DNA of 64,000 bases, taken from positions 19,964,001 to 20,028,000 of the forward strand of contig NC_045707.1 of the NCBI RefSeq assembly GCF_009834535.1, given 5' to 3'. The notes beneath the pieces are model-generated. The model ran no database searches and was not told the DNA's origin. It saw only the letters and a program-made list of their open reading frames with translations. Origin of the DNA: Camelus ferus (lineage: Eukaryota). Shown here in pieces: positions 1 to 64,000 of the stretch (the first letter of the stretch is position 1; every line of letters starts with the position of its first letter). The translations under genes were made by a program, and so were the position numbers.

Positions 1-29
1 CCAGATACAGGTTTCCCTCTTTCCCATAG

Positions 30-2283
30 GCTTTTCTGCTCCCCTCCTGTGGCTCCAGAATTGCCTGATTCGAGCAGCAGATGATCGGGAGGAGGTTGGT
101 AAGTGGATAAATGACGGTTTCAGGAGGACTGGAGGCTCCTGGAGACCTGGTTGTGAAATGGAGGACCAGTTCTTTCTTCACAGCTTCACCATATGATTGT
201 TGACCCCGTCCTAGGCTGCTCCCAGGCAATTCCACTGGTGCCACTGACGGCAGAAAATGAGGAAGCAATGGAAAATGAACAGTTTCAGCAGCTGCTGCGA
301 AAGCTAGGGGTTCGGCCTCCTGCCTCTGGGCAGGTAAATACACCAGTTATTGCATCAGCCAAGCCCCGCTGGTGCTACTTCAAGATACACCTCCCACTCC
401 TCCTCCTCTTTTCCTGTCATCTCTGACCGTGACTCCTATAACAGCCGTCCTGCAAGTCTTCCTCCCTCCTGTCTTCCACTCTGCCCCCTGAGTTGTCTTT
501 CTAAAATACAGCCTTGATTATATCACTCTCCCGTCCAGAGCACTTGCTGGTCCCCCACTGTTTGCAGAGCAGAATTCACAGCCTCCAAGGGGCATGCCTG
601 GCCTTGGCCGACCTTTGCAGCCTCACAGCCATGCCACCCGCTCTCCTGCCTTACTCTGTAGTCATCCTGGGCTAATTTCCATCCTCCAAACAGTAGGCCT
701 TTTCATACCATCAAACGTTGGCCTTTTCATACTATCAAACAGTTGATCGTGCCAGTCCCTCAGCTGGAAGGCTCCAACTGCAGACACGCGGTGACATGCA
801 CGTCACCTGTCTTCCTGATGAACTTGCACCGAGTCAGTTCAAGAGTCAATTCAAGAGTCAGTTCAGTCGTCACCTCCTCAGAGAAGCGGTTTCTATTACT
901 CTTTCAACCCCTGAAGCGGAAGTACAGTTGCCTCTGGGTTTCCAAGGAGGGGATTGGTTCCAAGACCCACTGCAAATACTGAAATTCACAGATGCTCATC
1001 TCTTTTATAAAATGACATAATATTTGCATATAACCTATGCGTATCATCTGTAGATTATTTATAATGCCTAACACAATGTAAATGCTATGTAAATAGCTGC
1101 CAGTGTACAGCAAATTCAAGTTTTGCTTTTTGGAACTTTTTGGAATGGTTTTTTTGTGAATATTTTTGAATCACTTGGTTGAATCCGTGGGTGTGGAACC
1201 CATGGATATGGAGGACCGACTGTAGTCACTTTGGTGGCTGGAATTTGTTCATTCCCATAGTATAGCCCCAATCCTGTGGTCTTACAGTACATTGGTTCTT
1301 TCTCCCATTAGATTGTGAGTTCCTTGAGAGCAAGGATCAAATCTGACTTAGGAGATCCCCAGGGGCCATTATTCATTTACTTACATAATTGACAACTATA
1401 TTTACTGGGAACCTCCTGATGTATCAGACACTGTGCTCAACACTGGGCATATGCTGGAAAAATAAGCAATAAGTAGAGTTCACAACCCTTGTGGAGCTTC
1501 ACCAGTGTAAGCTCCACATGTAAGCTCATGTTTATTCAGTGAGTAATATCAAAATCTGGTGAACCAGAGGCTGCTCCTTTCCCACCACTCTCATTTTCAA
1601 CTTCTTTGCCCCCGTAGGAAACCTTCTGGCGAATTCCAGCCAAGCTGAGTCCCACCCAGCTCCGGAGGGTGGCAGCTTCTTTGAGACAGCCAGAGGAGGA
1701 GGAAACGCTTCAGCCTGTACTAGAACCCAAGGTCCCTGGAGAGCAAGGCCCGGAGGAGGAGCACCAACAGGAGCACCGAGCACAAGCTCTGCGGGCCCTC
1801 CTGTTAGCCCGGAAAAAGAAAGCAGGCCTGGTGTCCCCGGAGGGTAATAGCAGGACCACTCTTGTATTGAGTGCTTACTACGTGCCAGCCGTGTGAATCA
1901 AGAGGGCTGATAGAGTATTTTGAGTCTATGAGGACCTAGTTCCCTAATTTTATTCCTCCTGTGGTCATTTCAGAGGAAGGGACTGATGAAGGGAAAGAGC
2001 AGCTGAAAGTGGCACCCAGGAAGAGACAACTGCTGGACAGTGATGAGGAAGATGAGGACAGGAGCCCAGGTAGAGCGTCTGGTCGGACCTGCTTTCTCCT
2101 CTGCCCTCTAGCACTCCTCTCTCCAGTCCTGAAGATAAATGCTGCCATCCCCCTTCTCCCTTAACATGTTTAGGTAACCTCTCTCTTCTTACCCCTGACA
2201 TTCCCACAGCACCAGAGTCGGGAGCTCCAGGAATCAAAAAGAAGAAGCAGTTTCAAATTGAGGATGAAGATGAGAGCGACTGA
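30..2283 (+). CDS. TIMELESS: TIMELESS circadian/replication-fork protein, last five coding exons (5'-partial)
   Basis: Exons 30-98, 215-333, 1618-1843, 1974-2069 and 2210-2283 (TGA), all AG/GT bounded with consistent phases. They translate to ...[21 protein letters not shown] / [39 protein letters not shown] / [17 protein letters not shown]... / ...[15 protein letters not shown], matching the recalled TIMELESS C-terminus. ATTAAA at 2862. Confidence 0.96.
925..1222. mobile_element. MER2-like (TcMar-Tigger) DNA transposon fossil in TIMELESS intron
   Basis: Begins cagttgcctctggg...ggattggttccaagacc and ends ...ggaggaccgactg; TA on both sides. Family assignment is from recalled consensus. Confidence 0.75.
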
Positions 2284-3074
2284 GGAGCCAGGAGTCTGGG
2301 GGAAGAGATAGATCTGTTTTTGGGTGGTGAATTTAAATCTGAGTTTGGAGGGCGGTACAGGATCCAGAAATTCCTCTTCCTGGACAGGAACAGTGGAGTC
2401 CTGGGCTTGCCTATCGATTTACAGTCCAAGAAGTTCAGGCAACAGTGTTGGCTTCCTGTATAGTCACTTCTTCTGTCTCCCCGTTTTATCAGTGGGCCTC
2501 AGTAGCTCTCTGGAGACTTACTCCTCTTCTCATTTCTTTGAGTTGATAGCACCCCTTAGCAAATGAGAGGAGGGAGTGAAATATAGAGGGCATCTTGGAC
2601 CCCTCTTACCAGTCTGTTCCTTTTGGCTTTCAGCTGGAGGGGGCTCACAGCACCAAATGGGGAGTTCTGTGACATGATGGGTGAGGTGTAGGACCATCTT
2701 TGAAGGGCACCAGATGCTCCCATCCTCATTTTCTTTCCTGTGATCACCCTCTAGACACCAGATTGAGCCCAGTTCCTGCATTTGAAGTAGGGTTGGGATG
2801 CAGTACTCTCCAGATGATGAGTGTGTTTGGTTTATATTTGGTATTGATTTAAACATGTAAAATTAAAAGTTGCCCATGTTGATCCGACTTGCCAATCTGT
2901 CTAAGTACCCCAGCTCTCCACCTGTTACATTCATGGAAGAACTTTTAACTACTAGGGTTAAAAGAGACTTACCAGCCTTCCCTTTTCTCCCACTTTCCCT
3001 ATAGAAGACACAGAAAAACATTTTCACCTCAAGATCCTCTGTCTAGGATAAATCTTTAGTGACAAGAGCATGCA

Positions 3075-3920
3075 TGAGAACAGGCACATGAAAAGAAGCT
3101 CAATATTAATCATAGAGAATCACAAATCAAAACCATAATGACAGATCACCTGACACCTGTCAGAACGGCTATCATTAAAAAGACCACAAATAACAAACGT
3201 TAGCAAGGATGTGGAGAAAAGGGAACCCTTGTACACTGTTGGTAGGAATGTAAATTGGTGCAGCCATGTGGAAAACAGTATGAAAGTCCTCAAAAAAACT
3301 AAAAATAGAACTATCATGACTCAGCAATTCTAAGCTTGGGTATACATCTGAGAAAAATGAAAACGCTAATTCTAAAAGATACATGCACCCCCATGTTCAC
3401 AGCACCATTATTCATGATTGCCAACATAAGCAATTCGTGTCCGTCAACAGATGAATGAATAAAGAAGACTCACACATGTACACACAATGGAATACTACTC
3501 AGCCATAAAAAAGAATAAAATTTTGCCATTTGCAGCAACATGGAAGGACTTGGAGGATATTATGCTTAGTGAAGTAAGCCAGAGAAAGATAAAGCCTGTG
3601 TGATATCACTTATATGTGGAATCTAAAAAATAAGCTACTGAATGTAATGAAAAAGAGACAGACTCATAGATAAAGAGAACAAACCAGTGGCATTACAGTG
3701 GGAAGGGGTGAGGGGCAAAATAGGGGTAGGGAAGTAATAGGTACAAACTATGTATAAAATAGTTAAGTTAAATGATACATTGTACAGCACAGAATATAGC
3801 CCAATATTTTATAACTATAGATGGAGTATAACCTTTAAACATTGAGTCACTATGTTGTATACCTGAGACCTACATAATATTGTACATCAACTATACCTCC
3901 AAAAAAAAAGAAAAGAAAAA
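3075..3920 (+). mobile_element. LINE-1 3' fragment (ORF2 end, 3'UTR, A-rich tail)
   Basis: Typical L1 ORF2-end text (gaaatcacaaatcaaaacc...acctgtcagaacggctatc...ggagaaaagggaaccct), ending in an A-rich tail at ~3900-3921. Confidence 0.9.
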
Positions 3921-4469
3921 AGCATATGCATCAGGAAGAAGCAGGAGCAACAAGAGAGAAAAAGCCAGTTTGTCAGCACAGAGGTAGACAAAGTCCAGGT
4001 AAGAAAGATGTGAGTAAACCTTGCAAATCTCTTGTCTTTCCTTGTTCTTGGAAGCCATCAGTTCTCTGGCTCCCTTGTGTTTCCAGCTGAGGTAGGGTGA
4101 AGGTAGAATTGTGAAGAAAGCCATTCAGATTAGGGAGAGCCCTCGCAGTAAAGGATGTGTTTCAACTGCCTTGTTTCTCTGACTTGTTTTTTTCCCTTCC
4201 ATAACCTCTAAAGATAGAGGTGAAGCTAAGTCCAGGGTAACTGAAGTTTTCAAGGGCTAAGACACATTTTGCCAGTTAGAGTAAAGTGTATAAACCTTGT
4301 CTCTCCAGGTGTCTTTACCCTCTCCCATTCATACTATAATTATCTTGAATATTTCCTCTCTATATGTTGAGAACCATATAAGGCAATGTAATATTTTATT
4401 TCAATTTCCTAACATAATTAGAAAACTCATGAGAAGATGGATGGTATATAATTATCTGTATTTTTTACC

Positions 4470-5870
4470 CTTTCGGTTGCTTTTTATGGAATCCAGACAA
4501 GCTGAACCCCCAAGAAAGTTAGATGCTTCTTTCAGCCACTCAGAAGAGGAAAGCTGCAGCCAGTGCTGGAACCTGAAGTCTGGAGAGCCAGGGCCTGAGG
4601 AGGAGTGCTGAGCACAAGCCCTGAGGGCCCTCCTGTTAGCCACAAAAGGGAGTAGGCCTGGTGTCCCAAGGGGATGATAGCAGGAAGCACATGTGTTGAG
4701 GACTTACAGTGTACCAGCCATGCTGGTTGAGGGGGCTGACAGTGTTACTTTGATGCCTCCTATTTCAGTGGGAGATCAGGCTGATGGGGACTGGCAACTA
4801 AAAACAGCACCCAAGATTTTTAAGGCAGTGAAAGTATTCTGTATGATACTGTAAAGGTAGATTATACATTATACATTTGGTAAAATCCATAGAACTATGC
4901 AATGCAAAGAGTTGAACCCTAATGCAAGCTTTGGACTTAGGTGATAACAATGAATAATACATAATAATATAAACTAAATAAAAATTTAATATAATAATCA
5001 AATGTAACAAAGGTACCATACCAGTGGAAGATGTTAATGGGAAACTGAGGGGTTGGGAGAGAGGATACTGCTGGGGGGCAGGGGGTGTCTATACTTTATG
5101 CTCAATTTTTCTATAAACTTAAAACTAGTCTAAAATATAAACTCTTAATTAAAACAAGAAACTCATTACCCAAGAAGTGACAACTAATGGGAATTGATGA
5201 GGAACAAGTAGACGAGGACAGGAGTAAAGGTAGAAAGTCTGATTGCGAGGACTTGCCCCTGTCTTCACCCTCTGTCATTTCTCTCCGTCCTGGAGACGAA
5301 CGTACCACCACTTTCCAGCCTCCTGCCATATTGACACAGTCTCTCCTGTCATTCCCAAGGCACCAGAGTTGGAAAGTCAAGGAATTTCAACGGAAAGTCA
5401 TTTTTATATTGAAGATGAGAGTGACGCTGACTGAGGAACTGGAAATGGAGACAGGACCAGTTATGGATGGTGAAGTCAAGTCAGAAATGGAAGAATCTGA
5501 TAGGATCCAAAACTTCCCCAAGCTGGACAGAAGCAGTAGACATTCCCCATGGACGGGGTTGGATATCTCTACATCCAGTTCCCCCAACTTTAGGAGTGTG
5601 TCCCCAGTAGCTCTCTGAAGGCTTACTTCTCTTATTCTTGGAACTGATTTCTTCTTGCTTGTTAAGGGCCCCTCCTGGAACTGAGAGGAGTGAGTAAGAG
5701 AGGAAGAGGAACCCAGGACCACTTCTTGGACAGTTCCCTTTGGCAGTCTGCCAGGGTGGGTTATAGCACCACAGAGGAAGCTCTGTGGCACAATGATGTG
5801 TGGACTTTTGTACCAGTTTTAGGAGGCACCATAAACCATTGTTCATTATTGTCCAGACTGCAGTTTCTCA
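4470..5870 (+). pseudogene. Degenerate duplicate of the last three TIMELESS exons plus 3'UTR
   Basis: 4490-4740 aligns by eye to exon 1618-1843 and its downstream intron (gcacaagccctgagggccctcctgttagcc vs gcacaagctctgcgggccctcctgttagcc). 4775-4816 plus 5168-5230 matches exon 1974-2069; 5355-5435 matches the last exon (gcaccagagt...gaagatgagag...gactga); 5690-5850 matches the 3'UTR at 2570-2720. Contains stops and indels. Confidence 0.85.
4817..5167 (+). mobile_element. Old L1 3'-end fragment inserted into the duplicated TIMELESS pseudo-exon
   Basis: L1M-type 3'UTR text flanked by the direct repeat acccaaga (4809-4816 and 5168-5175), which rejoins the pseudo-exon. Confidence 0.7.
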
Positions 5871-6631
5871 CCTAGAATCCTGGATGAGAAAAGAAGTCAA
5901 TCCCTATAGTTTTGACACAGGCTTAGAAAGAGGTACTATCATGTATTTAATTAGGGTATTTCACTGTAATTAAGAATGTCAAAACTGAAAAGTTGCTCTG
6001 GTTTGATCTGACTTTCTGGTAGGTACTATCATCCCATTGCTCTACCTGTTAAATTCATTGAATAAGAATTATTTTGGGGTCTTTTACCTAGAAATCATTG
6101 GCATCCCTGTCTTTGATCTCCCTGCTTCCCCAGAAGATGTAAAGGAATTTTTCCTGATCTAAGTTTGGGTCTAGAGAAGTCCTTAGGTTGGGGAGAATAT
6201 GGGGCGGGAAAAGCAGTGGCCACAAAGGGAGCAGGCCTGATTGTTGGCATGGGGGCAAAGGTGAGGGCAAAGCCTGAACCACGAAGAGGTGGATAAATAT
6301 TTGTGAATGTTATGTCCTTCACTGTTTTCAGAGGGGTCAACTTTTTTGGCTGGGATAAAGAGAAGATCAGATCTAGAAAGCAGTGATTCAGATCACGGAA
6401 GCACCGAGGCAAAGGACGTGTTCAGACCTCTTTCCTCTGTCCTGTTTCTTCCCGGAGTAGGTGAGTATCACCCACAGCCTATAAGGTCTGATGTCCGGGG
6501 TGATTAAAGTTCCCAAGGGCTAAGACACTTCCTAGCTCTGACCAGTCTCGGTGTCTCTTCATCCCAGGCCTCTCCCCGCTTCCCAACCTGAGCACTGCTT
6601 CTTTCCAGCAGGGCTGTTCTGCTGACCCACC

Positions 6632-7396
6632 ATGGTCCAGGCTGTGCTGCTCCTTTGCTGTGTTTTCCTGTCCCCAGTGGCTGCCTTTCCAAGAAATGGC
6701 CAGAAAGGAGCCTTGAACTTCCAGCCGTCTTTCACAGAAACTGGGCATGCTCTGAACAGGCTCTCCAACCAGATCCCTCTCCCAGATCCCAAGACCTGCC
6801 AGGATCTTTTGGGCATGGCCTCCTCCTTAGCCCCTCTGCCTGAGTACCTATCCAGCTTAGCTCTGGAGGTGGTCCTGGAGGAGGTTGGCTGCCCAACTGA
6901 GGCCCACCTTCTGCAGCTTCAGCTTGTTAAGATGGGAGGAAAGGATACCACTGAAACCCTCATCCGTGAGAGTAAAAAGCACAATGAGGAGGAAGGGACT
7001 GGCATTACTACGGTTGTTCTGAGGGATCAGGGAGGACCCCCAGGGGAGCTGAGGCGGGTCCAGCGCTCAGTTACCCTTCCTGAGGCATGTAGGCTTGAAC
7101 ATAGGTGGGTGCTCTATGAGACAGCAAAACTGATAGCTGAATTTGCTGACAAGCTTTCTTCTACTGAGCTGGTAACAGAACTAAAGGCTTCTGCCATTAA
7201 TGTCACCCAGAAGTGCACGGATGAGTCTTGGAAGCATTTGGAAGCAGTAGGGAAACGGCTGATGAAAAGCCCTGAGGCTAAGGGCCTCACGATGCCTATA
7301 GAAGATCAGATATACTTTGCCAAGCGTACCATAACCCTTCTGCTGCACATTATACTGGAACATATACAGGAAGCTTCTACAGGCTTCATTGGATAA
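6632..7396 (+). CDS. APON: Apolipoprotein N (ApoF-family secreted proprotein), intact 254-aa single-exon ORF
   Basis: Kozak context accATGG; hydrophobic signal peptide MVQAVLLLCCVFLSPVAA; ApoF-family pro-region (C-x-x-L...LAPLPEYLSSLALEVVLEEVGC...LQLQL); furin-type site RRVQR/S. Splice acceptor at ~6608 upstream and ATTAAA at ~7744. It lies between TIMELESS and APOF, where Apon sits in mouse and cattle as I recall. Confidence 0.85.
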   Translation: MVQAVLLLCCVFLSPVAAFPRNGQKGALNFQPSFTETGHALNRLSNQIPLPDPKTCQDLLGMASSLAPLPEYLSSLALEVVLEEVGCPTEAHLLQLQLVKMGGKDTTETLIRESKKHNEEEGTGITTVVLRDQGGPPGELRRVQRSVTLPEACRLEHRWVLYETAKLIAEFADKLSSTELVTELKASAINVTQKCTDESWKHLEAVGKRLMKSPEAKGLTMPIEDQIYFAKRTITLLLHIILEHIQEASTGFIG

Positions 7397-8009
7397 GGAG
7401 AGCCTGTGAGGCATCATATTTCCTTTCTCAAAGGTCTCCGATAGGACTGTACACAAGGACTGAGCACAACAAGTCGTTAGAAATGGACAGAAGTATGCTA
7501 TTCTTTTGATCCTAGAGCTAAAAGACATGTGACCGGAGCCAGCTTTGTCCCCTCTCTTAGCAAGTCCTAGCCGCTATTTTTTCGCCCAATTTCTCTCTCT
7601 TTCAGTTGTCGAATACTGTGGATTTATTATGTACTAGACGTGAAGGATATTGTGACCTTTCCCCATTCATGTGCCATTCACTTTCTAATTGCCCAACTGG
7701 GTACTGTAATTTGCTTATGTTAATTTTTAAACTGAAAAGAGAAATTAAAAGTTGCTTCTATATCAGAATCACAGTTACTTGATCTCTCTTAACTCCGGGT
7801 CTCCATGGCTTCTTTTGTGAACTAGCAATAGAATGTGGCAGGGACATGTTGGAAATGCCAAGGTCTTTTGAGGCTGAGTGTGTGACAAGGGGACAAGGTT
7901 CAGTCAGTACAAATGGACAAACATTTGTAGGAGTCATGCCCTTGCTGATCACTGGGGAAAGCAACCATCTTCCCTCCTCATGGGACAGAGAGCTGGGCAG
8001 AGTGGGTCT

Positions 8010-9400
8010 AGACCTACTAGAGCAGTCTCACTTCTCACTGACTGGATTTTGTGGTAATTTGGGGCCCCATAACTGCATGAAATGAGGTCCATGTGAAGCA
8101 GAGGAAGTCCCTGGTGATCTGGATGGGGAGACCAAGAAGAGAAATAAGGTCCCATTCCTCATTCCAGGCCCCAAACTTAAAACAAAGAGAGGCTGGGGGT
8201 TGTTGGGTAAGATGTCCTCTGACTGAGCCCCGGGCTCCTTCAGACCACAGCCCAAGGGAAACAGTTTGAGTGTTGTCTTCCATTCTAGCGTAGTCCGATC
8301 CAGCTAGGCTTCACCGAGACCCATCATGACCTGCTCCTTTACTGCCTCCTGCTGTACCTTGTGGTTGTCACTTCATGTGGCACCCAGAAAAAGACCTTTT
8401 TCCTCCTCTCTGGGGATCTGGCCACCCTCTGCAGGCTCTTGGTTTTGCCAGATTCTGCTCCCAAAGCCCTTGCCTGGCCTCACCCACTTTGTCCTCCACC
8501 AAGCACGTCTCTGGAGCAGGCTGATCACCAGCCTGATTCCTAGACCCTGAAGCTTCATCTTTACAGCCAGAGAATAGGAAAGCCGTACAAGGTGCCACAC
8601 GGACAGCAGCACAGAGATGGGCTTCGCAGGGGATTCTCTGGTCTCTGTTCTGCAGCTAGTAGGCAGGGAACCTGCCTAATACAGGGATACAGGGAAAGAA
8701 AGATATGCCTTCTCTACCCTAGAATGTTAGTATGAGCAAGAGCAGCGTGGTCCAGCTGTTGCCAGCAGTGGGAATGTGCTGCAAAGTCAGGCACAGCTTT
8801 GTACTCTGCTGCTTTTTTTTTTTTTTAACATTTTTTATTGATTTATAATCATTTTACAATGTTGCGTCAAATTCCAGTGTTCAGCACAATTTTTCAGTCA
8901 TACATGGACATATACACACTCAATGTCACATTTTTTTCTCTGTGAGCTTCCATAACATTTTGTGTATGTTTCCCTGTGCCATACAGTATAATCTTGTTTA
9001 TCTATTCTACAATTTTGAAATCCCAGTCTATCCCTTCCCACCCAGTACTCTGCTGCTTAGAACTACTTCAGTAGACCAAGGAGTGAGGCTGAGGTGGGGC
9101 CATAGACCTGAGCTGCAGCCTTCTGATGATCACGCAAAGGTTGTCTGGGGCCCAGGGGTTACTGGTGAGTTCTGTGCTTAAACCTGCAGCGAAGGCTGGG
9201 GTTCAGCAGCTGATCCAGTATTACTATGAGAAAGAGGCAAATACCCCTCTGTCAGAGACTGAGGAGGAGGGGTTGGGAGGCACCACAGATGTAAATTGCC
9301 CAGGGGTGACAGACAACAACCACGACGTCAGAGGACAAGGCTCCTGAAGAAGTGAACTCAGCTCCTACTCATTGTGGGCCTTATTCAAGGACACTGTTCC
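8010..9400 (+). pseudogene. APOF-like pseudogene (duplicated, two-exon remnant)
   Basis: Exon-1 remnant cagtctcacttctcactgactggattttgtg/gtaatttggg (~8023-8060) matches 21487-21527. The body matches APOF (gattctgctcccaaagcccttgcctggc; ttaaacctgcagcgaaggctggggttcagcagctgatccagtattac...gagaaagaggcaaatacccct) but has many frameshifts and stops and an L1 insertion. Confidence 0.9.
8815..9044 (-). mobile_element. 5'-truncated L1 3' end inserted in the APOF pseudogene, 14-bp TSD
   Basis: Poly-T followed by L1 3'UTR text; perfect direct repeat gtactctgctgctt at 8801-8814 and 9045-9058. Confidence 0.88.
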
Positions 9401-9921
9401 TAGGAATCTTACACTTCGTATAAATAAAGGGGTTACACACAGGAGAAATTAAAGTGAATTAAAAATTATCACCAACTCCTTTGTCCTAATCCTCAGATAT
9501 GGAATGAAATATTCAACTATGAGTATGTCACTCTGTCATTATCCATTCTAGTGAGGAGAATCCTCTTACCTCAAAAAAAAAAAAAAAGTTTTCCTTCATA
9601 ATAAAATTGTGTGGCTTCTTAAATCACACATATGTTTTCTTTATTCTATTAGGTTCTGTGTACTGTAATAAGTCTAGGTTTCCCAAACAAAGATCCGATG
9701 GCCCCAGCAGCAAGAATGCTGCATAGCCCAAGAGATCTTTCTTCGATGTGCTAATCTGTGCATTGAAAATCAGAGGTGACATAAATCTTAACAGTCTTTG
9801 CTGAATTTCCAGGTGGTTTGAATGAGAATGATCCTCTGATTAAGGAAGGGAAGAGGGACCTGGGGGTGAATTAGAGCCAATTACAACCTTAGGAGTTTTA
9901 TGACTTCTTGCACAATTTCTA

Positions 9922-10085
9922 GACCACTGCTATCCAACAGAACTTTGAAGGACGATGGAAATGTTCTGTATCTGTGCTGTCCAGTATGGTGGATGCAAGC
10001 CCCATATGTCCATTGGGCACCTGAAATGTCAGTAGTGCGACTGAAAAACTGAATCTGTTTCTTTCCATGTTTTAAATTATTAATC
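9922..10085. mobile_element. MER3-like hAT DNA transposon fossil
   Basis: ctgctatccaacagaacttt...gatggaaatgttctgtatctgtgctgtccagtatgg resembles the recalled MER3 consensus. Confidence 0.6.
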
Positions 10086-10125
10086 ATAGTTTTAATTCTT
10101 GGTATTACAGGACAAGGTCTCTAGG

Positions 10126-10504
10126 TGTTACAGACTGAATTGTATCCCCCTCAAAATTCATACGGTGAAACCCTACCCCACAGTGTGACTACATTTGGGG
10201 AGGGGGCCTTTAAAGAGGTAGTTAAGGTTAAATGAGATCATAAGAGTGGGACCGTAATCCAATGGGACTGGTGTCATAAGAAGTGGAAAAGACAGCAGGA
10301 ATGCATACACGCAGAGGAAAGGCCGTGTGAAGGCACAGCCAGAAGGCAGCCATCTGCAAGCCAAGGAGAGATATCTCAGGACTAACTAAACCTGCCAATT
10401 CCATGATCTTGGACTTCTAGCCTCCAGACAGTGAGAAATAAATTCCTTTTGTTTAAACCACTCAGTCTATGGTATTTTGTTATGGAGTTCTCACAGACTG
10501 ACGC
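10126..10504 (+). mobile_element. MaLR solo LTR (MLT1B-like)
   Basis: Starts tgttacagactgaattgtatccccctcaaaattcat, has an internal AATAAA (~10437) and ends ...cagactgacgca (TG...CA termini). Confidence 0.8.
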
Positions 10505-10649
10505 ATTAAGTATAGGCATTTTTCACCTATTTTCTGGTATCCTGTGAGTCCATTCAATCTGAAAAATTTTTCTTCTTCATTCCCCTCCTCCAAAAAGAAC
10601 CTCTTATAACTGAAGAAAATAATTTTCTCACTTCCTCTTTTTTTAGTTT

Positions 10650-10870
10650 AGTTTTTTAAAATTGTGGTGAAAAACACATAACATAAAATTTACCATATTA
10701 ACCATTTCTAAGTGTACATTTCAGTAATATTAGCTATTCGCATTGTTGTGCAGCCTGTTTCCAGAAACTTTTCATCATATAAAATTGCAAATCTGCCCAT
10801 TAAACAGCAACTCCCCATTTCTACCACCCCTCAGCCCCAGCAACCACCCTTCTACCTTCTGTGACTTTGA
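10650..10870 (-). mobile_element. L1MA/MB-type 3'UTR fragment
   Basis: aattgtggtgaaaaacacataacataaaatttaccatattaaccatttctaagtgtac... is a characteristic antisense L1 3' end. Confidence 0.75.
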
Positions 10871-10929
10871 CTACTCTAGATCTCTTCCTCCTCATTGCAA
10901 TTTCCTTGTCATCTTTTCTAAAATATACC

Positions 10930-11400
10930 TCAGCAGCCTCAGGGCCATGCCACCCACACACCTAATTTACATTGGAGTCATCCTCATCTTGGGCTACTTT
11001 TCATTCTCCAAAAGAGGCTTTTTTCATGCTTCTAAATGGCTAGTTATGCCAGTCCCTCTACTGGAAGGTTTCGATCACACACACACACACACACACAGAT
11101 ACACACACACGCATCCCAGTTGTCCTCCTGATAAATCTCTACTTTCAAGAGTCAGCTCAATGGTCACTTCTTTTGAAAAGTGGTCCCTGTTACCCTTTGA
11201 ACCTATGTAGAAAATGTGGCAGCTGGGCTCTGTTCATTGCACTGCTATAGCACCAACCCTATAGCACATCTGCTACTTCTCCCCCTAAAGTGTGAACTTC
11301 TAGAGGGCAAGAATCCTGCCTTACTCACTTTTAGATCTTTAGCATCCATTCAATAATTTATGCAATTAACAAGTATATTTTTGGGCCAGCTGGAGAAGTA
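10930..11400 (+). repeat. Diverged paralog of the TIMELESS intron segment ~615-925 + 1223-1410
   Basis: Collinear blocks gcagcctc..gccatgccaccc, tgccagtccctc..ctggaagg and ttcaagagtcagctca..gtcac are present in both places. The MER2 is absent from this copy. Confidence 0.75.
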
Positions 11401-11494
11401 AGTGGTCAGAAGCACCTCCACCCTACCCTTAGCACAGCCCCAATGCCACCTGTGCTTTGTAACCTATAATAGTGTAATAGCTGTTGTCAAATTT

Positions 11495-11662
11495 GAGTGC
11501 ACATGAGAATCACCTGTAGGGATTGTTAAAACCCAAATTGTTGAGCTTATTCTGAGTATCTGATTTAACAGGTCTGGGATATGGCCCAAGAGTTTGCACT
11601 TCTTCTAAGTTCCCAGGCAATGCTGAGGCTGGTGGCTCTGGGATCACACTTTGAGATCCACT
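11495..11662. mobile_element. MER5A-like hAT-Charlie fossil
   Basis: gagaatcacctgtaggg...aacaggtctgggatatggccc...aagttcccaggcaatgctgaggctg...cacactttgag pattern. Confidence 0.7.
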
Positions 11663-12297
11663 ACCCTATAGCCACTGGGGGGTACTGATCCATGTCTCTC
11701 TCCTCCTTGTAATGATCCCTGCTCTGCTACCCGACTCCAAGGCCTCTCTGGAGACTCATTCTCACTCCCCAGAAAACTCAGAGTCCAGTGTTTGGTTCAG
11801 TGGGAGTGATGATTTAACCCACAATCTGATAATCTGATTTCCTCCTTTTTAATGCTACCTATAGACCCACTTCAGAGGCATAGTTTATTAATATTTAGAT
11901 GTCCAACTATCCTTATAGAATTTTTCTATAACTGTATATGCACATACATTTTTAAGCAAAAATAGGACTTTATTGTTCATACTAGCTTGAAGCCTGTGAA
12001 CCCTTAACCAGTCCCCCATCCCCCCATCCTGGACTCATTCTTAATTTCTGGAAATAAATTTCCAGAAGTGGAATTTGTGGGCCAAAGGATATACACATTT
12101 TTGTTGTTAGTTGAGCCATTCATCTCTTTGTTAAAATGAAAAGAATTGCTTTGTTTTTTTCTGGTTGTAAATGTAATACATTCACATTGCAAAAAATTTA
12201 GCCAACTTAAAAGAAAAAACAGTCCCTCAAGTCTGATCACTCAGAAATCACTTCTGTTAATTTTTTGGCTGAGGTATATTTTACTTATAATAAAACA

Positions 12298-12401
12298 GGG
12301 GATAGGGGTATAGCTCAGTTGGTAGGGTGCATGCTGAGCCTGCACGAGGTACTTGGTTCTATTCCCAGTACCTCCATTTGAAAAAGGAAAAAAAAAAAAG
12401 A
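12298..12401 (+). mobile_element. tRNA-derived SINE (camelid Vic-1-like)
   Basis: ggggtatagctcagttggtagggtgcatgc...ggttctattcccagtacctcc plus A-rich tail; Pol III A and B boxes. Confidence 0.85.
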
Positions 12402-15400
12402 GATACCTGTAATAAAACAGGCAGATTTTAAATGTACAGTTCGAAGCACTTTGACACACACAAAAACAAGCACACACAAAGATAGATACATAGATAAATT
12501 ACCACATCAATCAAATACAAAGCATGTCCTTCACTTTGGAATGTTCCCAGTTAATTCCACTCCCCGCCCTCTTCTCTCATGACTCTCTCCCCACATACAA
12601 ACATTGGACTAATTTCTATCCGTGCAGTTTAGTGTTGCCTCTCTGTAATTTCACACACATGGAATCACAGAATATGTCTTCTCTCGAGTTTGACTTCTAC
12701 TCAGCCGTCTATGATTTATCAGTGTCCTTGCGTGTATATCAGTAAATTAGAGCTTTTTAATGCCGAGTAATATATCAGTTTGTAAATGTATAATGGTTGT
12801 TTTTAAAATTCATGTGCCTGTTAGTGGATATTTGGATAGTTTCCAATTTGGGGCTATTATAGATAAATATGCTATGAACATACTTGTCTTTTATGGGACG
12901 TGTGTTATCATTTCTCTTGGGTAAATATTAAGAAGAAAAACTGCTAGGCAATAAGGTGTGTATATATTTAACCTTATAAGAAATTGCCAGTTTTCCAAAG
13001 TGATTGTACCAATGTATGAAAGTTCTAGCTGATTCTCATCAACACACTTGACATTATGTCTTTCTAGTTTTAGCCATCCTAGTGAGTATCTCCTAATGGT
13101 ATTAATTTATATTTCTTTGATGACTTACTGCACATCTTTTGGCCATTGTTACCTCCTCTCTTGTGAAGTGTCTGTTCAAGTCTTTTGTCCATTTATAAAA
13201 CGGAGTTGCTTGCTTATTTAATATTGTGTGTCTATATGCATATTGTATGTATCATACCACTGATATAAATTATAGTGGCATATGGTCCTCCTTCAGTATC
13301 CGAGGGGGATTGTTTCCAGGACCCTCCGCCCATACCAAAATTTGCAGATGCTCAAGTCTCTTACATAAATGTCACAGTACAGTTGAGCCTCCATATTCCA
13401 GGTTCCACATCCATGGATATTGGCTGTTTATCCCTGATATAAATTTCACACACATATCATATGTGTTAGAAATCCTTTGTCAGATATATATTTACAAGTA
13501 TTTCCTTTGCACTATGCCTTGCCTCTTAATTTTCACAGCAGCAGAAGCTTTAATTTTGAAGTCCAATTTACTGATTTTTAATTTTATGGTTAATGCTTTT
13601 TATTGTGGTAAAATATACATAACATAAAATTTACCACTTTAACCAATGTAAGTGTACAATTTAGTGACATTAAGTACGTTCACACTGTTGTACACTGTTA
13701 CCATGTCCATAAACAGAACTTTTTCTTTATCTTTCCAAACTGAAATTCTGTACCCATTAACACTAACTCCCCATTCCCCACTGTCCTCTGTAGGTACTTC
13801 ATGAAAGTGGAATCATATAATATTTGTCTTCTTGTGTCTAGCTGANNNNNNNNNNNNNNNNNNNNNNNNNNNNNNNNNNNNNNNNNNNNNNNNNNNNNNN
13901 NNNNNNNNNNNNNNNNNNNNNNNNNNNNNNNNNNNNNNNNNNNNNNNNNNNNNNNNNNNNNNNNNNNNNNNNNNNNNNNNNNNNGTTGTGTGAACTGGTA
14001 TTTCATTGTGGTTTTGATTAGCATTTTCCTAGTGTTTGGTAATGTTGAGNNNNNNNNNNNNNNNNNNNNNNNNNNNNNNNNNNNNNNNNNNNNNNNNNNN
14101 NNNNNNNNNNNNNNNNNNNNNNNNNNNNNNNNNNNNNNNNNNNNNNNNNNNNNNNNNNNNNNNNNNNNNNNNNNNNNNNNNNNNNNNNNNNNNNNNNNNN
14201 NNNNNNNNNNNNNNNNNNNNNNNNNNNNNNNNNNNNNNNNNNNNNNNNNNNNNNTTAGCGTCCTTTGATGCACAAAAGTATAAAAATTAATTAATTTTAA
14301 TTTGAGTTTTTAATGAAATCCAATTTATTTATTATTTCTTTTGTTGCCTGTGTTTTTAGTGTCACATCTGAGAAATCACTGCCAAATGCAAGGTCACGAA
14401 GCTTCCTCCTATGTTTTCCTCTAAGAATTTTAGTTTTAGCTCTTATGTTTAAGTATTTGATCCTTTTTGAGTTATATTTCATATTTGGTATAAGAGAAGG
14501 GTCAAACTTTATTATTTTGCATGTGGATATCCAGTTGTCCCAGCACCATATGCTCCATTGAGTGGTTTCAACACCCTCATAAAAAAATCATTTAACTATA
14601 TCCACAAAGATTTACTTCTGGGTTCTCTATTCTATTTCATTGGTCTATGTGTTTATCTTTATGCCAATATCACACTGGGTTTTGTTTAGTTTTTTTTTTT
14701 TTTTTTTGCAAATTTTCTTTTCTTTTTTTTAATTAAAGTTTTTTGTTTTTCTCATTGATTTTTATAAGTTCCTGATATATTAAGCATAATTTCTTATCCA
14801 CATATCTGAGTTAGGGCAAAACTAGAATTACTTTCAGAAAATACTTGCCCAAGCATATTGTCTTGGGAGACAAACCTTGTTGAGTTGTGTGTCCTAGTTG
14901 GTATCTTCATTTATAAGAAAAGGAATTCTCTCACCGTAGCAAAAGCATACAAGTATGGCTTTAATTGGCCTTGCAGAATAGCTCCTATGAGGTACTTGTC
15001 ATTAAGACAATAGCACACTCTTTNNNNNNNNNNNNNNNNNNNNNNNNNNNNNNNNNNNNNNNNNNNNNNNNNNNNNNNNNNNNNNNNNNNNNNNNNNNNN
15101 NNNNNNNNNNNNNNNNNNNNNNNNNNNNNNNNNNNNNNNNNNNNNNNNNNNNNNNTTTGGGGGAAAAAAAAAACCCACTAGGATTTTGGCAAGGAGTGCA
15201 TCAAATTTTTTAGTCTCTTTGGGTTGTAATGACATCTTAAGAATAGTAAGTCTTCCAGTCCATGGGCTTGATGTCTTTCCCGTTATATATGCCTTCTTTA
15301 ATTTCTTTCAGCCATGTTTTGTAACTTTCATTGTACAAGTCTTTGGCCTCCTTGGTTAAGTTTATTCCTAATTATTTTATTCTATTTGATGGCTGTTGTA

Positions 15401-16977
15401 AAAAAATTTTTTTTTATTTCTTTTTCAGATTTTCCATTGTTAGTGTATAGAAATGCAACTAATTTGGGGTGTTGATTTTGTTGATCCTGCAACTTTTCTT
15501 AATTTGTTTATTAATTCTAACAAGTGTGTGTGTGTGCGCGAATATTTAGGGTTTTCTACATATATGATCATATCTTCTGCAAACAGAGATAATTTTGCTT
15601 GGANNNNNNNNNNNNNNNNNNNNNNNNNNNNNNNNNNNNNNNNNNNNNNNNNNNNNNNNNNNNNNNNNNNNNNNNNNNNNNNNNNNNNNNNNNNNNNNNN
15701 NNNNNNNNNNNNNNNNNNNNNNNNNNNNNNNNNNNNNNNNNNNNNNNNNNNNNNNNNNNNNNNNNNNNNNNNNNNNNNNNTTTTTTCTATTTCTAGTTTG
15801 TTGATGTAAAATGCCTTTCTGCATCAATTGAGATGATCAATTGAGATGATTTTTTTCTCCTTTATTCTGTTAATGTGATGAATTACACTGGTTGATTTTC
15901 ATATATTGAGCCACATTTATATTCTAGAAATAAATAAATGGTGTGTAATACTTCTAATATGCAACCATATTCAGATTGTAAGTGTTTTGCATTAATATTC
16001 TCAAGAGATACAGGTCTGTGGCTTTCTTTTCTTGTAGTGTCCTTGTCTGGCTTTGATATCAGGGTAATGCTGGTCTCCTAGAATTAGTTATAAATGTTCC
16101 CTCCTCTTATTTTGGAAGAGTCTGAGGAGGATTAGTATTAACTCTTCTTTAAATGTTTGGTAGAATGCACCAATAAAGCCATTTGGTCCAGGGCTTTCCT
16201 TTATTGAGAAGTTTTTTACTGATTCAGTCACCTTACTAACTGTAGGTCCATTCAGATTTTCTGTCACTTCATGATTCAGTCTTGGTATCTTGTATGGTTC
16301 TAGCAATTTGTCTGTTTCATCTGGATTACCCAATTTACTGGCATACACCTATTCATTGTACTCACTTAAAATCATTTTTGTTTCTGCAAAACAAGTAATA
16401 ACATTCCCACTTTCATTTCTTATTAAATTGAGATATAGTTGACATATAACTTTATATTAGTTTGAGGTGTACAACATAATGATTCAATATTTGTATACAA
16501 TGTGAAATGATCACAATAAGTCTATTTAACAACCCTCGGCACACAATGATACAATGTTTTCCTTGTGATGAGAACTTTCAAGATTTACTATTTTGGTAAT
16601 TTTGGAATATAAAATAGAGTATTATTGATTATACTAATTAATAATAATAATTATTATTATACAGTATAGATACCATGCTGTACATTCCATCCCCAGGACT
16701 TACTTATTTTATAAGTGGAAGTTTGTGCTTTTGACCTCCTCTATCCATTTTGCCCACTGCCCACCATCTGCTTCTGGCAATCACCAATCTGTTCTTTGTA
16801 TCTATGAGTTCAGTTTTTGTTTTTAAGATTCCACATTCCACTTATGATATAAGTGAGATCATAAAGTATTTGTCTTTCTCTGTCTGACTTATTTCACTTG
16901 GTGTAATGCCCTCAAGGTCCATCCATGTTGTCACAAACAGCAAGATTTTATTCTTTTTATGCCTGAATATTCTACTG

Positions 16978-16983
16978 TGTGTG

Positions 16984-17017
<34 letters not shown>

Positions 17018-17023
17018 TACACA
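16978..17023. repeat. Compound (TG)/(TA)/(CA) microsatellite
   Basis: gtgtgtgtatatatatatatatatacacacacacacacacatacac seen directly. Confidence 0.9.
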
Positions 17024-18344
17024 CCACAGTTTCTTTATCTATCTATTCATTGATGGACACTTAGGAAGCTTCTCTTGTAAATAATAGAACTGCAATGAGC
17101 ATGGGGGTGCATATANNNNNNNNNNNNNNNNNNNNNNNNNNNNNNNNNNNNNNNNNNNNNNNNNNNNNNNNNNNNNNNNNNNNNNNNNNNNNNNNNNNNN
17201 NNNNNNNNNNNNNNNNNNNNNNNNNNNNNNNNNNNNNNNNNNNNNNNNNNNNNNNNNNNNNNNNNNNNNNNNNNNNNNNNNNNNNNNNNNNNNNNNNNNN
17301 NNNNNNNNNNNNNNNNNNNNNNNNNNNNNNNNNNNNNNNNNNNNNNNNNNNNNNNNNNNNNNNNNNNNNNNNNNNNNNNNNNNNNNNNNNNNNNNNNNNN
17401 NNNNNNNNNNNNNNNNNNNNNNNNNNNNNNNNNNNNNNNNNNTTGGAATAATGTCGTTCAGATCCCCAGCGCATTTTTAAATCAGATCGTTTGTTTGTTT
17501 GTTTTTTTGCTATTGGATTGTATGAGTTCCTTACTTATTTTGGATATTGTCCCCTTATCAAATGTATAGATTGTAAGTATTGTCTCTCATTCAGTAGGTT
17601 GTATCTTCATTTTGTTAATGGTTTCCTTTGCTATGCATCCCACTTTTATTACTGATGTTAGTAATTTGAGTTTCTCTCTCTCTTTTTTTTAATTCAATGT
17701 AGTCGAAGGTTTGTCAATTTTGTCGATTTTTTTTTAAAGAATCAATTTTGGAAAAAAAAGAATCAATTTTGGATTTATTGATTTTATCTATTGCTTTTCT
17801 ATTCTCTGTTTTATTTATCCTGCTCTAATCTTTATCATTTCCTTCCTTATGCTAGCTTTAGGTTTAGTTTGTCCTTCAGTCTTTAGTCTTCTTTAATCAC
17901 TTTTGATAATTGTTTGTAGTTTTCAGTGCACAAGTTTTATACTTCTTTTGTTAAATTTATCCCTAAGCATTTTATTCTTTTTGATGCTATCAGAAATGAA
18001 ACTATCTTGTAAATTTAATTCTCAAAGTATTCACTACAAATGTATATAAATGTAATTTATTTTGTATATTGATCTTGTATTCTACAACTTTGCTGAACTC
18101 ACTTATTTTAATAATTTTTTGTGTGGACTCTTTGAGAGTTTTCTATACTGCAATATCATGTTATCTGCAAACTGAGATATTTATTTCTTCCTTTCTAATC
18201 TGGATGTCTTTTATTTCATTGTCTTGCTAAGTCACTCTGGCTAAACCCTCCAGTACAATGTTAAATAGAAGTGGCAAGAGTAAGCATCTTTGTCTTGTTC
18301 CTTCTTTTAGGAATTTTATGTGGTTTTTTGTTTTGTTTTTTATC

Positions 18345-18498
18345 TTTCCTTGCTTTTTTTTTTAATTTTGGGGAGAGGTAATTAGATTTATTTATTTATC
18401 TACTTCATTTATTTTTTTTAATGGAGGTACTGGGGATTGAACCCAGGATCTCGTGCATGCCAAGCACGTGCTCTACCACTAAGCTACACCCTCCCCCC
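18345..18498 (-). mobile_element. Vic-1-like SINE
   Basis: Reverse complement of the same SINE (aatggaggtactggggattgaacccagg...ctaccactaagctacaccctcccc). Confidence 0.85.
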
Positions 18499-18869
18499 GA
18501 ATTTTATGTGTTTTTTAACAGCATTTTAATTAGAATTGTTTTTCTAAGTTAACTTTTCAATGTATGCTCCTAGAACACAGAAATATTTTTATATTAATAT
18601 CTTATCCTGTCACCTTCCTAAATTCACTTATTAGTTCTGGTAGTTTTTTTAAAAAATTTGGCTCTTTAGGATTTCCTACATAAACAATTATGCTGTTTTT
18701 AAATAAATACAGTTCTGATTCTTCTTTTCTACTTTTACGCCATTAATTTTTTATTATTGCCTCATTACACTACTTAAGACTCCCAGTACAATGGTGATAA
18801 AGTGGTAAGCATAGATATTCTTGCTTTTTGATAGATTCTAGGAGAAAGGGTTAAATATTTACCCTTTGT

Positions 18870-19945
18870 TACGTTGCTTCACAGAAACTGTAGAGTCCTC
18901 GGGATTCCCCAGGGATTTAGTGTCTGGTCAGTTCAGTAGGGCTGAACCCCTTCGCACCTAGTTCTTGCTACTTCCAATTTTGGAAGTGTGTCCTTACAGA
19001 TCTCCCCCTCTTCTTTCTTCTGTCTGCTCTTAGTTGTCAAGGGCCACTCCTGAGAACTGAGAAGTGAAATAAATAGAGGAAAGGACTCTGAGCCCCCGCC
19101 CCACCTCTGGCCTGTTTTCTTTGGCTGTCTGTCAGAAGTGAGTGACAGCACCAAAGAAACTTTTTGCCGTAACGCTATGTAGGAATCTGTACCAGTTTCA
19201 GAAGGCATCCAATACCTTCTTTCCCTAATTTTTGGACTGTAGTTATGGCTAGACCCCAAATGAAACCAAATGTTTGGAGTTTTGGTTAGATTTGGAAAGT
19301 GTTACTACCTAGCTGATGAACATGTTTCATTTATGGTTTGCATTGGAATTAGAAAAGTGAGAAATAAGAGTTGCACTGATTTCATTTAACTTACCAGTCT
19401 TTTCAGTTTTCCTGGCCTCCACTCAATGTATCTTTTTGAAAAAGAACTTATGGAATGTTTTGGAGGTCTCTTACCAGAGATCATCAGCCTTTCTGCCTTA
19501 TCCATTCTCCCCTTCAGAAGATACAGAGGAACTTTTCCTCATCTCATGTATAGGATCCAGGGTAAAACCTTAGGACAACAAGGATACGGGGCAGAACTAG
19601 CAGGGCGAAAAGGGGAAAGGCCTATTTGTCAGTATGGGCCAAAGGTGAGGAGGATAAAGTCTGGACCTAGAAGAGATGTATAAATATTTGCAAATGCTAT
19701 GTCCTTCACTGTTTTGGGCACTGTCAGCATTCTGGCTTCCTCGTGATTCTGGCTGGGGTAAGGGAGAAAGAGCAATTAAAAAATTCAGAAAAGTCATCCC
19801 AGTCATGAAGATACCAAAGCAAGGGAGATGTTTGGACTTTTTTGTTCCTCTGGCTTGTTTCTTCCTCAAAACAGTTGAGGATCTCTCATGGCCTTTTAAG
19901 AGTGGGAGTGAAGTATGTCCAGAGTAACTGAAATTTCCAAGGCCT
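18870..19945 (+). repeat. Third copy of TIMELESS 3'UTR plus the APON-upstream spacer
   Basis: 18885-19220 matches 2390-2720 and 5570-5835; 19430-19945 matches 2925-3065 + 3955-4275 and 6100-6525. Confidence 0.75.
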
Positions 19946-20053
19946 GACACTTCCTAGCTCTGACCAGTCTCGGTGTCTCTTCATCCTAGGCCTCTCCCCG
20001 CTTCCCAACCTGAGCACTGCTTCTTTCCAGCAGGGCTGTTCTGCTGACCCACC

Positions 20054-20830
20054 ATGGTCCAGGCTGTGCTGCTCCTTTGCTGTGTTTTCCTGTCCCCAGT
20101 GGCTGCCTTTCCAAGAAATGGCCAGAAAGGAGCCTTGAACTTCCAGCCGTCTTTCACAGAAACTGGGCATGCTCTGAACAGGCTCTCCAACCAGATCCCT
20201 CTCCCAGATCCCAAGACCTGCCAGGATCTTTTGGGCATGGCCTCCTCCTTAGCCCCTCTGCCTGAGTACCTATCCAGCTTAGCTCTGGAGGTGGTCCTGG
20301 AGGAGGTTGGCTGCCCAACTGAGGCCCACCTTCTGCAGCTTCAGCTTGTTAAGATGGGAGGAAAGGACACCACTGAAACTCTCATCCATGAGAGTAAAAA
20401 GCATGATGAGGTGGAAGGCACTGGCAATACTATAGTCATTCTGAGGGATCTTTGGGGGACCCGCAGAGAAGCTTGGATAAATCCAAAACTCAGCCACTCA
20501 CCCTGAGGAGTGTGTTAATGATGGTGAGTACACCCACTGGAGTGGCTGGTCTACCTGTTAGCTCAGATGGTGGTTGAATTTGCTGAGAAGCAAACAGCTT
20601 CCATGTTGCTAGCTGATGACACAATTTAAAGCGTTGCTATCAACAACCCCTAGAACTGCAGATATGAGTCTTGGAAACATGTTGAAGAATTAGACAAAGG
20701 CTGAAGACACCTCCACGTTATGGGCCTCTCAGTGTCTATAGATGATTACAATATAATTTATCAAATGTTCCACAGTTATTCTGAAGTGTTTTGGGGGAAA
20801 CTGTTTCAGGAATTTGTCCAGATTATTTAA
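20054..20830 (+). pseudogene. Second APON copy, truncated (150-aa ORF 20054-20506); 3' half decayed
   Basis: Identical to 6632-6945 up to 20367. A +1 shift near 20450, a TAA at 20478-20480 in the ancestral frame and loss of the furin site follow; a degenerate C-terminal remnant (EWLVY..AQMVVEFAEK) continues to ~20830. Confidence 0.85.
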
Positions 20831-21771
20831 TTCAGATATTCAATGTCACCTAGGTGACAAGTCTGATTTCCCACGACTCTGTTCAAGGATGGAACACAGT
20901 AAGTAGGCAGAATGTTGGACACCACTTAGGACAGATGCATGTTCTTTATTTCATCCCAGTGCTAAAACACACAGGTGACTGGTATTAACCTTGCCCCTCT
21001 CCACTTAGTAGCTCTCAGTCCTTATTTCTCATTCCATTTTCCCTTTTTTTCTTTTCTTTATTTCAGTTATCCTATGCTGGGCATGTAATAAGCATGAGAA
21101 ATATTTTGACTTGTTTTTCATTCATCTACCCTGTGCTAAACCCCCAACTTGACAATATAGCTTGCTAATTTAATTTTTAAACTGAAAAGAGAAATAAAAT
21201 AAAAGATCATGAAAGACATCTAATCTGTTCTGATTCTGTCTCCTTTCTCCTATCATGGACTAGAGTAGGAATGTGGCAGGGAATTATAGGAAATGCCAAA
21301 GAACAGGGTTTTAGGTATTGAGGTTGAGTGTGACAAGGGGACGAGGTTTGAGAAGCCAGCACAAACAGACAAATATTTGCAAAGATTACATCTCTTACTG
21401 GTGATAGGGGAAAACAAATACCGACTTTCTTCATGGAACAGAGGAGTAGGCAGAACAGGATCGAGGAGCTACCAAACCTAGCAAGGCAGTCTCACTTCTT
21501 AATCGCTGGACTGTGTGGTAATTTGGGATCCCCTACAAATGGGTGCAAGTAAGGCAGAGGAAAACCCTGATGACCTGAAGATTGAGAAGGCCAAGTGGGA
21601 ACAATTGGGTTGCATTTCCTGTTTCTTAGGCCTTTACCTGAAAAGAACAGAAGTTTGGAGGTAATAGATGAGATGTGCCCTGAGTCCTGGGCTCCTTTCA
21701 GACCACAGCCCTTAGGGACATGGTTTGTATGTTTCTGGTTTCTCCCCTCTCCAGCTCACTCTGTTCCAGAC

Positions 21772-22675
21772 ATGCGTGGCCTCAGACTCATCATGATGCT
21801 GATTGAGCTACTTCTTTGCTACTATCCTGCACGCTGTGGATGCCATTTCATATGGAAACCAGACAAATGTCTTGATGCATCTTCCCTCATCCTTGGGATC
21901 CTGGCCACCTTCCTCAGACCCCTTGTCTTGCCAAATGCTGCTCCCAAAGTCCCTGCCTGGCTTCATCCACATGGCCCCTCTACCCAAGTTTCTGGTAAGC
22001 CTGCCACTGATGATCGCCCTGGAGGAAACGGGCTGTCAGGCTGAGGTACGGGTCCTGCAGCTTCAGCTCTATCGCCAGGTGGGTGTAAATGCTACCCAGA
22101 TCCTCATGAGACATCTTCAAGAGCTCGAGAAAAGCAGAAGCACAGGAAGGAGAGTGTCAGTGGATGCCCTGGCCTCTGCTCTGCAGCTGTTGGCCAGGGA
22201 GCATCCAGGCCCACAGAGGGCCCGACGAGCCTTCTCTGTCAAGGACTGTGAACAGGAGCAGGAGCAGGGTGTGTACAATACAGTCCAGCTGTTGCCGGTA
22301 GTGGGAACCTTCTACAGCCTGGGCACAGCATTGTATTATGCTGCTCAGAACTGCCTGGACAAGGCCAAGGAACGGGGCCAAGATGGGGTCATAGATCTGG
22401 GTTATGATCTTCTGATGGCCATGGGTGGGCCCAAGGGACTACTGATCGGTATTGCACTTAAACCTGCAGTGAAGTTTGGGGTTCAACAGCTGATCCAGTA
22501 TTACAGTGAGAAAGAGGCAAACACCCCTCCACCAGAGACCAGCAAGGAGGTCTTGGGAGACACCTTAGTTGCGAGTGACCTGGAAGAAACAACTACCATG
22601 GTCCCTTTGGTATCAGAACTAGTCAGTTCAGCACCTTCCTGGAGTTGGAACTTATTCAAGGGCTATGGCTTATAA
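21772..22675 (+). CDS. APOF: Apolipoprotein F (syntenic copy); signal peptide and body are in different frames in this sequence
   Basis: ATG 21772 gives MRGLRLIMMLIELLLCY. The rest (ILHAVDAISYGNQTNVLMHLP...RARR/AFSVKDC...GYGL*) is in another frame from 21824. Exon 1 remnant ends at 21517 (GT donor), exon 2 acceptor at 21754, AATAAA at 23022. Confidence 0.85.
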
Positions 22676-22794
22676 TCTGGGTATGGGAATCTTGGGGTAT
22701 AAAAGAAGGTGGTAAACACAATTACTAGATCTCGTATTCTGACAAGCTCTGTGTGTGTTCAAAATCCAAATCTCTGAAACGTTATCAAGGAGAA

Positions 22795-23030
22795 AGGCAG
22801 TGCTGTAAAATGTAGGAACTTTAAAGTTTGCAGTTTGGCTGAGGACTTGGTTTTGAATCCAAGCTCCACTTGTTAGAGCTTCAGTGATCGCTGACTAGTA
22901 ACTTAAATTCTTTCTCCAAACTCGGTTTTTAAGATTTCTAAAGTGAGGATGATTTTCACTTCAGTGGGTTATGCGGACATTAAAAACGATACGTTGTACT
23001 AATGCTTAGAACGATACCATCAATAAACAG
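22795..23030 (+). mobile_element. MIR SINE fossil supplying the candidate APOF polyA signal
   Basis: MIR-like core (ttgaatccaagctcc...aagtgaggatga...gttatg..gacattaaa...aatgcttagaac...caataaa). Confidence 0.55.
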
Positions 23031-23159
23031 GTTTCTGTTGTTCTTGTTGTTGTCGTTACTTAAGCCCTCCCCTTCCTGTCCCAAAGTGTCGAAATTCCGT
23101 CTCGCTTCTTGGCATAGTGCCTCCAAGGTCCTGAGCTAGTCTCGGTTCTGGTCCTGTGG

Positions 23160-23567
23160 TGCAGGTTCTCGGAAATCAGCTGTTTCAGTCCTTGGCTATT
23201 CTATTCATTGGACTCCTCCCTCCGGAGGCCCGGGGCTCACTTTAGCTTTTCTACCAATCGCCGCGGCTGGAGGTGTGGTTTCGGCTCAGCTTGTCCCGCC
23301 CCGCGGAGAGGGAGGAGTTGTGCTGGCACCAATGAGCTCACAGCCTGGTGAAGAGCTGGGCTGAATGGCAGCCAGTGTCCGGGTGCCCAGCTGGGAATGG
23401 CGAGTTTTGAGCTTCAGCAGCTCACAGAAGCTTGCGACAGGGGGCGGTTCCGAGAGGCGGGCCGAAGCCAAGGGCGTCGCAGGAGGTCCTGGTGCCGGAG
23501 CTCCCTCTGGGGACCGGAAGCCTGCACGGGAGCTACTGGAGGAAGCGGGGGCTGAGACCCTGACCAG
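23160..23567 (+). promoter_or_regulatory. STAT2 promoter and non-coding exon 1
   Basis: GC/CpG-rich; GAS-like TTCTCGGAA at 23166-23174, CCAAT at ~23255 and GC boxes; donor ...ctgaccag/gtacgg at 23567. Confidence 0.7.
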
Positions 23568-24204
23568 GTACGGTCCCTAAGAGGGCGCTCAGGGGTGAGG
23601 GTGGAGGCGCGAGTTTCTCCTTGTGAAGGGAGGCAGGTTCTGGTTGGGTACGCCCTGAAGGAGTCAGACTCTGTCCCCAGGTTGAAATAGGAGCTGTCGC
23701 CTGCTGCATCCTCCTGTCCAACTTAGGTCCCCAACCCCAAAGCCCACCTCCCCAAACACCCTGTAACTTCCAAGACCCGAAACCTGGCATTGTTGCATTG
23801 ATTCAGTGTCTTAGCCAACGCTTTTACCTTCTGGTCTGTGTTATTTTTGATCCTCACCCCCCAAAAAACAATGTCCTAAAGGTATCATTATTTGTTAAAG
23901 TGTAAGGTATAGAAAGGTGAAACGATTTGCCTAAGGTCACATACAAAATGCAGTTCATTTCAGAATAGCTTGTTGAGCACACAATATGTGCCTGAGAGCG
24001 TGACGGATAACTGGAGAAAAATGAATTTACAGTCCTTAACCTCGGTATTTGCAATGTATTTGGGAGGACTAGGTTTTCTGTTTTTGTTTTTCATATTTAA
24101 ACCTCAGGGTTTACTTGCCGCCTTGCTCTTTTAATGTCAGCCGATTAGTTCCTGGGGAATTGGGGCCTCGTCATTTGTTTTTTAAAAACAGTACAGGTAT
24201 ACCT

Positions 24205-24300
24205 GGGGGGAGGGTATAGCTCAGTGGTAGAAATGCGTTCCTAGCACGGAGGAGGTCCTGGATTCAATTCCCAGTACCTCCATTGAAAAAAATAAAAGTA
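24205..24300 (+). mobile_element. Vic-1-like SINE
   Basis: ggggggagggtatagctcagtggtag...ggattcaattcccagtacctcc plus A tail. Confidence 0.85.
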
Positions 24301-25358
24301 CAAGTACATAGTTTAAAAAGTCAAGTTAACCCTAAAAGAATTAAAATGAAAAACAGGAGCCCCTGGCCAATCCTTTCCTTTCCCTGTTCCTACTTCCCAG
24401 AGGTAGAAAAGCATCTCATAAGTATTAATTCTGGTAGAAAAGAATCTCTCCCACCGCAAGCATTTGATCTGTAATAAAGTCGTGTGACCTCTTTTTAGAC
24501 CACGGATGTGGGTGTTTATTCTTTTCTGTTAGGCTCAGGCTGCAAGAAGTTTTGATTTCCTAAACAGACAGATGGCAGTGGGCGGGGAAAGGTAGGCAAA
24601 AGATTCTCCACCCAGCCTGCTTGGTGACAAGCAAAAGCCAGTTTTGAGTGAAAGTTCTCACAAAGTTGATAATCCACTTGAAGAATCAGAGATTGACTGA
24701 GGCCATAAAAGTGTCAAAATCTTAGGAATTGCGATTAAATACCCTTGCACAGCATTTAAGCATCTTCTAGAATGGAGCTCCTCCTTCCAACATGGAGAGC
24801 AGTTTATAGGGTGTACCTTATGTTCAAGGAGGTTTTAGCCTCTGGCAAAGCCGTGGGGCCAGCAGGGATAATGCTGAAGTAAATACTTAGGACCAATCTT
24901 TAAACACTCCGGCATAAATGAATACAAACACAAACAGGTAAATTTAAAATCAATTCATTGGGGGAGATAGATGAAATAAAGATGGTAGAAATATCATTAA
25001 TGTTCGTTGAAACTGGATGATGGGTACATGGACGATCCTTGTACTAGTCCCTCTACTTTGTTGTGTGTTTGAAAATTACTACTGAAACAAAAAGGCCTAC
25101 ATATTGGAGCTCTTAAATAGTACTCCCTGGAAGAATGTGTACCAAACTGATAATACTGGTTACTTCCGGAGAGGAGGGGAAAGGACCAAGATTGGGGGTG
25201 GGTGGGGCAATCTAGACTAATTTTTTTTCTTACCTGTATAATTTAAAATTTTTTAATTTGTGGGGAGGGTTATGTGCGAACTCTCTGTATTTTCTGCTCA
25301 ATTCTGTTGTGAACCTGAAACTGCTCTAAATGAATCAAGTCTATATAAAAATGTTTTT

Positions 25359-25490
25359 AGGGGAGGGGATAGCTCAGTGGTAGAGTGCCTACCTAGCATG
25401 CACAAGGTACCCCAGTACCCCCACTTAAAAAATAAGTAATTATCTCCTCCCATAAAAATAAAAAGAAAGGGAAAAAATTTTTTTTAATTT
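25359..25490 (+). mobile_element. Vic-1-like SINE
   Basis: ggggaggggatagctcagtggtagagtgcctacctagcatgcacaagg...; partly deleted B box. Confidence 0.8.
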
Positions 25491-25527
25491 GTAATAATAA
25501 ACAATCACGAGACCATGAATGATTTAG

Positions 25528-35850
<10,323 letters not shown>

Positions 35851-36865
35851 GAACTACGTTTCTTCTGTTATCTCCTTATGTTTTGCCTATCCTACCCCTC
35901 ACATCATGAGGATGTGAAATCAGGCATGTGCCCCTTCAAAGCTGGATTAACCCTGGGATTTGGAATGAGAGGTGGACGCATAATATGGGTAAGGAAGAGT
36001 CACCAATGAATCAGAACAGATGTTGGCCATAGTTCCAACAAGGATCCTGGAGGCTGCCTGCTGTGCTGGGAGGTATAGGGATTCGGGGGCAGGCCAGGAC
36101 AGTTCAGAGGTACTTGGAGGGCTCAGGGCAGTGGCTTTTTAGTATGGAAGGATTTCAACATTTTTGTAGCTGATAAGGCTAACCTGGTGCACACTTCGTC
36201 TTCCTGGGATGCCCTTTCTGCTCAGAACTTCTGATCCTGTAGTGATTGGGACTACTGTCTTTGGTGAAATATATACTCTTGGCTAAGAAAGCAGGGAAGG
36301 AAACCCTGGGTCAAGGAGCAAGAGGGCCACACTTCGGAGCCCTGCTTCCTAATCACAACCTTCTGTGATCTCATTCAACTTGCTTAGCCATATAGGGATT
36401 AAGGCCAAAAAGATCCCATTTACTCTATATCCCAGGGAGTCATGAGGAAAGATCCCTCTCCACCATAGCCCTGCAGAGTAGAAGGCTATATTTTGTAGTG
36501 CTTTGGCCCTGTTTTTCCATTTTTTCTTTTTCCCAACAAGCCTAGAAAGTAGACTCAGATATCCACATAAATAAGTCTTTATTGAAAAAAGTACATAATT
36601 CATTATAAATATAATAAATAATCCTCCTCCCCAAACCACTACGAGGATCAATAATCCCCAAATTTCCCTTCCCATGTAATAAATATTCAACCTTGTCCTA
36701 AGGCAGCATCGTAAGTCAGTCAGTATTGGTAATTTTTCAACAGAGCAAGTCCCCATAAAATTACTAAACTGATTAACTTGTGGGCTCACAGGTGTCTAGG
36801 CTGATAGATTCGTTGTAGCATTGCTGAGCCATGGAGGTCTGGGTGCCACCCTTAAGCTGTTGGAT

Positions 36866-38262
36866 TTAGGGGCTCAGGGTTGCTGCTCCATGGGCAAAGA
36901 CCCGGGCAGCTACAGCCACAAAGGCCTGGAGGCTGCGAAGGATCTTGAGGCGGAGAAGAAGACGCTGCCACGGCTGGCTGGGACTAGGGCTTGGAGTCTG
37001 CTCAGTCTCCCAGTGGTGACCCTCAGGCTGAAAGGACACAGGACACAATCAGAGAGGATTCTAGATCCTTCAACCCCCAGGCCCTGACACCTGCAAGCCC
37101 TCCCCACCCCAGATCCCTAGCTCATACCTGCAAGAGTTGCCTGAGGCCCAGCAAAGAGGCATGAAGCTGGCCCACAGGGCCATGGGGGAACAGAGAAGCC
37201 TCCCCGGTGAAAATGTCTGAGCCCAGCAGCTTCTCGTAAAAGACCAGGCCTTGGTGGATCCTTTGCAAGCAGGACTGGGCAGAAAAGAAAGCCATGAAAA
37301 ACACCAGATACCTTCTAATCACTCTATTTACCGAAGACCCATCTGATGTTTGCCATTCTTAGGCATGGCTGACACCTGAATATTTGCGTCCTCACAGAAT
37401 TCATATGACCCCCAGCATGATGGCATTAGGAGTTTGGACCTTTGGGAGATAATTAGGTCATGAGAATGGAGCCCTCATGAATTGGATTATTGCTCTTATA
37501 CAAGAGACCCACAGAACTCCCTAATCCCTTCCACAACGTGAGGTTACATGAAGTCTGCAACCTGGAAGAGGGCTCTCACTCAGCCATGCAGGTACCCTGA
37601 TCTCAGACTTTCAGTCTCTAGAACTGTGAGAAATAAATGTCTCTTGTTTATAAATTACCCTGTCTGTGGTTGGTGGTTATGGAAGGCTGAATGGACAAGG
37701 ACAAATACAACTTTTACAAATTCACCATGGTGTCCAGTTCTGTCCCCAGTCCCCTCTTCCTTGTGGCTCAGCCTCATCTTAGTACCTGACTGTTGTCCCT
37801 GAGTCCTTGGGGATCACAGCCATCCCCACACTGGATATGGGGGACACCATTTGTAGTTTCATCTTCTCCCTCTTCTCTTGGTAGATCCTGGAATGGAGGA
37901 GGGGGTAGAAGAATGAAGAAATAATTACTTTCAAACCCCACCTGGATTCTCAGGCCCTGACTCCCCCTGGAACCCAACCCCCTTGTCCTCTTTTACCCCT
38001 TCAACCCTCCAGCTTCCACCCCAGGCCACAGAGTCTTCCACTGCAGCCTTGGAGAGTTTGGATGGGCTCCTGTTTGGTCCCAGAGGCTGCCACTCACCAC
38101 ATGTCCCATTGGCAGATGTGCACTCCAGGCCAGCGTGCAGAGCTGCTGTGAGAGCTGCTGGCCCTGAACCCAGGCAGGGCTGTTGCCCTCCGGCACAGCC
38201 CGGCCCTGAGTGGTCCAGGGCAGCACCAGCAGCAGCAGCATCACAGCTCTGCTTCCCAACAT
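36866..38262 (-). CDS. IL23A: Interleukin-23 subunit alpha (p19), 191 aa
   Basis: Minus-strand exons 38262-38098, 37887-37786, 37274-37128 and 37027-36866 (TAA): [26 protein letters not shown]...[15 protein letters not shown]...GSDIFTGE...[36 protein letters not shown]-rich 3'UTR with a polyA signal at ~36578-36583. Confidence 0.97.
37366..37701 (+). mobile_element. MaLR solo LTR (MLT1A-like) inside IL23A intron 2
   Basis: gaatatttgcgtcctcacagaattcatatg...ggagccctcatgaattggatt...tctagaactgtgagaaataaatgtc pattern; antisense to IL23A. Confidence 0.75.
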
Positions 38263-38469
38263 CTTGTTGCCTGCTTCTCAAATCTGGCTGGCTCCGTGCC
38301 TTGCAGTCCCTGTGGAATCTCTATTCACTTCCCCTTGCTCTGAGCCTGATTCTCTCTGTTCTGGTGTGTCTCTGGTTTGGTTCCCTCTGTTGTGCACCAA
38401 GTTTCTGAGCTGCTTCCTGTAGATTTTCTCCCCTTGTCTGAGTCTCTTTTTAAGATCCCTGCATTGGAA

Positions 38470-38600
38470 GACCCGCCCTTTATACTAGCAGGTGACTCAC
38501 AGCAGGTGGGATTCCCCTCCCTGCATCATCCCCCTCCGTGGGGAGCCCAGGTATGCAGCCTCAGTCCCAGGGGAAATGAGTCGTGTGGTTGCTGTGGCTG
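38470..38600 (-). promoter_or_regulatory. IL23A proximal promoter: TATA, AP-1 and NF-kB sites
   Basis: TATAAA (minus strand) 38479-38484, TGACTCA 38493-38499, GGGATTCCCC 38508-38517. Confidence 0.75.
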
Positions 38601-41479
38601 GAGGCCTGGGATGAGACTTATGTGTAATGCTCTCCAGGAATCTAAGTGGCTGCGGGGTGGGGGGGGGGGTGGAGTAGGAGTAACGAATATTTAAATGAAT
38701 CAAGTCTCAAGTTCCTTCCTGTTTAACCTTTCCCTCATCTTTTTGCCTCTCAAAGCTATATTCTCCCTCCCTTCAAACCAACTCTGATTTCCTCACCTCC
38801 TCCTGCCTGAGTTAAAAACCAAAAGAGAAGCATTCATTTATCTCGCAATAGAATGGCAAGTTCAGTTTGGAATGAAGTTTGGTTCCCACCTGATGCCCTC
38901 AACCTAAGAAAAAAGGGGCTTCTTTTTCTCTGTTGGGAGCGTTGTTTTTTCCACTAGGAGAGAATGGATAAGAAAACACTTTGTGAACTGGGAAGCCACA
39001 TAAGTTCAGCATAAGGTATTATTGCTCCCTCACTTCAGGTCTCACTCTGGAGGCTAGAGGGCTGCTGGAGAGAGAGCTGTGGCTAAGAACCAACTGATTC
39101 TTCAGCCTTCGTGGCTCAAGTGTCATGGGCTCTGTGGGATTCAGGTGATTTTGTGGGGGTGGGGAACACCAGTGTAAGCAAAGGCTAGAAATCCAACTTA
39201 GATACTTCAGCACCCAGTCCCTTCCCCATGGCTAGGAAGTCTGGGAGTTCTGCGTAGTTGAAGGTGCACAGTGTCAATGACCCTGGCTGGTCCTTTAGCC
39301 TGTTGCATCCATGGGTAAAATCCGCTGACACTGATTTCATCACCATCCCTGATGCAACATTCAGTGAAACAGCTGAGAGTGTGAGGTCGGGTGTGGGAGT
39401 GGAGGGTGGTCTAAATCTGGGACTGCCCCAACCCCAGTGGAGGGTCCCAGGACAATTTGGACGTCAGAATGAGGCCATGGATGACCACACAGATGGCTCC
39501 CAAAGCCTTCCCAAGAGGTTGACCCTTTTTCTCTGAGAAATTTACCCTTGATAGAAGTCTTCCTTCCCTTAGGACTATGTAAAACTGCCCAATGAAACTT
39601 CTGATTCAAATATGACTCTGTGGTAAATCCACTCTTTGGATAAACATTTCCAGCATCAGAGAGGTTATCTCAGTTTGAGTGAGAAATGGTTTGCCTCTTC
39701 TTACATCGGTGGATACACGCAGAATAAAGACATTGGAGGTGGGGTGTGGGAGGGGGAAGGGGAGATCACCTCACTTTTGTATAATGTCTTCCATGCTTTT
39801 ACCACCTCTGGTTCTCATTCTGGGAGCCCTTTAGGATAGGAGATGGAAGGTGAAAAGGAGGAGGAGGAAGTGGAGCCCTGGGGGATGGGATGAGAGGGAC
39901 AAGGGTGAGTTGGAGGCACGGGGCTTTGTTTCACTTCCTGGTGCTTAGGGAGCTGGGTAGGAAGCAAGAGTGGTGGGGCGACTGTGGGACTGTTGTGTGA
40001 CAGGAACTACTTCCAGGACTAGATCTGACCTGAAGCTGCAAGGAGACCTTGACGTCAGCAGGACCTCAACCGTTATGCAAATTACATTGACAAGACACTC
40101 CCATGCAGGCCTTTCCAGCTGGATGTCCAGATGCTAAATCCAGCTGAAGTTTCCCCAGGTGGTTAAAATTATGGCTTATACCCAACTCTCACTTTATGCC
40201 AAGTACTTGATTTAAGCACTTTTCACGTATTAACCCATTTAATTTTCACAACCACCCAGTGAGATAGGTACCATTATTATCCCCGTATTACAGATGAGGA
40301 AACTGAGATGCAGAGATAAGTAACTTGCTCAAGATCACAGAGCTACTAAGTGGCCAAAATTATACTGCAGATTTCAGAACCTGCATTCTTGGTCATTCCA
40401 TTATATTGGACTATGTGAGGCGACACAGCATCTTAATAAAGCAGCTCATTTAGCCCAGGTATCCTTGGTATCTCAGGCTCTGTTATTCTCAGGGTGACGT
40501 CTTTCTTAATTTGAGACTTCAATATGGACATTTCTAAAGATGAACTGGCTCTGTCTCTCAGCACTGGTCTTTTTGGGAGACTTTAAATCTAGGGACCTGT
40601 GAAGTCAGCTGAGTTTGAGAGACCTTCTGAGTTAAGCTGTTTCTCCATCTATGATCTCTGAATAAGCCTAAGACCTGTCTGAGTCCTGGAAATTTAAATT
40701 ATTGGATTCTTTTATGAAGGTCTATTTACCAGTCTTTATTGAGAGAGAAATGCTTTAAACTGTATCCTCTATAAGGAATTCCTTTCACCAAAAAGGCCCT
40801 CTCTGTGGCCTTTAGAAACTGAGCTAAAAAGCCCCAGAGACATCTAACAACCTGGATCTATTCCAAAGCAGTTCAAGCTCAGAGCTAGACTCCAAGAATT
40901 CCTCAGAGTTAGTGTTGACGCTAAACTTGTAAGAGCTGGAGGAATGCAAGTATCTCAATTTGCCCTTCTCCGCCCCTCTGAGGAATAACGTCCAGCTCCA
41001 CGAGCTAGGGGAACTTGATAGCTGAGGATTCCCGTTCCCTGAAAATATTACCGGGGCCTCTAAGGAGGGAATAATCACAGATGGGAGTTTCAGACCGTAA
41101 AAGATGCATCTACTTGGGCCGTGTTAGGAGGCTGCCTCCCGCTTCCTTTTTTCTCTCCCATGCTTGGAAATGATAGGAAATGCCGGCGAGTTTCGGGGGT
41201 AACAGAGACTGAGGTGGCGAAGCGCTCACAAGAGCACCACAGGAAGAGGGGGTGGACTGGGCCATACTGGGAATACCCAGCAGTCGATTCCCAATGCTTT
41301 GGCTTGGGCTCCCCTTATTCTAGTTTCTAAAGCTATAGGGAGCATGAAGAGTTGGTTTCCAAGCCTAGGGCTAATTTTGTTCAAAGGAGGCCTAGAAGAG
41401 AAGAGGTTACTGTCTAACGAGACCAAACACGGACAGAGGCTGACTCCGTTTGTCCTCAATTGCGTCCCGTAGCTCGTTT

Positions 41480-41770
41480 TTGCCCAGCTTCCGCGTCATA
41501 CGTCTTCTCGCGGGGCGGGGTTAGGGGGTGTTTGCGCGCGCGCGCTGTACCTGGCTCCTTCCGATTGGCTGAGGTGAGCCCCTAGCCCTTTCTGATTGGA
41601 AGCTGTCACTGGGAGTGCGCCCTCTTTTCCGTCGTAGAGTTTGGTTGAACCTGAGGCGCGGGGGAGAATTGGGGAAACTGGAATTTCCCGCGGAGCTGAC
41701 GGCGCTTGCTCTCCCCCTACTCGTTTTAATTCCACGCGCTCCAAAATATCCGCCATGGAGAAATCTTGGT
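41480..41770 (+). promoter_or_regulatory. PAN2 CpG-rich promoter and non-coding exon 1
   Basis: CpG-rich; two reverse CCAAT boxes (attgg at ~41563 and ~41595), a GCGC run, GGAATTTCCC at ~41680 and a donor tcttg/gtaatg at ~41768. Next acceptor at 42410. Confidence 0.65.
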
Positions 41771-42517
41771 AATGACCCAATCCCCGTAAACATCCCAGGA
41801 ACACATCTGACCCCTACCCTAATCCCTCCTCTCCCCGCTGCCGCCGGGGGAGAATTATGGGTAATTGATTTTTCTGGTTCCCCAAGAGAATTCTGGGTAA
41901 CTAGCTATTTCCATCACGTCCCCCCACCTCCGCCCCAATTGTGGGTAGATGGCCATTCTTATTTTCCCTTGGAGAATCCTGGGTAACATTGCAGAGGATT
42001 CTAGGAAACTGACTTCTCTTGTACTCACCTCTCAACCACCCACCCCCACCCCTAATTCTGGGAAACAGGCACTTTAGCTCCCTCTACCTAACTCCTACCC
42101 CTGCAGTTGCTGCTCCTTCCACTGTTGGTTCAGGAATGAACCAGGCAATGGGAGGCCTGAAGGGAGGTGAAAGGGAAGTCAAGGATTAAGTTAGCTATGG
42201 GGTGGTGGGGAGTACAGAGTGCCTAGAGAAGAGGAAGGGGCAACAGTTCTACCTCTACCCAACTTCCCAGCCCCTTCCTGCCTGCTTCATCCCCTGCTTA
42301 GCATTCTCACATCTGCCTGCTTCATCTCCCTCCTGCTGGTAAAACCTAGAACATACTAAATACAAGTACCTCGTCCTACCCCTGACTCAGCTACCTCTTT
42401 CCCTTTGCAGGTCAGGATGTCCATTCTAGGTCCACTGGTGCCATCCTGCTGAAGGTTGGGTCAGGCATCCAAAGGGGCTGTGGCAAGGGAGGGTGTGACA
42501 CAGGTCTAACCTGCTGC

Positions 42518-42556
<39 letters not shown>
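42518..42556 (+). repeat. (CAT)13 trinucleotide repeat abutting the PAN2 ATG
   Basis: gc(cat)13gaac; the last unit supplies the AT of the start codon at 42555. Confidence 0.95.
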
Positions 42557-45500
42557 GAACTTCGAGAGCCTGGACCCTGGACTGGCAGAGTATGCCCCGG
42601 CCATGCATTCTGCCCTGGATCCTGTCCTGGATGCCCATCTGAACCCAAGTCTGCTACAGAATGTGGAGCTGGACCCGGAGGGAGTGGCCTTAGAGGCTCT
42701 TCCTGTCCAGGAGTCAGTGCACATAATGGAAGGTGTCTACTCTGAGTTGCACAGTGTGGTGGCTGAAGTGGGTGTGCCTGTCTCCGTCTCCCACTTTGAC
42801 TTGCACGAGGAGATGCTGTGGGTGGGAAGCCATGGGGTAAGAACTGTACCCCTTTGTAAGGTCTGAAAGGAGATGTTGGAGGTCTGTTCTCTGGTTTTAG
42901 CCCAAGGACAGCTGCTTTGCAGGAAGCCAGAACTAAGTTGAGGTGACAAGAATTACCTGGGTCTCTTAAGTCAAGCCAAGAGGAGGGGAGTGGAGGGAGA
43001 AGGAGGGAGTCATAGGATCCAGAGGTGGGTTACATAGGTGTTCTTATTCAGAAGGCATCGCAATTCTACCGCAATTTGCCCATTCCATGCTTTGATTTAT
43101 CTTGATAACCATACCCATCAGTTAGCCTATAGCCATACAAATCCAGTCTCTAATGCTCCTCCTCTGTTTTCCATTTTTATAATTATATAACATTTAACAC
43201 ATATTTCTGCAACATGGAATCATTTTGTCTTCTCTGGCTGATTTTAATGTCTCTGAGAGCAGTTATCATTGTTAATTTTTTAAAATGTGTATCCATATTG
43301 CCAGTTTGCTAGGGAGCGCAAAGATTTTTTAAGAAATAGCATGGTATCCTTGGTTTATTAATTTACCTACCATACGGTGTGAATTGTTTTTCCATTGGAA
43401 GCAATGAAGTTTTTTGGTAGTACATTCATTTCAATAGGCAGTGTCTACTGCTAGGCTAGGCCCAGGGAATAAAGTGGGAATAAAACATAATCCTTGCCCT
43501 CAAGGGATTCACAGGACAATGGGGGGTGGGGGGAAGAAAAACATGAACAGATAATTTTATGGCATTTAAAAGAAATTAAAGTGTTTCACTTAATAATTAT
43601 GAATTTAGGATTTAAACTAGTAAATACCAGTGTGAAAATATGTACTGGGTGTTGGTGAGCATAGCAGAGGATCAGAGGATCTCCAGAAGGAAGTGACACC
43701 TGAGCTGAGTCTTGAGAGATGAGTAGGAGTCAGGTCAAGAAGAGGGGGAAATGCTCTCTTGGCAAAAACAGTGGGATAAACAATGATTCCCAAGGTATTA
43801 CACAGCAGGGTGATTGAAGAGTGTGGGAACTACAAGCAAGTAGGGTTTATTGGATGGGAAGCTGAAGCTAAAGAGTTAGACATGTCTTCATTCAACCAGT
43901 GCTTTTTGAGTACCTAATAGGTGCCAGACCTTGCTTTGGGGTCTAAGTTTGGAGTAAGCATTTAGAAAGGCAACAAAAATACCTTTATGATACATCAGGT
44001 GTTGCTTAATATCCTTAAAAAAATAAAGTGGATTAAGAGGGTTGAGATATTGAAAGGTGGGAGATGTTGCTATTTTAGGTAGTTGGTCAGGGGAGGTCTC
44101 TCTGATAAAGTCATATTTGAGTAGAGACCAGAGTGCAGGCCAGGATGTCTATTTTAATCCCGTCTAGAAGGGAGAGAGGAACCCATGCTGACTTCTGGGG
44201 GAGAACGTTCTGGAAAACCTCATATGCTGTGTTAAAAGAGCTTGGACTTGAGCCTTCAGTCCACTGAAGATTTTTATCCAGAATGGCAAGGTCTGGTTTG
44301 CATTTTGGGTGGAGTGCTGAAGTAGCAGTATACAGTTTGACTTAAGGGGGATGGGTCAGGATTCAAGTCAGTTTGCAGGATATTGTAGGAATTCACATAA
44401 AATACGATGGAGGCCTGAATGAAGCACTGTAGAGATTTATTCATGAGAACTGATTTGGGAAATATTTAGGAAGTAAATAAATAAGACTTAAGTCAGCTAC
44501 CAGTGACTTACTCCTGGGTAGATCATGGTACCATAGGGAATATAATTAGGAAGAATTGAAATGGTGAATTTGATTTAGGATGTGGGGAGTTGGGGTTCTT
44601 ATGGGATATCCAAGGAGAGATGTTTGGTAGGAATTTGGATGTGTAAGTCTGAAGCTTGAGGCAATGGTTCGGGCTAGGGAAGGAAATTAGGATTCATCAG
44701 CTTTAAGATGAATGGTTAAAAACTTGAGATGGGGTGAGATTACCTAAGAAGACCAAGTAGAGTGAGAAGATAGTGGGCTGGGAATAGCCATATTTCAAGA
44801 GGGGTCATAAGGGTTGCACATAAGGAGAAGGTATGAGCTAAGAGTCAGGAGTGAAACCAGGAGTGAATGATGTCATAGGAGCCAAGGGTGGAATGAGTTT
44901 CACATTCTCTCTGCTGTAGTCTGACCCACAGTATACACTTGCCACATGGATTTAGACTTGACTGTGGAACATAAGAAAGCCAGCTGGCCAATAGAGGATT
45001 GGACCTGTGTCCTTGACCTTCTGAACACTGTTATAACCAACTGAGCCATTAGCTATTCAGCAGGGTCATTGTGAGGATAAAATGAAGTAGAGTTTACAAA
45101 AGTACTCTGTAAAGTATTAAACAAACATAAGATAATATTATCAGTGTCGTTATCACTAACATTGGTGCCCAGCCTTATACCTTGGTCACTGCCAGCCAGA
45201 AAGGCCAGGCAAGAATGGAGAAAAACTGAGCAATGTCCAGTCTCTGATTTGTATCTGGGATGGCCCTTCCCCTCCACTCAAGTTGTCTCATCTTTTCATC
45301 CGTTACAGGGCCATGCCACTTCATTTTTCGGCCCAGCTTTGGAGCGCTACTCATCCTTTCAAGTCAATGGCAGTGATGACATTCGGCAGATCCAGAGCCT
45401 GGAGAATGGCATCCTTTTTCTCACAAAGAACAACCTCAAGTATATGACCCGTGGGGGTCTCATTATATTTGATTACCTGTGAGTGGCTTCTCACCTCTGG

Positions 45501-48500
45501 ACTGGGAAAGAGGGTCCCTCATAGAGTGGGAAGGCTAAACGACTGGAAACTTGTGAGACTCTGGCCCGTCAGCTTTTCCTTTCCCACAGGCTGGATGAGA
45601 GTGAGGATATGCACAGTCTCCTGCTGACTGACAGCAGCACTCTGCTCGTTGGTGGGCTGCAGAACCACATACTGGAGATTGACCTTAACACTGTCCAGGA
45701 GACTCAGAAGGTACACGCAGGACCCAGGGCCTGAGGTTGTTAGTGGGGAGTATACCCGGGCTGGAATCGCCTGTGATGTGTGTGTGACCTTTCTGTTCCT
45801 TTGGTCTGTGGGAAGAATCATTCTCACTGGTTCCTTCCGCTTCCCTCCCCAGTATGCAGTTGAGACGCCTGGAGTCACTATCATGAGGCAGACAAATCGC
45901 TTCTTCTTCTGTGGCCATACATCTGGCAAGGTGGCGAAGTTCCATTTTCCCTCCCACCATAGGACCCTGTTTCACAGATATGTGATTGGGCTCTGTCTTT
46001 CCCTCAATTCTGGGGCTTTAGTTGGTGGGGTGGGAGGAATGAATTGAGTTCCTGCTCAGTCATGTTACACTATAAGATTATCTTCCAACCTGATGTTTTC
46101 TGTTGTGAATGGGTACCTTGGAGGCAACAGGATAAACGAGAGTTCTCTTTAGGGTCCCTTCCAGCCCTTGGCTTCTCATTTTGCCTTTTCTGTGCTTTAA
46201 TTGCCTGTATTCTAGAACCTTAGTTCTTTTAGTAGGAGCCTCACAGGGTTAGGTAGATGTCAGTTCCTCTTCCTGATAACAGCGTTGGCAGATAACCAAG
46301 TTCTCAACTCTTCAGGTTTCCCTTCGAGACCTCCGTACTTTTAAGGTGGAGCATGAATTTGATGCTTTCTCAGGGAGCCTGTCGGATTTTGATGTGCACG
46401 GCAACCTGCTGGCTGCCTGTGGCTTCTCCAGCCGCCTCACCGGCCTGGCCTGTGACCGTTTCCTCAAGGTGTATGACCTGCGCATGATGCGTGCCATCAC
46501 GCCACTTCAAGTACACGTGGATCCTGCCTTCTTGCGCTTCATCCCTACATATACCTCTCGTCTTGCTATTATCTCCCAGTCAGGTATGAAGGGGTTGAAG
46601 GAGCGGGTAGAAGGCGCCAGAGTATACTCCCTGGAATTTCTCTGTTGGAGAGAAAGTAACCTTTCTGAGAGGTCTCAGGGTCTCACTTAGATTTGCTCAG
46701 AGATTATAGCTTTTATTTTCTCCCTGGGTGTGAAGAACACAGGAAAAAAAAAAAAGGTGGAACAGGCAAAACAACTTCAGAACTGCCCTTTGCTGGATAG
46801 AAAATCTCCCTGTGGTTTATGGGAAGGCATCAGATAATATGTTTTCCTATCTCTAAGCATGGATTGGGGGCCTGTCTTTTCTTGATACCAGGAGAAGAGG
46901 GTAGGAAGGGCATAAAAGGATGGCTCCTTTTCACTTTCCAGGGCTCAGTGGGCTTCCTCCTCCCTCCTAGGGCAGTGCCAGTTTTGTGAGCCCACAGGCC
47001 TGGCCAACCCAGCGGACATCTTTCATGTGAATCCTGTGGGGCCTCTGCTGATGACGTTTGATGTGTCAGCCAGCAAGCAGGCCCTGGCCTTTGGGGATTC
47101 TGAGGGCTGTGTGCACCTCTGGACTGATTCCCCTGAACCTTCCTTCAACCCCTACTCCCGTGAGACCGANNNNNNNNNNNNNNNNNNNNNNNNNNNNNNN
47201 NNNNNNNNNNNNNNNNNNNNNNNNNNNNNNNNNNNNNNNNNNNNNNNNNNNNNNNNNNNNNNNNNNNNNNNNNNNNNNNNNNNNNNNNNNNNNNNNNNNN
47301 NNNNNNNNNNNNNNNNNTACCTCATCTCTGGGCCCAAAGGAGGGGGGGTAGGGGAAGGGCTGAAACACCAGGATTCTCTGTGAGCTCTGTTACTATCCTA
47401 CTTCTTTCCTTATTTTTATCAGGCTTTAGTGTTTTCTTTTTTTCTGGCCCCTTGGGGATTGGGGATTGGATGGGCAGACACCACTACCTTCAAGCCCTAG
47501 AACTGTACTGCATTACAGGCGAGCACCCCCTGTGGATGCAGAGATTCTGCGCACCATGAAGAAGGTGGGCTTCATTGGCTATGCGCCCAACCCCCGCACC
47601 AGGCTGCGCAATCAGGTATGTTCAGGGGGGAAGAGGCTCAGCCTCCACCTCAACTCACTGGCATTTCTGTCTTTTTCCTTTAGTAGTCCTCAGTAGTTTT
47701 TTTTAGTCAGTCAAAAAAGATTTTTTTGAAGCTTATTGAATTGAAGGTACTATATGAGGTGTTAGCAAGGATTCAGAGACTTAGATAGGGTCCTTGCTCT
47801 TAAGAAGTTCAGTATTTGGTTGGCAAAGATAAGGCCTATCCGTAACAGAAATTACTTACTCTTGTTAAATGCTAAAGGAATGTTAGAAGCATTCAGTGCC
47901 AGAGCTATTTAGAGGGAAGATGCTACTCTGGGCTAGAGTGGTCAGGGAAAGCATACTGAAAGAGGTGGATGTTGAGCTGGCAAGGTGAGAGATGGGTAGG
48001 TAGACAGTAACAGGGGAGCCTTTCAAGATGAGAGAATGGTGTTAGTAAAGGTCTCAGGAGGCTTAACGTCAGGTGCATCTGACGGGGACTATGCTGGAGC
48101 AGCTGTTAGTATTGGGAAACAGCAAGAGATGAAGTTTGGGAAGGGCCTGATTGTGAAGCCTTGAATATGGAAAAAGTGATGCAGCAGAAGGGCCATTCTG
48201 GGAGGGTGAGTTTGGTGGTGGTATGCTGGACAGAGTGAATGTGGAGGCCCAGTGTGGAAGCCATCGCCGTGGTCCAGCTGTGATGAGATAGGGCAATGGC
48301 AGCGGGAATGAAAAGGAAGCAGTGGATGCTGAAAACCCGTGAAGTTAGAAGGTTTAGGACTCAGTGACTCTTTCAATGTTGAGATAAAGGTGGGGGGAAA
48401 CCAAAGATGATTATACAGCCAATGAGGATACCTCTTTTTAAAAACCCTAGATTCCTTACCGACTCAAGGAGTCCGACAGTGAATTTGACAGCTTCAGCCA

Positions 48501-51500
48501 GGTCACTGAGTCACCCATAGGACGGGAAGAGGAGCCACATCTCCACATGGTCTCTAAGAAATACCGCAAGGTGCTGGGGGATACCAAGGAAGGAGCCCTG
48601 GGATGTGGGGAAAGTTTCCCAGGGAAGGAGAGTCATATGGTAAAGGATTCAAGGCCTCATTCAAGAAGCCTTCACCTATCACTCAACTCAGGAAGGAGGT
48701 TTTGGGGAAGGTTATGGCTACTGCAAAGATTTAAGGGATTCAGAGGGTATCTTCATCTTGCTCAGACTGTTTCTGCTTCAGGTGACCATCAAATACTCCA
48801 AGCTAGGGCTGGAGGACTTTGACTTCAAACACTACAATAAGACACTATTTGCTGGGTTAGAGCCCCACATCCCCAATGCCTACTGTAACTGCATGATCCA
48901 GGTAAGCCTGGGTCTTCCTGCGGCTTGAACATGCCTACTGCTTTTCTTCTTCCCTGTGGCCCACAACCCTTACTCTTTTTTCAGAACCCCCAACAAGCCC
49001 ACTTTAGCTTCCTTTACCATTCTTTCTTGCCCCATGGTCTTCAGGTCTCCTGTAAACTTTCCTTCTTCAGTGGACTTCTGCTTTGTGTTCTCCATCGGCT
49101 TTTCTTTTTAAAATTTTTTTTGAGGGAAGTAATGAAGTTTATTTATTTATTTACTTGATGGAGGTATGGGGATTGAACCCAGGACCTCAGGCATGCTAAG
49201 CATGCCTCTACCAGTTGAGCTATACCCTGCCCCCCCCCCCCCCGGCTTTCTTAACCTTCCCATCCCTCTTCCTCTCTGCACAGTTGCCTGCATCATTTCT
49301 CCTGCTCTTACCTCCAGGTGCTCTATTTCCTGGAACCTGTTCGCTGTCTAATCCAGAACCACCTTTGCCAAAAGGAATTCTGCCTGGCATGCGAACTGGG
49401 CTTCCTCTTCCACATGTTGGACCTCTCCCGAGGTGACCCTTGTCAGGTCAGTGCCTGGAGACCTGGGACAATAAAGCAGAAGGGAGGTGGACAGTAGGCA
49501 GGGCAGCGCTCTATAAATGGTCACAAAAGAGAAAATAACCCTTTTCCACCAACACACTTCCTGGATTCCAGGGCAGTAACTTTCTTCGGGCGTTCCGCAC
49601 CATTCCTGAGGCCTCAGCCCTTGGTCTGATTCTGGCTGACNNNNNNNNNNNNNNNNNNNNNNNNNNNNNNNNNNNNNNNNNNNNNNNNNNNNNNNNNNNN
49701 NNNNNNNNNNNNNNNNNNNNNNNNNNNNNNNNNNNNNNNNNNNNNNNNNNNNNNNNNNNNNNNNNNNNNNNNNNNNNNNNNNNNNNNNGAATAGTTAAAG
49801 CCATTGTGACAGGCCCCTCGGTGACTTTTGGGTCTCCTAACTCCCTCAGTGTGAATATACTGCCCTCCTCACTCTTAGCAGCTTTTGCTCATCGGGGGAC
49901 TCTGTCATCGGGCAGCTGTTCAGCTGTGAGATGGAAAACTGCAGCCTCTGCCGCTGTGGCAGTGAGACCGTGCGAGCCTCATCCACCCTCCTCTTCACAC
50001 TCTCCTACCCTGAGGGTAGCAACAGTGGTATACCCCGCAGCTGGGTTGGGGAGGCTCCCCCGAATGTCCTGTAACATCAGGGAAAGGGTGTTGGGGGCCT
50101 AATGGTGGATACAGGGAGGACCTGGAGTGAAGCATTCAGTTTCCCCTCAGATAAAACTGGGAAGAACTGTGACTTTGCTCAGGTGCTGAAGCGAAGTATC
50201 TGCCTGGAGCAGAATACACAGGCCTGGTGTGACAACTGTGAGAAGTACCAGCCCACGGTGAGTGGGCTGTTGCACTGGACTAGAGTCCTGCCATGTTGGG
50301 GACTTGGCCATGGTCTCATCTGGGACTGGCTGGGTCAGCACTGCCATCCAGAGATCTGTGGGGAGTGGGAAGAACCCTAGTTTGAGGATACAGATTCAGG
50401 CTTACCTGTTTCTGTTGGGGTTTCTTTTCCTATAGGCTCCCTGCCATTCCTCGTTTGTTTTATTTTCTCAGATTCAGACCCGCAACATCCGCCATCTGCC
50501 AGATATTCTTGTCATCAATTGTGAGGTGAATAGCCTGAAAGAAGCTGATTTCTGGAGAATGCAGGCTGAGGTAAGGACTGGGGCTGGAAACAGACCTTTA
50601 GGAGTACTTTGTAGTTTTCTCCCTCTTCTGACCTCCATGTATGATTGATGCTCCTGAGGAATTGGATATTTTCTCCTTTGTGTTCAGGTTGCCTTCAAGA
50701 TGGCAATAAAAAAGCATGGTGGGGAGATCTCCAAGAGCAAGGAGTTTGCTTTGGCTGACTGGTAGGTTACTGTCTGTGGAGCACTCACAGGATTGAGCTA
50801 CCCAGTGGCTCCTCTTGTCACTGGCTAGATCTCCTCAGGACAAATTTCTAATTCTTTTATCCTGATAGGAAGGAACTAGGGAGTCCAGAGGGCATGCTGA
50901 TGTGTCCCTCCATTGAGGAGCTGAAGAATGTCTGGCTTCCTTTCTCCCTTCGAATGAAGATGACTAAGAACAAAGGGCTGGATGTTTGCAATTGGACTGA
51001 TGGGGATGAGATGCAGGTTGTTGAAAAACTGGGAAGAGGAGGGGGAATGAGGGAGAAAAGTTCGGGGCAGAAGCAGGGCAAGGGGAAGGTGGAACTTAGT
51101 ATAGGAAAAAAGAGGAATAAGGCCTAGTAATTCACCAGTTGTGGGCTTCTCCAGAGTGATTCAGTTCAGGGTTGGGAGTCACAGATGGGCTAGGATGGAG
51201 AGTCCCTACCCTGGTCCCCTGTCCCCATACCCCAAACTCCCTGTCCTCTATCCCCCTTCCCCTTNNNNNNNNNNNNNNNNNNNNNNNNNNNNNNNNNNNN
51301 NNNNNNNNNNNNNNNNNNNNNNNNNNNNNNNNNNNNNNNNNNNNNNNNNNNNNNNNNNNNNNNNNNNNNNNNNNNNNNNNNNNNNNNNNNNNNNNNNNNN
51401 NNNNNNNNNNNNNNNNNNNNNNNNNNNNNNNNNNNNNNNNNNNNNNNNNNNNNNNNNNNNNNNNNNNNTAATACAGGGCAGGGACACTCCTGGTGATGGC

Positions 51501-54392
51501 CACAAAGGAGTCCCAGGTCTGTCCTTATCTCGAGTCTGAGCCAGAGTGGTTCAGCCATCACTTTGGTATCAGTCTTTCTCTGTATCTCCACAGGGCGTTA
51601 CCCACCAGCAGTGGTATCTCTTCAATGACTTTCTCATTGAACCTATTGATAAGGTTAGTTGTAACACATTCCATTCCCCCTTTCATCTCCCCCTTTCCTA
51701 GCATCCTCATCCTCAGTGCCCGAGAATGCCAGGCAGATTCAGGAGGGAGGGATGGGTCCTCAGTAATAAAAAGCATTAGCAGAGCTAAAAATAGTACCTG
51801 AGTCCTGTCTTCTCTCTGACTTGGGAAAGAAGGGAAAGGGGGCATATATGTAGGCTACTGAGTGCTTTTTCTCTTTTAGCATGAAGCTGTGCAGTTTGAC
51901 ATGAACTGGAAAGTGCCTGCTATCCTTTATTACATCAAAAGGAATCTTAATTCCAAATACAACCTGAATAGTAAGTGGTACAAAGTAGACCCAAGGGTGT
52001 GGGCAGTTTAGATTTGTCTTCAGGAAGAGCTCTGAGAAATAGCTTGTTAAGATTAGGATTGGTAATCAGTGTTACCAGGTAATCAGTTTCCAGGTAAAGA
52101 GATTCCTGCTTCTCAGGGCTTAAATTTAGAAGCTGGAGATCCTGAGGGTGTATGGGAAGAGGTGATGGAGAAGAAGTCTGATCAGAATGGCTAAGATTAT
52201 GATTTTGAGCCTAGCCATTCCTATCCCCAAGTGTAGGTCTCTTCTTTTTTTGGCAATAAACTCATTATTAAGTCCCTTTTTAGTATCTTTAAACCATAAT
52301 TTCTCTGTAACTTTATTTTTCTGAATTTTCTAAGCTAAAGTTCAAAGTGAAAATCTTATTGTCTCCTCTCTGTTGACTTTTGTTTTCTCTTAGCATATTT
52401 CCTGATCAGTTTCTGATTTGACCTGTTCCATCTATCTCCTCTGTTTGTCAGACATGATCTTTTTACTCACGTGCTTGGATTATTGAGGGAACACAGTGTA
52501 GACCTGGTCTCTAGTCAGACGCTCTGGCTTCCCTCCCCTGGTCCCTTCCCTTTCCCCAGCTGTCTGTCTTCTGGATTCTCCCTTCCAGTCAAGAACCCTA
52601 TTGAGGCAAGTGTTCTACTGGCTGAAGCCTCACTAGCACGGAAGCAGCGGAAAACACATACTACCTTTATTCCACTGATGCCAAATGAGATGCCACAGGT
52701 TGGGGACCTGGTGGGCTTAGACGCTGAGTTTGTCACCCTTAATGAGGTAACCAAGACCAAAAGGGTGGGGTGTTGGAACAGAACTCTGAAGATATTAGGA
52801 GTCATAAGCATTTCTCTGATTTTCTTACTAAGTCTTTCCACGTAGGAGGAAGCAGAGCTGCGCAGTGATGGCACCAAGTCTACAATCAAGCCTAGCCAGA
52901 TGTCAGTAGCGAGGATTACCTGCGTTAGGGGCCAGGGACCCAATGAAGGCATCCCCTTCATTGATGACTACATCTCTACCCAGGAGCAGGTATTAGGATG
53001 TTGGAGGTGCAAATGAAACAAGCCCTGTGCTTATACAGGGTGCCCTAAAACCCAGGGAAGAGTGGCAGGGGGAACTGTGCGCCTCGCCTCCTGGACGACT
53101 TGCCCTTTTCTCTATCCCTAGGTGGTGGATTACTTGACTCAGTACTCGGGGATAAAGCCAGGAGACCTTGATGCCAAGATTTCCTCTAAGCACCTCACAA
53201 CTCTGAAGTCTACCTATTTAAAGCTTCGTTTTCTCATAGACATTGGAGTCAAGTTTGTGGGTCATGGTCTGCAGAAGGACTTCCGGGTTATCAACCTCAT
53301 GGTTCGGGCAGGGCTTTTTTAAGAGTCTTCTTTGCATGTGGTCCCTCCAGGGTATACATCGTGCATTTGGGGAAATGGGAAATTATAGATCCCCTGCCTT
53401 CAGCCTCTTACTCTTTTATCCCTGGCAGGTGCCCAAGGACCAAGTCCTTGACACTGTTTATCTATTTCACATGCCCCGAAAGCGAATGATTTCCCTGCGA
53501 TTCCTTGCTTGGTACTTTCTAGGTGAGTTGCTCTGCCCTGGAGGCCCTTGTGGTGCTCAGGAAGAACATAAAAAAGTATAACAGACCAAGGGGAGCAGGG
53601 AGGACCCTGAGTTAGTGGTGAGAGTTATTAACGGATTTAATTAGTTTCACGATCCCTTCTCTGCACTAGGGATGATGTGTAGCTCTTTCTCGTAAGGGCA
53701 GTCGGGTTTTTTATTACAGTTTATTGAGAGTTGGGGATGTGAGTAGAGGACATGTTCTTACCTCCCTTTGCTAGGTTCCAAACTATTCCGCCTCTACTTC
53801 CCCCAGACCTGAAGATTCAAGGGGAGACCCATGACAGTATTGAGGATGCCCGCACAGCTCTTCAGCTTTACCGAAAGTATCTGGAACTAAGCAAAAATGG
53901 CACTGAGCCTGAGTCCTTCCACAAAGTGCTCAAGGGCCTTTATGAGAAAGGCCGAAAGATGGACTGGAAGGTGCCTGAGCCTGAGGGCCAGACAAGTCCC
54001 AAGAGTAAGGCCTGGGATGGGACAGGGGAAACTAGACTAGGGGGTTTTGATTGCATATGTGAAAATTATACCCACCATAGTAAGAATGACATGATGTTAA
54101 CAACTGTACTACCCCAGCCTTAATATTTGTAAAGCACTTAACACTTTACAAATCACTTAATCCTCTCAAAATTCAGTGAAACAGATTTTATTATTGAAAT
54201 TCTCTATTGGTCCTAACCTCCTCTTGCCCAATTCTGAAGTGTTTGGAGCAGATCCATGCCCTTTTTTCTCTTGCTTTTTTCCTTTATAAGTAGTATCCTA
54301 GGTGCTTTTTCTCTGCTCACCTTAAGAGTCAATGCTTTTGGTTTTGCCTCTTGACAGATGCAGCTGTCTTCTCCTCAGTGCTGCCGCTCTGA
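42555..54392 (+). CDS. PAN2: PAN2 poly(A)-specific ribonuclease catalytic subunit (USP52); three exons wholly or partly in N gaps
   Basis: Exons 42555-42836, 45309-45478, 45590-45710, 45853-45930, 46316-46583, 46971-(gap), 47519-47615, 48451-48570, 48782-48901, 49318-49446, 49572-(gap), 49879-50015, 50151-50257, 50472-50570, 50688-50761, 50869-51016, (one in gap 51265-51468), 51594-51653, 51880-51970, 52589-52746, 52846-52989, 53122-53301, 53429-53522, 53807-54004, 54358-54392 (TGA). DEDD nuclease motifs VGLDAEFV and [11 protein letters not shown]; AATAAA at 55025. Confidence 0.96.
49108..49240 (-). mobile_element. Vic-1-like SINE in a PAN2 intron
   Basis: gatggaggtatggggattgaacccagg...ctaccagttgagctataccctgcccc. 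Confidence 0.85.
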
Positions 54393-55339
54393 CCTCATCA
54401 TCTCCCAATGAACAACTCCCTCTCCCTTCAATGTTCTGTGGCCCAAGAACTGGGAGATGGCTTCCCAAGTTGGCTATACCCTGTCTACTTCCAGAATTGG
54501 ACCTGCTCAGGGTCTACAGATGGTGCTATTAATAGAACTGGAATGCAGCAGAATTGTTGCAAAGGGTCTAGGAGCCAGATTCCTTTTTCATCCTTTGCAG
54601 AATAGTGGGCGAGAAACAGTCTAGAATTGACCCAGATGGAAAATAATTAGCATTCTTAATAAATATCCTGGGTAATTAATACTCAGGCAAAGAAGCTCCT
54701 GGAACCAAAACTTTTCAGTTCCTACTTAGTAAGTACTGAAGTCCGAGACAATGACATGATACAACAATAGTTCAAGACCTAGCTCAAGTCTCTGCCTGAA
54801 GGATGCCTGGAGGGGCCAACATTTAGGGTCTTGGTGGCCCCAGCAAACCAGTGTTGCCAACATCATCATTGCCAAAAGGGCCTTTGGGTCCTAGACTAAG
54901 CTTGGCTGTTGGCTTCACTCCTGCTGACAGCTGAGAAGCATCTGTCTTCCATCCACTCTCCTGTCCTAAGTCTTGTTTTCTTGTTATTTTTTTAAAATTT
55001 TGTTTTAAACTGCATGTTTTATAAAATAAAACCAAAAATATTATTACGTGTCATCTATCTCACTAGAAACGTGCCACTGTGTGGTTCTCTGACTTCAGCC
55101 CTCATCTCCTTTGTGTTGGCGTTACTACTGGTAAAAAACACTAAGGCTTTCTTTCAAATTTACACCTAGAAATCAAAGTAAAGCTCTGGAGTCCAAAGTT
55201 AAGGATTTTGAAGGAGTAGAATTATGTCTCTCCTGGGCAGTGTTATGTCTTTGCTGTGGCAGCGTAGAAGCCTAAGGTCGGATTCTTTTAAGACGTACAG
55301 TATGGTTTCCCTGTTAAATGTGTAAAAGGGGAGTTGGAG

Positions 55340-55890
55340 AAGCTGACAAACTACAGGTCCCAGGACATCTTAAAACCTGTAGTTACTACCAAAGAATTGT
55401 GTGGTGCTGCGGTGCTTCCTGGGAGATGTAGTTTTCTCGGTACTGAAACCAGGGCTTCTCAGCGGCTAGCAGCGCACCTTTCTTTTTGAAGGTCCCAGCC
55501 CACCTAGACTGGCAAGCGCGAGCTTGACAGCCTCCATGCACCACGTCGGGCTCTGTCCCTGCTTCAAGCCACTCCTATTCTTCAGCTGGCCCCTGGTGGT
55601 CACGTGGAGCTGCTCGCCACGCAAGTCTGGGTCCTGAGAGCCACCGGGGTCCTCGCTGCCTGGGAGCCGCTCCTAGGCTGCCTGTTCGCGCGAGAGTTTG
55701 GAGGGGCGGGCTTGGGGTCGGTCTTCGGTGTGGGGCTCATACTACAGCGCATCCAAGCCCTGCTTAGCGGTCCGCTTAGGGTGCGAGGAGCTGAGCTGGC
55801 TCAGGCGGTCTCCGGGGCACCCCGCGTCTGGAAAGCGCAGGAGCGCTCTGGAGAAGCCTGGACAGCCCCGCTTCCCCGCAGCCAGGTGGT
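55340..55890 (+). promoter_or_regulatory. CNPY2 promoter and non-coding first exon
   Basis: Two ACTACAnnTCCCA (ZNF143-type) motifs in opposite orientation (55350-55362 and ~55420-55432), a CpG-rich tract, E-box/CCACG motifs and a candidate donor ccag/gtggta at ~55884. Confidence 0.6.
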
Positions 55891-56573
55891 AGGGTCGGAA
55901 GCTAAAGTGAGAATCCGGCTGTCTTCCAGCGCCTGGGCCACAGCGGCGGCCCTGGGAGCAGAGGTGGGACGGATGCGAGTGGCACTGAGGGTCGGGGATG
56001 GACTGGAGCGAAGGCAATGGCGGGGTCTTTAGAAAGGGGGCTGGTCCGCATGGGGGATAACTTATAGGTTGGTGTTAGGGATGCAGTAATCTTCGGTGCT
56101 GGGTCCAAATAGGCCTCAGTTTTTGAGTGCTCTTCGCCAGTCAGCTACCTCGCTACCTCCTGGCCAGAATCATCTACTCTCCTTGCCAGCAGCTCCTCTG
56201 TGCTTGTCGTCCTTGTTAAATCGCCAACCACCGATCCGTAGCTGCCACATAGGACTGTGAGTCCTAGGCAGCCGACGCCTAAGTACTGACATCTAGGGCC
56301 TCACCTGTCGACGTAGTGTCTGGGGCTGAGCCCCAATTCCGGGCTTGAGCTCTCACCCACCGCCCCTGGGAATCCGGGTCCTTGAGCGCCAGAACAGAGG
56401 AACCCCTTTGTGTCCCGGCTATTTCCTGGAAAGTAGAGCCAGATCACACTGAGGCCTTTGTAGGCCTGGGGGGGAGGGGGGGCGGTAGGCAGCAGGGGAG
56501 AGTGGAGCCGGCTCCTCACACCTATGCTTTATTTCAATCCAAACCCAGGTGGAGCAACCCCATTACGCTAAAG

Positions 56574-58689
56574 ATGAAAGGCTGGGGTTGGCTGGCCCTG
56601 CTTCTAGGGGCCCTGCTGGGAACTGCCTGGGCTCGGAGGAGCCAGGATCTACACTGTGGAGGTAAAGGCACGAAAGAAGAAATGGGAGGAAAGGAGGTGG
56701 GGGAGAAAGCGCCTTGAGAGGGCATGGGATCCAAGACCTGAGAAAAGGATGAATGGAAATCCCTGGGTTGATTCTTTTCTCCACTCCCTCCCCCCCCTCC
56801 CCTTGCACCAGCTTGCAGGGCTCTGGTGGATGAACTAGAGTGGGAAATTGCCCGGGTGGATCCCAAGAAGACCATTCAGATGGGCTCTTTCCGAATCAAT
56901 CCAGATGGCAGCCAGTCAGTGGTGGAGGTAACTGTGACTGTTCCCCCCCCAAAACAACTCAATCTTTGAATGAGAACTTAACTGATTAAAGAGGGACCTT
57001 AGTTTAATAGAAATGAAGAAAACATTGACCCACAGAAGTGTCTAAAAGATTAGGCTGTCTCATTTGGAAAAGGCTGGAGGCTTATAACCTATGCACTTGC
57101 TTCCTGGCTCCAAACCTTAATACTCTGTTTCTGCTGTAGAAGTTGTTAGCAGACAGGGAACCTTGATTAGCCCCCTTATTCATATCCTTAATCCACATGA
57201 CTTGTGTTTTCACTACGGCAGTATGGTATACATACAAACATTCGTTCGAAAAAGAGGTAGGTCTTATCCTTATATTTAGGAAATTTATTTTAGTTGAAAA
57301 CATAACACACATGACATAAACCTGTACCTAGTGAGCATCTGAGAAACGTTATGGTTATGATCCTTGTGAAATGCTTTAATAGTTATCCTCAAAGCCTGCA
57401 CTACCTCTCTAATGCTTTCCCACTGAGGGCAGGTATTAGTCGCATTTCAATACAAAAAGAAAATCATTACCTTACATCCCAAAAAATGAAAGGAATTCAA
57501 AAATTTTTTTAAATGAAGGGAATTCAAATGGAGAGAACACATAATTGACTAGGGTTAATCAAAGAGGCCGTTTATCTATAATTTGGAGCTAATGACACCT
57601 ATTTTATTTTTGAGGCTCGTGTAACAAAGTAAAATAAGATCATATATCAGAACTACACAAATCATACTGTTTTTAAATTAGGGGAGGCTTTTTAGAATAG
57701 GTTGGTTGAGCTAGATTTGGAAGGAAAAGTAAGGAAATAAATTACTAATGTACAGAGGTAGAAGAATGTGACCCAAGGCTGAGGACATTTCTAGGTGCCT
57801 TATGCTCGCTCAGAGGCCCACCTCACAGAGCTGCTCGAGGAGGTGTGTGACCGGATGAAGGAGTATGGGGAACAGATAGACCCTTCCACCCACCGCAAGA
57901 ACTACGTGCGTGTAGTGGGCCGGAATGGAGAATCCAGTGAACTGGATCTACAGGGCATCCGAATTGATTCAGACATCAGCGGCACCCTCAAGTTTGCGGT
58001 AAGCTATGGGAGTGGGCAGCTGGTTCTTGGAAATTAGGGGAGTTATTGGAGAGCCCAAGTGGAAAGTTGGGTTAATGTCTTTGTCCTCCTCTCTGGAGGT
58101 GGAGACCAGAGGCTTCCTCTTGTTGTCCTCTCTTACTCGTTTCTCCCTTGGGTTGACAGTGTGAGAGCATTGTGGAGGAATATGAAGATGAACTCATTGA
58201 ATTCTTTTCCCGAGAGGCTGACAATGTTAAAGACAAACTTTGTAGTAAGCGAACAGGTAAGCTACTGCCACTTTACCTCCCATCCTCACAGCCCTGTGGA
58301 ACCTGGCACATTCTCTAGCGTGTGTCCCACCCCCACTCCTCCAGTACCCTCCTAACAACACCCCCCAACCTAATCCTCTGAAACTAGCTCAAGCTTCGAC
58401 TTCCATTACATATGGCGTAGAAGCCTGGGTTGTTTCTCTCCCTTCTCTGTCAGCTTTCAGAATTTGAGGCTCCCTCACCTGAGATACAAGTGAGAGGACA
58501 TAAGAATGTTTTCTCGTTTAAAAGCACATGCTCTGAAAAATGGTGGGGGGGTGGTGTCCATTTGCTTTGAAGTATTTTTCTTGATAGTGGCATATATCAG
58601 TATGAGAGTGGCATTTTCTTTCAAACTGTTATGTGCTATTTGCAGATCTCTGTGACCATGCCCTGCACATATCGCATGATGAGCTATGA
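56574..58689 (+). CDS. CNPY2: Canopy FGF signalling regulator 2, 182 aa, ER protein ending in HDEL
   Basis: Exons 56574-56661, 56812-56927, 57795-57998, 58160-58256 and 58646-58689 (549 nt): MKGWGWLALLLGALLGTAWARRSQDLHCG...ISHDEL*. Confidence 0.97.
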
Positions 58690-61600
58690 ACCACTGGAGC
58701 AGCCCAGAATGACAGGCTTGATGGATCACCCCCAGGAGGGGAAGAGGGTGGCAATGCCTTTTATATTATGTTTTTACTGAAATGAACTGAAAAAATATGA
58801 AACCAAAAGTATGAACTGTGTTGTCTTTTCATGCCCAGAATTGGCCCTTACGTTAGGCTTGAAAATAGGGGATTCCAGACTGGAAAGAAAAGAGAAGGAA
58901 GAGCTTTGGAAACGATGTAGCACAACGGTAGGAGGAGCCTGAAGCTCTCATTCTTTTGCCATCTGAGATTCCTGCTGGACTCACAAACTAGATAAGCATT
59001 GATTTGGTGCCTATTCAACATAATGTGTTTAGAGTCTAATTATAGCAAGAAGAGGAACCTCTATGAATAAGCTAGGAAACATAAATAAGTGTATGGTAGT
59101 ATAGAATTCTAGAAATTTCTTGTATTCATCCTGATGAAACATAAGGTAAGACAGAGCTTCGTCTTGAAGGAAACAGATCATTCTTCCCTCCCTGCCCTTC
59201 CAGATGGAGGGATCGGCAAGAGCAGACAGGAGGGAGCAAATGGATGTGATCAACTCAGCTGAAAAGGAAAGGCTTTGTCAGATAGGGAGAAATGAGGTAA
59301 GGAATGGTATTTAATGAAAAGCCTTGCTTGGTGGCCTAAGCTTTCAGATTTGATGCCAACAGCAACACTAAAGTATACATTTTATCATCTCCATCACTAG
59401 GCATTGTCAGTCTGGACCATAAGTCTGTCTCCACTTTTTGTGGGTAGAGATTCTGTACTGGGGCATAGGGATGAAAATATAAAGGATACCTTCTCTGAGG
59501 AGCTTCTCAAACACTCTCATGCTGAGGTGTGGCTGTCTCAGGGTTTGGAATGGAACATTTCGGCCCCAGAAAAGCCTCAGGGGGAGAACACCTGTTTTTC
59601 AGGTTTATTCGATTTCAAAGACTTTTTAAACTAAGCACTTTAGAAGCTAAAGGGAGCTTGGAGGTCATCTAGTTTACCTCTGCAGATTTTACAGATGAGG
59701 AGACTGAGACCTAGAGAAATCATAGGTCCTGAAGTTCTATATTTAGTGGCAAAACTGGATCTATAAGTTAGTGTTCTCAAGTGTCAATCTGATCTAATAT
59801 AGCTGTGAAGTAGCTTCTCCTTTAAGTCTTTTTTCCTCCTAAGATCTTGCACTAAGCCCTGGCACACAGATTGAATATAGTCACAAAGCTTTCTCATACC
59901 ACAAATCCCTGTGAAACCTAACAATTAACTAGCCCAGGGTAAGCACCCTGATGTTAGTTGACAACTAAACTCAGGGTCTGGTGCTAATTCCTTCTTCTCT
60001 CATCAGTCATAAGAGATGCTGTCAAATAGTTTTCCACACTAGCTGTTACTAACCTTTATTTCTTCTGTGATGCATGTAAATAATGTTCACATGCTTCATA
60101 TCCCTGTGAGTATACCCAGGATTCTGTCCATTGCCTGCTTGGTGTCTAAAAAGTTCTTACTCTGACACCAGAAAACTTACCAGAGCCTAAGTGAGAGTGC
60201 TCTTATAGGGACCTTGAAACTTTTAATTTACAAAAAAGCAAATTATTTACAAGTTTTAATAAATAAAACAAGTTTAATACTAACCAGTAATAAATTACCT
60301 GGGGTACACCTCACTGGTTTGGCAAGGTATAGCTGTTCAGAACTCTCCAGTCACTGGGACACAGGCATGTCTCATATAAGGAAGAGTGGACATTATTATC
60401 CTTGACTTGATCCTCAGAAAGCCAGGAGGATATACTTTGCATATCTTTTAATTCATATCCCAGGGTAGCACAAGGAATCCATGAATTTATCTGAACCTTT
60501 CTGGAGGCTCACTATAACAAATTATTCTAGTCCAGTATTTGGTAGAGCATACACTCAACCTTGCATATCTGGTTACACCTTAAGTTCTAGATGCCTTCTA
60601 AATGAGTTTATCAGTAAAATGTTAGAATTTAAAGAAACATTCCCAAAGACAGTGTTAAATGAGATCCAGGTGTGACTAGGAAATTGTATATGTGAAAACC
60701 TAGTCCTTTAAAAATAAGTTTTAGAGGATTTTTTGCTGTAAAAAGGATTCAGAACAAGAATAGGATTCCTTTAAATACAGAACAAAGATGAGCAGCAAGG
60801 GGAAAAGAACTAGTATATGATAAATACTCAGAACAAGCACATACACACACTTAGTTAATTGTTACAACTCTAAGAAATATTAGATGTTACTCCCATTTTA
60901 CAAGTGAAGTAACCAGGCTCAAAGAGGGACGGGGGAGCCAAGGCTTCAATCTTATTCCTAGGCCAAAGGAGTCTCCATGTAGTCCCCAGTGGCTATATAA
61001 AGTAATACTTCTTTTATTTCTTTGAAAACTACCTTCAAGTTTGAACATGTGTTCTCTGAATCTAGTAATATACAGTAAAAAAAAAGCACTATGTCCTCTT
61101 TTCAGTCATTTTTCCAGGCTGATTATTCCCTGTAAGAAGTCCATTCTACCTCCCTGGTCATTTTAGGTGCTAAATGTTTGTCTCTCCTACTTTTATTACT
61201 TGCATTCTGGGAGGGTCACCATTTATCATGTATTTCAGGTATGAGGGTACAAAGGTTTTACAGGATGAATAAGACTATAGTTCCTTATCTTTTAAAATAT
61301 CGTTAAATATAGCAACACACTGAACTGATGTGCCAGGAGATAGTTAACAATGACTCAAAAGTCCCCTTCCTGAATTGCAGCTGATTATTTACAGTCATCA
61401 CCATATAAAGTAGCTAGTAGTTAAGATACAGCTTCTGGAGTAAGGCCAACCTAGGTCTGAATTCTAGCAATCCAGTAGCAAGCTATGGCCCTGAGCAGGA
61501 TACTTCATCTAAATCTTGGTTTCCTCCTCTGTAGATATACTAATATTACCTACATCCCTTAGAGTTGTGAGGATTAATTAAGATAATGCATGTACCACAT

Positions 61601-63559
61601 TCAAATAGTATCTGTAAATATTAAGCATTCAATAAATTTTAGCTATTACCCATTAAATAAGAGTTTGGTTTACTGATAATGGATTTAAGTTTAGGCTGCA
61701 TTCTTCCACTTATCCTTGGCCACTAGGGGGCACCGTTGCCTCTGTCCATTTTTAAGAGGTCATCCCAAGGTCAAGATGACCTCAATTCTCAGCCTTCTCT
61801 CCATTGCCCCTTCCAGTTCTCAGGCACTTAGTTGTATTTGGACCTAGAGCTCATTTGGCTGCTTTATGCATGTTAATCCTTCTTTCTTAACTTTTTCCCA
61901 CCTCCCCAGGTCCCAGCCATGTTCAGAGAAACTCTATGCCAGCTCCTAGGAGTTTCCATTTAGTCCCTTTGATCCCTAGGCTTTCCCATTGGCCTTATAC
62001 CACAGGATGCCAGGACTAAATAGCTTCAAAACAAGTCTAAGAAAGTCCTCATGACACTAGGCTCCAGGACACTGTGAACATTATTGTTCCCCACTCTTAC
62101 CCCAATCACTAGGACTCCAAAATAGGTTACCCTTATGGCCACTCAGTAATATCCCTTTGGTAGCCTCACCCTGAGAATGCCTCCTGTCTCTTAGGGCACT
62201 GGAGTTCAGTCCTCTGGTCTGCTGGCTAGTCTCTGGTTAATAGATGATTAACCAGAGAGAAGAAACAAGGCCAGACTATTCTAGGGTTAGGAGGAAACCC
62301 TCTGTGAGATCCTAAATTGGGAGCAAATATTGATCAGTGGAGCTTTGAAGTCACTGAAGAGATAGCTGAGGTCAGTGCTCCTCTGGGACACTGCTTGGCT
62401 TCTCTTTATGACGTTCTTTCCTGAAACCTACCGATCTGATCCCAAGCCAGAGGAGCATTGGTTCATAGGTGTAAAGCTGAGTATGAGAAAACTTGGGAAG
62501 GAAAAATGGTGTCCTTCTTTTTCCAAGTTCAAGCTATAAACTAGGTTCTTTATAAGGTCTATCTAAACCTGGCTTAGATGGTACTGAGACCTCTGAACTT
62601 TATTACTGCTATGTGAGGAGATAAAAGGACTGTTCACTTGGGGCTTGGGTTTGTAGATAAGGTGTCCTGGTCCTTGGGTTAGTTCCCCTCTGTCCTTGGG
62701 TCAATGGAAATGTTAGGCTTAGGGAGGTAGAAAGGTCCTATGGTCTCATCTACCCAGAGGAATTAATGAAGAGTGATTTGTAAGATCACTTTAGTGCCAT
62801 GGTTCATTTAATGGCCTCTAGGGAGCACAGGATAAGCGTGTATAGAAGATAGCCAAGTAAGTGGAAAGGTCCAGAGGCCCTATGGGAGTGACGGGAGTGA
62901 TGTGACAAGAAGGGAGGGTGCCTAAATGCCTTATTTGGGATGAAGTGTTGGTCTGCAACTCCTTATCTTATGGCTAGATACGGGGTGGACTGGCTGTATG
63001 GGGTTATGTGACTGGAGTGACAGTGAGACTAATGCCCAGGACCCAGAGGCTCTGGCCTGTGCTGGAAGCCTTCATATTAAGAGGGCATTTGTAAGACTTG
63101 GATTTCCCGGCACTAGACACACCAACTGACAGCTGGATGGATATTCAAGCTACTGCCTTTGCTTTCCTTCTCTGCATACTGGGGTCTGTTGGTATCTATA
63201 ATACCATGGCTCTACTTACCTCAAATGATCTCCACCAAGTAGCCAACTCTGGCAACACAGCCTGTGTCCACATGATGTCACCTCTCTGGCCATTAAGCCA
63301 TTGACCAAAGACATTGTTCAAAACTGCAGGCCAAGAAAGTAGGAGGAACGGGCCATGATCAGTTGCCGTGATAGTATATTAAGGGGTTGGCTTCCGAGAA
63401 CCTTCAAAGGTCGAAGTCCTTGAGGCTTTTTTCTCTAATATCCACTTCAAATTAACCCCACGTGTGTTAAGGGCAAGGGGAAAAGCCTAAGAAGGAAGTT
63501 AACTGAGTTCTCAGGCAAATACTTAACCACCTACACGCTCCCCTCGGCCCATCCACCCT

Positions 63560-63891
63560 TAATTAGCCTCCCTCGGACGGTCCAATCCTCCCCGCCACAA
63601 CAGCTGTCAACGGCTTAGGACCCGCCCCCCACGCACACTGGACCAATGGCCGAGCCCGGGGCGAGTCCCCTGAGAGGGGGCGGGAGTGCGTTCCGGGCGG
63701 TAGGCGGGGCCTCGCTGAGGACCCCGGGCTGGGCGCCGCTGCCGGCTGGTCTACCCTTTCCCTCAGCCGCCTCCTTTCAACCTTGTCCCCCAGTCGGCGC
63801 GGCCTCTGGTGCGGCGGCGGCGGCGGCTCCCGTTCCTGCCGCAATTCTCTTTCCTCCATCCCTCCCCACCAGATCCCCGAGTCCGCCCGCC
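63560..63891 (+). promoter_or_regulatory. CS CpG-island promoter and 5'UTR
   Basis: High CpG content, two CCAAT boxes (~63582, ~63643) and several GC boxes upstream of the ATG. Confidence 0.75.
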
Positions 63892-63933
63892 ATGGCTTTA
63901 CTCACTGCGGCTGCCCGGCTCTTCGGAGCTAAG
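63892..63933 (+). CDS. CS: Citrate synthase, first coding exon (mitochondrial presequence; 3'-partial)
   Basis: gccATGG context; MALLTAAARLFGAK followed by the donor gtgagc; expected neighbour of CNPY2. Confidence 0.93.
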
Positions 63934-64000
63934 GTGAGCAACTAAGGGACGCAGTGCGCCGTCTTAGGGTGGGGCTGAAGCGACTGCAGGCCCTCAAGCG

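Follow-up and report, generated by a model that had tools for sequence, protein, structure and literature searches.

Tandem duplication and reciprocal pseudogenisation of an APON-APOF unit behind TIMELESS in the camel and other placentals

Results

The interval downstream of TIMELESS in Camelus ferus

We analyzed a 64-kb window of Camelus ferus (NC_045707.1, positions 19,964,001 to 20,028,000), whose features are given in Table 1. The true TIMELESS end (unit 1) is followed by unit 2 (4487-9400) and unit 3 (18870-22675), which are collinear with each other at ~65-77% identity.

Table 1. Features of the three units and of the stretch between units 2 and 3, in window coordinates.
Feature	Position	Strand	Evidence or remark
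Unit 1, TIMELESS last three coding exons	~1618-1851, 1985-2080, 2197-2283; stop codon 2281-2283	+	Translation; alignment to marsupial TIMELESS; orthologous loci annotated TIMELESS
Unit 1, TIMELESS 3′UTR, first of three copies	2284-2860	+	BLASTN matches to unit 2; cross-species, cross-unit matches; u1 clade 100/100
Unit 1, APON-upstream spacer	2860-3074 + 3925-4265	+	Collinear with 19510-19950 and with 5983-6065 / 6493-6528
Interspersed-repeat insertion (~850 bp) splitting the unit 1 spacer	3075-3924		Absent in sloth, present in buffalo and whale
Unit 2, decayed TIMELESS intron end and last three coding exons (pseudo-exons with stops)	4487-5440	+	e.g. ...FYIEDESDAD*; orthologous copies in buffalo, whale, sloth, aardvark
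Unit 2, TIMELESS 3′UTR, copy 2	5435-5870	+	BLASTN; cross-species matches; u2 clade 88/87
Unit 2, APON-upstream spacer and promoter region	5870-6631	+	6066-6638 vs 19453-20060, 70%
Conversion tract, unit 2 side, 422 bp	6524-6945	+	1 mismatch to 19946-20367; AU tests
Unit 2, intact APON CDS, 254 aa	6632-7396	+	ORF; Pfam PF15148 (Apolipo_F) 277 bits; 52 placental homologues
Unit 2, APOF-upstream region and dead APOF	7692-9400; coding homology ~8327-9292	+	BLASTN; lesions
Inter-unit stretch, repeat-rich and AT-rich	9401-18869	.	Composition; N runs; SINE-like multi-copy matches
Five assembly gaps	13846-13984, 14050-14254, 15024-15155, 15604-15780, 17116-17442		All between units 2 and 3
Unit 3, TIMELESS 3′UTR, copy 3	18870-19250	+	BLASTN; cross-species matches; u3 clade 99/98, sloth included
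Unit 3, APON-upstream spacer	19430-20053	+	BLASTN
Conversion tract, unit 3 side	19946-20367	+	Near identity to 6524-6945
Unit 3, dead APON	20054-20772	+	First 111 codons = APON; then frameshifts and stops, one of these at APON codon 142
Unit 3, APOF upstream region and APOF	21143-22675; conserved ATG 21772; body ORF 21803-22675, stop 22673-22675	+	ORF; Pfam; STAT2 next in orthologous loci

Matches between units were obtained by self-BLASTN over 1-24000. Units 2 and 3 share five collinear blocks on the same strand: 5653-5828 with 19028-19207 (69%), 6072-7331 with 19458-20772 (76.7%, E=0), 7692-8487 with 21143-21970 (66.8%, E 6e-49), 8604-8813 with 22135-22345, and 9045-9284 with 22333-22564 (72.6%). 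Another five blocks join units 1 and 2: 1675-1923 with 4525-4753, 2014-2081 with 5168-5241, 2194-2286 with 5345-5437, 2485-2528 with 5589-5633, and 4230-4265 with 6493-6528. The unit 1 spacer (2997-3030, 3934-3976, 3981-4192 and 4200-4263) is collinear with the unit 3 spacer at 19510-19950, and the shuffle control for this match gave 1 hit from thirty shuffles. The self-comparison suggested by an earlier, sequence-only reading of this DNA thus gave collinear off-diagonal homology. The paralogous blocks are not interspersed repeats: each has a single match in the 64 kb, and they consist of TIMELESS exon, APON and APOF sequence. That reading had also counted three copies of the TIMELESS 3′UTR, each followed by the APON-upstream spacer, and the same-strand blocks bear this out; the 3′UTR alignments between units, at ~60% identity, are close to the reliability limit.

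The TIMELESS copy of unit 2 begins at ~4487 and includes, beyond the 3′UTR, degenerate versions of the last three coding exons; no TIMELESS exon copies were detected in unit 3. Behind the intact APON of unit 2, the dead APOF is interrupted by 11 indels that shift the reading frame, an insertion of 244 bp among them, and the APOF frame contains 5 stops. The APON-like sequence of unit 3 has 7 stops past codon ~135 in the tblastn alignment, and 6 frameshifts and 5 stops in the lesion count. Camel APOF itself has a 2-nt deletion near 21826, which places its signal peptide and body in different reading frames. Bit scores against Pfam PF15148 (cut-off 27) were 277 for APON, 238 for the APOF body and 118 for the truncated ORF of unit 3. 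APON and APOF, both of which match this family, are 29% identical over ~190 residues here; ApoN and ApoF are known to be homologous in the proprotein region (PMC3282742). Many annotations label APON as "apolipoprotein F-like". Automatic models in horse, tarsier and pangolin join the unit 3 dead APON to APOF, and one of these models is named after TIMELESS.

Orthologous units and shared lesions in other placentals

The locus was compared in buffalo, whale, squirrel, sloth, anteater and aardvark, which cover Laurasiatheria, Euarchontoglires, Xenarthra and Afrotheria. An orthologous unit 2, with a TIMELESS tail copy, an intact APON and a dead APOF, is found in buffalo, whale, sloth and aardvark. 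An orthologous unit 3, with a dead APON and an intact APOF followed by STAT2, is found in buffalo, anteater and squirrel; within the fetched aardvark locus, unit 3 comprises only the TIMELESS 3′UTR copy and the dead APON. The lesions are shared as well. One 1-nt insertion in the dead APOF is common to all five unit 2 sequences (camel, buffalo, whale, sloth and aardvark). Four of these read TGA where APOF-body codon 182 would stand; in aardvark this region is deleted. A stop at APON codon 142 is present in the unit 3 sequences of camel, buffalo, squirrel, anteater and aardvark (5/5).

The 3′UTR tree has three clades by unit, each with sloth and cetartiodactyls, supported at 100/100 (u1), 88/87 (u2) and 99/98 (u3). 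In the tree of APOF-like DNA, u2 and u3 are split at 100/100 with the species tree within each, and in the 3′ half of APON the unit-wise grouping is weakly supported (63/57 to 76/71). Since the copies group by unit and not by species, the duplication predates the divergence of these species. The reciprocal units are a pan-placental feature, not a camelid one.

The sequence-only reading had placed an intact APON with a dead APOF in unit 2 and a broken APON with the best-preserved APOF in unit 3, as the ORFs, the stop and frameshift counts and the Pfam matches confirm. Its broader proposal was that TIMELESS 3′ end, APON and APOF were duplicated in tandem and that reciprocal pseudogenisation then left the living APON and APOF in different units. 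Collinear paralogy, orthologous units, unit-wise trees and shared lesions support this.

Soundness of the assembly

Chance, independently inserted interspersed repeats and faulty assembly, through duplicated haplotigs or chimeric joining near the gaps, were considered as sources of the matches. The region between units 2 and 3 is indeed repeat-rich with five gaps. Comparison with whale and/or buffalo covered four of the gaps, whose flanks are collinear there and not inverted; the fifth (17116-17442) lies inside a camel-specific insertion. However, none of the five N runs touches a homologous block or reading frame, E values go down to 0, the singly matched blocks are gene sequence, and haplotigs are incompatible with ~30% divergence between units. 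Both units are also present in independent assemblies of six other species. At the read level, where support for the assembly rests on sampled words, 98% of those from 19400-22700 were present in 14 runs of six studies, listed either as DNA or without a stated kind, and all eight from the 3′ boundary of the conversion tract (20338-20440) occurred in many DNA runs from several studies under two organism labels. An origin by chance, repeats or artefact, to which we assign virtually no probability, is refuted by the cross-species orthology.

Marsupial loci and the age of the duplication

In Dromiciops the order is TIMELESS - 4.5 kb - APOF - 9.6 kb - STAT2. Neither a second Apolipo_F copy nor a TIMELESS-tail copy occurs at this locus, which contains only a weak APON-like relic. 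Antechinus has one APOF ~3 kb downstream of TIMELESS; both a second Apolipo_F copy and a TIMELESS-tail copy are absent from the 20.9 kb fetched. Rooting the protein tree gave (sauropsids,(marsupials,(u2,u3))), supported at 68/95, and the AU test rejected marsupial+u3 marginally (p=0.036). Timing relative to marsupials is read from two marsupial loci and one moderately supported node, in trees with long pseudogene branches whose groups were named after the trees were seen. Given reciprocal units and shared lesions throughout placentals and a single arrangement in marsupials, the duplication and reciprocal loss most likely took place on the placental stem.

Alternatively, the unit duplication could predate the marsupial-placental split, one unit having later been wholly lost in marsupials. 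The bootstrap of the (u2,u3) node, 68%, leaves room for this, and neutral remnants of more than ~160 My may be too decayed to detect in marsupials. However, the best tree has marsupial APOF outside (u2+u3), although long-branch attraction should favour the opposite, and the AU result likewise speaks against marsupial+u3. In both marsupials the genes are compactly spaced, with one APOF and without TIMELESS-tail copies. The u2-u3 stem is also short, with 0.145 changes per site compared with ~0.36 between camel and xenarthran orthologues. We therefore disfavour a duplication before the marsupial split and consider it unlikely.

Extent of unit 1

Homology in camel unit 1 ends at 4265, ~100 bp before the expected APON ATG, and no APON homology was detectable in 4266-4486. 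In sloth, unit 1 extends to APON codon ~57, as would be expected equally from a full unit later shortened by deletion and from a separate smaller duplication. Unit 1 showed no remnant of APOF. It may be that unit 1 was never full. Its TIMELESS tail and spacer (with the first ~170 bp of APON) would then derive from a tandem duplication of ~2-2.5 kb, separate from the large duplication of 3′UTR, APON and APOF, to give two full units and one partial unit. The points at which homology stops in camel and sloth agree with this. So do the TIMELESS exon copies, present in unit 2 and absent from unit 3, which suggest that the 5′ ends of the two duplications differ, and the position of u1 apart from (u2,u3) in the midpoint-rooted 3′UTR tree. 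Yet a single triplication followed by deletion would look identical, and exon copies in unit 3 may have vanished in the repeat-rich, gap-bearing stretch upstream of 18870. Moreover, the three-copy tree is without a root: marsupial 3′UTRs do not align and provide none for the order of the u1/u2 and u2/u3 events. A partial unit 1 is in our judgement a strong contender, at slightly under an even chance.

Concerted evolution of the 5′ part of APON

New here is the concerted evolution, between units, of the first ~420 bp of APON. The tree signal is mosaic. In the 5′ partition APON sequences group by species (camel u2+u3 at 100/100, buffalo at 97/95, the sloth u1 fragment with sloth u2 at ~91/90), whereas in the 3′ partition they group by unit. 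AU tests gave p=8e-6 against unit-wise grouping of the 5′ part, and p=1e-6 and 3e-5 against species-wise grouping of the 3′ part. The segment has the same boundaries in buffalo as in camel, and buffalo and sloth each show the camel-like concerted pattern independently. It is because of gene conversion that the first 111 codons of the dead APON are identical to APON.

In camel, an open 150-codon frame is found at the dead-APON 5′ module of unit 3. This module, which comprises the promoter-proximal region and the signal-peptide and propeptide codons and lies ~1.7 kb upstream of APOF, might not be inert. Its similarity to live APON in several lineages might be maintained for a function, either towards APOF, with the module acting as upstream promoter or alternative first exon, or through a short secreted propeptide that it encodes. 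On this view the conversion tract would correspond to part of a pseudogene that has been put to new use. We regard this as quite improbable.

A single APON-APOF pair in tenrec

The tenrec locus contains one APON-APOF pair, both genes being intact and separated by 2.3 kb. Diagnostic bases there are of the u2 type up to ~11630 and of the u3 type from ~12030, and tenrec APON is sister to aardvark u2 (90/99). Units 2 and 3 of tenrec may have collapsed into this one pair, a reading based on the presence of both units in aardvark and on afrotherian monophyly. By itself, the pattern of diagnostic sites would also be expected if the unit had never been duplicated, since ancestral states are retained in functional copies.

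Discussion

The TIMELESS-STAT2 interval is very probably the remains of an old tandem segmental duplication, which as a whole is the best explanation of the data. A single ancestral unit of TIMELESS 3′ end, spacer, APON, ~1 kb and APOF would have been copied head to tail on the placental stem, between the marsupial split and the divergence of Afrotheria, Xenarthra and Boreoeutheria, by unequal crossing-over or by replication-based tandem duplication. APON and APOF would already have been old paralogues at that time, as their amino-acid identity of 29% suggests. Because the copied segment would have begun inside TIMELESS, each downstream copy would carry a dead TIMELESS tail. Before the crown radiation, APOF would have been lost in the upstream unit 2 and APON in the downstream unit 3, leaving one working gene of each. 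The TIMELESS tail and spacer of unit 1 would be a third copy, from the same process with a deletion or from a separate shorter duplication. The copies still interact: a segment of ~420-480 bp, with the promoter-proximal part of APON and its first ~105-120 codons, has been homogenised repeatedly by gene conversion in separate lineages, and very recently in camels. In tenrec, an unequal crossover between units 2 and 3 may have eliminated the two dead genes and restored a compact pair of APON and APOF.

The APOF/APON pair beside TIMELESS is known from mouse, where Apon lies 12 kb upstream of Apof, and from human, where APON is a pseudogene; genes, order and strand are alike in camel. The literature that we found presents a simple two-gene pair, and the unit duplication reported here came long after the split of APON from APOF. 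That literature does not mention a dead APOF after APON, a dead APON before APOF, or TIMELESS-tail copies, and the decayed duplicate units are apparently undescribed before.

As in other cases of reciprocal gene loss and birth-and-death clusters, a multi-gene segment was duplicated, a different member was lost from each copy, and pseudogenes were left behind. Here, in contrast, the unit is a small two-gene one with the truncated tail of a neighbouring gene, and it is accompanied by long-lasting local gene conversion. The loss was also fixed once in the stem lineage rather than divergently between populations or species, so no hidden paralogy arises among placentals.

Concerted evolution of genes and pseudogenes by gene conversion occurs, for example, in globin and CYP21 pairs. 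The present case resembles that class in its short, near-identical tract within old, divergent paralogues, with the tract grouping by species and the flanks by copy. It differs in that one segment of ~420-480 bp is affected in camel, buffalo and xenarthrans, and in that conversion in camel restored an open frame in the first 111 codons of the pseudogene. We know of no disease or functional effect of the APON tract.

The process is of a familiar, ordinary kind, and functional knowledge of ApoF and ApoN is unchanged. The TIMELESS-APON-APOF order of placentals is what remains of a duplicated two-gene unit, and this origin explains the puzzling gap of 12-15 kb between APON and APOF and the TIMELESS-like and apolipoprotein-like debris within it. 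The locus offers a worked example of reciprocal loss fixed in a stem lineage, of a conversion segment active for ~100 million years and, in tenrec, of what would be an unequal crossover that purged pseudogenes.

Three collinear units in the window

The TIMELESS–APON–APOF region holds three units. Unit 1 (to 4265) is the true TIMELESS end with an APON-upstream spacer, unit 2 (4487-9400) carries a copy of the TIMELESS tail with an intact APON and a dead APOF, and unit 3 (18870-22675) carries a copy of the TIMELESS 3′UTR with a dead APON and an APOF. When we compared positions 1-24000 with themselves, two sets of collinear same-strand matches appeared, at an offset of ~3 kb between units 1 and 2 and of ~13.4 kb between units 2 and 3. 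The off-diagonal homology expected by the sequence-only reading of this DNA is thus present at the start of the window.

Features of the camel units, matches between units and the tenrec genes (window positions unless marked)
Feature	Position	Matching position	Strand	Identity or evidence
TIMELESS, last three coding exons	~1618-1851, 1985-2080, 2197-2283			Stop at 2281; translation
APON, unit 2	6632-7396			Intact 254-codon frame; Pfam Apolipo_F, 277 bits
Dead APOF, unit 2	8327-9292			Downstream of APON; APOF-like with stops and frameshifts
Dead APON, unit 3	20054-20772			APON-like; first 111 codons as APON, broken beyond
APOF, unit 3	Body open to 22675			Reading frame and Pfam match
Unit 1 / unit 2	1675-1923	4525-4753	same	Self-comparison
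Unit 1 / unit 2	2014-2081	5168-5241	same	Self-comparison
Unit 1 / unit 2	2194-2286	5345-5437	same	Self-comparison
Unit 1 / unit 2	2485-2528	5589-5633	same	Self-comparison
Unit 1 / unit 2	4230-4265	6493-6528	same	Self-comparison
Unit 2 / unit 3	5653-5828	19028-19207	same	69%
Unit 2 / unit 3	6072-7331	19458-20772	same	76.7%
Unit 2 / unit 3	7692-8487	21143-21970	same	66.8%
Unit 2 / unit 3	8604-8813	22135-22345	same	65%
Unit 2 / unit 3	9045-9284	22333-22564	same	72.6%
Tenrec APON	10001-10759 (L010, tenrec locus)			
Tenrec APOF	13109-13906 (L010)			

At a more sensitive setting, four stretches of the unit 1 spacer (2997-3030, 3934-3976, 3981-4192 and 4200-4263) were collinear with the unit 3 spacer (19510-19950), and shuffled controls gave 1 match in 30. 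These matches flank an insertion of ~850 bp on both sides. The inserted sequence (3075-3924) is present in buffalo and whale and absent in sloth, which identifies it as a later repeat insertion. The spacer had been described as split by an L1; the split by an interspersed repeat was confirmed, the assignment to L1 was not. SINE-like elements at 18354-18496 and 12291-12397, neither of them part of a homologous unit block, recur many times in the 64-kb window (24205-24355, 28215-28360, 35278-35416, 49098-49234 and others).

The TIMELESS copy in unit 2 had been taken to consist of the 3′UTR only. Translation of 4487-5440 showed that the last three coding exons were copied too, and all three are recognisable and broken. 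The proposed gene content of units 2 and 3 held. The dead APOF of unit 2 has 5 stops and 11 frameshifting indels in the APOF frame; in unit 3, the APON frame fails past codon 111 and the APOF, the best preserved, has an open body. The amino-acid identity of APON and APOF is only 29%, so the split between the two genes is much older than the duplication of the unit.

The body of camel APOF is 100% identical to the protein annotated as Camelus bactrianus apolipoprotein F. Compared with buffalo, squirrel, anteater and tenrec (21772-21830), camel has a 2-nt deletion near 21826, so that the 281-codon APOF body is no longer in frame with the conserved start codon and the signal peptide. The public C. 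bactrianus model bridges the deletion at the cost of one codon; translation in the C. ferus model begins at an internal Met. Camel APOF may be failing, or another start may be in use. The C. ferus APON model (310 aa) contains a stretch of ~56 residues (LQLVKMGGKDTT...SVTLPE) twice; the repeat is absent from the window and is likely an assembly or model artefact.

Orthologous units and shared lesions in placental mammals

Loci of 20 kb around APON or APOF were fetched from other mammals. Unit 2 is collinear in buffalo, whale, sloth and aardvark, with APON intact and stops in the APOF-like part in all four. Unit 3 is collinear in buffalo, anteater, squirrel and aardvark, and its APON-like part is broken in each. 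In buffalo, anteater and squirrel this is followed by an intact APOF and then STAT2; the aardvark locus ends within the dead APON.

The TIMELESS 3′UTR copies formed three clades by unit (branch supports 100/100, 88/87 and 99/98), each with sloth and cetartiodactyls in species order. With the collinear matches, this bears out three copies of the 3′UTR, each with its spacer. Over 1.5 kb of APOF-like DNA, the unit 2 clade was separate from the unit 3 clade (100/100). The lesions are also shared. An identical 1-nt insertion occurs in the APOF-like sequence of unit 2 in 5/5 species (camel, buffalo, whale, sloth, aardvark), and four of them have TGA at an APOF Arg codon, the region being deleted in aardvark. 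In unit 3, 5/5 APON-like sequences carry a stop aligned with APON codon 142, which is TAA in four (camel, buffalo, squirrel, anteater) and TGA in aardvark. From the orthology, the trees and the common lesions, we conclude that the duplication and both losses preceded the split of Afrotheria, Xenarthra and Boreoeutheria. Tandem duplication with reciprocal pseudogenisation, as first proposed from the camel sequence, is therefore supported across placentals, and a duplication specific to camelids is ruled out by the orthologous units in other placental mammals.

ApoN has been described as a paralogue of ApoF, with the mouse gene 12 kb upstream and the human gene a pseudogene (PMC3282742). A survey of apolipoprotein gain and loss did not treat APON, and in the searchable literature we found no account of the unit's duplication, of either dead gene or of the copied TIMELESS tails.

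Several further observations concern these loci. In sloth (Choloepus didactylus, locus L004, 4064-20460), unit 2 and part of the inter-unit stretch run opposite to TIMELESS/unit 1 and unit 3; this inversion is either real or a scaffold orientation error. Public models in horse, tarsier and pangolin join APOF to an APON-like N-terminal sequence that matches unit 3's dead APON, and the horse entry is named "Timeless circadian regulator". These fusions are probably annotation artefacts of the hidden unit structure. Peromyscus leucopus and P. maniculatus each have two APON-like proteins on one contig (96% identity in P. leucopus), from either a recent extra duplication or conversion of the whole gene.

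The tenrec locus

Echinops telfairi has a single intact APON and a single intact APOF, 2.3 kb apart and followed by the STAT2 side. Read as the ancestral unduplicated state, this pair would date the duplication after Afrotheria split off. At sites where units 2 and 3 differ in the other species, the tenrec sequence to about 11630 has the unit 2 base at 22 of 24, the remaining two matching neither unit, and from about 12030 it has 41 unit 3 against 8 unit 2 bases. Because ancestral states are retained in functional copies, a unit that was never duplicated could account for this pattern, taken by itself, as well. We nevertheless rejected the ancestral reading on two grounds: a second afrotherian, the aardvark, has both units with the common lesions, and tenrec APON branches as the sister of aardvark unit 2 (90/99). 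Upstream of tenrec APON lies 3′UTR-like sequence with its best match in unit 2, and no TIMELESS exons were found near it. The simplest reading is that units 2 and 3 recombined by unequal crossover, with loss of both dead genes.

Gene conversion of the APON 5′ part

In camel, the segments 6524-6945 and 19946-20367 are identical at all but one of 422 positions, with flanks about 60-75% identical. Buffalo shows raised identity (86-93%) with limits as in camel, about 6525 to 7000. Columns 6555-6975 gave a tree by species, in which units 2 and 3 paired within camel (100/100) and within buffalo (97/95), and sloth unit 2 paired with the unit 1 fragment of that species (about 91/90). Columns 6990-7396 gave a tree by unit. 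AU tests, with groups named after the trees were seen, rejected unit-wise grouping for the 5′ part (p=8e-6) and, for the 3′ part, the species-wise pairs of camel (p=1e-6) and buffalo (p=3e-5). In buffalo, squirrel and anteater, small indels interrupt the 5′ frame of unit 3, which argues for neutral conversion rather than conserved coding function.

The five N runs of the assembly all fall within 13846-17442, where units 2 and 3 are separated by AT-rich DNA dense in repeats, and overlap no homologous block or reading frame. On either side of each of the first four gaps, the sequence keeps its order and orientation in whale and/or buffalo; the sequence beside the fifth gap, 17116-17442, has no buffalo counterpart. 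Among sampled words of 19400-22700, 98% were present in 14 runs (DNA or of unstated kind), and 8/8 words over the 3′ boundary of the camel conversion tract were present in DNA runs from several studies under two organism labels. As far as sampled words can tell, the tract is no assembly chimera. RNA runs contain about 40% of the 19400-22700 words, which could be explained by APOF mRNA together with APON mRNA carrying the common tract.

Unit 1 and the timing of the duplication

The view that unit 1 has no APON coding sequence was upheld in camel, where homology ends about 100 bp short of the APON start. Neither the next ~220 bp (4266-4486) nor the equivalent buffalo and whale segments held an APON remnant above shuffled controls. 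Sloth unit 1 reaches APON codon ~57 in a fragment with a stop (17270-17580, minus strand, L004). Unit 1 can be explained by a full unit that later suffered a deletion as well as by a separate short duplication. TIMELESS exon copies occur in unit 2 and none in unit 3, a hint that there were two events and that their 5′ ends differed. Marsupial TIMELESS 3′UTRs failed to align to the three-copy set, only the coding exons aligning, so the 3′UTR tree and the order of events are unrooted.

Marsupial APOF proteins were found by exhaustive profile search. The Dromiciops gliroides locus (L008) spans the whole interval from the TIMELESS end (5449) through a single APOF (10001-10909) to the STAT2 start (20498), with neither another Apolipo_F copy nor a copy of the TIMELESS tail between. 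A weak APON-like relic at 6675-6797 (E 1.6e-4), 47% identical over 42 residues to sloth APON, suggests an origin of the APON/APOF pair before the therian split and a dead APON in Dromiciops. Antechinus has one APOF downstream of TIMELESS, and the 20.9 kb fetched, with STAT2 beyond reach, held no second Apolipo_F copy or TIMELESS-tail copy.

In a protein tree with dead APOF copies read in the alignment frame (X per break), the order was (sauropsids,(marsupials,(unit 2,unit 3))), with support 68/95 for the pair of units; grouping marsupials with unit 3 was rejected by the AU test (p=0.036). In the DNA tree, the unit 2 clade is joined to the unit 3 clade by two stems that together measure 0.145 changes per site, against a camel-to-xenarthran distance of about 0.36 in each clade. 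As a process, this combination of segmental duplication, complementary loss, gene conversion and unequal crossover is a familiar one. The short stems and the placement of marsupials fit an event on the placental stem, where we place the duplication with moderate confidence.

Follow-up and report, generated by a model that had tools for sequence, protein, structure and literature searches.

Evidence for recurrent gene conversion between APON and a neighbouring ancient APON pseudogene in camelids

Background

Interlocus conversion between a gene and its pseudogene is known from several pairs, among them CYP21A2/CYP21A1P, GBA1/GBAP1 and SBDS/SBDSP. In pairs of the CYP21A2 type, identity between the paralogs is 96-98% over their whole length, and the flow known from medicine runs from the pseudogene to the gene. 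Another relevant system is the primate gamma-globin pair HBG1/HBG2, which shows regional concerted evolution with fixed boundaries.

Here we describe two APON copies that belong among such systems and differ from them in several respects. The stretch analysed, called the window below, comprises 64,000 nucleotides of Camelus ferus (GCF_009834535.1, contig NC_045707.1, positions 19,964,001 to 20,028,000 of the forward strand); coordinates refer to the window unless stated otherwise, and all features lie on its plus strand. The gene order at the locus is TIMELESS, APON, APOF, STAT2. We refer to the functional APON gene as copy A and to the APON pseudogene as copy B.

The APON copies share with CYP21A2/CYP21A1P, GBA1/GBAP1 and SBDS/SBDSP a tandem unprocessed pseudogene lying a few to tens of kb away, exchange in short tracts, and, with the CYP21A2 type, identity able to support unequal crossover. 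Unlike those pairs, however, they have a single tract with sharp boundaries, outside which identity is only about 60-68%; the pseudogene is far older (predating the artiodactyl/perissodactyl split), and the net flow seems to run from gene to pseudogene. With HBG1/HBG2 they have in common recurrent conversion of part of a duplicated gene, one sharp and stable edge, and grouping by species inside the tract but by paralog outside it; the difference is that both globin copies are functional, whereas copy B is dead throughout. Conversion of this type is well known, and by our reading the unusual elements are the age of the pseudogene, the contrast between tract and flanks, the flow from gene to pseudogene and the lineages that serve as controls.

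Structure of the APON and APOF locus

Copy A is an intact frame of 254 aa (APON coding sequence, 6632-7396) with a full Apolipo_F domain (Pfam PF15148; 277 bits, positions 1-197 of 199, E = 7e-83, above the gathering score). Its nearest named relatives are cattle APON ('ovarian and testicular apolipoprotein N') and 'apolipoprotein F-like' proteins of many mammals, and it is 73-75% identical in amino acids to cattle and whale APON. Exon 1 (6307-6460) extends from an upstream ATG, where RefSeq models start, to the donor GT at 6461, and in camel the upstream frame stops before the main ATG. Intron 1 occupies 6461-6608, exon 2 starts at 6609 and the ATG lies at 6632. About 0.8 of the APON words are present in RNA runs from reproductive tissue. 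According to a passage in PMC8438545 that cites O'Bryan et al. 2004, ApoN is a relative of ApoF found in HDL/LDL of bovine follicular fluid.

Two minor features of this gene can be added. The acceptor of exon 2 (6606-6611) is a tandem CAGCAG of the NAGNAG type, and an alpaca-specific change at 6610 abolishes its second AG in all four alpaca copies. An older Camelus ferus model of APON (CB1_000449033) contains a 56-aa internal tandem duplication without counterpart in the window, dromedary or alpaca, which is probably an assembly error in a repeat-prone exon.

Copy B is an unprocessed (duplicated) APON pseudogene. Its body spans 20054-20850 and starts with an open frame of 150 aa (20054-20506) about 1.3 kb 5' of the APOF exon. 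Compared with APON it carries eight frameshifting indels and five in-frame stops, all of them 3' of A position 7028 (20451 in B), and it matches only positions 1-86 of Apolipo_F (118 bits, above the gathering score). A and B are homologous across the intron and the exon-1-like region and over at least 900 nt upstream, with the exon-1-like donor degenerate in B. Orthologs of B are found directly 5' of APOF in buffalo, hippo and black rhino, and several disabling lesions are common to them. All five B orthologs examined have a TAA at codon 142; camel shares a TAG at codon 193 with buffalo and hippo (absent in rhino) and a TAA at codon 228 with buffalo and rhino (absent in hippo). There is also an insertion at 7102 in the B copies of camel, buffalo, hippo and rhino (13-15 nt, similar but not identical in length), and at 7308 one of 1 nt in buffalo and rhino B, with a 61-nt insertion at the same site in hippo B. 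The lesions common to buffalo, rhino and hippo show that B was dead before the artiodactyl/perissodactyl split. The B-specific words of 20338-20480 are present at a share of 0.46 in one reproductive-tissue RNA-seq run, a hint that the B region is transcribed or read through; a search for RNA contigs of that run on the upstream flank of B found none there.

The two copies belong to larger paralogous segments. In a self-BLAST of the window, 5653-9284 (unit A, APON plus a relic) aligns with 19028-22564 (unit B, the APON pseudogene plus APOF) at 65-77% identity. The relic, which we call F1 (8404-9284), lies 3' of APON, resembles APOF in pieces (33-59% aa identity) and groups with the relics of buffalo, alpaca and rhino. 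The main coding exon of APOF (21827-22675), the functional partner in unit B, gives a full Apolipo_F match (positions 1-199, 238 bits), so that copy A as a whole, copy B over the first 86 positions and APOF in full all match family PF15148. The APOF-like relic beside APON, together with the self-alignment, shows that the ancient duplicated unit was made of an APON-type gene and an APOF-type gene. The duplication of this two-gene unit (APON-type, then APOF-type) preceded the artiodactyl/perissodactyl split and was followed by reciprocal decay: APON survived in unit A, whose APOF-like gene was lost, and APOF survived in unit B, whose APON-like gene was lost. Our literature search for duplication, reciprocal decay, pseudogene evolution or conversion at the APON/APOF locus returned no relevant paper, and the present account documents this undescribed architecture of a duplicated unit with reciprocal decay.

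RefSeq models of dromedary and alpaca join APON exon 1 (6307-6460) directly to the APOF main exon (from about 21780 onward) across some 15 kb, leaving out APON exon 2 and copy B, which suggests APON-APOF read-through transcripts. The signal-peptide region of APOF (21820-21830) contains a T in the window that dromedary and alpaca lack, and as a result the reading frame shifts between the upstream ATGs and the body of APOF. This T may be either a true variant or a fault of the assembly. Alpaca has a 1-nt insertion of its own, a few codons 5' of this site.

A near-identical tract shared by the two copies

The tract in copy A (6524-6945) and its counterpart in copy B (19946-20367) are 422 nt long and lie at an offset of 13,422. 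Direct alignment and a fixed-offset comparison agree on a sole mismatch, 6565 C against 19987 T, so that in the window the tract is 99.8% identical and the aligned flanks 68% (upstream) and 61% (downstream). Contained in it are the final 85 nt of intron 1, the acceptor AG (6607-6608), 23 nt of 5'UTR with the CCACCATGG start context, the start codon at 6632 and codons 1-105, hence the signal peptide and the greater part of what precedes the RRVQR site (aa 141-145).

The two edges are of different kinds. Upstream, identity drops sharply at 6523/6524 beside a 2-nt indel, with a second indel, of 10 nt, about 30 nt further upstream; the 100 nt 5' of the tract are about 23-35% identical at the fixed offset and 68% once aligned. 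Downstream, a zone where conversion is older or variable follows in A (6946-7031), which is 83.7% identical to B in Camelus (14 differences in 86 nt) and whose B counterpart (20368-20454) ends at the first frameshift, the 1-nt insertion at 20451. Beyond 7031 the identity is 58-61%, with many indels. Only one difference separates A and B of Camelus in the 422 nt of 6524-6945, but there are five in the next 51 nt (6946-6996), three of which are CpG transitions.

The initial annotation had called 422 bp of near-perfect identity with one differing base, an abrupt upstream drop, a downstream decay, and a content of acceptor, Kozak sequence, signal peptide and pro-domain. All of this is confirmed by the coordinates above, and the GENECONV check that it proposed also points the same way. 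In our GENECONV-style permutation of polymorphic sites the observed run comprises 100 agreeing sites, compared with a maximum of 24 in 20,000 shuffles (P < 5e-5). The longest run without mismatch is 380 nt, in direct orientation. Chance can be dismissed as its origin, P being about 3e-61 for an identity of 68% and still about 2e-26 for one of 84%; by its length the run would be a candidate NAHR substrate. The GC content is 0.566 in the tract and 0.42-0.48 in the flanks, a difference confounded by coding sequence, and we make no claim of GC-biased conversion.

Independent samples confirm both copies as DNA. Words specific to B immediately 3' of the tract (20338-20480) have a share of 1.00 in at least 19 DNA runs from two camel species and several studies. 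Contigs from two independent dromedary-type runs cover 19560-19975 without mismatch and end exactly 30 nt into the tract, which is where a de Bruijn graph is expected to break at a repeat (k-1, with k = 31). The contig of a third run reaches 30 nt beyond the T at 19987 and so ties this base to the B flank. Altogether, the parts of the B tract that are tied to B-specific sequence in independent reads are the first 30-72 nt and the last 30 nt or so. The dromedary assembly, gap-free here, has both copies about 13.4 kb apart with the same tract and upstream edge, and these are also shared by both copies in the alpaca assembly.

Gene conversion between the copies

Comparison with other species reveals a mosaic history. 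In the flanks A and B are 58-69% identical, compared with 78-86% between orthologs. In the tract, the identity of A and B is 99.5-100% in alpaca and 88.1% in buffalo, next to the 99.8% in camel; A of camel and A of buffalo are 87.4% identical there. IQ-TREE analyses of three partitions gave a split between A and B with 100% support in both flanks, and in the tract a grouping by species (98% for alpaca A plus B, 99% for buffalo A plus B). When the tract sites were polarised with buffalo and rhino, 6549 was found to be derived in both Camelus copies, and 6610, 6636, 6673 and 6675 in all four alpaca copies. The upstream edge is identical in all camelids compared, and the downstream edge varies, being located at 6945 in Camelus, at 6983-6996 in alpaca B2 and at 7005-7010 in alpaca B1; the alpaca B copies are identical to A up to 6996 and 7005, respectively.

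The tract thus has the features by which gene conversion is recognised: it is bounded, its tree is incongruent with that of the flanks, derived sites occur in both paralogs, its identity goes beyond what constraint would give, and both copies are real DNA. A single crossover cannot explain the tract, because it is bounded on both sides by diverged paralogous sequence, and the flanks of each copy remain paralog-specific, as expected for non-crossover interlocus conversion. Since derived sites are common to A and B within each lineage, at least one conversion took place per lineage after the split of Camelini and Lamini, and the difference between one mismatch in 422 nt and five in 51 nt in Camelus implies nested events of different age. 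We therefore regard recurrent, non-crossover, non-allelic (interlocus) gene conversion between two old APON paralogs, with a net flow from A to B, as very probably the correct explanation. Conversion between otherwise old paralogs had already been put forward in the initial annotation, and it is upheld by paralog-specific flanks, by the grouping of the tract by species, and by reads and other assemblies that confirm both copies.

Two explanations that dispense with exchange in the genome have to be weighed against this one. The identity could be an artefact of assembly or polishing, with a truly divergent 5' half in B (or A) over which the reference had copied the other paralog. The five N gaps between the copies in the window are in keeping with such a fault, as is the 56-aa duplication of CB1_000449033 with its resemblance to an assembly error; yet contigs built from independent reads of two species run from the B flank into the tract without mismatch and break at k-1, B-specific 3' words occur in at least 19 runs, and the gap-free dromedary assembly and that of alpaca have the same tract with lineage- and copy-specific substitutions that no collapse would create, which makes an artefact extremely improbable. 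The other explanation is that purifying selection on a functional 5' half has kept the copies identical. One might cite for it the open frames of B (150 aa in camel, 141 aa in the rhino counterpart) and the RNA run that holds 0.46 of the B-specific words. However, the copies also agree over 85 nt of intron, in the UTR and at every synonymous site; fin whale has lost B by deletion, and in hippo and buffalo it has decayed; and the derived substitutions common to A and B in each lineage are impossible to obtain from selection alone, so that we consider this practically impossible. A separate reading, in which the 5' half of B is a used element (an alternative exon in transcripts from APON exon 1 to APOF, of which RefSeq has models, or a secreted 150-aa protein consisting only of the pro-domain), seems very unlikely to us; conversion would then be maintaining a function, by keeping the acceptor, start codon and signal-peptide/pro-region frame of B the same as in APON.

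In the alpaca assembly GCA_048564905.1 the whole TIMELESS-APON-APOF-STAT2 locus occurs twice on one chromosome (at 7.55 Mb and 1.06 Mb), the two loci being 6.5 Mb apart and 99.7% identical. Either a large segmental duplication of recent date or misplacement of haplotypes during assembly may account for this. If they are alleles, 'recent duplicate' would have to be read as 'allele', which does not remove the conversion signal.

Timing and direction of the exchange

The published splits are 4.4-8 Ma for dromedary and Bactrian camel and about 16.3 Ma for Camelini and Lamini (PMC12337305); the flanks differ by 0.33% between Bactrian and dromedary and by 2.2% between Camelus and alpaca. The T at 19987 is common to B of Bactrian and dromedary. 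In addition, two changes, at A coordinates 6578 and 6641, are private to dromedary B, and there are none in A of either species. Because 19987T is found in both, the last Camelus event predates the split of dromedary and Bactrian camel, and it postdates that from alpaca and llama. Gene flow between domestic camels (PMC12337305) could in principle be the source of the common 19987T, against which counts that the locus differs by 0.2-0.5% between Bactrian and dromedary. The conversion, described as recent at the outset, is so in relation to the age of the paralogs but not in absolute terms.

A single recent conversion in the Bactrian lineage would account for just one difference in 422 nt. It is nevertheless highly unlikely, since dromedary shows this tract too, B-specific 19987T included, the alpaca tract was homogenised separately and ends at another 3' position, and the clustering of five differences in 6946-6996 as against one in 6524-6945 indicates nested events. 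Regarding direction, the pseudogene might have overwritten the functional gene, with a net flow from B to A as from CYP21A1P to CYP21A2. The mechanism is symmetric, and at site 6726 alpaca B1, B2 and A2 have T and A1 has C, with T also in hippo B, a pattern readable as a transfer from B to A. Against this, over tens of millions of years the tract has remained the intact, conserved 5' half of APON (cattle and whale APON are 73-75% identical in aa), and B copies that were not converted accumulate stops. Moreover, the sole event with a readable direction points the other way: alpaca B1 and B2 differ at 6997 and 7005, B1 carries the A-type base at both, and the T at 7005 is derived in camelid A copies only. 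These two sites show, as far as sequence comparison can, that the alpaca B1 event ran from A to B. A net flow from B to A is thus unlikely, and the evidence favours a net flow from APON to the pseudogene. The last Camelus event probably had the same direction, although this is unreadable from its sequence because the copies were probably already near-identical, which would make a transfer from B to A almost neutral.

The initial annotation had left it open whether the 5' half of a pseudogene was resurrected or a functional gene overwritten. Copying of the gene over the pseudogene is the favoured reading, and resurrection does not hold, as the frameshift at 20451 and the later lesions remain.

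Other lineages illustrate what happens to B under different conditions. In hippo, the equivalent of about 3141-9766 of the window is missing, with APON and the F1 relic deleted (whales keep APON), and the B tract contains two stops and a 410-nt 5' deletion. Buffalo B has two frameshifts inside the tract, its conversion being older (88% identity to A). Fin whale has kept APON, and in place of the B exon region (equivalent to about 19863-21091) it has some 670 nt of AT-rich sequence that is unrelated. Fin whale was also considered as a further test of conversion and is uninformative in that respect, the B exon being deleted; it shows only that B is dispensable, and the loss or decay of B in fin whale, hippo and buffalo together leads to the same conclusion. 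The 5' half of B is intact only where a live donor has overwritten it recently.

Mechanism and implications

We propose that in camelids the 5' half of B has been homogenised again and again with the live copy A by non-crossover interlocus gene conversion. The exchanged stretch would reach from inside the small intron to about codon 105-125, with an upstream edge held at 6523/6524, where an indel and heavy divergence would end the homology, and a downstream edge varying between events from 6945 to about 7010. In this way B retains an acceptor, a start codon, a signal peptide and a pro-region that are free of lesions, and its 3' half remains dead. The alpaca lineage has had events of its own, one of them very recent. 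At the molecular level, the process may consist of heteroduplex repair limited by the divergence of the flanks. Between paralogs of 60-68% identity, the only stretch long enough for strand invasion would be the one that earlier events presumably made identical, and conversion might thereby be self-sustaining within the tract and blocked at the indel-rich upstream edge.

The locus offers a well-resolved case of how long interlocus conversion can persist: about 420-490 nt have stayed homogenised with a pseudogene that has been dead for tens of millions of years, and meanwhile the surroundings diverged to about 60-68% identity. The related lineages act as built-in controls, with hippo lacking the donor, fin whale lacking the recipient and buffalo having old conversion only. 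For annotators, the tract explains why copy B looks like a truncated gene, as well as trouble with short-read assembly and gene models at the locus. The 380-nt direct repeat is, as the initial annotation proposed for the tract, a plausible substrate for an unequal crossover that would delete APON in camels, and the sole practical consequence would be a possible 13.4-kb copy-number variant that removes this gene.

A different arrangement is found in black rhino. Its APON-type copy adjacent to APOF has an A-type 5' flank of at least 2.8 kb (camel-equivalent) and is preceded by the F1 relic. From the equivalent of about 7035-7045 onward this copy is of B type, and its 141-aa open frame is annotated as a protein. 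This appears to be a rearrangement specific to the rhino lineage, and its 3' breakpoint falls within the homogenised zone described above.
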